Shown one piece after another: positions 1-35,738 of a DNA stretch of 35,738 nucleotides. The notes beneath the pieces were generated by a model, which ran no database searches, was not told the DNA's origin, and was given only the letters and a program-made list of their open reading frames with translations. The stretch covers positions 1 to 35,738 of the IMG/VR virus record IMGVR_UViG_3300023059_000016, one strand, 5' to 3'. A program made the translations under genes and the position numbers. How positions within the stretch are numbered: the stretch's first letter is position 1; every line of letters starts with the position of its first letter. The DNA comes from a virus. Its lineage: Duplodnaviria; Caudoviricetes.

Positions 1-45
1 AATCCTCCTGCTATACGCCACCTCGCTGACGCAACGAGCACCTCT

Positions 46-120
46 TCCCCGGTAGCTCAGTGGTAGAGCAACCGGCTGTTAACCGGTTGGTCGCTGGTTC
101 GAATCCGGCCCGGGGAGCCA
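46..120 (+). tRNA. tRNA-Asn(GTT), probable prophage integration target
   Basis: Acceptor stem TCCCCGG/CCGGGGA with GCCA end, D-loop AGTGGTA, anticodon arm ACCGG-CTGTTAA-CCGGT, T-loop TTCGAAT; integrase begins ~145 bp downstream. Confidence 0.97.
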
Positions 121-264
121 CTTACTTTTTGGGCTACAAAGCCTAGAAAAAATAAGTTAAGCTTATCAATAGCTTGTTGCTCATCATCAAAATCCCAATT
201 TAACTATTGCTCCATATCGGCTACAATCTAGATTACATTCTGGGTTACATTGTGAGCGTTTATC

Positions 265-1581
265 TTGTCAGTCGATATTACGAAATATGTGCAGCGACAG
301 CCGAGCGGTATTTATCGCTATTATAGGCGCGTGCCGATCGAAGTGTCGAATCATGACAAGCGAACATTTGTAAAAATAAGCCTCAAGACCAAGGATCATA
401 AAGCAGCTCTTGAAAAAGCCGAAGGCGTTCATGACGCGACCGAGCGCCTATGGGCTGCAATGTCATCAGGAAATGATAATCACCCAGAATGGGAGCGCTA
501 CGAGGCTGCTGTGCGAACTGCTCAGTCGCTGGGCTTTGCATACAAGCCTGCGGCTGAAATCGGATCTGGGGCGTATGAAGATCTCTTCGTGAGGGCGAAA
601 CACGCTGCAGAAGTACTAGAGACACAGCCATCTGCGGCGAAGGCAATTGCTGGCTTGGTCGATTTTCCCAACCCTCGAATCTCAAATGTCTGGCAGATGT
701 ATTTAAAGTTCAACCAGGCGGGCCTATCTGGGCTATCGGAAGGCCAGCTTTCAAAACACAAGGTTTCCCGCGAGCGCGCGATTAAATACGCCAGCGACCT
801 GTTGGAGGATATTCGATTAAGCGAAGTGACGCGTGCTGACGTGCTTCGATATCGTCAATGGTGGACAGATAAAATCACATCCGAGAAGCTTAAAGCGTAT
901 AGCGCCAACCGCAGCTTTAGTGACATGAAAGGCATGCTGTCAGTTATCGACGATGCACTTCAAACCAACTTTCGAGCACCATGGGCGGGGATCCGCCTAA
1001 AAGAAACCAATGCCACAAAACTGGATAAGCGACCGCCGTTTTCGGTCGAATGGGTGCAAGATCGCCTATTACAGCCTGGTGCGCTTGACGGCATCAATCA
1101 AGATGCACGGCTCATTATATATACAATGATTGAAACAGGTATGCGCCTGGGCGAAGTATGCAACCTTCGTTCTGAGGACATTCGCCTTAATGATGAAGTG
1201 CCTCATGTGGAGGTCGCTGAGCGCGAAGACAGGCGACAGAAGACCGATTATTCGGTGCGTCGCATTCCTCTGGTGGGCGTTGCGCATTGGGCTATGAAAC
1301 AGGCGCCAAATGGCTTTGCTAGGTACGCTGACAAGTCAGATTCAGCATCAGCAGCTATCAATAAGTTTCTGAGGTCAAAGCATTTATTCCCTTCAGATAA
1401 ACATACAATCTATTCGTTGCGACACACGTTCCAAGATCGAATTGAGAACATTGGCGCATCAGATCGTATGCAAGCTGATTTGATGGGGCATGAATTCGGT
1501 CGGCCCAAATACGGCGATGGCGCCGAGATGAGGCGGCGCCAAGAGCTGCTGGATTCTATTAAGTTGAATTGGGAAGGCTAA
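265..1581 (+). CDS. int: Tyrosine recombinase / phage integrase with N-terminal arm-binding-like domain
   Basis: N-terminal GIYRYYRRVP; catalytic motifs TGMRLGEV, QKT, YSLRHTF, LMGH, PKYG; TTG start. Confidence 0.93.
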   Translation: MSVDITKYVQRQPSGIYRYYRRVPIEVSNHDKRTFVKISLKTKDHKAALEKAEGVHDATERLWAAMSSGNDNHPEWERYEAAVRTAQSLGFAYKPAAEIGSGAYEDLFVRAKHAAEVLETQPSAAKAIAGLVDFPNPRISNVWQMYLKFNQAGLSGLSEGQLSKHKVSRERAIKYASDLLEDIRLSEVTRADVLRYRQWWTDKITSEKLKAYSANRSFSDMKGMLSVIDDALQTNFRAPWAGIRLKETNATKLDKRPPFSVEWVQDRLLQPGALDGINQDARLIIYTMIETGMRLGEVCNLRSEDIRLNDEVPHVEVAEREDRRQKTDYSVRRIPLVGVAHWAMKQAPNGFARYADKSDSASAAINKFLRSKHLFPSDKHTIYSLRHTFQDRIENIGASDRMQADLMGHEFGRPKYGDGAEMRRRQELLDSIKLNWEG

Positions 1582-1757
1582 GTTCCCCGAAGGATTGCCT
1601 GAGCGCGGGCCAGAGCGTTCCCACGGCTTTGCGCGGCGACCAGTTCAGCTTCTGCTCGTTCAAGCAATGGAATGGCTTTCTCTCCGAATATTACGACAAG
1701 TTTAGCTGTGTTTCTAACGCACTCTTCGTAATCGGCCAAAGTGAAGGTACGGCTCAT
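1578..1757 (-). CDS. 59-aa hypothetical protein convergent with the integrase (not in ORF track)
   Basis: Read by hand: MSRTFTLADYEECVRNTAKLVVIFGEKAIPLLERAEAELVAAQSRGNALARAQAILRGT; its stop overlaps the integrase stop. Confidence 0.6.
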   Translation of the reverse strand: MSRTFTLADYEECVRNTAKLVVIFGEKAIPLLERAEAELVAAQSRGNALARAQAILRGT

Positions 1758-1810
1758 TTCGTGTGCGGAGTGCCTGTTGTCATATAGCGATATGATTTAA
1801 ATTCGGAGGC

Positions 1811-2065
1811 ATGGAACTTTCGATTCCTGCCCACGTTGTTGCGGCAAATTCCCTTCACAAGGATATCGAAATGTCGGTTTTCAACAGCACGGTTCATAAC
1901 TTCTACTACCTCTCCGAGCAACAAAACGGCATGTGGGAAGTCAGGCAAACAGTCACAAATCAGCCAGTAGCTCTCAACGGACAATTGTGCTGTTCGCTTA
2001 AAAAGCGTGATGATGAGGAACTGATTGAGTATCTGAATGGTTTGGATGCATCGCTGGCAGCATGA
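1811..2065 (+). CDS. Small hypothetical protein, paralog of 20773-20961
   Basis: GGAGG SD before ATG; gapless similarity to the 62-aa protein at 20773-20961; antisense to the left operon. Confidence 0.7.
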   Translation: MELSIPAHVVAANSLHKDIEMSVFNSTVHNFYYLSEQQNGMWEVRQTVTNQPVALNGQLCCSLKKRDDEELIEYLNGLDASLAA

Positions 2066-2068
2066 CCA

Positions 2069-2335
2069 TCAATCCCCGCCTTTCAGGGCTTGGCGACCTT
2101 CTGGGCCGCGTCCTGACAGAAGCTTCCCTTTCTTGACTACGGTCCCGCTCGGATCGACATAAATGCTACCGAAAGAGCAAAGATCGCCGTTTACAGTGGT
2201 TGTTCGAGAGCCTTGAATGTTAACGTTTCGAGCGACCAAATAGGCGTCGATAGCTCTTGCGACCTCGTCGCCCGTCAATTCGATCATGACACCGGGGCCA
2301 AACTCGGTTTTTCCGTCTCCATATCTGACTTTCAT
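2069..2335 (-). CDS. Phage hypothetical protein
   Basis: 88-aa ORF coupled by a 4-bp overlap to the upstream ORF in the left operon. Confidence 0.7.
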   Translation of the reverse strand: MKVRYGDGKTEFGPGVMIELTGDEVARAIDAYLVARNVNIQGSRTTTVNGDLCSFGSIYVDPSGTVVKKGKLLSGRGPEGRQALKGGD

Positions 2336-2553
2336 TCGCTCTGCTCCCCTAGTGGGCTGGTTTCGCGTCCGCGAACGACGATCTGCGTTCTTGTGCGATA
2401 GATGTAGAGCGGGCAGGATAGGTCAGTGTTCGAGAACACCACGCCAGCACGAATACCCATTCGATCCGGGTACTGCCTGACAAAATGCACTGCCAGATGC
2501 GCAGCACGAGACAAGTTGTGCTCATCAACATTCACAAGCTTAATCGTTGCCAT
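2332..2553 (-). CDS. Phage hypothetical protein
   Basis: AAGGAGG SD; 73 aa; operon coupling. Confidence 0.7.
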   Translation of the reverse strand: MATIKLVNVDEHNLSRAAHLAVHFVRQYPDRMGIRAGVVFSNTDLSCPLYIYRTRTQIVVRGRETSPLGEQSE

Positions 2554-2674
2554 GGCTGGCCTCCTTTGCGCGTAGGCTGATTACTGTGGCAATTGTTCCA
2601 ACGAACAGTCCGATTAGAGCGCCGAAACAGAACATGATAAAAAAAGCTAAACCGATAGGAATACCGATTGTCAT
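2540..2674 (-). CDS. 44-aa single-pass membrane protein (not in ORF track)
   Basis: MTIGIPIGLAFFIMFCFGALIGLFVGTIATVISLRAKEASHGND; ATGA overlap with the upstream stop. Confidence 0.6.
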   Translation of the reverse strand: MTIGIPIGLAFFIMFCFGALIGLFVGTIATVISLRAKEASHGND

Positions 2675-3360
2675 GGGCGATCCTCCAAGGCGGCGCGGGC
2701 AATATCAACCTTGATTTGCGGGTTGCATCCAGTTGCGTCACCGTTACCGTAAATCTCGGTCAACGCCTTCCTTGCCGCCGTGAGTTGGGTTTCGAGGGCT
2801 TCACGCTCATCCCACAGACGCTTAGCAAATTCTTCTGGGTCGTCATCCTCGGTCATTTCTAGATATGCTAGGGCGTTTGCATATTTCGTGTTTACACCCT
2901 TCACAAGCTCACTGTGTTCCAACTCCTTAACCCGCGCAGTCAGCGCCGCGTTGTCGGCATCTAGTGTGCCAAGCCGTTTAAGTACGTTATTTCTGTCGTC
3001 CCAAAGTGTTTCTATGCGCTTATCCTTCGCCGCAATGATGGCCTCGGCCTGCGTGCGGGTGACGAGATCGCGGGTTCCAATAGCCGCGCAGCCTTTCCAT
3101 TCTTTTTGCCATCCCCACATTGCGCGGCCCGTAATGCTATGTTCGTGCGCATATTGCACGCCAACCGTCTCCAACCCCTCGACCGGCGCGGCGGGGCGGG
3201 TGTTCCAGCGCTCGACCTGTTTAGGGTCATCGCAGACAACGGAAAGCTTGGCTTCCATCATCCAACAGCCGTCTGTATTGCAACGCCCATAAGGATTGAC
3301 GCCGCCTCTTATCGTGAGAGGCGTTGAACAAAACGGGCAAGGCTTCAATTCATTCGCCAT
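2671..3360 (-). CDS. Lar-like (restriction alleviation) zinc-finger protein with coiled-coil C-terminus
   Basis: N-terminal LKPCPFC...C...C...WNTR signature; GGAGG SD. Confidence 0.65.
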   Translation of the reverse strand: MANELKPCPFCSTPLTIRGGVNPYGRCNTDGCWMMEAKLSVVCDDPKQVERWNTRPAAPVEGLETVGVQYAHEHSITGRAMWGWQKEWKGCAAIGTRDLVTRTQAEAIIAAKDKRIETLWDDRNNVLKRLGTLDADNAALTARVKELEHSELVKGVNTKYANALAYLEMTEDDDPEEFAKRLWDEREALETQLTAARKALTEIYGNGDATGCNPQIKVDIARAALEDRP

Positions 3361-3589
3361 GGTTGCTGCCTCCTGTCGGGCGGGTGGCTTTAGCTATCGC
3401 CTTGGATATTTCCTTGACCAGTTTCTTTGTGATGGCGTCTCGCTGGCTGTCCGTGACATACCCACGGATACGAAGCCTCAGCATAGCTTCACTATCCTTT
3501 TGCAAGTGATCAGCAACATTATCGGGCAATTCTGGAAACTGTTCTTTGAAGGTTGGCGCACCCCAACCAAGTATGATCTGGTTACTCAT
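3350..3589 (-). CDS. Phage hypothetical protein
   Basis: 79-aa ORF overlapping both neighbours in the operon. Confidence 0.7.
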   Translation of the reverse strand: MSNQIILGWGAPTFKEQFPELPDNVADHLQKDSEAMLRLRIRGYVTDSQRDAITKKLVKEISKAIAKATRPTGGSNHGE

Positions 3590-4107
3590 TCCGACGCTCC
3601 CGGTGAGGCTAGGAGGGGGTGCCAGAGGGTGATAGCGTTTCTACTCAACTGGAACGATGCTGACATTTCTGACTTTTGCCACTGGCCAGAATAGTACGAA
3701 CAAATATGCCTCCCAACTTTTGGGCCAAAGCCTAGAATTTGTTTATCCTTCGGCGCTGTCTCAATCGGCAACCATCCATCCGCTACAGGCTGAGACGAGA
3801 GGGCGCGGATTGCGGCGGCGGCATCGGAAAAGAGTTCCAGCGCGGCTTCTGTGTTGAAAAGCTCAATGTGATCGTTTTCGGTTTCTAAATCGCCTTCATA
3901 TTCAAGGCCAGCGTCAAGCCGCTCCAACAATTCTTGCAGACTGCCTTCCTCCAACGCCTGCGCACGCGGGGATGGGCACAGTGCGGACAACTGTTTTAAG
4001 GACTGATTGACTTCATTATATAGGCGATAAATTTGGTCACCTGACAAAGTCCACGCGACAGAAACAGAATGACATGCCGCTTCTACGTCCCGTTCACTGA
4101 CCAACAT
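3586..4107 (-). CDS. Phage hypothetical protein with C-terminal DUF551-like (WxPIETAPKD) domain
   Basis: GWLPIETAPKD...LWHPL motif; start placed at ATG 4107 behind a GAGGT SD (track start 4191). Confidence 0.65.
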   Translation of the reverse strand: MLVSERDVEAACHSVSVAWTLSGDQIYRLYNEVNQSLKQLSALCPSPRAQALEEGSLQELLERLDAGLEYEGDLETENDHIELFNTEAALELFSDAAAAIRALSSQPVADGWLPIETAPKDKQILGFGPKVGRHICSYYSGQWQKSEMSASFQLSRNAITLWHPLLASPGASE

Positions 4108-4287
4108 AACGCACCTCATCACCAACGACGACGGCCCGACCTGTTGCCGCCAGACGGCGAGCAACGGGCAGGGGAACTCCAGCGCTTCCAAGGGATGCCC
4201 GGGATATGCGCTGCGGGCCTAGCCGCAACGCGCTGAGGTATGCAGCATCAATACTGCTGCCCTGTCTGTCTGTGGCTCGTACGTCCA

Positions 4288-4530
4288 TCATGCCGCCCTC
4301 CGCTTGAAAGGACGGCGATTGTCGTTAGCTGGTCGTACGCGGCGCATACGGATCTTCTCGCCCGTTTTGCGCGACACGTCATAGGCGATGTCTTTGATGG
4401 TTGCTGATGTTGCCGGATCGCTTTCGCGATACCAACGGGCGATTGAGAAAATTGCTGCGGCAGTCGTTCCCTGAGCAATGAACTCGTCGGCATTTAGGAT
4501 GTGCGCCTGGGTGGCAAGTCTAGTCTGCAT
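4288..4530 (-). CDS. 80-aa phage protein ending in an ssrA-like tag (ANDNRRPFKRRAA)
   Basis: ATACGAGGAG leader before ATG 4530 (MQTRLATQ...). Confidence 0.75.
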   Translation of the reverse strand: MQTRLATQAHILNADEFIAQGTTAAAIFSIARWYRESDPATSATIKDIAYDVSRKTGEKIRMRRVRPANDNRRPFKRRAA

Positions 4531-4648
4531 GGTGTGCTCCTCGTATGGTTTTGGTAAGCGTGACGACCCGTGGCGTGAAAACGCGCGGATCGTCGATGGT
4601 TGGGAAATCCTGGGGCGCAACGGCCCCGTCGCTATCTTTCGCGGTGGA

Positions 4649-4873
4649 TCATGTAACACCCAATCCCACAGCACCCACGACAACGCAAAACCCCACAACA
4701 ACGGTCATCTCAACGGCTTCGCGAGCTGCATATCGTACCCAAGGCATAGGTCGGGCATGCTTCTTTGCCCGGTGATTGGGACGACGCATTGGCTCATCGC
4801 TACCAGCACGATGTACATCGGTCTGCAGGTCTGGCTCCATATCTGCGAGCATTTCCAATAGCGCCCGGTTCAT
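4649..4873 (-). CDS. Small protein with C-terminal transmembrane segment
   Basis: ATGA overlap with the upstream gene; hydrophobic tail VVVGFCVVVGAVGLGVT. Confidence 0.65.
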   Translation of the reverse strand: MNRALLEMLADMEPDLQTDVHRAGSDEPMRRPNHRAKKHARPMPWVRYAAREAVEMTVVVGFCVVVGAVGLGVT

Positions 4874-5202
4874 GCTGCCACTCCTACATGAACAGTCGTT
4901 TCCTGCTGAATGTTATCGTTCGCTACGGGCACTAGGCGATAATATCCGTTCGGCTCAACGCCGCGCACGCGCTTCGGAATTGTCCAGCCAAAGGAGGGCA
5001 GGGTCTTGCGGATATAGCAGACCTGAGTGCGGACTGTTTGATGCGCATTTTCTGGGCCGCCGTTCGGATCGAACGCATAGACATTATCAACGAGGTCGTT
5101 GATATGCATTCGGCGCGGATGAACTGACGTCAATGCGTCAACAATATCTCGTTGGCCTTTTGACAGGGGCGCATCTTGGAGGTCGATGGCTGGGTTGGTC
5201 AT
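4870..5202 (-). CDS. Winged-helix (OmpR C-terminal-like) DNA-binding protein ending in an ssrA-like tag
   Basis: LVDNVY...TVRTQVCYIRKTL...GYYRL resembles an OmpR/PhoB effector domain; C-terminus ANDNIQQETTVHVGVAA. Confidence 0.7.
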   Translation of the reverse strand: MTNPAIDLQDAPLSKGQRDIVDALTSVHPRRMHINDLVDNVYAFDPNGGPENAHQTVRTQVCYIRKTLPSFGWTIPKRVRGVEPNGYYRLVPVANDNIQQETTVHVGVAA

Positions 5203-5203
5203 A

Positions 5204-5497
5204 TTACGCAGCCTCCATCACTGAAGCGGAGTCATCGCCCAACGCATCTTCAATAGGCCCGGCAATCGCGCCGCTTGTCTGGAAAACTTCGTATGTTTCG
5301 CCGGGCCAGAGCTTGGCGAGGCGCGTTGCCTCCGCCATTGCTTGCTCAAAGGAGCCATGTTCATACGGTAGGGTCGTGGCAACGCTAACGCGTCCGGTCT
5401 GTTTGCCGCGGCGGAATACAAAGAATCCGCCGCCGATTACTTCGTTCTTTCGAGGTGCTGGCGATCTTCTTCTTCTCGGGGTTTTCGCGTTCGTCAT
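5204..5497 (-). CDS. First gene of the leftward operon, hypothetical
   Basis: ACACGAGGAG leader; basic N-terminus (RRRR); ends MEAA. Confidence 0.75.
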   Translation of the reverse strand: MTNAKTPRRRRSPAPRKNEVIGGGFFVFRRGKQTGRVSVATTLPYEHGSFEQAMAEATRLAKLWPGETYEVFQTSGAIAGPIEDALGDDSASVMEAA

Positions 5498-5567
5498 TGG
5501 GTGTCTCCTCGTGTTTGGTTGGTTCAGCAGATCAAGCTGGTGAGGCTGTCTTCGTGCTGTTGAGGAG

Positions 5568-5620
5568 ACTATATGCGCATACGCATATTGCAGTCAATAA
5601 AAAAATGCGAACGCGCCTAT
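5568..5620 (-). promoter_or_regulatory. PL-like promoter with two 18-bp operators (OL)
   Basis: Minus strand TTGACT(5597-5592)-N18-TATAGT(5573-5568); operators ATATGCG-CATA-CGCATAT (5571-5588) and AAATGCG-AACG-CGCCTAT (5603-5620). Confidence 0.8.
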
Positions 5621-6321
5621 TTGCGTTTTCGCGCCTTTGTAATTGATGCCTGCACGATGCCAGCAATGACGACGTCGGAATCTTCGTCACGATGTTGGTC
5701 AATATACAAGGGAGCCTGAAACTCGGGAGCATGAGAGCGGGGCCAGAGCCATTTACGCCCTTCCTCGTCGATCACGTATTCTTTGAGAGTGTTCTCGAAT
5801 AGCCCATTTTTACCCTGGACCCGAACCAGAACAACATCTCCACTTTCAGGTCGAATGTGATTCTCGAAGAGGCCAGCTACAAACACAATGCTTCCCTCAG
5901 GGTAGTATTTGTCCATAGAATCACCGCGTACACGGAAGGCTTTCATTTTGTATGGTGGAACATCCATAACGTCCGGAAGTGTAACGTAATCAGCTTCGTA
6001 TTCAGGAGTTTCGACACCATCTGTCCAAGCGCCTGCTTGGATGTCTCCAGCCAATGGATACCTCCTGCCCGAATTCATTACTGCAGGAACTACTTCGTCC
6101 AGCCCTGAAAAATAGAGCTGACTTTTTCCTGTCTTTTGAGAAAGCAGGGCTGTGTACTCAGCACCTGGTATTTGCTTCTGTCGTTCCCACTTTGAAATTG
6201 TGGATTGAAATTCCTCTTCCTTACCGAGGAAAACGGCGAACTGCTTCTGGTCCAAGCCTAACTCCGTGCGGAGTTGCTTGATACGCTCTGCAGCTTTCTT
6301 TTTTTGATCATTGTTTTCCAT
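5617..6321 (-). CDS. cI: CI-like phage repressor (XRE HTH plus S24 autopeptidase)
   Basis: RIKQLRTELGLDQKQFA...QSTISKWE HTH; QAG cleavage site, VRGDSM serine, TLKEY lysine; start placed at ATG 6321. Confidence 0.92.
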   Translation of the reverse strand: MENNDQKKKAAERIKQLRTELGLDQKQFAVFLGKEEEFQSTISKWERQKQIPGAEYTALLSQKTGKSQLYFSGLDEVVPAVMNSGRRYPLAGDIQAGAWTDGVETPEYEADYVTLPDVMDVPPYKMKAFRVRGDSMDKYYPEGSIVFVAGLFENHIRPESGDVVLVRVQGKNGLFENTLKEYVIDEEGRKWLWPRSHAPEFQAPLYIDQHRDEDSDVVIAGIVQASITKARKRK

Positions 6322-6323
6322 AT

Positions 6324-6407
6324 AAAGGCGCATACGCCTATTTAATATCGACGTCAAAGGCGCGAACGCATTTCATGCTTGACTTGGTATGCGTATGCGC
6401 CTATATT
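6324..6407. promoter_or_regulatory. OR region: three 18-bp operators, PR promoter and probable PRM
   Basis: AAAGGCG-CATA-CGCCTAT (6324-6341), AAAGGCG-CGAA-CGCATTT (6356-6373), GTATGCG-TATG-CGCCTAT (6387-6404); PR TTGACT(6379-6384)-N17-TATATT(6402-6407); leftward TTGACG at 6357-6352. Confidence 0.85.
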
Positions 6408-6595
6408 CCAATCATCAACCGACGCACCAGACGTTGGAATTACAAAATGGCAGGCAACGAAATGAACATCCTTCCAAGGATCACCGCCATCGAAAGATAG
6501 GCAAGTTCAGCAGGGTAATAAAGGAGAGACGTAATGACGAATTCAGCCATCAGAAGCGACGACGTTTCGACTAAGCCACCATAGAATTAACAGGG

Positions 6596-6629
6596 ACACT
6601 GCTGACCTTAATAGGGTCAGCGGTGCTTT
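6596..6629 (+). terminator. Stem-loop downstream of PR (tR1-like)
   Basis: CACTGCTGACC-loop-GGTCAGCGGTG followed by only a short CTTT. Confidence 0.4.
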
Positions 6630-6834
6630 CGCCGTTTCTGCGTCGAAACATAAAAAGGCGGAGTTTATGAGCCGGCACCACCCGCTGCTCGCTCCGCCTC
6701 GTAATCCCAGCGCTTACACGAGGAGGGCTTGCGCCGCTTCTACACGCTGGTTTCCTTCACGGGTACCACCCCGCGCAGGACACAGATGGCTTCACCAAAG
6801 CCATTTGTCAACCAACACCAAACACGAGGAGAGC

Positions 6835-7116
6835 ATGAAAGATTATGACACCATAGAAGAAATGCATCGAATGCACGAGGTGGGCGCCAACCCGACTGAG
6901 ATCGGAAATGCGCTCAGCCTGCCCAGATCGACGGTAGCTTCAATTCTCCGCCGACCTATTCCAAAACCTACAGCCGACCGCATTGTCGTGCGGTGTGTTT
7001 CTAACGGTGGATGGTCCACGGCCAATCACTGCGTCAGTTATATCGCTATGCCACGCATTCGTGCGCTGGAAGCTGCGAATGACAACTACGAACAGCCGGG
7101 CGCAATCGCAGCCTGA
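6835..7116 (+). CDS. HTH DNA-binding protein ending in an ssrA-like tag (AANDNYEQPGAIAA)
   Basis: ACACGAGGAG leader before ATG; GANPTEIGNALSLPRSTVASILRR helix-turn-helix. Confidence 0.8.
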   Translation: MKDYDTIEEMHRMHEVGANPTEIGNALSLPRSTVASILRRPIPKPTADRIVVRCVSNGGWSTANHCVSYIAMPRIRALEAANDNYEQPGAIAA

Positions 7117-7173
7117 GCCACGTTGGCCTGCATGCGCGGGCCACAGATCAACCTCCTGATAGGAGGCATATCA

Positions 7174-7377
7174 ATGAAATCCCACAACTTGCGTGAGCCA
7201 CACAAGGCGCACCAAACCAAATTCACGCGGACTGGTGAGCGGGACACGATAAACCGCAAACCTTATCGAACACCCGCGCAGAAGCTGCATGCCCGCGACA
7301 CTGCCGTCCTTAAAGCCGGACGTTACGTTTCGAACGCTCCTGTGTCGTTCAGCAGAACGAAGCGGGGTGCAGCGTGA
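7174..7377 (+). CDS. Small basic phage protein
   Basis: AGGAGG SD before MKSHNL...; ends RGAA. Confidence 0.65.
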   Translation: MKSHNLREPHKAHQTKFTRTGERDTINRKPYRTPAQKLHARDTAVLKAGRYVSNAPVSFSRTKRGAA

Positions 7378-7679
7378 CTTGCGAATGCGCTGACTGCTGG
7401 GATCTGCCCGGCTCAATTGTGACCCACAAGCTGACAGGCTGGAAGGGCATCATCATCGGCGATCGGGACGGTTGCATGTTCCTCACGGTGCGCTTCTGGA
7501 TACCAGGCACCGGCCTAGGGACGGTGGAAGTTTCGCGCTTCGAAGTTGAACCACCTTCCAATGATGGCGACGGCGGTGGCGGCTCTGAGGTCGCAACTGA
7601 AGAAGACAATGTCATTCCGGTCGATTTCACCAAGGGCGTGAAGCTGACCAAATCAACAAAGACGAGGGGAGTAGCGTGA
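7374..7679 (+). CDS. Phage hypothetical protein
   Basis: GTGA overlaps at both ends; CxCxxC N-terminus. Confidence 0.7.
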   Translation: MTCECADCWDLPGSIVTHKLTGWKGIIIGDRDGCMFLTVRFWIPGTGLGTVEVSRFEVEPPSNDGDGGGGSEVATEEDNVIPVDFTKGVKLTKSTKTRGVA

Positions 7680-8395
7680 TGGGTAAATTTAAAGTGGGTG
7701 ATCGGGTCCAAGTTGTTGACGACAGGGGCGGCGCAAAGCTTGGAGAGACCGGCGAGATTATCGGCACAGATACCACGTTTTCAACCGCATTCTATTACAT
7801 CAAATGGGATGCGGGCAGCCGCAAGCAGGGGCTTTACGAGAATCGACTTGCTCTCTTGCCTATTGCTGGCGCAACCGGCAAGCCTGCCTTCAAGGTCGGC
7901 GATCGGGTGAGGGTCATAGCCAAGACTGGCGCTAGGATGCCTGACATCGGTGTTGTCGGGGTAATTTGTGATTGCGACGACGGATACACGGTTGCTGTAG
8001 AGGGAGTGGGTGCATTTGGCTACGATGCACACGATTTGGAATTAGTTCCTATGTTATTGGAACACGGCCGCTATTACCGTTCTCGTAACGGTAGAAAAAT
8101 CGGCCCGGTATATGTCGTCAATTCACAGGCGGGCGGATGTATCGCAGATGATGGCGATGAGTGCCATCCTTATCGGCGGGATGGCACCATTATGTATAGC
8201 GACAGCGAACATCTCGACCTCATCTCCGAATGGATCGATGAGCCTGTCAAGGCAGATGCACCGGTTGAAGCATGTGAAATCATTCGTTTGACCGTCACAG
8301 CTGACACAACCGATCTCGATGCACGTCTTGATGGCATCATCCAGAAGCTTGAGCGCATCGACGAGCTTTCCTCAAAGCTTGGCCTCGCCGCCTAA
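7676..8395 (+). CDS. Phage protein with two KOW/SH3-like FKVGDRV repeats
   Basis: FKVGDRVQVV and FKVGDRVRVI repeats; ends LGLAA. Confidence 0.7.
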   Translation: MMGKFKVGDRVQVVDDRGGAKLGETGEIIGTDTTFSTAFYYIKWDAGSRKQGLYENRLALLPIAGATGKPAFKVGDRVRVIAKTGARMPDIGVVGVICDCDDGYTVAVEGVGAFGYDAHDLELVPMLLEHGRYYRSRNGRKIGPVYVVNSQAGGCIADDGDECHPYRRDGTIMYSDSEHLDLISEWIDEPVKADAPVEACEIIRLTVTADTTDLDARLDGIIQKLERIDELSSKLGLAA

Positions 8396-8460
8396 CCCGC
8401 AAATCCCACCGATAAACCAACCAGCCCCGCTGCAATCGCGGCGGGGAATGAGGAGGTATT

Positions 8461-8751
8461 ATGCAAAATAGACCGAATGCATTCCAGCGCGTCCTGAGCC
8501 GCGAATATGGTGAAGACCGACTGCTAGGAATGCCAGCACGTGATCAGATGCACTACGATCGTCGTATGAATGAGATGGCGCAGATGACTGGCGGCCGTGG
8601 GTTTCGCACCCCTTCGAAGGAGGTTCGACGCTTTACTGACGGCACCACCCGTGGCGAGCGTAAGCGTAAGCGCCGGGAAACAGCCAACGCTGTTATTCGT
8701 GCAGCGCATGAAGCGGCATGGGCTCGCACAGCTTATGAGGTCGGCCTATGA
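8461..8751 (+). CDS. Basic phage hypothetical protein
   Basis: GAGGAGG SD; 96 aa. Confidence 0.7.
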   Translation: MQNRPNAFQRVLSREYGEDRLLGMPARDQMHYDRRMNEMAQMTGGRGFRTPSKEVRRFTDGTTRGERKRKRRETANAVIRAAHEAAWARTAYEVGL

Positions 8752-8915
8752 CAGCGCCGTCAAGCAACCGGCCCTTCAAAGACTACGTCGTCGAAGACGA
8801 CCGCATCTTGTCTAGCGAAACGACGCTCGGTCTCGGCGATCGCTTCGTCCAAGGGTTGTTAGTTGTCGCGGCTTTAGCGCTGGCCATCGGCGTTTACTCA
8901 TCGGTGCTGTTGTGA
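8748..8915 (+). CDS. 55-aa membrane protein (not in ORF track)
   Basis: ATGA overlap; MTAPSSNRPFKDYVVEDDRILSSETTLGLGDRFVQGLLVVAALALAIGVYSSVLL. Confidence 0.6.
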   Translation: MTAPSSNRPFKDYVVEDDRILSSETTLGLGDRFVQGLLVVAALALAIGVYSSVLL

Positions 8916-9073
8916 ACGTGGTCACGCCAGCCGGTAATGGCACCGGAAAGATTGCGCGTTCGCTGGCCTTAACGGGCTTTACGCTCGGGCTCTTGCTGGT
9001 CTTAGCAGGGCTCATTTTCTGGAATGCAGTGCTGCCGTTCTACGGCCTGCTTTATTTGTGGGGTGTGTCATGA
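8912..9073 (+). CDS. 53-aa membrane protein (not in ORF track)
   Basis: GTGA overlap; MNVVTPAGNGTGKIARSLALTGFTLGLLLVLAGLIFWNAVLPFYGLLYLWGVS. Confidence 0.55.
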   Translation: MNVVTPAGNGTGKIARSLALTGFTLGLLLVLAGLIFWNAVLPFYGLLYLWGVS

Positions 9074-9174
9074 CCTACCCACGGTTCCCCACGCTGACAA
9101 CTTCTGCGCCAGTCTGGCTAATCGGCTCGCTCATCCTGCTAGCCATGATGATCGTCATTCAACTTACCCACTAA
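9070..9174 (+). CDS. 34-aa membrane peptide (not in ORF track)
   Basis: ATGA overlap; MTYPRFPTLTTSAPVWLIGSLILLAMMIVIQLTH. Confidence 0.5.
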   Translation: MTYPRFPTLTTSAPVWLIGSLILLAMMIVIQLTH

Positions 9175-9204
9175 CCACCGACCAAAACACACGAGGAGCT
9201 ACTT

Positions 9205-9960
9205 ATGGCTATAAGCCTATCAAGCCTCAAATCGACGAAGAGAAACGACCCGCCTGTTATGCTTTTGTATGGCGTCGACGGCATCGGTAAAACGAGCCTC
9301 GCCGCTGAATTCCCAGACCCGATCTATCTGGCCACAGAAGGCGAACGCCCGCCATCCGATGTCGAAATGGCAACGCCAGGCACGATTGAAAGCTTCGACG
9401 ACTTGCTCAACATTATCGGCGAGCTGCTGACCGTCGAGCATGATCGGCGCACCGTGATTATCGACAGCGTGGACGGCCTCGAACCGCTTGTCTGGGCAGC
9501 TACATGTGCCCGCTTAGGAGTGAGCAGTATTGAAGAGCCTGGGTTCGGGCGAGGTTACGTCGAGGCTGATAGCGAGTGGCACGAGCTGATGTCTGCAGTC
9601 TCAGCGCTCTCGCGTACTGGAATCCACGTCGTGATGCTGGCCCACCCTGAGATTATTCGGTTCGACAGCCCCGTCACCGATCCATACTCACGCTACACGA
9701 TCAAGTTGCATAAGCGAGCCAATTCTCTCGTCCGGGACTTCATGAATTATCGCGTGTCCATCAAAGAGAAAGAGGTCGCTCGCCAAACGAAGGTGGCGCA
9801 CGCGGAAGGTGGCAAGGAGCGTAATATTCATCTGAACGAAGGTGCGGGCTATGTGGCGAAAAATCGGTTCTCTATGCCGGACTCGATCGTTTACCGAAAA
9901 GGTCAAGGCTTTACCGAGTTAGCGAAGTTCTGGGCCGAAGAAAAAGCTAAAGCTGCATAG
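9205..9960 (+). CDS. Phage AAA_24/Sak4-like ATPase (recombination)
   Basis: Walker A GVDGIGKT, Walker B VIIDS, AKNR motif; lies next to the SSB-like and nuclease genes. Confidence 0.85.
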   Translation: MAISLSSLKSTKRNDPPVMLLYGVDGIGKTSLAAEFPDPIYLATEGERPPSDVEMATPGTIESFDDLLNIIGELLTVEHDRRTVIIDSVDGLEPLVWAATCARLGVSSIEEPGFGRGYVEADSEWHELMSAVSALSRTGIHVVMLAHPEIIRFDSPVTDPYSRYTIKLHKRANSLVRDFMNYRVSIKEKEVARQTKVAHAEGGKERNIHLNEGAGYVAKNRFSMPDSIVYRKGQGFTELAKFWAEEKAKAA

Positions 9961-9962
9961 AC

Positions 9963-10598
9963 TTGCTGCTCGAGCTGAAAAGCCTGCCTAAATCCAAGGC
10001 GGAAGCGATGGCGTTAGGTGTAAGGCACTTCTTCACTGGAAGCCCGTGCTCTCGTGGACACGTTGCGAAAAGGTACGCTAGCACAGGGCAATGCACCGAA
10101 TGCCAGTACCTCCATAGGCTCAACTGGAAAAGCAATAACCCAGAAAAAGAAGCCGAGAGCAGACTTCAAAGCGTACGAGCATGGACGCTCCGAAATCCAG
10201 ATCGGAAACGAGATTTGGCGCGTAAGTCAAATGCAAAGCCAGATGTCTCGGCGAACAACGTAGCAAGGGCGAGGCGGTGGAGAGACAAAAACCCTGAGCA
10301 GGCCAGAAACTCTCGGCTGGTATCTAATCGAAATAGACGCTCAAGAAAGAGGGGTGCTGAAGGTACTCATGTCGCAGAAGACATAGCAAACATACTGAAG
10401 CGCCAAAAATACAGATGCGCTGAATGTGGAGTTTCGGTCCGAAAGATTGAGCAGCGGCATGTTGATCACATCGCACCTTTGGCTTTGGGTGGATCTAACT
10501 GGCCATCGAATCTGCAAATACTCTGTCCAGCTTGCAATCTGCATAAAGCGGCGAAAGATCCGCTAGTTTTCGCTCGGCAAAAAGGGCGACTTATTTAA
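9963..10598 (+). CDS. HNH endonuclease (homing-type)
   Basis: CAEC...HVDHIAPLALGGSNWPSNLQILCPACNLHK; N-terminal Cys/His module. Confidence 0.9.
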   Translation: MLLELKSLPKSKAEAMALGVRHFFTGSPCSRGHVAKRYASTGQCTECQYLHRLNWKSNNPEKEAESRLQSVRAWTLRNPDRKRDLARKSNAKPDVSANNVARARRWRDKNPEQARNSRLVSNRNRRSRKRGAEGTHVAEDIANILKRQKYRCAECGVSVRKIEQRHVDHIAPLALGGSNWPSNLQILCPACNLHKAAKDPLVFARQKGRLI

Positions 10599-10626
10599 CC
10601 ACACCACCAACACGAGGAACTAACAC

Positions 10627-11187
10627 ATGGCAAGACTTGGAACGGCGTTTGACGCCACCCAACACGACACGACGCAGTCGGACTATTCCGAACTGCCGAA
10701 CGGCACATACAAGATGGAAATCGAGGCGGCCGACGTGGTGCCGACTTCGACCGGTAGCGGCACAATCCTGAAAACAACGCTGAAGGTGCTCGAGCCTGCT
10801 GAATACGCTGATCGCAAGCTGTTCAACAACTACAACATCGAGAACAAGAACCCGCAGGCGCAAGAGATTGGCCAAAGGCAATTTGCCAGCCTTTGCCGCG
10901 CGCTGGAAATGTCTTCGGTAGAAGACACGGACGATCTGCTCTTCAAGTCGTTCACCGTGCGTGTGGCCCTCGGTAAGCCTTCAAAGGACGGCCAGTATCC
11001 GGCGCGCGCCGAGATCAAGAAATACTTCTTCCCCGACGAAAACAACGTGCCTGAGCCGAGCATTGACGCTCTGCAGCCTGCGGCGGCAGCGCAGCGTCCT
11101 GCAAATGACAACCGTCCTGCAGCCGCGAATAACAATAAGCCTGCGCAGCCTGCAAAAGCTGCGGGCAGCCGTCCTTGGTCTAAGTAA
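10627..11187 (+). CDS. DUF669-like phage single-stranded DNA-binding protein
   Basis: LPNGTY...OB-fold-like core, Ala/Pro tail ending RPWSK; typical position after the AAA_24 gene. Confidence 0.75.
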   Translation: MARLGTAFDATQHDTTQSDYSELPNGTYKMEIEAADVVPTSTGSGTILKTTLKVLEPAEYADRKLFNNYNIENKNPQAQEIGQRQFASLCRALEMSSVEDTDDLLFKSFTVRVALGKPSKDGQYPARAEIKKYFFPDENNVPEPSIDALQPAAAAQRPANDNRPAAANNNKPAQPAKAAGSRPWSK

Positions 11188-11252
11188 ATACCTGACAAGC
11201 TGCCGGTGCTAGCGCGCCGGTAGCTTACCGAACCGAACACGAGGAGAAACCC

Positions 11253-12311
11253 ATGCGGGTAACGCTTGACCGAGCGCAGCTTGCGCACGCCTTGTCGACA
11301 GTGACAAAGGCTGTTGAAGCCAGAACGACAATCCCAATTCTTGGTAACGTGCTTTTGTCCACGGACAAAGGACAGCTGAGCATCACCGGTACAAATCTTG
11401 ATCTGGAAATCAGCACCAGCTTGCCTGTTCTAGACAGTCAGGACGGCACAGTCACGGTTGCGGGTAAGCTGCTTCTGGATATTGCCAAGCGGGCCACAAG
11501 TGACGTTAACTTGGAAGCCGACGGCAATCATCTGATTGTCAAATTTGGCAAAAGCCGTTTCAAGCTGGACACACTGCCAGCGGCTGACTTCCCGTCCTTC
11601 AGTCACGGAAGCTTCGACACCACGATCGAGTTCGATCTCGCTTCGCTCGTGCAGGAAGTGCAGTTTGCTGTCAGCACCGAAGAAACCCGCTATTATCTCT
11701 GCGGCGTTTTTCTGGAAGCGAAGGACGGCCATATCGTTGCCACGGCGACAGATGGTCATCGCCTTGCGTCGACACGCATCGAGCAGGAAGCAACGTTTGC
11801 ATCAGTTATTCTGCCCAACAAACTGCTCTCATTGCTGCCGGCCGGAGTTGTGTCAGTTTCGTTGTCGTCGAACAAGGTAATGGTCGAAAGCGGTTCGACA
11901 GTCATCGTGTCGAAGCTCGTCGACGGCACATATCCCGATTACGAGCGTGTCATTCCCAAGCCCTCGGAGCGTGTCGCTACGCTGTCGGCAAAAGCACTGC
12001 GCGAAGCTGTCGGTCGCACGTCGGTTATCGCCAGTGAACGCGGTAAGGCAGTTCGGTTCTCATTTGCTTCGGATGCTCTGACTCTGAATGTCGCTAATCC
12101 AGATCGCGGCGATGCGACCGAGGAAATAGAAGTCAACTTCAGCAGCGAGCCACTGACGATCGGTTTCAACGGTCAGTATGTCACCGACCTCATGGCGGCG
12201 TTTGGTGCGGATGAAATCACAATGTCTATGGCAGATCCCGGTTCACCAGCATTGGTCACGTCAGCCAGCAGGCCGGGATACCGCACAGTATTGATGCCGA
12301 TGCGCGTGTAG
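11253..12311 (+). CDS. dnaN: DNA polymerase III beta sliding clamp (phage copy)
   Basis: TIPILGNVLL, ETRYYLCGV, ATDGHRL, GTYPDYERVIP, IGFN, VLMPMRV motifs. Confidence 0.95.
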   Translation: MRVTLDRAQLAHALSTVTKAVEARTTIPILGNVLLSTDKGQLSITGTNLDLEISTSLPVLDSQDGTVTVAGKLLLDIAKRATSDVNLEADGNHLIVKFGKSRFKLDTLPAADFPSFSHGSFDTTIEFDLASLVQEVQFAVSTEETRYYLCGVFLEAKDGHIVATATDGHRLASTRIEQEATFASVILPNKLLSLLPAGVVSVSLSSNKVMVESGSTVIVSKLVDGTYPDYERVIPKPSERVATLSAKALREAVGRTSVIASERGKAVRFSFASDALTLNVANPDRGDATEEIEVNFSSEPLTIGFNGQYVTDLMAAFGADEITMSMADPGSPALVTSASRPGYRTVLMPMRV

Positions 12312-12316
12312 GTGAG

Positions 12317-12499
12317 GTGACCATGAAAAGCACCTTCGCGATATTCAAGCAGGTCTCACCCGAAACAGACCGGCCATTTCGGATCATCGAAAGTTACCTA
12401 ACATCGGAGGGGATGCGCTCGCGCATTTGCTCCGGCGCATTCTCTTCGCTGGAAGTTGCGCAGTATCAGGTTTCACAGTTGGAAGCGGGAAATTACTAA
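12317..12499 (+). CDS. Small phage hypothetical protein
   Basis: GAGGT SD; TAATG coupling to the next gene. Confidence 0.6.
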   Translation: MTMKSTFAIFKQVSPETDRPFRIIESYLTSEGMRSRICSGAFSSLEVAQYQVSQLEAGNY

Positions 12500-13443
12500 T
12501 GGCGCCAATCCCAAAACCAACCGCTTCGACCGTCAGCGCCATATATCAGGCTTATGAGGCGAACAATGAGCAGCGCGACGGGAAGACAATTCCCGCCTCG
12601 CAAATAGCCTAAGAGTGTAGCCGTAAGTTGTTCTATGACTTTCGCTGTGCGACACCACACGAGCATATAAACGGTCGAACGCTGCGTATTTTTGAGACTG
12701 GTAACGTTGAGGAAACACGATGGATTGAAAATCTGCGCATGATCGGCTGCGAGGTCGTGGATTACGGACCTGACGGCAGGCAGATACGCATTGATCTTTG
12801 CGGCGGACACGTTGGCGGCTATCTGGACTCGGAAATACTTGGCCTTCCAGAAGCGCCGAAGACTTGGCATGTTGGCGAAATAAAGTCGCACAATCTCAAG
12901 TCGTTCACGTCATTGAAAAAGGATGGCGTGCAGAAAAGCAAACCTTTGCACTTTGGGCAAATGCAGACTTACATGCACGCGCGTGGACGAGATCGGGCAA
13001 TATATCTTGCCGTTTGTAAGGACAATGACGAGCTTTACGCTGAACGACTGCACTATGATGCGGAATATTGCCTGCGGCTGTTAGCTAAGGCTGAGCGCGT
13101 TATCAACGCGGATGAATTACCGGCGCGAGTAACCGACAATCCAGAGTTTTTCTCATGTAAGTGGTGCAAGCATCACAGCATTTGCCACGAAAATGCATGG
13201 CCTCGCACAAACTGCCGGACATGCATTTTCTCTTCGCCAGAACCGGGCGGAACATGGTCGTGTGCGCGATTTAGCAAACCATTGTCATTGAAAGAACAGG
13301 CTGACGGCTGCCCCGCGCATCTATTTTCGCCTGCATTAGTGCCGGGAACCCAGGTGGATTCCGACGAGGACGCGGAGACGATCACTTATGAATTGCGCAA
13401 CGGAAAGTTGTGGGTGGATGGCGAGGGAAGGAAGGCGTCGTGA
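12499..13443 (+). pseudogene. Cas4-like PD-(D/E)xK Fe-S exonuclease interrupted by TAA at 12610-12612
   Basis: One continuous frame MAPIPKP...SQIA*ECSRKLFYDF...GYLD...EIKS...QMQTY...CKWCKHHSIC. Confidence 0.8.
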
Positions 13444-14111
13444 GTATTCTTGATCTTTTTCCAGATAACGATAACTGCGAAGGCTATTTCTGGTCTGGGA
13501 TCGAAATAGAACGCCTTCCCCAGAGCTCAAATGCCGCGAAAGCAATCGGATGTAGGTTCTATTTCTCAGGTGTGGAATGCATCAACGGCCACTTGGCTCC
13601 AAGATACACTGCTGGAAGTCGATGTGTGGTTTGCGCGCATGAAATGTCGACCAGTCGGCGTTTTGGGGAACGTGTAGGCTCGAACGGTGCAGCTAGGGCC
13701 CATCTGGTAAGGGCTATCGCCGGATTATCTGGCCAAAAGACATACGTTCCTTCTCGCCCATGTAAGAATGGGCATCAATTGCGTTGGGTAGGAACAAATA
13801 ACTGCATCGAGTGCGAACAAGAAAAGAAGCTGGACTACCGAGAATCCAGACGAGAACAACGGCTACTTAAAAAGTACGGTATCTCGACAGATGAATATGA
13901 ACGAATGGCTGAATCTCAAGAATGGAAATGTAAGATCTGCGATGAGGCACAGGAAGACAGGTCGAAATTTCATGTAGACCATTGTCACGACACCCAAATT
14001 CTACGCGGTTTACTCTGTTCAAGATGCAATCAAGCCATTGGCTTGATGAGAGATGATCCCTTAATCATGCGAAAGGCTGCCCAATATGTCGAACATGCTA
14101 AAGCTGCGTGA
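13440..14111 (+). CDS. Endonuclease VII-domain protein (homing-type)
   Basis: KYGIS...CKIC...VDHCHDT..RGLLCSRCNQAIG; GTGA-coupled start at 13440. Confidence 0.88.
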   Translation: MSILDLFPDNDNCEGYFWSGIEIERLPQSSNAAKAIGCRFYFSGVECINGHLAPRYTAGSRCVVCAHEMSTSRRFGERVGSNGAARAHLVRAIAGLSGQKTYVPSRPCKNGHQLRWVGTNNCIECEQEKKLDYRESRREQRLLKKYGISTDEYERMAESQEWKCKICDEAQEDRSKFHVDHCHDTQILRGLLCSRCNQAIGLMRDDPLIMRKAAQYVEHAKAA

Positions 14112-15849
14112 TTATCAATCATCCGCGATCGATGCTGTTTTTGATTATTGGCGCGAGTTTGACGGAAACCCACTTGTTGATCTTGCGACTGGCTGTGGCA
14201 AATCGTTGGTGATGGCAAAGCTCATTCAGCGACTGATCGAAGGCTGGTCAGATATGCGTGTCATGATCGTTACTCATGTCGCTGAATTAATAGAACAGTC
14301 ATATCTTGAGCTGCTTGGCGTCTGGCCATTCGCGCCTGCAGGTATCTATTCAGCTGGCCTTGGCCGTCGTGATGCGCGCAGTCAGATCGTGTTTGCCGGC
14401 ATTCAGACCGTTCACAACAAGGCGGAGCAAATCGGACACGTTGACGTGCTTATGGTTGACGAGTGCCACCTGATCCCAATCAACAGCAACACGATGTATC
14501 GCAAGTTCATTGATGCGCTGCTCGAAATCAACCCTGACATGAAAATCCTTGGTCTGACTGCCACACCTTATCGACTGGATAGCGGTCGCTTGGATGAGGG
14601 TGCAGATCGGCTGTTTGACCAGATCGTCTACACCTACGGCGTTGCTGACGGCATCCGTGACGGCTTCCTTGCTCCGCTAACAAGTAAGCCAACGGCTACA
14701 GAATATGACGTCAAAGGAATCGGCAGGCTTGGCGGCGATTACAAGCAGCGCGCGCTGGAAGAGGCGATTAACCGGACCGACCTTAATGATGCTGTGGTTT
14801 CTGAGATTATCGCAAAGGGCGCTGATCGTCGCTCCTGGCTTTGTTTCTGTGCCGGCGTAAAGGCTGCGCTGGACGTGCGAGACGTATTCAGATCCCGCGG
14901 CATTACGTGCGAGGCCGTCACGGGCGATACTCCAAGAGAAGAACGTCGCCGCATCCTTGAAGATTTCAAGGCATACCGTATCCAGTGCGTGACGAACAAT
15001 TCAGTTCTTACGACAGGATTCAATCATAAGGGCGTTGATTTAATTGCATTTATGCGCCCGACCCTGTCTTTGAGTTTGTACGTCCAAATGGCGGGGCGCG
15101 GCACTCGTCCGCTCTATAAGGCAGGTGCGCCGCTGGATACCGTTGAGGAGCGTCTCGCCGCGATCAGTGCAGGACCAAAGAAGAATTGTCTCGTTCTGGA
15201 TTTTGCGAAACTCGTTGACCGGCACGGCCCGGTTGACATGGTCGAGCCAAAAGCTCCAAGCGCTGGCAATGGCGAGCCGCCAATCAAGATATGCCCGACA
15301 GTGCCTGGCGACAATGGGGCGGTCGGTTGCGGTGAGAAGGTGCATATCTCGCTGATGAAATGCCCATGCTGCGGATATGACTTTCCGCCGAATGAGGACG
15401 AGAAGCTAACCCGGCAGGCCGCTGACGTTCCGATTGTCAGCACCGCCGAAGCAGAATGGCGCAAGGTGACAGGTCGGACGTTTCACTTTCACGAAGGTAA
15501 GGGCGACAAGCCGCCTTCGGTCAAGTGTAGCTACATCGCTGGCTATACGCAGATAAATGAATGGCTATGCCCGCAGCATACGGGTTTCGCGCAAACCAAG
15601 GCGCATCGATGGTGGACGCAGCACGGAGGCCAGCGGCCGTTTCCAAAGACGGTCATGGAATGGCTCGAACGCCAGCGTGAGTTGCTCACAACCGACGAAA
15701 TCAGCGTTGTGCCGAATGGCAAATACTGGAACGTGAAAGACGTACGCGCCGGCCTCATGCTCGGAGCCGATAACGACAACGTGCCGGAGCCTGCAAATGA
15801 CAATGTTCCCGATTGGATGGCAGAGATCGATGACGAGATACCATTTTGA
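14086..15849 (+). CDS. SF2 DEAD/DEAH-box DNA helicase with zinc finger and SSB-like acidic tail
   Basis: LRDYQ, ATGCGKS, VDECH, GLTATP, QMAGRG; C-terminus DDEIPF. Confidence 0.92.
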   Translation: MSNMLKLRDYQSSAIDAVFDYWREFDGNPLVDLATGCGKSLVMAKLIQRLIEGWSDMRVMIVTHVAELIEQSYLELLGVWPFAPAGIYSAGLGRRDARSQIVFAGIQTVHNKAEQIGHVDVLMVDECHLIPINSNTMYRKFIDALLEINPDMKILGLTATPYRLDSGRLDEGADRLFDQIVYTYGVADGIRDGFLAPLTSKPTATEYDVKGIGRLGGDYKQRALEEAINRTDLNDAVVSEIIAKGADRRSWLCFCAGVKAALDVRDVFRSRGITCEAVTGDTPREERRRILEDFKAYRIQCVTNNSVLTTGFNHKGVDLIAFMRPTLSLSLYVQMAGRGTRPLYKAGAPLDTVEERLAAISAGPKKNCLVLDFAKLVDRHGPVDMVEPKAPSAGNGEPPIKICPTVPGDNGAVGCGEKVHISLMKCPCCGYDFPPNEDEKLTRQAADVPIVSTAEAEWRKVTGRTFHFHEGKGDKPPSVKCSYIAGYTQINEWLCPQHTGFAQTKAHRWWTQHGGQRPFPKTVMEWLERQRELLTTDEISVVPNGKYWNVKDVRAGLMLGADNDNVPEPANDNVPDWMAEIDDEIPF

Positions 15850-15859
15850 AGAAAGCTCC

Positions 15860-15985
15860 AAAAACGAGAACGCCCGCTGCACTGGGAGGAGGAGTGCGCA
15901 GCGGGCTGATCTTAAAAGCGCGGCTATTGGGAGGAGGAGTGCCACGCTTTGGGCCCGGCCTCTGGGAGGAGGAGTGAGACCGAAC
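15860..15985 (-). ncRNA. Cuckoo / alpha-r14-type sRNA with three CCUCCUCCC-loop hairpins
   Basis: Three stems (15956-15982, 15915-15950, 15872-15906), each with an ACTCCTCCTCCCA loop on the minus strand; stem mismatches are G-U only on the minus strand; 3' U-rich tail. Confidence 0.85.
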
Positions 15986-15991
15986 AACCCG

Positions 15992-16020
15992 AAAATAGGC
16001 AGCTGGTATGATGATTACAA
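15992..16020 (-). promoter_or_regulatory. Sigma70-type promoter for the cuckoo sRNA
   Basis: TTGTAA-N17-TATTTT ending ~7 nt before the predicted 5' end. Confidence 0.55.
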
Positions 16021-16579
16021 TAGGTGGATTTGCATATCTGGTATGCGTGCCTATAAAAATGGAAAACCGCCCGGCAGCACCGAAGTGCGCGCAGGCGGTC
16101 TTATCCTCCCAGACGGGGTTCATCTAGCAGTATTGCTTTAGTAAAGCAACAAGTACCGATAAGTACATAATCATACTAAAACAGTGTGATTATGGTTTTA
16201 CTGGATTTTATCTTGCGTGATGATTTTTCAAGGCCCGTATCGCGCTTTGGGCGGGGGGCTTGGGATGCGCGATACGGGTGCCGTCCTGCGGACAGGATGC
16301 GCATCATACTTAAGTATCGCCTGTAGAAATCAAAATGACAGATTGTTGCAGCTGCAAATGGATAGTGCTGGAACCTTTTACAAAAACGTCGCTCCGCGGC
16401 GAGTAAACGCACGGAGCGACTGTGAACCGCTGCCCCTGCCCAGTGGGCGGTTCACAGTGAACGATAACACTGATCTACAAATATTCAAAATTTTCTGGAG
16501 AAAAATCTGGCGCCATTAACATTCGGAGCCAACCAACGTGTTAAACTTCTACCACCAACCGACCACACGAGGAGAATTA

Positions 16580-17335
16580 ATGAATAATATCGATAAAGAA
16601 ACTTACGATCCGTACACCGCTAGAGGCATAGGCGACAACAACGCGCCATCCTCACCTTATGAGACGATCAAGCAAGAAATCGAAGACCTGTTCGACGAGG
16701 CCAAGAACTTCGCAGACGGCGATGCGATTGACAGTCAGGCTCTGGCCGACGCCGTAACCGAGCTGCACGACAAGTTGCATGAGGCCGGGAAGCGCGCAGA
16801 TGAGGTTCGCAAGGACGAAGCTAAGCCTCACGACGATGCGAAGGCGGAAATCCAGACCCGCTACAACAAACTGATCGGCAACACCAAGACTTCAGGCAAG
16901 GGCAAGGTCGTGCTGGGCAAGGAAGTTCTGCAGGGGCTTCTGACTCCATGGCGCAATAAGGTTGCCGCCGAAAAAGAAGCTGCTGCCAAGGCAGCGCGTG
17001 AGGAAGCTGATCGCGTTATCCGCGAAGCGCAGGAAGCCATTCAGGCAAGCGCTGGCAATCTCGAAGCGCGCGAACAGGCCGAAGAACTGGTCAAAGAAGC
17101 CAAACAAGCCGACCGATGGGCGAAGCGCGAAGACAAGGCGGCTACGACTGGCACTGGCCTTCGATCAGTATGGCATTGCGATCTGGTCGACGACGGTGTC
17201 GCGCTTGATTGGGCATATGGTCGTGCTCCGGAGCGTTTCAAAGCAGTGGTGCAAGCGATGGCCGAGGAAACCGTACGCGCCGGTATGCGTCAGGTGCCTG
17301 GATTCAAGGTGCGTGAGGAAAGGGTGGCGCGGTGA
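16580..17335 (+). CDS. Coiled-coil phage protein
   Basis: ACACGAGGAG leader before ATG 16580; IGDNNAP N-terminus, Ala/Glu/Lys helix, VPGF C-terminus. Confidence 0.8.
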   Translation: MNNIDKETYDPYTARGIGDNNAPSSPYETIKQEIEDLFDEAKNFADGDAIDSQALADAVTELHDKLHEAGKRADEVRKDEAKPHDDAKAEIQTRYNKLIGNTKTSGKGKVVLGKEVLQGLLTPWRNKVAAEKEAAAKAAREEADRVIREAQEAIQASAGNLEAREQAEELVKEAKQADRWAKREDKAATTGTGLRSVWHCDLVDDGVALDWAYGRAPERFKAVVQAMAEETVRAGMRQVPGFKVREERVAR

Positions 17336-17517
17336 GTGGAAAGCTAGATCCTGCTAATTATGTGCCGCGCATAAAAAGCTTGCGCGAGCAAGGGATGAGG
17401 CTCGACGAGGCAAGAAAACAGGTAGACCGTGAGTACCTGCTGAACGCAATTGATAACGCGTCCAACTTCTATGAACTGCGTGGTGTAATGCGCGCCTGCA
17501 TGGAGAAGGTGTTGTGA
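17332..17517 (+). CDS. Small phage hypothetical protein
   Basis: GTGA overlap; 61 aa. Confidence 0.65.
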   Translation: MSGKLDPANYVPRIKSLREQGMRLDEARKQVDREYLLNAIDNASNFYELRGVMRACMEKVL

Positions 17518-17681
17518 GCTACGCTTGGCTGATGGCTTCGCACGAGTATGAGCCAAATTATGACGCGTACATCAATGAAATGTATTCGTTGGAAGAGGCA
17601 ATGATTGACGTCGCCGCCTACGATGACTGGTTTCCAGACATGCCGATTGCTGCGGTGCAGCAAGATGGCGGACAAGTCTAG
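17514..17681 (+). CDS. 55-aa acidic hypothetical protein (not in ORF track)
   Basis: GTGA overlap; MSYAWLMASHEYEPNYDAYINEMYSLEEAMIDVAAYDDWFPDMPIAAVQQDGGQV. Confidence 0.45.
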   Translation: MSYAWLMASHEYEPNYDAYINEMYSLEEAMIDVAAYDDWFPDMPIAAVQQDGGQV

Positions 17682-17929
17682 TCATCCAACTCGTAGACTG
17701 CTGAAAGCTCTTCGACCACTTTCTGCGCATCAAATAGCAGAGATGAATCGGTAGACGATCCACTAACCGTTATTATCCATCCCGCGTTCGGAGCGGCTTT
17801 CGCCCCAATCCGTACGGTACCGCGTTCATGCATGGGATCCAATTTATCCTGGATCATCTTTGCCAGTTCGGTGGACGTTTTCTTTTGCTTTTCCAAAGTG
17901 CTTGCCTCCCCTTTGGGCAACTCTATCAC
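17678..17929 (-). CDS. Hypothetical protein antisense to the operon (moron-like); start may be the internal TTG
   Basis: Fills the gap between plus-strand genes; GGGGAGG SD precedes LEKQKK. Confidence 0.55.
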   Translation of the reverse strand: MIELPKGEASTLEKQKKTSTELAKMIQDKLDPMHERGTVRIGAKAAPNAGWIITVSGSSTDSSLLFDAQKVVEELSAVYELDD

Positions 17930-17980
17930 ACACCCCGCCAGCCACCAACTGGCGGGTTACCACACACGAGGAGAGAATGA

Positions 17981-19372
17981 ATGGACGCCTACGCGCGTTT
18001 CCTGAAAGGGAAAGCTATTGCTGATCCCGTGACAGGAATGACCGATATTCCAGAATTAAGCCAGACGCTAAAGCCTCATCAGCGCGACATCGTGATGTGG
18101 GCTTTGCGTCGTGGCCGTGCAGCAATATTCGCTGGCACTGGGCTAGGAAAGACGCTTATGGAACTGACATGGGCCGAGATTGTCGCGATCTACACCGGCA
18201 AACCTGTGCTTATCTTCGCACCGTTAGCAGTTGCGGCGCAGCATATCCGCGAGGCTGCGAAATTCGGCATATCGGCGCGTATCGTTGCATCGCAGTCGGA
18301 CGTTGGGCCGGGTATCAATGTTACTAACTACCAAAAGATGGACCATTTCTCGTTGGAAGACTTTGGTGGTGTCGTCATTGACGAAAGCTCGATCCTCAAG
18401 TCAACGGACGGCAAATATCGCAATCGCCTGATCGAAGAATGCTCGACCATTCCTTTCCGTTTGGCCGCCACCGCAACACCAGCACCTAATGACTTCATGG
18501 AACTTGGCAACCACGCAGAGTTTCTTGGCGTCATGTCTTACACCGACATGCTGGCGACATTCTTCATTCATGATGGTGGAGAGACGCAGAAATGGCGTCT
18601 TAAGGGCCATGCGGAGACAGAGTTCTGGAAGTGGATGGCTTCATGGTCTGTCATGCTGCGCAAGCCATCCGACCTTGGCTATGACAACGCCGGCTATGAT
18701 TTGCCACCGCTGACGTATGACCAGCATACGGTACAGGTCGAATATGCGCCAAGCGTAGAGACAGGGCTGCTTTTCCCCGTGGAAGCCCGCACAATGCAGG
18801 AGCGTATTTCTGCGAGGAAAGATAGCGTAGAGGAACGCGTCGCGCTTGCTGCCCGTCTGACGCCGAATGACATGCCGTTTGTATGGTGGTGCAACCTGAA
18901 TAGCGAAGCTGATGCACTCGCTAAGGCTATAACAGATGCGGTCAACCTTTCTGGATCGGACAAGGACGATGAAAAGGAACGCAAAATTGCAGACTTCCTA
19001 TCAGGCAAGGCGCGAGTTCTCGTTTCCAAGCCTTCTATCTGCGGATTTGGGCTAAACTTCCAGCATTGCGCCGACACTGGCTTTGTTGGGCTAAATGATA
19101 GCTTTGAGCAGATATTCCAATCCGTTCGTAGATTCTGGCGCTTCGGACAGACTAGGCCGGTAAATGTCCACTTCATAGCGGCAGAGACGGAAGGGGCGAT
19201 TGTTGCCAATCTCCGTCGCAAGGAAGCCGACGCCGAGCGTATGGCTGCTGCGATGGTCATGCATACCGCAGATATGTCGAGCGAGGCCATTCGGGGCGCT
19301 GTGCGAGACAAGCCGAACTACGACCCGCAACACCTAATGCAGATACCGGTATGGCTAACCACCGCCCATTGA
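17981..19372 (+). CDS. SNF2-like SF2 helicase paired with the DNA methyltransferase
   Basis: LKPHQ, GTGLGKT, IDESS, ATATP, GFGLNFQ, RRFWRFGQ. Confidence 0.88.
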   Translation: MDAYARFLKGKAIADPVTGMTDIPELSQTLKPHQRDIVMWALRRGRAAIFAGTGLGKTLMELTWAEIVAIYTGKPVLIFAPLAVAAQHIREAAKFGISARIVASQSDVGPGINVTNYQKMDHFSLEDFGGVVIDESSILKSTDGKYRNRLIEECSTIPFRLAATATPAPNDFMELGNHAEFLGVMSYTDMLATFFIHDGGETQKWRLKGHAETEFWKWMASWSVMLRKPSDLGYDNAGYDLPPLTYDQHTVQVEYAPSVETGLLFPVEARTMQERISARKDSVEERVALAARLTPNDMPFVWWCNLNSEADALAKAITDAVNLSGSDKDDEKERKIADFLSGKARVLVSKPSICGFGLNFQHCADTGFVGLNDSFEQIFQSVRRFWRFGQTRPVNVHFIAAETEGAIVANLRRKEADAERMAAAMVMHTADMSSEAIRGAVRDKPNYDPQHLMQIPVWLTTAH

Positions 19373-19391
19373 CCAACGCGAGGAGAATTTC

Positions 19392-20429
19392 ATGAGCCAT
19401 AGACTTACGGATCAGTCAATCGAAACAAAGACCGCATCAGTTAATGCCGTCAACCAAGTTGTCACTGACAATTACGCCATCTACGAAGGTGATGCGTGTG
19501 AGCTAATTCGTGGCGTTCCTACAGGAACCGTCCATTTCGGCATCCATAGCCCTCCTTTCGAGGGGCTTTATCGGTTCAGCAATTCTGATCGCGATATCAG
19601 CAACAACGACGGCAATGGCTTTTGGGCGCATTACACATTCCTCATTCAGGAACTTTTGCGCGTAACTATGCCGGGACGCATCCACGCCGTGCATTGCATG
19701 CAATTGCCAACTAGTAAGATCAGACATGGCCATATAGGAATGCGCGATTTCCGAGGGGAGATCGTTCGGGCTTACGAGGATGCCGGGTGGATTTTCCATA
19801 GCGAGGTCTGCATCTGGAAAGACCCAGTCGTTGCACAGCAGCGCACAAAATCTATCCGACTGCTTCATAAGCAGATCACGAAAGACAGTACGATTAGTGG
19901 GCAAGGGCTTGCTGATTACATGCTGATGTTCCGCAAGCCGGGAGACAATCCTGATCCAGTAGATGGCATGTTTGATCGCTATGTCGGTTATGGCAACGAA
20001 CCTACGGCATTAGATGATCGGCTGGCGTCTGGCGAAGATCGGGATCGAGCAGAGAAATGGTTCTCAATCGAAGTCTGGCAGCGTTACGCATCGCCGGTCT
20101 GGATGGACATAAACCAGACACGTACTCTGCAATATCGATCAGCCCGAGACGAGAAAGACGAACAGCATATCTCCCCGCTCCAGTTGGACGTGATAGAACG
20201 TTGTATCGAACTGTGGAGCAATCCTGGTGATGTGGTTCTGACGCCATTCCTTGGCATTGGCAGCGAGGTTTACGGCGCAGTAGCGGCTGGGCGCAAGGGC
20301 GTTGGTTTCGAGTTGAAGTCGTCATATTTCAGCCAAGCCACACGCAACATTGCGGCTTTGGATAATAAGCAAGTCAGCATCTTCGACGTGGCAAATGACA
20401 ACCGTGAGGTCATAGAAGATGCAGCCTGA
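19392..20429 (+). CDS. Beta-class N4-C/N6-A DNA methyltransferase ending in an ssrA-like tag
   Basis: Motif IV SPPF precedes motif I PFLGIGS; C-terminus ANDNREVIEDAA. Confidence 0.9.
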   Translation: MSHRLTDQSIETKTASVNAVNQVVTDNYAIYEGDACELIRGVPTGTVHFGIHSPPFEGLYRFSNSDRDISNNDGNGFWAHYTFLIQELLRVTMPGRIHAVHCMQLPTSKIRHGHIGMRDFRGEIVRAYEDAGWIFHSEVCIWKDPVVAQQRTKSIRLLHKQITKDSTISGQGLADYMLMFRKPGDNPDPVDGMFDRYVGYGNEPTALDDRLASGEDRDRAEKWFSIEVWQRYASPVWMDINQTRTLQYRSARDEKDEQHISPLQLDVIERCIELWSNPGDVVLTPFLGIGSEVYGAVAAGRKGVGFELKSSYFSQATRNIAALDNKQVSIFDVANDNREVIEDAA

Positions 20430-20736
20430 CGACATCTGCCACATCTGCTTACGTCGCGCCGTGGGACTCGGCGTGCAGGAACACAAAGAACCGATCCGCT
20501 GGCTATGCAAGGAGTGCGCAGATATTGCCGAGCATATCCGTAGCCGCCGCAGGCTAGATCCTTACGAGCTGCGTGCCCTTGATACGGGCGTTGAAGCTGT
20601 TGGGGTTTTCCTGGGCACTATAGGCAAAACCGACCTTGCTGAATGCGACGAGCTCGAAGCGCGTCTTTTGATTAAGGCAGCGTGGGAAGGCTGCGGGCGA
20701 GGAATGCGGGAAGCACTCAAAAAAGCTCCATTTTAG
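20419..20736 (+). CDS. Zinc-finger phage protein (DUF6511-like)
   Basis: CHIC...CKEC, IGKTDLA, C-terminal APF; precedes the primase. Confidence 0.7.
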   Translation: MQPDDICHICLRRAVGLGVQEHKEPIRWLCKECADIAEHIRSRRRLDPYELRALDTGVEAVGVFLGTIGKTDLAECDELEARLLIKAAWEGCGRGMREALKKAPF

Positions 20737-20772
20737 GAAGGGCGCCGTTTTGATGAAGCACGCCAACGACAA

Positions 20773-20961
20773 TCACTGCAAAGTAGCTGCTTTACGCTCT
20801 GCCTGAAGATGATTCAGCAAGTCGGCAAGATCGTCGGCTTGCGACCACTCAAGGCCAACCTGCTTTACGCCGTTCACTTCTGCTGACTGGCCGGTCTTAA
20901 CGTCAATTACAGCCCACACGCCGTCGAACATTTCCAGAATGTCGTATCGCGCTTTTGCCAT
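20773..20961 (-). CDS. 62-aa hypothetical protein, paralog of 1811-2065
   Basis: AAGGAGG SD before MAKARY...; antisense to the replication operon. Confidence 0.7.
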   Translation of the reverse strand: MAKARYDILEMFDGVWAVIDVKTGQSAEVNGVKQVGLEWSQADDLADLLNHLQAERKAATLQ

Positions 20962-20984
20962 CGCTTCCTCCTTTAGGAGTTCAC

Positions 20985-23162
20985 ATGCAGAATACCACCA
21001 CTCAGCCATTTGCAGAAGACCCAATGCTCGACGTCGCGCTGTCATATCAGGCGCAAAGCTGGCCGGTTTTTCCGTGCCGACACCGCGATGATGAATATGT
21101 CGATCAAGACGGTTGCATTGAGATCCTCGCCACCAAGACTCCGCTCACGAGCAACGGGTTCCGCGGCGCCACACTCAATGAGCGCATTGTTCGCGAATAC
21201 TGGCGCCGCAATCCATCCGCCATGATTGGCGTGCCGACTGGTGCACCTATTGGTGCATGGGTGCTGGACATCGATCCGAAACACGGCGGCGCCGAAACCC
21301 TCGCAGCACTCGAGGCAATACACGGCACTTTACCTGCAACGCTGACAGCCGAAACCACGAGCGGTGGGCGTCACTATTTCTTTCGTCATCGTCAGGGCGT
21401 TCGCAACCGCGGCGCACTTGGCTCTGGGGTGGATGTTCGTGGTGACGGCGGTTATGTCATTGCTGCCGGCAGCGTGCCTGAGGTTGGCCTACCTTATCGC
21501 TGGATATCAGAGCAAGAGCCGGTCGACGCTCCGGACTGGCTGCTGGATCTGGTGCTGCCTCGCTCATATGAGAGCACTTACACCGCAGCACCGTCTGTTA
21601 GTGGCAAGATCAATGACCGTTATGTCGAGCGTGCAGTTCAATCCGAGCTGGACGATCTTGCTCTCGAACCGATGGGCAACCGTAACAATCGACTGAACGA
21701 CGCCGCGTTCCGTTTGGGCACTTTTGTTGGTGCTGGCGCTCTGGCGGAATCCGAAGCGCGCGCTCTGCTGCAGGATGTAGCCAGCGGCTGGGGCCGCGAC
21801 TGGCCGCGCTGCGTCAAGACGATCGATAACGGCCTTGCTGCTGGTGCCCGCAGCCCGCGCAATGTGCCACAGAACGATAACGATAACACACGTCTGGGCG
21901 ATATCAGTCGCATGATCGCCAATGGCTTGGCGAAAGCGGAGGCGCGCACTGACGTTGTTGCTGAGCCAGTCGCTGACTTCGATGATAATATTAGCAAATC
22001 CCAACAAACTACTGAACATAAACGCGCAATCATTGCCACGCCTTTCGTCTGGAAAGACCCGTCGACGCTGCCACGGCGAGAGTTTGCGTTCGGGAAGCAC
22101 TTCATTCGCAAGTATGTTTCGGTGACGGTTGCGCCGGGTGGTCTCGGCAAAACCGCTAATAGCATCGTTGAAGCACTGGCCATGGCATCGGGTAAAGCGC
22201 TCAATGGCACGAAGCCTCAGAAGCGGTTGAAGGTGTGGCTTTTCAACGCCGAAGATCCGCGCGACGAACTTGAACGCCGCATCATGGCGGCATGCATTCA
22301 TTTCAATCTAAAGCCAGCTGATATTGATGGGCATCTGTTTCTAGACACGGGCCGGGAGCAGGAACTGGTCATTGCGATAGACGACAAGAAAGGCGTGCGG
22401 ATTCAGGAGCCGGTTGTTGAAGCTGTCGTCGAAACGATTTCGGAGCTTGGCATTGACGTGATGATTGTTGACCCGTTCGTTTCAACGCACCAGGTCAATG
22501 AAAACGACAATGGCGCAATCGATAAGGTAGCCAAGCTATGGGCGCAGGTCGCAGACTGCACCAACTGCTCAATTGATATCGTGCATCATCTGCGCAAGGT
22601 GAGCGATCGTGAAGCGACAGTCGAAGATGCTCGTGGTGCTGTGTCACTTATCGGTGCAGCGCGTTCCGTGCGCGTGCTCAACCGCATGTCGGAAGCGCAG
22701 GCCAGTGAGGCTGGCCTTACACATGAAGCGCGGTTTTCATATTTCTCTGTGACATACGGGAAAGCTAACCTCGCGCCCCTTTCGCACAGAGCTGACTGGC
22801 GGAAGTTGGAAAGTATAGCGCTGGGTAACGGGCAGGGCCTAACCAAGCCTCAAGACCATGCTCCAGTCGTTATATCATGGGCATGGCCAACCAGTGAGGA
22901 AGTCGCTGAGACGCTGACCGAGGATGAACGCGACGCAATCCGTGGTGTTGTCAACGGCGGCATGTACAAACCGGCACCACAGGCTAAGGATTGGGTGGGG
23001 CGTGCCATCGCATATGCGCTGCAGCTCGATATTGATGAAGAGACGGATAAGAAGCGCGTCAGCATGATCACCAAGGCGCTGTTCGCCGATGGCTTCTTAA
23101 TGAAGGTAGAGGAACGGGACCCTGTTCAGCGCAGGGCGACGACGTTCGTGAGGGCGGCGTAA
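20985..23162 (+). CDS. Bifunctional primase-polymerase fused to an AAA_25/RepA-type helicase
   Basis: WPVFPC, VLDID, TTSGGRHYFF, DVRGDGGYV; Walker A APGGLGKT, IVDP, VHHLRK; AGGAG SD. Confidence 0.92.
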   Translation: MQNTTTQPFAEDPMLDVALSYQAQSWPVFPCRHRDDEYVDQDGCIEILATKTPLTSNGFRGATLNERIVREYWRRNPSAMIGVPTGAPIGAWVLDIDPKHGGAETLAALEAIHGTLPATLTAETTSGGRHYFFRHRQGVRNRGALGSGVDVRGDGGYVIAAGSVPEVGLPYRWISEQEPVDAPDWLLDLVLPRSYESTYTAAPSVSGKINDRYVERAVQSELDDLALEPMGNRNNRLNDAAFRLGTFVGAGALAESEARALLQDVASGWGRDWPRCVKTIDNGLAAGARSPRNVPQNDNDNTRLGDISRMIANGLAKAEARTDVVAEPVADFDDNISKSQQTTEHKRAIIATPFVWKDPSTLPRREFAFGKHFIRKYVSVTVAPGGLGKTANSIVEALAMASGKALNGTKPQKRLKVWLFNAEDPRDELERRIMAACIHFNLKPADIDGHLFLDTGREQELVIAIDDKKGVRIQEPVVEAVVETISELGIDVMIVDPFVSTHQVNENDNGAIDKVAKLWAQVADCTNCSIDIVHHLRKVSDREATVEDARGAVSLIGAARSVRVLNRMSEAQASEAGLTHEARFSYFSVTYGKANLAPLSHRADWRKLESIALGNGQGLTKPQDHAPVVISWAWPTSEEVAETLTEDERDAIRGVVNGGMYKPAPQAKDWVGRAIAYALQLDIDEETDKKRVSMITKALFADGFLMKVEERDPVQRRATTFVRAA

Positions 23163-23233
23163 AGACGCATAAAATTGGGTAGCAAAAACAAACCCGGAAG
23201 CTACAGTCGTAACAAAATTAAAAGGAGACTGTT

Positions 23234-24550
23234 ATGGCGGATGGTAACTTTTCTAGTACTAAGCGCAGTATTGTGGTCGATGGTTTCACCAATAGCGTTT
23301 TAGACCCCAAAGAGCCGATGCTCGGACCCTTGCAAAGCGGCGGCACAATCATAGCTAATACTGCTCCAGGCTGTTGGGGTCCAATGATTACTCCTCGATT
23401 GCGTGGTGGTCATGAGGTCACTAAGCCTGTTTTCATTGAGGGCGCTGAGGTCGGAGATGGCGTGGTTATCCGTATTCGCGACATCTCCGTCACGTCGTTG
23501 GCGACGGCTTCAGGTCACGACACAGTTTCCAACCAGTTTTGTTTGGGCGATCCCTTTGTAGCAGCACGATGTCCAACCTGTGACGAAGTCTGGCCTGAAA
23601 CACACATTGAAGGAGTGGGGCAAGACTCTGTCCGCTGTAATAAGTGTGGAGAGGCGATAAAGCCGTTCACCATGGAGCACGGTTACACAGTTGTTTTCGA
23701 TGATACGCAGTCAGTCGGTGTAACGCTGCCGCAAGATGCAGCGCGAAAGATCGCCGAAAATGCTGATCACTATGCATCTCTGCCGGATAACTCGGTGCAG
23801 CACTCAATCTTGAATTATGCTCCATCGGACCTTGTTGGCGCCATCGTTCGAATGCGCCCATTCTTGGGTCAGTTAGGCACGACCCCGTCTATCGCAATGC
23901 CGGATTCGCATAATGCAGGTGATTTCGGTTCCTTCCTTGTCGGAGCACCTCACCGTTACGCGCTCACACCAGAGCAGCTTCTGGAGAATAAGACCGATGG
24001 CCATATGGATATTGACGCAGTTCGCGCGGGTGCCGTGCTGGTTTGCCCCGTAAAAGTTAAGGGCGCAGGCGTGTATATGGGCGACATGCATGCGTCGCAG
24101 GGCGATGGAGAAATCGCAGGTCACACCATGGACGTTGCAGGAAGTGTGACCCTTCAGGTTGAAGTCTTGAAAAGTTACAACAATGATGGACCTGTATTAT
24201 TCCCCTTGCTGGAAGACCTACCTCCTCTGGCCCGTCCATTCACCCAAGAAGAAAAGCAGAAAGCGTTGAAGTTGGCGCAAAAGTGGGGAGTGGAAAGAAC
24301 CGAAGAAGTAGCGCCTATATCTGTCATTGGGACGGCACAAAACATGAATGCAGCTATCGTCAACGGCCTCGAGCGAGCATCCAAGCTTCTCGGCATGACT
24401 GTTGCAGAAGTCCGTAATCGGGCCACGATAAACGGAGCCATTGAGATTGGGCGCGACCCAGGTGTAATTCAGGTTACTTTTCTGGCGCCACTGAAAAATC
24501 TGGACGCAGCTGGTCTTGGAGAAATTGCTCGCAAGCAATACGGCCTCTGA
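23234..24550 (+). CDS. Acetamidase/formamidase family protein (cargo)
   Basis: GHEVTKPVFIEGAEVGD, DGHMD, GDMHASQGDGEI; own AAGGAG SD and terminator. Confidence 0.88.
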   Translation: MADGNFSSTKRSIVVDGFTNSVLDPKEPMLGPLQSGGTIIANTAPGCWGPMITPRLRGGHEVTKPVFIEGAEVGDGVVIRIRDISVTSLATASGHDTVSNQFCLGDPFVAARCPTCDEVWPETHIEGVGQDSVRCNKCGEAIKPFTMEHGYTVVFDDTQSVGVTLPQDAARKIAENADHYASLPDNSVQHSILNYAPSDLVGAIVRMRPFLGQLGTTPSIAMPDSHNAGDFGSFLVGAPHRYALTPEQLLENKTDGHMDIDAVRAGAVLVCPVKVKGAGVYMGDMHASQGDGEIAGHTMDVAGSVTLQVEVLKSYNNDGPVLFPLLEDLPPLARPFTQEEKQKALKLAQKWGVERTEEVAPISVIGTAQNMNAAIVNGLERASKLLGMTVAEVRNRATINGAIEIGRDPGVIQVTFLAPLKNLDAAGLGEIARKQYGL

Positions 24551-24569
24551 TAATCCCACCCTAATTAGA

Positions 24570-24591
24570 AAGGCGGCCTTTCAGCCGCCTT
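24570..24591. terminator. Stem-loop after the amidase gene
   Basis: AAGGCGGC-CTTTCA-GCCGCCTT. Confidence 0.6.
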
Positions 24592-24746
24592 CATGTTAGG
24601 GCTTAGTTAAGCATCAGAATGTCGATCGCAGTCTTTTGGTCGTATTGAATTAGGTGTGACGAAATTACTACAGACTTTTTTCATTTAGGACCTATCTTTA
24701 ATCCAAGAACGAGATTTCAATGAACTCACGAGCTTGGAGAGATGTT

Positions 24747-25448
24747 ATGAACTTTAAATCAATTTTGCTTGCATCAACTGTCGCAATTGTCGGAACTACT
24801 GGCGCGCATGCTGCAGACGCGATTGTTTATGAAGAACCAGTTGCGGTTGTTGCTCCAGCTCCAGTATTTTCTTGGACAGGTGGCTATCTTGGTGGCCAGG
24901 TTGGTTACGGCTGGGGTAAGTCACGTTTCAGCGATGACTTCACAGCGAACCTTAAGCCGGATGGCTTCCTTGGCGGACTTTACGCTGGTTACAATTTCGA
25001 CATGGGCAATAACTTCGTCTTGGGCGTCGATGGTGATGTGACTTATAACAATCTGAAGGATAGCTACTCGGTTCTGGCTCCCGATGGTCTCACAGATAGC
25101 ATCGAAAGCAAGCTGCGCTGGTCGGGTGCTGTGCGTGCTCGTGCAGGTTTGGCAATGGATCGTTTCATGCCTTACATTGCTGGTGGTGTTGCATTCGGTA
25201 GCGTGAAAAATACGCTTTCAGTTTCTGACGGTATCAATGAGGTGAGCGCCTCACAGAGCAAAACCCACACGGGTTGGACAGCTGGTGCGGGTGTTGATTA
25301 CGCTGCAACTGACAATGTGATTGTCCGTCTTGAATATCGCTACACCGATTACGGTCACAAGGACTATGACTTTGACTTGGGTGCGGGTTCTGTCCGCGAG
25401 AAGTTTAAGACAAATGAAGTGCGTCTCGGCGTAGCTTACAAGTTCTAA
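24747..25448 (+). CDS. Omp25/Omp31 (RopB) family outer-membrane beta-barrel protein (cargo)
   Basis: Signal peptide AHA|AD, FSWTGGYLGGQVGYGWG, VRARAG, GWTAGAGVDYA, RLEYRYTD, C-terminal YKF. Confidence 0.92.
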   Translation: MNFKSILLASTVAIVGTTGAHAADAIVYEEPVAVVAPAPVFSWTGGYLGGQVGYGWGKSRFSDDFTANLKPDGFLGGLYAGYNFDMGNNFVLGVDGDVTYNNLKDSYSVLAPDGLTDSIESKLRWSGAVRARAGLAMDRFMPYIAGGVAFGSVKNTLSVSDGINEVSASQSKTHTGWTAGAGVDYAATDNVIVRLEYRYTDYGHKDYDFDLGAGSVREKFKTNEVRLGVAYKF

Positions 25449-25470
25449 AGTTTACCTCCCGTCAAACTCG

Positions 25471-25500
25471 ACCGCTCGGAGCAATCTGGGCGGTTTTTTT
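25471..25500 (+). terminator. Rho-independent terminator after the omp gene
   Basis: ACCGCTCGGA-GCAA-TCTGGGCGGT followed by a T run. Confidence 0.85.
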
Positions 25501-25558
25501 ATTGCCAAGAAAAACTAACACAACCGACCGTCACAATCAAAATACAACCACAGGCAAC

Positions 25559-25700
25559 GCGTAAGTCATACTGCGTAAGTCTCAAAAACCAACAAAAGAC
25601 TTGCGCAAAAGCACGCTGCTTTTAGTGCGTAAGAGTTCTTATATAGAAACTTACGCACAAAGCGCGCAGCGCGTAGTTCTATGCGTTTGAGAACTACGCA
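25559..25700. repeat. Cluster of direct and inverted GCGTAAG repeats; probable phage replication origin
   Basis: GCGTAAG at 25559, 25573 and 25627; inverted copies at 25599-25607 and 25649-25657; AT core TTCTTATATAGAA; GCGTAGTTCT/AGAACTACGC pair. Confidence 0.65.
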
Positions 25701-25868
25701 CTTTTTAGAAAATTTCCCGATTGAAAAATACAACCTGATTTTAGGTTGGTTGAAATAGTTGGACGCGCGGTGTCGGTCATTAACACCACATTTATAGTGC
25801 CGCCCCACACTCATCCTGCCGCTACCAACGGCATGGACTCACCACCGCAACAAACACGAGGAGCACAC

Positions 25869-26397
25869 ATGGCTCGCAACAGCTCACGCGCCTGCATCGA
25901 AAACCGTAACCACAACGCAAACCGTCCGCATCAATGGTGTGCGTACCAAGATCACGACACACAACGGCAAGGTGACGTTAAAAGCAGCCCTGCCTTTGGA
26001 ATGGGAACTGCAAGCTGCACAAGTTCGCAGCCTGCGTAAACTGCCAGAATACGTTCACACAGCGCGAGACGTTCGACCGGGAACATTCACACTGGCCGGA
26101 GATCAGAACGCAGCCAAACGTGGACCCAAAGCAAGAGCAGAGGCATTAGCGGCAGGACTGACGCCGGGAGAAGCAGACGTCCGAATCTATCTCTATGGTG
26201 GTGTGCTGCGGCAGATTGAAAACAAGGTCGGTAAGGCCAAGCTCGAACCAAGCCAGATAACTCGTCATCCGCTACTTGATGCACTTGGCTTTCCAGTCGT
26301 GGTTGTCAGGGCCGTTACCGAGGATGATGCAGCGGAGCAGGCAGTAAGGCTGGTCAAAGACTGGCTGAGTGAAAGTGCGACAAACCAAGCCGCATAA
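25869..26397 (+). pseudogene. VRR-NUC-like nuclease with an apparent 5' frameshift
   Basis: EWELQ...GLTPGEAD...IENK...Q motif; the ATG behind the ACACGAGGAG leader (25869) is out of frame with the main ORF (25939-26397). Confidence 0.65.
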
Positions 26398-26425
26398 ATA
26401 CCGAACCAAACACGAGGTGAATTTT

Positions 26426-26791
26426 ATGAGCAACACGGTAACAAGCAAAATCATCCCTGAAGGCTTCTATTGGTCAAAGGTGTGCGGGATGGCTTTAAGG
26501 AAGAGACAGTTTGTATCGCCAATCACTGTAGAACGGCACACGATGACACCTAAATCGATACTGAGGCGGGTGCTCGCAGAAATATCTCCGGTCGAAAACG
26601 ATGCGATTGAAGCCAAAAAACTAACTTCGGAAGACGCTTCACGTTACGGTTCCGCCGTGTGGTCTGGTAGGTTGAAAGAATATTTCTCTTGGAGAGAAGC
26701 GCAAGGCTTGTCGTGGTGGCATGAACAAGAACGCCTTTATTCTTCCGTTGCCAATGATAATTCGGCGATTGCAGTCAGGAAAGCAGCATGA
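26426..26791 (+). CDS. Phage hypothetical protein ending in an ssrA-like tag (ANDNSAIAVRKAA)
   Basis: ACACGAGGTG leader before ATG 26426. Confidence 0.75.
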   Translation: MSNTVTSKIIPEGFYWSKVCGMALRKRQFVSPITVERHTMTPKSILRRVLAEISPVENDAIEAKKLTSEDASRYGSAVWSGRLKEYFSWREAQGLSWWHEQERLYSSVANDNSAIAVRKAA

Positions 26792-27681
26792 GCAGGCACA
26801 AATCCCTTGCCGGAGCCATGACTGCTTTAATGGCTTACAAAAACCGGCCTGAAAGCGAAATCATACCCGTCTCAACAAACTGGAATGTAGTGCCTGAGAA
26901 CAACAATGAACCTGAAGTACTAGCGCAGATGCATACTGAGCGACGCATCCAAATACTTCCGACCGTTGAAGAGATCATGCGGAATGTCGCCAGTGAGGAC
27001 ATCGAGCGCAATGATTTAGGTCAGATAGTTCGTATTGGTCGGCTCAAATTCAGCGATGGCACGCAAGTTGAAGCTGGAAACAAATATGGACCCGGTGGCG
27101 AGGTAATCGCCACCAAACATCGAATGCCAGCGGGTGCAATGCTTGGATGCCGAGAACAAGAGAGCAGGACGCTAGGTGGAGATGAAAATCCATCCGAAGT
27201 GGCTGCGAGCAATAACTATTTCCTAGCTGCGTTCGAATTAAAGCGTCGAGAGCGTATTCGGTCGGGGAAAAAGGCCAAGCGAACATACCAAACGCATGAC
27301 CAAGCGAAAGAGGATCTCGCTAAGGCGTACGCAAATACGCCAATGCTGCCGCCCATAACGAGATGTCCGCCGGGGCTGCCGAATGCAGGAAGCCGTATTG
27401 GAGACAGTTTTCTTGGGATGAAGAAAACGACAACCGGTGAATCGGGATCAATGGGATGGCAGGACGTTTCGACCGCGCTGGTCGATCGGGAAATATGGGC
27501 GCAGGCGATTGACGCGCTTTCGGAGAGGGATAGAGCGATCATGGATAAATCCCTCACGGCAAAGAACCTGTCCTCGCTGGCACCTGGTGGGCATAAGAGG
27601 TCGGCTGAAAGGCGAGGGAAAAGGTACTTGTTGGCAGCTAACGATAATTTTTCTGCGATTATCCAAAAAATAGCAGCATAA
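26788..27681 (+). CDS. Phage protein in the late-regulator position, ending in an ssrA-like tag (AANDNFSAIIQKIAA)
   Basis: ATGA coupling; last early/middle gene; AIDALSERDRAI resembles a sigma region 4 segment (weak). Confidence 0.7.
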   Translation: MSRHKSLAGAMTALMAYKNRPESEIIPVSTNWNVVPENNNEPEVLAQMHTERRIQILPTVEEIMRNVASEDIERNDLGQIVRIGRLKFSDGTQVEAGNKYGPGGEVIATKHRMPAGAMLGCREQESRTLGGDENPSEVAASNNYFLAAFELKRRERIRSGKKAKRTYQTHDQAKEDLAKAYANTPMLPPITRCPPGLPNAGSRIGDSFLGMKKTTTGESGSMGWQDVSTALVDREIWAQAIDALSERDRAIMDKSLTAKNLSSLAPGGHKRSAERRGKRYLLAANDNFSAIIQKIAA

Positions 27682-27955
27682 ACGCCGCTTTCCGGTCCAG
27701 TTATGGTTCTTAGATGTGAAGGGGTCGAGATGGAAACATTGCGACCCCAAAACATTTCCGGCCACGGACCCTGCGCTATGCTGCATCAAGTGTAGCCTCT
27801 GAGTGCGGGGTAACTATCAAAAGACAAGCCATCTTCGCTTAGAATGCTTTGCGGGATCAATGACGCTTGTCTTCAAATCCCCGGCGCCGTTTCTCCTCCG
27901 GCAGACGGGATACGGCGGGTTGAGCTCATTTCAGTGGGCTCCCCGCCACCTTTCT

Positions 27956-28454
27956 TTATTGCTTTAAGATCAATACTGGTACTTTGCTCTGCTGTAACGT
28001 CTCGCTGGCTTGGCTTCCAAGCATCAGTTTTTCGAAGCCAGATCGTCCGTGCGAACCCATTACGATTAAGTCGCAACTCAGAGTTCTTGCAATATCTGTA
28101 ATTACTTTCGCTGGTGATGAGCCAACTTCGCTAATGGTTTTAACGACAACGCCAGCTTCATCAGCCGTAGATTGAGCCCTTTCGAGTATTGTATCCGCAG
28201 CTCTCTGGTCATCATTGCGTTCAGCATCTGAATCATTTGCGCGTTGATCCCCTGGAGCATATTCGATAGGAACGCCGCCAAGTCCTATGATGGGAATGCC
28301 GTATAAGTCTTCTGTACCGCCCCTAGGATGCGGCTTTGTTACCGTAATAATGGTCACCCTGCATTCTTGAATGCTTGGATAATCCAAGACCGTATTCAAT
28401 AGCTTTTTGTGAAAGATTAGAACCGTCAGTTGCAATCAAAATATGCTGGTACAT
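27956..28454 (-). pseudogene. Universal stress protein (UspA family), frameshifted near 28375
   Basis: MYQHILIATDGS... in one frame; CDLIVMGSHGRSGFEKLMLGSQASETLQQSKVPVLI in another. Confidence 0.85.
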
Positions 28455-28663
28455 TTTGTTCCCCATTATACGGTGTACTTATAACCATGAGTATTTTTGG
28501 TGCGACTGAATAATTTAATCAAGTTTTTTATTTTCAATAGCAGTGAAATAGTGCTGGATGCGCATTAAACCGCACCTGATCCACATCGTGGCAAGACTTG
28601 AACATATGGTGTCTTTGAATACGCCATCTTCGGGTTCACCGACAAAAGATATGCAGTAAATCA

Positions 28664-28740
28664 TGCGGAGTGGAGAAGTGGTCATCTCGTCTGGCTCATA
28701 ACCAGAAGATCGTCGGTTCGAATCCGACCTGCCGCAACCA
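28664..28740 (+). tRNA. Phage tRNA-Met(CAT), initiator-like, with an atypical acceptor stem
   Basis: D-stem GAGA/TCTC, anticodon arm TCTGG-CTCATAA-CCAGA, T-arm GTCGG-TTCGAAT-CCGAC, ACCA end; acceptor TGCGGAG versus CTGCCGCA (one extra G). Confidence 0.85.
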
Positions 28741-28780
28741 AATTAGAAAGAAAGGCGGGCCGTGACCCGCCGATCATTTG

Positions 28781-29026
28781 TTATCGACAACGAGCAGTGT
28801 AAATCTGCCCCTTGCTATTGCGATATTGACAATTGCCATTGCGGAGATTGCGCACCAGCAACCCACCAACTGCGCCAGCGCCTGCACCAATAAGTGCGCC
28901 TTCACCACCGCCAGCAATACCGCCGATGGCTGCGCCAGCGACAGTTCCAATGCTGAGATCTTTTTCAGTTGATGTACAGCCCGAGATCGCCAGTAAGGCA
29001 ATCAAGCAAAGTCCAATCTTACGCAT
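28781..29026 (-). CDS. Glycine-zipper lipoprotein (cargo)
   Basis: Signal peptide with lipobox ISG|C; GAAIGGIAGG...GALIGAGAGAVGG; hairpin plus T run at ~28747-28770. Confidence 0.85.
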   Translation of the reverse strand: MRKIGLCLIALLAISGCTSTEKDLSIGTVAGAAIGGIAGGGEGALIGAGAGAVGGLLVRNLRNGNCQYRNSKGQIYTARCR

Positions 29027-29085
29027 GTCCCGTCCCTTTTTTTCACCGATCAAGAATGATGATCTAGTTAGGGAGGGAACGGCAA

Positions 29086-29415
29086 GTGTCAATAAAATAC
29101 TCGCCAAAACATGCGGTTAGTTCGCATGATGGCGGAAGCCGCACCTGGCTCCGCCTATACAAGACTGCCCGTTGGCAACGAATGCGCGAGCGACAGCTGA
29201 CCGAGCAACCGCTGTGCGTGTTCTGCTTACAGGGTGGCGACGTCGAACCGGCGACCGTGTGTGATCATCGAATTGCTCATAAAGGCGACGAGTTCCTTTT
29301 CTGGGATGCAGGTAACCTCCAGTCACTTTGCAAGACATGCCACGACCGAACCAAGCAGCGCTTGGAGCGAGGTCAGGACATCGTGACCTTCGGGGCCGAT
29401 GGATGGCCGGTCTGA
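29086..29415 (+). CDS. Packaging-associated HNH endonuclease (HK97 gp74-like)
   Basis: YKTARWQ...PLCVFC...DHRIAHKGD...NLQSLCKTCH; immediately upstream of the small terminase; start uncertain. Confidence 0.88.
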   Translation: MSIKYSPKHAVSSHDGGSRTWLRLYKTARWQRMRERQLTEQPLCVFCLQGGDVEPATVCDHRIAHKGDEFLFWDAGNLQSLCKTCHDRTKQRLERGQDIVTFGADGWPV

Positions 29416-29524
29416 CCCCCGGGTGGATCAAAAAGTCGACGAAGGTCGAAAACGCCGGAACGGCGAGGGTCCATCGCGCACGCATCCACAATTCAAAATA
29501 TGACCCCTGTAAAGGATTTGTGCC

Positions 29525-29911
29525 ATGGCGAGGCCTAGAACGCCTCGTGCCAAGGCGGCAGTCGAGGCAAGCGATAAGAAGAATCCACAGCGCTTCAAAA
29601 ACCGCACCGACGCTAAAGCTGATGGCCCGCTCGGCAATCCTCCCGCATGGTTGAAGGATACGCCGGAGCTGAAAGCCAAGGCTGCCTGGAAGCTGTTTGA
29701 AAAAGAGCTGCCTTGGCTGAACCAGTCACACCGCACGCTGGTCGGTATGGCTGCCAATATTCAGGGTCGCATCATGGCCGGGCAGGAAGTTGGCGTGCAG
29801 GCGATGAACTTGCTTCGTCAGATGCTTGGCCAGATGGGCGCAACGCCTGCTGATGCATCGAAAGTTGCGACTGGCGAAGACGGCGACGAGAAGGACGATT
29901 TGCTTGACTGA
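29525..29911 (+). CDS. terS: Terminase small subunit
   Basis: MARPRTP, PPAWL, MGATPADASKV; position. Confidence 0.8.
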   Translation: MARPRTPRAKAAVEASDKKNPQRFKNRTDAKADGPLGNPPAWLKDTPELKAKAAWKLFEKELPWLNQSHRTLVGMAANIQGRIMAGQEVGVQAMNLLRQMLGQMGATPADASKVATGEDGDEKDDLLD

Positions 29912-31766
29912 TATGCCTGCGCTGGAGCGTGTGAGCGCTTATGCGCATGCTGTCCTTGACGGCACTGAGATTGCAGGGCCGCACGTTCGGAACGCTTGCC
30001 AGCGTCATTTTGACGATTTGGCGTCAGGCCATGAGCGCGGGCTCTGGTTTGACGACGATGAAGCAGACCGTGTGTTTCGCTTCTTCGAAGAGCGCTTGAA
30101 ACTCTCAGAGGGCCAGTTTGAAGGCAAGCCCTTTAAGCTACATGCCTCACAAGCCTTCAAGCTCGGTTCGCTGTTCGGTTGGAAGCGTGAAGACGGTTCT
30201 CGTCGTTTTCGTCGTGCGTACATCGAAGAAGGCAAGGGCAACGGCAAATCCCCATTTGCTGGCGGTGTTGGCCTGTTCGGATTGATCGCTGACAAAGAAG
30301 CGGGCGCACAGATTTATGCGGCTGCCGCCAAGAAAGAGCAGGCGGGAATTCTGTTCCAGGATGCTGTGAAAATGGCGCGGGCAGCACCTGCTTTGATGCA
30401 GCGTGTGAAGTTCAGCGGTGGTATTGGGCGCGAGTTCAATATCGCGCACCACAAATCGCAGTCTTTTTTCCGTCCGATCTCAAAGGATTCGGGAAAATCT
30501 GGCTCTGGTCCGAGACCACACTTCGCGCTTTGCGATGAGGTGCACGAGCATCCCGATGGATCGACGATGGAAATGCTCGAGCGCGGCTTCAAGTTTCGTC
30601 GCCAGCCATTGCTGCTGATGATTACGAACTCTGGCAGCGACAAAAACAGCATCTGCTGGGAAGAGCATGAGCACGCAGTTCGGGTTGCAGCTGGGACACA
30701 AACGCCGGACGAGGTGTTTAACTACGTCGGTGAAATCATCGACGACACAACGTTTGCATGGGTTTGCGCGCTCGATAAGGGCGATGACCCTCTGACTGAT
30801 CCGACTTGCTGGAAGAAAGCTAATCCACTTCTCGGCGTGATTCTGACGCATGAATACCTTGCAGGCGTAGTTGCTCAGGCCAAACAAATGCCGGGGAAGC
30901 TCAACGGCATTCTGCGTCTGCACTTCTGCTGCTGGACGGACGCCGACAAGGCATGGATGCCGCGCGAGACTGTTGAAAGCGTCATGGACGACTTCGACCC
31001 AGAAGAAGATCATGCTGACAAGCCGGTTTTCATGGGCGTTGACCTTTCGGGCAGCAAGGATATGACTGTTCTTGCCTGCGTGGTGCCTACTGGCTTCATG
31101 GAGTTGGAACGCGAAGACGGAGCTACTGTCAGTCTTCCAACCTTTGATGCGTGGGTTGAGGCTTGGACGCCACAGGAAACGCTGCAAGCCAGAGCGCAGG
31201 CCGACAAAGCGCCATATGAGCTATGGGTGCAGCAAGGCTGGCTCAATGCCACGCCAGGCAAGCGTGTCAGATATGACTTCGTTGCAGCTCGCCTCCAGCA
31301 GCTTGATCAGCAGTTTGAAATCAAAACCATCGCTTACGACCGCTACGCTTACGACAAGTTTCGCGAAGAGGTGGATGCGCTCGGCATTGAAGTCGATCAT
31401 GTTGCACATCCGCAGGGTGGTAAAGTCCGGGCTAAGCCTGAACCCGCCAAGGTCGAAGCTGCAAAAGCTGCAGGCCTGCCTCCGCCGCAAGGCTTGTGGA
31501 TGCCGGGCTCGGTGCTGGCGTTAGAAGATATGATCATCGATGGCCGTATTCGCATGAGGCGAAACCCGGTGTTGATGACAGCGCTGATGGGCGCAACGTT
31601 CGATCACGACCCGCAAGAAAACCGATGGTTTGTCAAAACGAAAGCTTCGGTTCGCATCGATGCTGCCGTCGCTTTGGCAATGGCCGTGGGCGCTGCGCTT
31701 GACGGTGTTCCCGCCGCGCCAAAAGAATCCGTATACCGTAAAGGCCGTGGCCTTTTAATATTGTGA
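29904..31766 (+). CDS. terL: Terminase large subunit
   Basis: GKGNGKS Walker A, LCDEVH Walker B, GVDLS, AYDRY, IDAAVALAMA; start at TTG 29904 or ATG 29913. Confidence 0.95.
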   Translation: MTDMPALERVSAYAHAVLDGTEIAGPHVRNACQRHFDDLASGHERGLWFDDDEADRVFRFFEERLKLSEGQFEGKPFKLHASQAFKLGSLFGWKREDGSRRFRRAYIEEGKGNGKSPFAGGVGLFGLIADKEAGAQIYAAAAKKEQAGILFQDAVKMARAAPALMQRVKFSGGIGREFNIAHHKSQSFFRPISKDSGKSGSGPRPHFALCDEVHEHPDGSTMEMLERGFKFRRQPLLLMITNSGSDKNSICWEEHEHAVRVAAGTQTPDEVFNYVGEIIDDTTFAWVCALDKGDDPLTDPTCWKKANPLLGVILTHEYLAGVVAQAKQMPGKLNGILRLHFCCWTDADKAWMPRETVESVMDDFDPEEDHADKPVFMGVDLSGSKDMTVLACVVPTGFMELEREDGATVSLPTFDAWVEAWTPQETLQARAQADKAPYELWVQQGWLNATPGKRVRYDFVAARLQQLDQQFEIKTIAYDRYAYDKFREEVDALGIEVDHVAHPQGGKVRAKPEPAKVEAAKAAGLPPPQGLWMPGSVLALEDMIIDGRIRMRRNPVLMTALMGATFDHDPQENRWFVKTKASVRIDAAVALAMAVGAALDGVPAAPKESVYRKGRGLLIL

Positions 31767-31773
31767 GGGCCGC

Positions 31774-33030
31774 ATGGGCTTGAGAGATTGGTGGCGTGGA
31801 TCGGGCACATCTGTCCCATCTGCGCCGCGAAGAGATCCAGCTTTCGTTGGTCCTTCATGGAATAGTATGGCGGCTTCGACGCTGGAAGAATATCTGGCCG
31901 GACAGACGCCAAGTGCGAACGTAACTGCCGATGCGGCGATGAAGATTTCTGCCGTTTGGCGCTGCGTGAATCTGATTTCGGGCGGGATTGCTACTCTGCC
32001 GCTTGACCTAAAGCGACGCATCAATGGTGCGCGTGTTGATGCTGAAGATCATGATCTATGGCAGGTATTGCGACGCAGACCGAACAAGTGGCAGACAACT
32101 GCCGAGTTCAGGCGAATGATGCAGGCGAGTGTTCTGCTGCGCGGCAATGGATATGCGCTTATTGTTCGGTCGGGCAAAAAAGTGCTTGAGCTCATCCCTC
32201 TCAACGCTGACAACGTTGAGGCCAAGCAAGAGCGCGATCTATCAATAAGTTACACGGTCACGCTGCCTTCCGGTGTGCGGACAATTCTCAAACAGCGCGA
32301 CATGTTTCATCTGCGTGGCTTGACGATGGATGGCGTAACCGGGTTGCCGGTGATCACTTATGCACGCGAGGCAATGGGTCTTGCGATTGCCACCGAAAAT
32401 CATGCCGGCGCACTTTTCAAGAATGGTACGCGTGCTGGCGGGGTCATCAAGCACCCTGGAACGCTGGGCGAGGAAGGCGTTGTCGCCCTTCGTGAAAGTC
32501 TGGATTACTACCGATCCGGTGGCGCTCTGGAGGGCCGGGACCTTATTCTTGAAGAGGGGATGGAATACGACCGTCTCGCGATGACGTCAGTGGATGCGCA
32601 GTTCATTCAAACCCGCGTTCAATCTCTTGCTGAGATCGGAATGTATTTCGGCGTGCCCTTGCACCTTATTGGATTGAACGACAAAGCATCGAGCTGGGGA
32701 ACCGGCATTGAGCAGATGGGTATCGGTTTCGTCACCTATACCATGCAGGACTGGCTCACGATGTGGGAGCAGGCCATTGGGCGTGATCTGATCGATGAGA
32801 AAGAAACCGATCTTTACGCCAAGTTCAACCATGCTGCTCTGCTCAAGGGTGACACAGTCGCTCGATATGGCGCTTATGCCACTGGCAAGCAGTGGGGCTG
32901 GCTTTCGTCAAACGACATCCGCGCGCTGGAAGACATGAACCCAATTGAGGGCGGCGACGAATATCTCCAGCCACTCAATATGGCGCCAGTTGGTTCCCAA
33001 CCATCCACGGCAGACTTGCCACAGGAATAA
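31774..33030 (+). CDS. HK97-family portal protein
   Basis: SAVWRCVNLIS, RPN, LLRGNGYA, HLRG, FGVP, NDIRALEDMNP. Confidence 0.95.
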   Translation: MGLRDWWRGSGTSVPSAPRRDPAFVGPSWNSMAASTLEEYLAGQTPSANVTADAAMKISAVWRCVNLISGGIATLPLDLKRRINGARVDAEDHDLWQVLRRRPNKWQTTAEFRRMMQASVLLRGNGYALIVRSGKKVLELIPLNADNVEAKQERDLSISYTVTLPSGVRTILKQRDMFHLRGLTMDGVTGLPVITYAREAMGLAIATENHAGALFKNGTRAGGVIKHPGTLGEEGVVALRESLDYYRSGGALEGRDLILEEGMEYDRLAMTSVDAQFIQTRVQSLAEIGMYFGVPLHLIGLNDKASSWGTGIEQMGIGFVTYTMQDWLTMWEQAIGRDLIDEKETDLYAKFNHAALLKGDTVARYGAYATGKQWGWLSSNDIRALEDMNPIEGGDEYLQPLNMAPVGSQPSTADLPQE

Positions 33031-33036
33031 TCAAAC

Positions 33037-33909
33037 ATGGACCTACCTAGAATTGCTGTGCCGGTGCGAGATGGCATTCGCGCACGAACGCCTGATGCTG
33101 TCTTTGAGAAGTGGGACGCGTCAATCCTCTCCGCAGATGCAATCGGCGACAACGTCATCTCAATCTATGACGTGATCGGTGAAGACTTCTGGACCGGGGG
33201 CGGCTTTACGCTCAAGCGACTAGATGCAGCCCTCCGAACCATTGGACGTCGCGACTTCGAAGTTCATATCAATTCTCCAGGCGGCGATATGTTCGAAGGT
33301 GTGGCGATCTTTAACAAGATCCGCGACCACGCTGATGCCAACAATCTGACGGCCAAAGTCAAGGTGCTCGGCGTTGCAGCAAGTGCTGCAAGCGTGATCG
33401 CGATGGCTGGTGACGAGATTGAAATCGGTTCTTCAGCTTCGATCATGATCCACAACTGTTGGACCATTGCACAAGGTAACCGCCGCGACTTTGCCGAGAT
33501 GGCCGTTACGATGGAGCAGTTCGATGCCAACATGGCATCTGTTTACGTGGCCAGAACTGGCAACAACATGGAATCCATTGTTGCGATGATGGATGCAGAA
33601 ACTTGGTTCTCCGGTCAGGCGGCAATTGATGCTGGTTTTGCTACTGCTTTGCTACCGGCTGACCGTATCAAGGCGGAGCCGAACACGAAGGCAAACGCGC
33701 TTCGGGCTGAAAAGCAAACCGAACGCGCTTTGAGACTTGCCGGTGCGTCCGCCAAAGAAGCCAAAACAACTATCTCAGACATGAAGAAGGCCGCGCGCGA
33801 TGATGCCGTTGAGCCCAATTCCAACGTTGACGTTGCCCCGTCTGAATACGCCGCACTCGCGGCTTCACTTACAAAATTAACGTCAGCGTTAGGAGTTCCC
33901 CATGTCTGA
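33037..33909 (+). CDS. ClpP-like prohead maturation protease
   Basis: INSPGGD, AASAASVIAMAG, MIHN, ETWF. Confidence 0.93.
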   Translation: MDLPRIAVPVRDGIRARTPDAVFEKWDASILSADAIGDNVISIYDVIGEDFWTGGGFTLKRLDAALRTIGRRDFEVHINSPGGDMFEGVAIFNKIRDHADANNLTAKVKVLGVAASAASVIAMAGDEIEIGSSASIMIHNCWTIAQGNRRDFAEMAVTMEQFDANMASVYVARTGNNMESIVAMMDAETWFSGQAAIDAGFATALLPADRIKAEPNTKANALRAEKQTERALRLAGASAKEAKTTISDMKKAARDDAVEPNSNVDVAPSEYAALAASLTKLTSALGVPHV

Positions 33910-35101
33910 CATCAATACTGTAACTGCCCTGATAGAACAGCAGGGCGTGGCCTTTGAAGCATTCAAGGCCGAACATAACAAGGCACTCGCTGACGTCCGC
34001 AAGGACGTCGTGCAGGCTGAAAAAGTTGATCGTATCAACGCTGAAATTAGCAATCTTACAGCTGCTATCGACGATGCGAACTCCAAGCTCGCTGCTGTCA
34101 TGGTGGGCGGCGCTGGTGAACCTGCAAAAGGCCGCGGTGAATATGCAAAGGCGTTTGATCGCTTCTTCCGTAAGGGCGATGAATCTGGTCTTGAAGCGGC
34201 TTCAGCTGCTGGCGTGAAGGCCGGAATGAGCGTCGGCGTCCCAGAAGAAGGCGGCTATACCGCTCCGACAGAATGGGATCGCACGATCACCGACAAGCTG
34301 AAGATTGTTTCGCCGATGCGCCAGATTGCAACGGTTCAGACGATCAGTGGTAACGGCTTTTCAAAGCTCTACAACGACCGCGCGACTGCATCCGGTTGGG
34401 TTGGTGAAACGGCTGAGCGTCCTGAAACTACGACTGCAAAGTTTGCAGAAGTGAAGTTCAATACGGGTGAGATTTATGCGAACCCTGCGGCAACTCAGCG
34501 GCTGCTAGATGATTCCGAAATCAATCTCGAAAGCTGGCTTGCCGGTGAAGTCGAAACGGAATTTGCCTATCAGGAAGGTCTGGCGTTCATCTCAGGCAAC
34601 GGCACAGATAAGCCGAAGGGTCTGTTGAACTACACAGCTGCCGGTTCGCATCCTTGGGGTGCCATTCCAACAATCAACTCTGGTGCGGCAGCTGCTTTGA
34701 CTACTGACGGCCTGATTGACCTTGTCTATGATCTGCCGAGCGAGCGCACACCCAATGCTCGTTTTGCGCTGAACCGCAAAACTCAGGGCGAAGTGCGTAA
34801 ACTGAAGGATGGGCAGGGTAACTACATCTGGCAGCCCGGTATACAGAGCGGTCAGCCTGCAACGATCCTTGGCTTCCCAGTCACTGAACTTGCTGCGATG
34901 CCTGACATTGCGGCTGATGGTATTCCGGTTGTCTTTGGTGATTTCCAGCGCGGCTATCTCGTGATTGATCGCATGGGTATTCGCATCTTGCGTGATCCCT
35001 ACAGCAACAAGCCTTTCGTGCAGTTCTACACCACCAAGCGTGTTGGTGGCGGTGTGACCGACCCAACCGCTCTGCGCTATCACAAAATCGCAGCCGCTTA
35101 A
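33902..35101 (+). CDS. HK97-fold major capsid protein
   Basis: EGGYTAP, WVGE, GNGTDKPKGL, LKDGQGNYIW, FGDF, RVGG. Confidence 0.95.
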   Translation: MSDINTVTALIEQQGVAFEAFKAEHNKALADVRKDVVQAEKVDRINAEISNLTAAIDDANSKLAAVMVGGAGEPAKGRGEYAKAFDRFFRKGDESGLEAASAAGVKAGMSVGVPEEGGYTAPTEWDRTITDKLKIVSPMRQIATVQTISGNGFSKLYNDRATASGWVGETAERPETTTAKFAEVKFNTGEIYANPAATQRLLDDSEINLESWLAGEVETEFAYQEGLAFISGNGTDKPKGLLNYTAAGSHPWGAIPTINSGAAAALTTDGLIDLVYDLPSERTPNARFALNRKTQGEVRKLKDGQGNYIWQPGIQSGQPATILGFPVTELAAMPDIAADGIPVVFGDFQRGYLVIDRMGIRILRDPYSNKPFVQFYTTKRVGGGVTDPTALRYHKIAAA

Positions 35102-35109
35102 CGACTTTG

Positions 35110-35135
35110 GGGTGCCTTCGGGCACCCTGTTTTTT
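35110..35135 (+). terminator. Rho-independent terminator after the capsid gene
   Basis: GGGTGCC-TTCG-GGCACCC followed by TGTTTTTT. Confidence 0.85.
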
Positions 35136-35146
35136 CGGAGGCGTTT

Positions 35147-35320
35147 ATGGAAGCGCGAGTTACTAAAAGTTTTAAAGGCGTCCCAGAAGGCGAAGTTTAT
35201 CCTTGCGAATACGAGGTTGGCGAAACTGTCACGGGACGTATGGCCAAGGTTGCACTGTCCGAAAATTGGGCCGAGCCTATTGCCGATTTAAAGGGTAAGC
35301 GCCGTGGCGGTGACACTTGA
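35147..35320 (+). CDS. 57-aa head-region protein (not in ORF track)
   Basis: GGAGG SD; MEARVTKSFKGVPEGEVYP... Confidence 0.65.
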   Translation: MEARVTKSFKGVPEGEVYPCEYEVGETVTGRMAKVALSENWAEPIADLKGKRRGGDT

Positions 35321-35585
35321 ACTTGCTAAGAAGCACTTGCGGGTGTCGCACGATGATGAAGATCAAGAAATCGAGCTTTATCTAGCGGCGGCAGTCGATT
35401 GGACGATGACATATACTAAGCGCAAAGAGGTGCCAGCGGGCGCTGAGTTTGCATTTGACGCGGCGGCATTGCTCACAATGGCCAGCATGTTTGAAAATCG
35501 TGAATCCGATATTACGGGCACCATTCATACTGAGATCCCAACGGCTCGACGACTAATCGATCCATACAGACTTTTGAGGGTTTAA
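35304..35585 (+). CDS. Head-tail connector (gp6-like)
   Basis: VTLELAKKHLRVSHDDED...FENRE...LIDPYR. Confidence 0.9.
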   Translation: MAVTLELAKKHLRVSHDDEDQEIELYLAAAVDWTMTYTKRKEVPAGAEFAFDAAALLTMASMFENRESDITGTIHTEIPTARRLIDPYRLLRV

Positions 35586-35738
35586 CGATCTCAACCAGGC
35601 AGAGAAAATGGGCAGCCAATATTGGCTTTTGCCCATTTCTGTGTTTCGGCATGGAATATTGACCCCTTTAGCGGGTGAATACTTATTCAATTTTGACCCC
35701 CGCTAGATTTCATCCGAGGATCTGACTTTTAGTCAGCG

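Follow-up and report, generated by a model that had tools for sequence, protein, structure and literature searches.

The window analysed here is the whole 35,738-nucleotide stretch of an IMG/VR virus record (IMGVR_UViG_3300023059_000016), roughly half of a prophage of the Ochrobactrum type that belongs to the Rhizobium phage 16-3 group. Its CheckV completeness of 55% marks it as a fragment, and Megablast recovered no match to it among cultured phages. A tyrosine integrase adjoins a tRNA-Asn gene, indicating that the phage is temperate (Table 1). Promoter-like sites at 5597 (-) and 6379 (+) flank a CI-like repressor divergently, both weak and found in a number (2) close to the chance expectation (1.8). 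ARAGORN detected tRNA-Asn and tRNA-Met but no tmRNA gene in this partial record. Also, no SspB gene (PF04386) was found in the record, which holds about half of the genome, or in the five related phages (0/5).

Table 1. Features of the window and C-terminal tails of the ANDN-bearing products
Feature	Position	Strand	Remarks
tRNA-Asn	46-120		Beside integrase
Tyrosine integrase	265..1581	+	Adjoins tRNA-Asn; no ANDN, no AA end
80-aa protein, leftward operon	4288..4530	-	Tail ANDNRRPFKRRAA (4288-4329)
110-aa likely winged-helix protein	4870..5202	-	Tail ANDNIQQETTVHVGVAA (4870-4923)
CI-like repressor	5617..6357	-	phrog_4, E 1e-25; no ANDN, no AA end
93-aa likely HTH protein, early in rightward operon	6835..7116	+	Tail AANDNYEQPGAIAA (7075-7116)
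SSB-like DUF669 protein	10627..11187	+	ANDN at 11101, 28 residues from end
SF2 helicase	14086..15849	+	DNDN and ANDN (15793), then acidic DDEIPF end
N6/N4 DNA methyltransferase	19392..20429	+	PF01555, E 1e-15; tail ANDNREVIEDAA (20391-20429)
17-codon ORF	20753..20806	+	MKHANDNHCKVAALRSA; AGGAAG site upstream
121-aa unknown protein	26426..26791	+	Tail ANDNSAIAVRKAA (26750-26791)
297-aa likely late regulator, sigma-region-4-like end	26788..27681	+	Tail AANDNFSAIIQKIAA (27637-27681)

ANDN sites in the window and its relatives

A six-frame scan of the window recovered exactly nine ANDN tetrapeptides, each 12-28 residues from a stop codon and on whichever strand is coding in that region. Six of them belong to the ANDN...AA tails given in a preliminary description of this DNA, whose coordinates, codons and spacers (6-11 residues) were all confirmed. 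The other three, in the SSB-like protein, the helicase and the 17-codon ORF, lack the terminal Ala-Ala. As that description also held, the integrase, repressor, amidase, Omp and head proteins of the window are free of the motif.

In a curated list of 56 genes, eight encode ANDN and six of these end in AA, compared with 9 of the 48 others (Fisher p 0.003). AA ends extend more widely than the ANDN tails, to 15/56 phage genes versus 3/122 host ORFs, an enrichment of about tenfold. The number of ANDN-bearing proteins never exceeded three in 20,000 within-protein shuffles, and in the same shuffles the combination of ANDN in the last 30 residues with an AA end occurred in at most one protein, a value reached 3 times in 20,000. 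ANDN was also the most over-represented tetrapeptide of the automatically called window proteome (7 observed, 0.09 expected); its permutations were not enriched in that proteome, and xNDN variants were enriched as well, with 3-5 copies each. Each of the five cultured relatives contains 18-23 ANDN sites, versus about one per host chromosome, which is the tmRNA itself. The enrichment of ANDN is therefore strong over both host and shuffled baselines.

Several of the tails could be compared with those of homologues. The 80-aa protein, which found no match in a family search, keeps ANDN and AA in 3/3 distinct relative tails, and the 110-aa protein, with a weak Trans_reg_C match (E 0.003, below cut-off), ends in ANDNVEPQRSAA in a relative. 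The tail of the 93-aa protein is the closest copy of the host tag; its ANDN is kept in 10/10 variants with five codon spellings and eight different spacers, all of them ending in AA. In the SSB-like protein ANDN is followed by ANNN and a C-terminus RPWSK, and NDN is present in 43 of 52 distinct relative tails, as it is in 52 of 64 for the helicase. Methyltransferase relatives show NDN in 8/10 tails and AA in 9/10. The 17-codon ORF is likely the remnant of a lost methylase gene, and tails resembling it (ANDNHC...SA) end frames of 350-490 codons in relatives. Homologues of the 297-aa protein carry ANDN in the last 30 residues in 110/120 cases and in the first 60 residues in 75/120, and where relatives have a second ANDN it lies near residue 37-40. 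This protein, the only one folded, weakly resembled SigL region 4 in structure (E 0.087); a PDB sequence search with the family returned no match, and a fold search none at E 0.001 or better. Its motif lies within a predicted helix (residues 270-296, pLDDT 84-93); the other tails, by sequence comparison, sit in variable Pro/Ala-rich extensions.

Over six genomes, 108 ANDN sites were counted. The C-terminal ones comprise 20 with an AA end and 32 with a different end; a further 19 lie close to a start codon and 37 are internal. The ANDN...AA tail first taken as the form of the signal thus describes all six window tails but a minority of the sites, ANDN being a portable motif. Nor is it confined to early and middle proteins, as had been supposed, since portals of relatives end in ANDN...AA; tape-measure-like and capsid-like frames of relatives carry ANDN near the N-terminus.

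One clade holds two complete integrase-less genomes, RHph_X2_26 with 0 sites and G336 with 1, and its orthologues have neither ANDN nor AA tails; a search for further RHph_X2_26-like genomes yielded only two short contigs. Any link between motif and lifestyle would be drawn from a single loss event, on long branches of the helicase tree. A complete provirus with an integrase (G333) has 0 sites, ruling out a strict rule that temperate means tagged, and RHph_Y3_1, a temperate phage of another group, has 2; both appear to count against a link with lysogeny.

An extension to ANDE in beta- and gammaproteobacterial phages was discarded, its occurrence being only sporadic. Of 38 distinct in-frame tails, about 13 close long frames, and 13/17 such records contain 1-3 AND[N/K/D/E] matches, which is background, while one has 7. 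Matches number 0-3 in six relatives by helicase or terminase from outside the alphaproteobacteria, and in 301 Pseudomonadota genomes the in-frame ANDE...AA-stop matches are nearly all tmRNA-like.

Correspondence with the host tmRNA tag

SspB binds the upstream part of ssrA tags, which in alphaproteobacteria is the tag head, and ClpX reads the terminal AA. The tmRNA tag ANDNKAQGYALAA is found in 2/2 Ochrobactrum-type genomes, and tags that start with ANDN and end with AA in 5/5 hosts of relatives, the ANDN head being present in 5/5 host tags and 9/9 window sites. Among the AA-ending sites, 14/20 lie 11-13 residues from the end, as compared with 12-13 in the host tags. The residue at -1 is Ala at 57/108 sites (p 1e-25), but the codon preceding the tag in the tmRNA gene encodes Val in 5/5 genes; the Ala ahead of the tag is added by tmRNA and is not encoded in it. 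This suggests that the mature peptide was copied, and not the gene.

Across relatives ANDN remains constant while its codons vary and the spacers gain or lose residues, and beyond the four codons the DNA identity to the host ssrA gene is near chance (upstream 2-7 of 15; downstream 6-11 of 30 at 8/9 sites and 16 of 30 at one). It is therefore very improbable that the motif stems from captured fragments of tmRNA, from a DNA repeat or from biased composition, and an origin at the DNA level or by chance is largely refuted. About half of the ANDN...AA-stop matches in viral contigs do have short open frames upstream and look tmRNA-like, yet the window has no tmRNA, all sites fall on coding strands with synonymous codon variants, and permutations of the motif show no excess. 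The original proposal of a protein-level signal is thus upheld, and the agreement in head, AA end, spacing and Ala at -1 bears out mimicry of the host ssrA tag. The window tails are not true tmRNA tags, a candidate that was rejected because the sequence is an in-frame part of phage genes; they presumably work like the tag.

The Caulobacter tmRNA tag AANDNFAEEFAVAA (PMC9393093) has the AANDN head, the AA end and the length in common with the phage tails. In contrast, the phage tails are gene-encoded and not added at a stalled ribosome, their middle residues are free, and linkers and N-termini also carry the head by itself. Native ssrA-like C-terminal ClpX degrons and RseA(1-108), which is handled via SspB (PMC8138137), are likewise genome-encoded ClpX signals, with SspB acting on a native protein; however, the cases given in that source are single proteins, and RseA's sequence as listed there lacks ANDN, whereas here the tag head recurs across an entire phage proteome. 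Temperate phages also use host ClpX on their own proteins, as with lambda O and MuA (PMC8138137) and the CI fragment of S. aureus phages (PMC10584840). As described there, these belong to other degron classes, without an adaptor motif and with one protein per phage, whereas here it is lytic proteins that bear the tag and the repressor has none. Pseudomonas phage pf16 (PMC5587285) engages the SspB pathway too, but brings the adaptor itself, while the 16-3 group brings the ligand without SspB. A literature search found no description of such ssrA-tag mimicry across phage proteins.

Putative role in SspB docking and ClpXP turnover

Both host partners are encoded, SspB in 101/101 Hyphomicrobiales genomes and ClpX in 5/5 likely-host genomes, and SspB structures exist for the alphaproteobacterial tag system (2QAS, 2QAZ, 2NYS). 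The favored reading of the sequence data, with a probability of roughly 60%, is that ANDN is an SspB docking site that speeds ClpXP turnover of lytic proteins. The genome-encoded tag head (A/P-ANDN), often combined with an AA end, would likely dock host SspB, which would deliver the phage proteins to the ClpXP protease. Those ending in AA would become high-priority substrates, and N-terminal, linker and non-AA sites may hold the protein on SspB, in which case weaker signals to ClpX would be enough. In Caulobacter, loss of sspB slows degradation of an ssrA-tagged protein (PMC9393093). The motif sits in lytic-operon genes and is missing from repressor and integrase; the loss of ANDN and AA tails in the integrase-less clade also speaks for this reading. 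Its purpose, put at a little under even odds, may be to clear leaky or abortive lytic expression, so that lysogeny is set up and kept, with full induction flooding the scarce adaptor and allowing joint accumulation.

Some observations fit this reading less well. In an E. coli screen the terminal AA was needed but often insufficient (PMC10862746). The confidently predicted helix that contains the motif of the 297-aa protein would count against a loose-tail degron, the motif-bearing virion proteins of relatives seem a poor fit to rapid destruction, and the complete ANDN...AA form, seen at only 20/108 sites, tends to argue against a full degron reading. SspB could instead be a non-destructive tether, recruiting ClpX for the remodelling or dismantling of phage complexes (replisome, portal, head), or its binding could shield proteins from other proteases. 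This is unlikely: 56/108 sites lie internally or at the N-terminus, the motif occurs in virion proteins, the portal among them, and a section title in PMC10584840 refers to ClpX without ClpP in S. aureus prophage induction, but the AA-end spacing, matching the host tag, and the tenfold excess of AA ends are those of degradation geometry.

It is similarly improbable that the motif serves as a decoy in lytic growth, with SspB sequestered by phage proteins made in large amounts, chiefly the SSB-like one with its two or three copies of NDN, and tag-dependent proteolysis in the host slowed as a result. One dedicated decoy would be enough, but 8-20 small regulators and enzymes share the motif, which is paired with AA ends and is absent from the integrase-less clade. 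In favor of a decoy are the repeated motifs without AA end in SSB and helicase, and the scarcity of SspB, for which a review table lists a few hundred dimers per cell (PMC9382460). The motif could also have a reader other than SspB, be it a different protease or adaptor of the host that recognises the tag head as well, or some unknown protein of the phage. E. coli ClpA also reads the tag head (PMC9382460, PMC10862746), xNDN variants are enriched, and the window covers no more than about half of the genome; nevertheless, SspB is the known reader of the tag head and occurs in all 101 genomes of the host order, leaving another reader a small share of the probability.

A broader proposition built on docking and turnover, speculative and on balance unlikely, is that 16-3-like temperate phages set a proteome-wide proteolytic threshold, placing 10-20 lytic proteins on one saturable host adaptor via the copied tag head, so that leaks would be erased and full induction would stabilise all of them at once. 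The same trick on single proteins of insertion sequences and of some non-alphaproteobacterial phages would turn ssrA mimicry into a general means by which mobile elements restrain themselves.

Explanations of lysis-lysogeny switches invoke repressors and a small number of unstable regulators. If SspB docking holds true, the genome-encoded adaptor motif that many lytic proteins have in common would amount to a control layer borrowed from ribosome rescue. Phage proteins would also supply natural non-tmRNA substrates, which seem to be absent for alphaproteobacterial SspB in host chromosomes, as well as a library of degrons shaped by evolution and graded in strength. The cell-killing programme of the phage would then be short-lived unless fully switched on, with the host SspB-ClpXP system setting the lifetime of its proteins.

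ANDN tails in the window

The record is a linear viral fragment of 35.7 kb, about 55% complete, in which tRNA-Asn and integrase are followed by a CI-like repressor, a replication block (Sak4, SSB-like DUF669, beta clamp, Cas4-type exonuclease, helicase, methyltransferase, primase) and the terminase, portal, protease and capsid genes. Its helicase shares 90-95% identity with prophage helicases of Ochrobactrum and of former Ochrobactrum species now filed under Brucella; against the helicases of cultured 16-3-group phages of rhizobia, identity is 42-71%. As judged by sequence, an Ochrobactrum-type host is likely.

Re-reading of the window confirmed the six ANDN...AA tails of the preliminary description and their codons. 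ANDN, which opens the host-group tmRNA (ssrA) tag, occurs exactly nine times in the six frames, each time 12-28 residues ahead of a stop; of the three additional sites, one belongs to the SSB-like protein, one to the helicase and one to a 17-codon ORF. The motif is borne by 8 of the 56 curated genes, exceeding the maximum of three proteins in 20,000 within-protein shuffles, and the enrichment over a shuffled proteome thus holds; ANDN in the last 30 residues combined with a terminal AA appeared in one protein in 3 of the 20,000 shuffles, compared with six observed. It is the top tetrapeptide of the window (7 vs 0.09 expected, automatic gene calls) and of four pooled cultured relatives (58 vs 0.49), and its permutations reach only 0-2 occurrences each. 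AA ends close 15/56 window genes as opposed to 3/122 long host ORF ends drawn from non-prophage loci, and they pair with ANDN tails (6/8 vs 9/48, p 0.003). As previously noted, the integrase, repressor, amidase and outer-membrane protein lack ANDN; they also lack the AA end, and the stress protein has neither. The helicase terminus (Table) resembles the acidic tail of bacterial SSB and persists even in relatives that have lost ANDN.

Table. Coordinates of window features and of tag-like ends elsewhere (G, genomes or records compared; L, loci; C, sequences of G001)
Feature	Location	Strand	Remarks
Likely HTH protein, 93 aa	window 6835..7116	+	
Beta sliding clamp and two HNH/endonuclease VII genes	window 11253-12311, 9963-10598, 13410-14111		replication block
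SSB-like protein (DUF669)	window 10627..11187	+	
SF2 helicase	window 14086..15849	+	
Helicase C-terminus	window 15793-15849		DDEIPF
17-codon ORF	window 20753..20806	+	
Cargo genes	window 23234-25448, 27956-29035		acetamidase/formamidase, outer-membrane beta-barrel, universal stress protein, tRNA-Met, glycine-zipper lipoprotein
Likely late regulator, 297 aa	window 26788..27681	+	
IS6-family transposases, Ochrobactrum-type host	L498:1462-2190	-	five copies seen; ends ANDNRSPFEVFAELA[A/E] and variants
IS6-family transposases, further copies	L500; L503; G001 C16:79407, C18:50885		
572-aa frame, three identical copies	L632:1247-2965 (G394)		ends ANDNQTVAQDALAA; weak UPF0236 match
Transposase-like fragment	L634:2746-3063 (G069)		ends ANDNRENRETARAA; no Pfam match
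Host ClpX	L636:907-2184 (G217)	-	ends ANDNPKRKKDEAA
Cro-like proteins and portal, other phages	L511:13782-14042, L514:14587-14838, L260:1-351		end ANDE...AA

Each of the four ANDN codons varies among 108 sites from the window and five cultured relatives. Orthologues of the likely HTH protein keep ANDN in 10/10 variants with five spellings, the spacer gaining or losing up to six residues, and in 120 homologues of the likely late regulator the four positions are 95-99% conserved, compared with 30-60% at most neighbours. The tails are gained and lost as modules: NDN is found in 5/52 distinct Sak4 tails and 8/59 distinct exonuclease tails. Directly ahead of ANDN stands Ala at 57 of the 108 sites and Pro at another 30. 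In tmRNA genes the triplet ahead of the tag frame encodes Val (5/5), the first Ala of the true tag being supplied by charged tmRNA, and therefore the phage copies the finished peptide, not the gene. In a model of the late regulator (mean pLDDT 75.5; best fold match a SigL region-4 domain, E 0.087) the C-terminal ANDN is part of helix 270-296, and the site that relatives have further upstream adjoins a low-confidence stretch; from this model, a structural role for the motif in this protein is conceivable.

Host tags and distribution of the motif

The tmRNA-encoded tags of five hosts of relatives share the ANDN head and AA end with the phage tails: ANDNKAQGYALAA in two Ochrobactrum-type genomes, ANDNNAKEYALAA in two and ANDNYAEARLAA in one. 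SspB is present in 101/101 Hyphomicrobiales genomes searched and ClpX in 5/5 hosts. The sspB gene lies within ~0.2-3 kb of the tmRNA gene in the five hosts, and likewise in many genomes of Hyphomicrobiales (L101-L110). The tail of one host ClpX (Table) is, by sequence, a possible self-limiting tag.

The ANDN...AA-stop pattern occurs in 90/101 host genomes, almost always once and at a tag-like sequence; with the Ochrobactrum-type genome G001 set aside, other in-frame sites amount to 8 more in 6 genomes. Host chromosomes hardly use the full pattern, and the motif is strongly enriched in the phage over the host. G001 holds the 12-base motif 58 times in 5.1 Mb, ~11 per Mb vs ~250 per Mb in the window; of its first 30 sites, the related prophage accounts for 9 and the ends of IS6 transposases for 3; the remaining 18 lack ANDN...AA-stop. 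The 572-aa frame and the transposase-like fragment are likely insertion sequences.

Cultured relatives carry 18 (16-3 and RHph_TM3_3_14B), 20 (NV1.1.1 and RHph_X2_25) and 23 (AP-16-3) sites, and 12 of 14 near-complete IMG/VR relatives carry 8-19. An IMG/VR search with the pattern fixed to GCC and TAA/TGA yielded an estimated 1,200 stretches with ANDN...AA-stop (in frame in 101 of the 124 read), 480 with the same-form ANDE pattern (64/120) and 270 with the control ANND (22/120). Judged by eye, long frames are closed by ~45 of the 87 distinct ANDN tails, and the majority of the others resemble tmRNA genes. The non-structural half of a different provirus (L505 of G311, 42 kb, GC 67%) contains seven AND[N/D/E] sites, and record G312 a tag-like ANDDNYALAA frame.

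The 108 sites are C-terminal with AA (20), C-terminal with other ends (32), near the start codon (19) or internal (37). Early and middle proteins do carry the tags, as first described, but the motif is not confined to them, since portals of several relatives end ANDN...AA.

Possible relation to lysogeny

RHph_X2_26 shares its replication block and host species with RHph_X2_25, and has no integrase match, 0 sites and AA ends in 4/118. The complete record G336, with terminal repeats, likewise has no integrase match and 1 site. A quick helicase tree places both in a single clade with long branches (support 99) that falls within the motif-bearing phages, and they therefore share one loss. A separate loss concerns G333, a complete provirus with integrase and 0 sites whose proteins cluster with Roseibium-group sequences; G335 has 16 sites and no integrase match, yet is classed as a provirus. 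Given the single clade loss, G333 and G335, association of the motif with lysogeny is a lead, not a result.

Proposed role of the tails

The NDN residues of the tag are read by alphaproteobacterial SspB, and we consider turnover of the tagged phage proteins by SspB-ClpXP probable (roughly 0.6). On many lytic proteins the AA end would be a weak degron that the SspB handle upgrades, and handles at other positions would tether proteins without AA. Erasing leaky lytic expression would be the likeliest use; on induction, the queue for the few SspB dimers would saturate and create a threshold, a purpose put forward tentatively. It is established that SspB docks on the upstream portion of ssrA tags and passes the tagged proteins to ClpX, the reader of the tag's end (PMC8138137, PMC9382460); a tagged protein is degraded more slowly in Caulobacter without sspB (PMC9393093); the terminal AA is necessary, often insufficient (PMC10862746); and SspB numbers a few hundred dimers per cell (PMC9382460).

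Among other explanations, the handles could act as a non-destructive tether, which is improbable. That the tails serve as a decoy, or that they have a reader other than SspB, is a shade less probable again. An origin at the DNA level is scarcely credible: codon variation and shifting spacers uphold the initial view of a protein-level signal rather than a DNA repeat.

Searches of the open full-text literature returned no account of phage proteins that mimic the tag through ANDN; by term search, the AP-16-3 genome paper (PMC10460002) and a sinorhizobial virome paper (PMC5537653) do not mention ANDN, ssrA or ClpX. Known precedents are single phage proteins that are ClpX substrates, and a phage-borne SspB. 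The ANDN pattern is real, strongly selected and group-wide; it belongs with a known degron system, and its inferred function is directly testable in phage 16-3.
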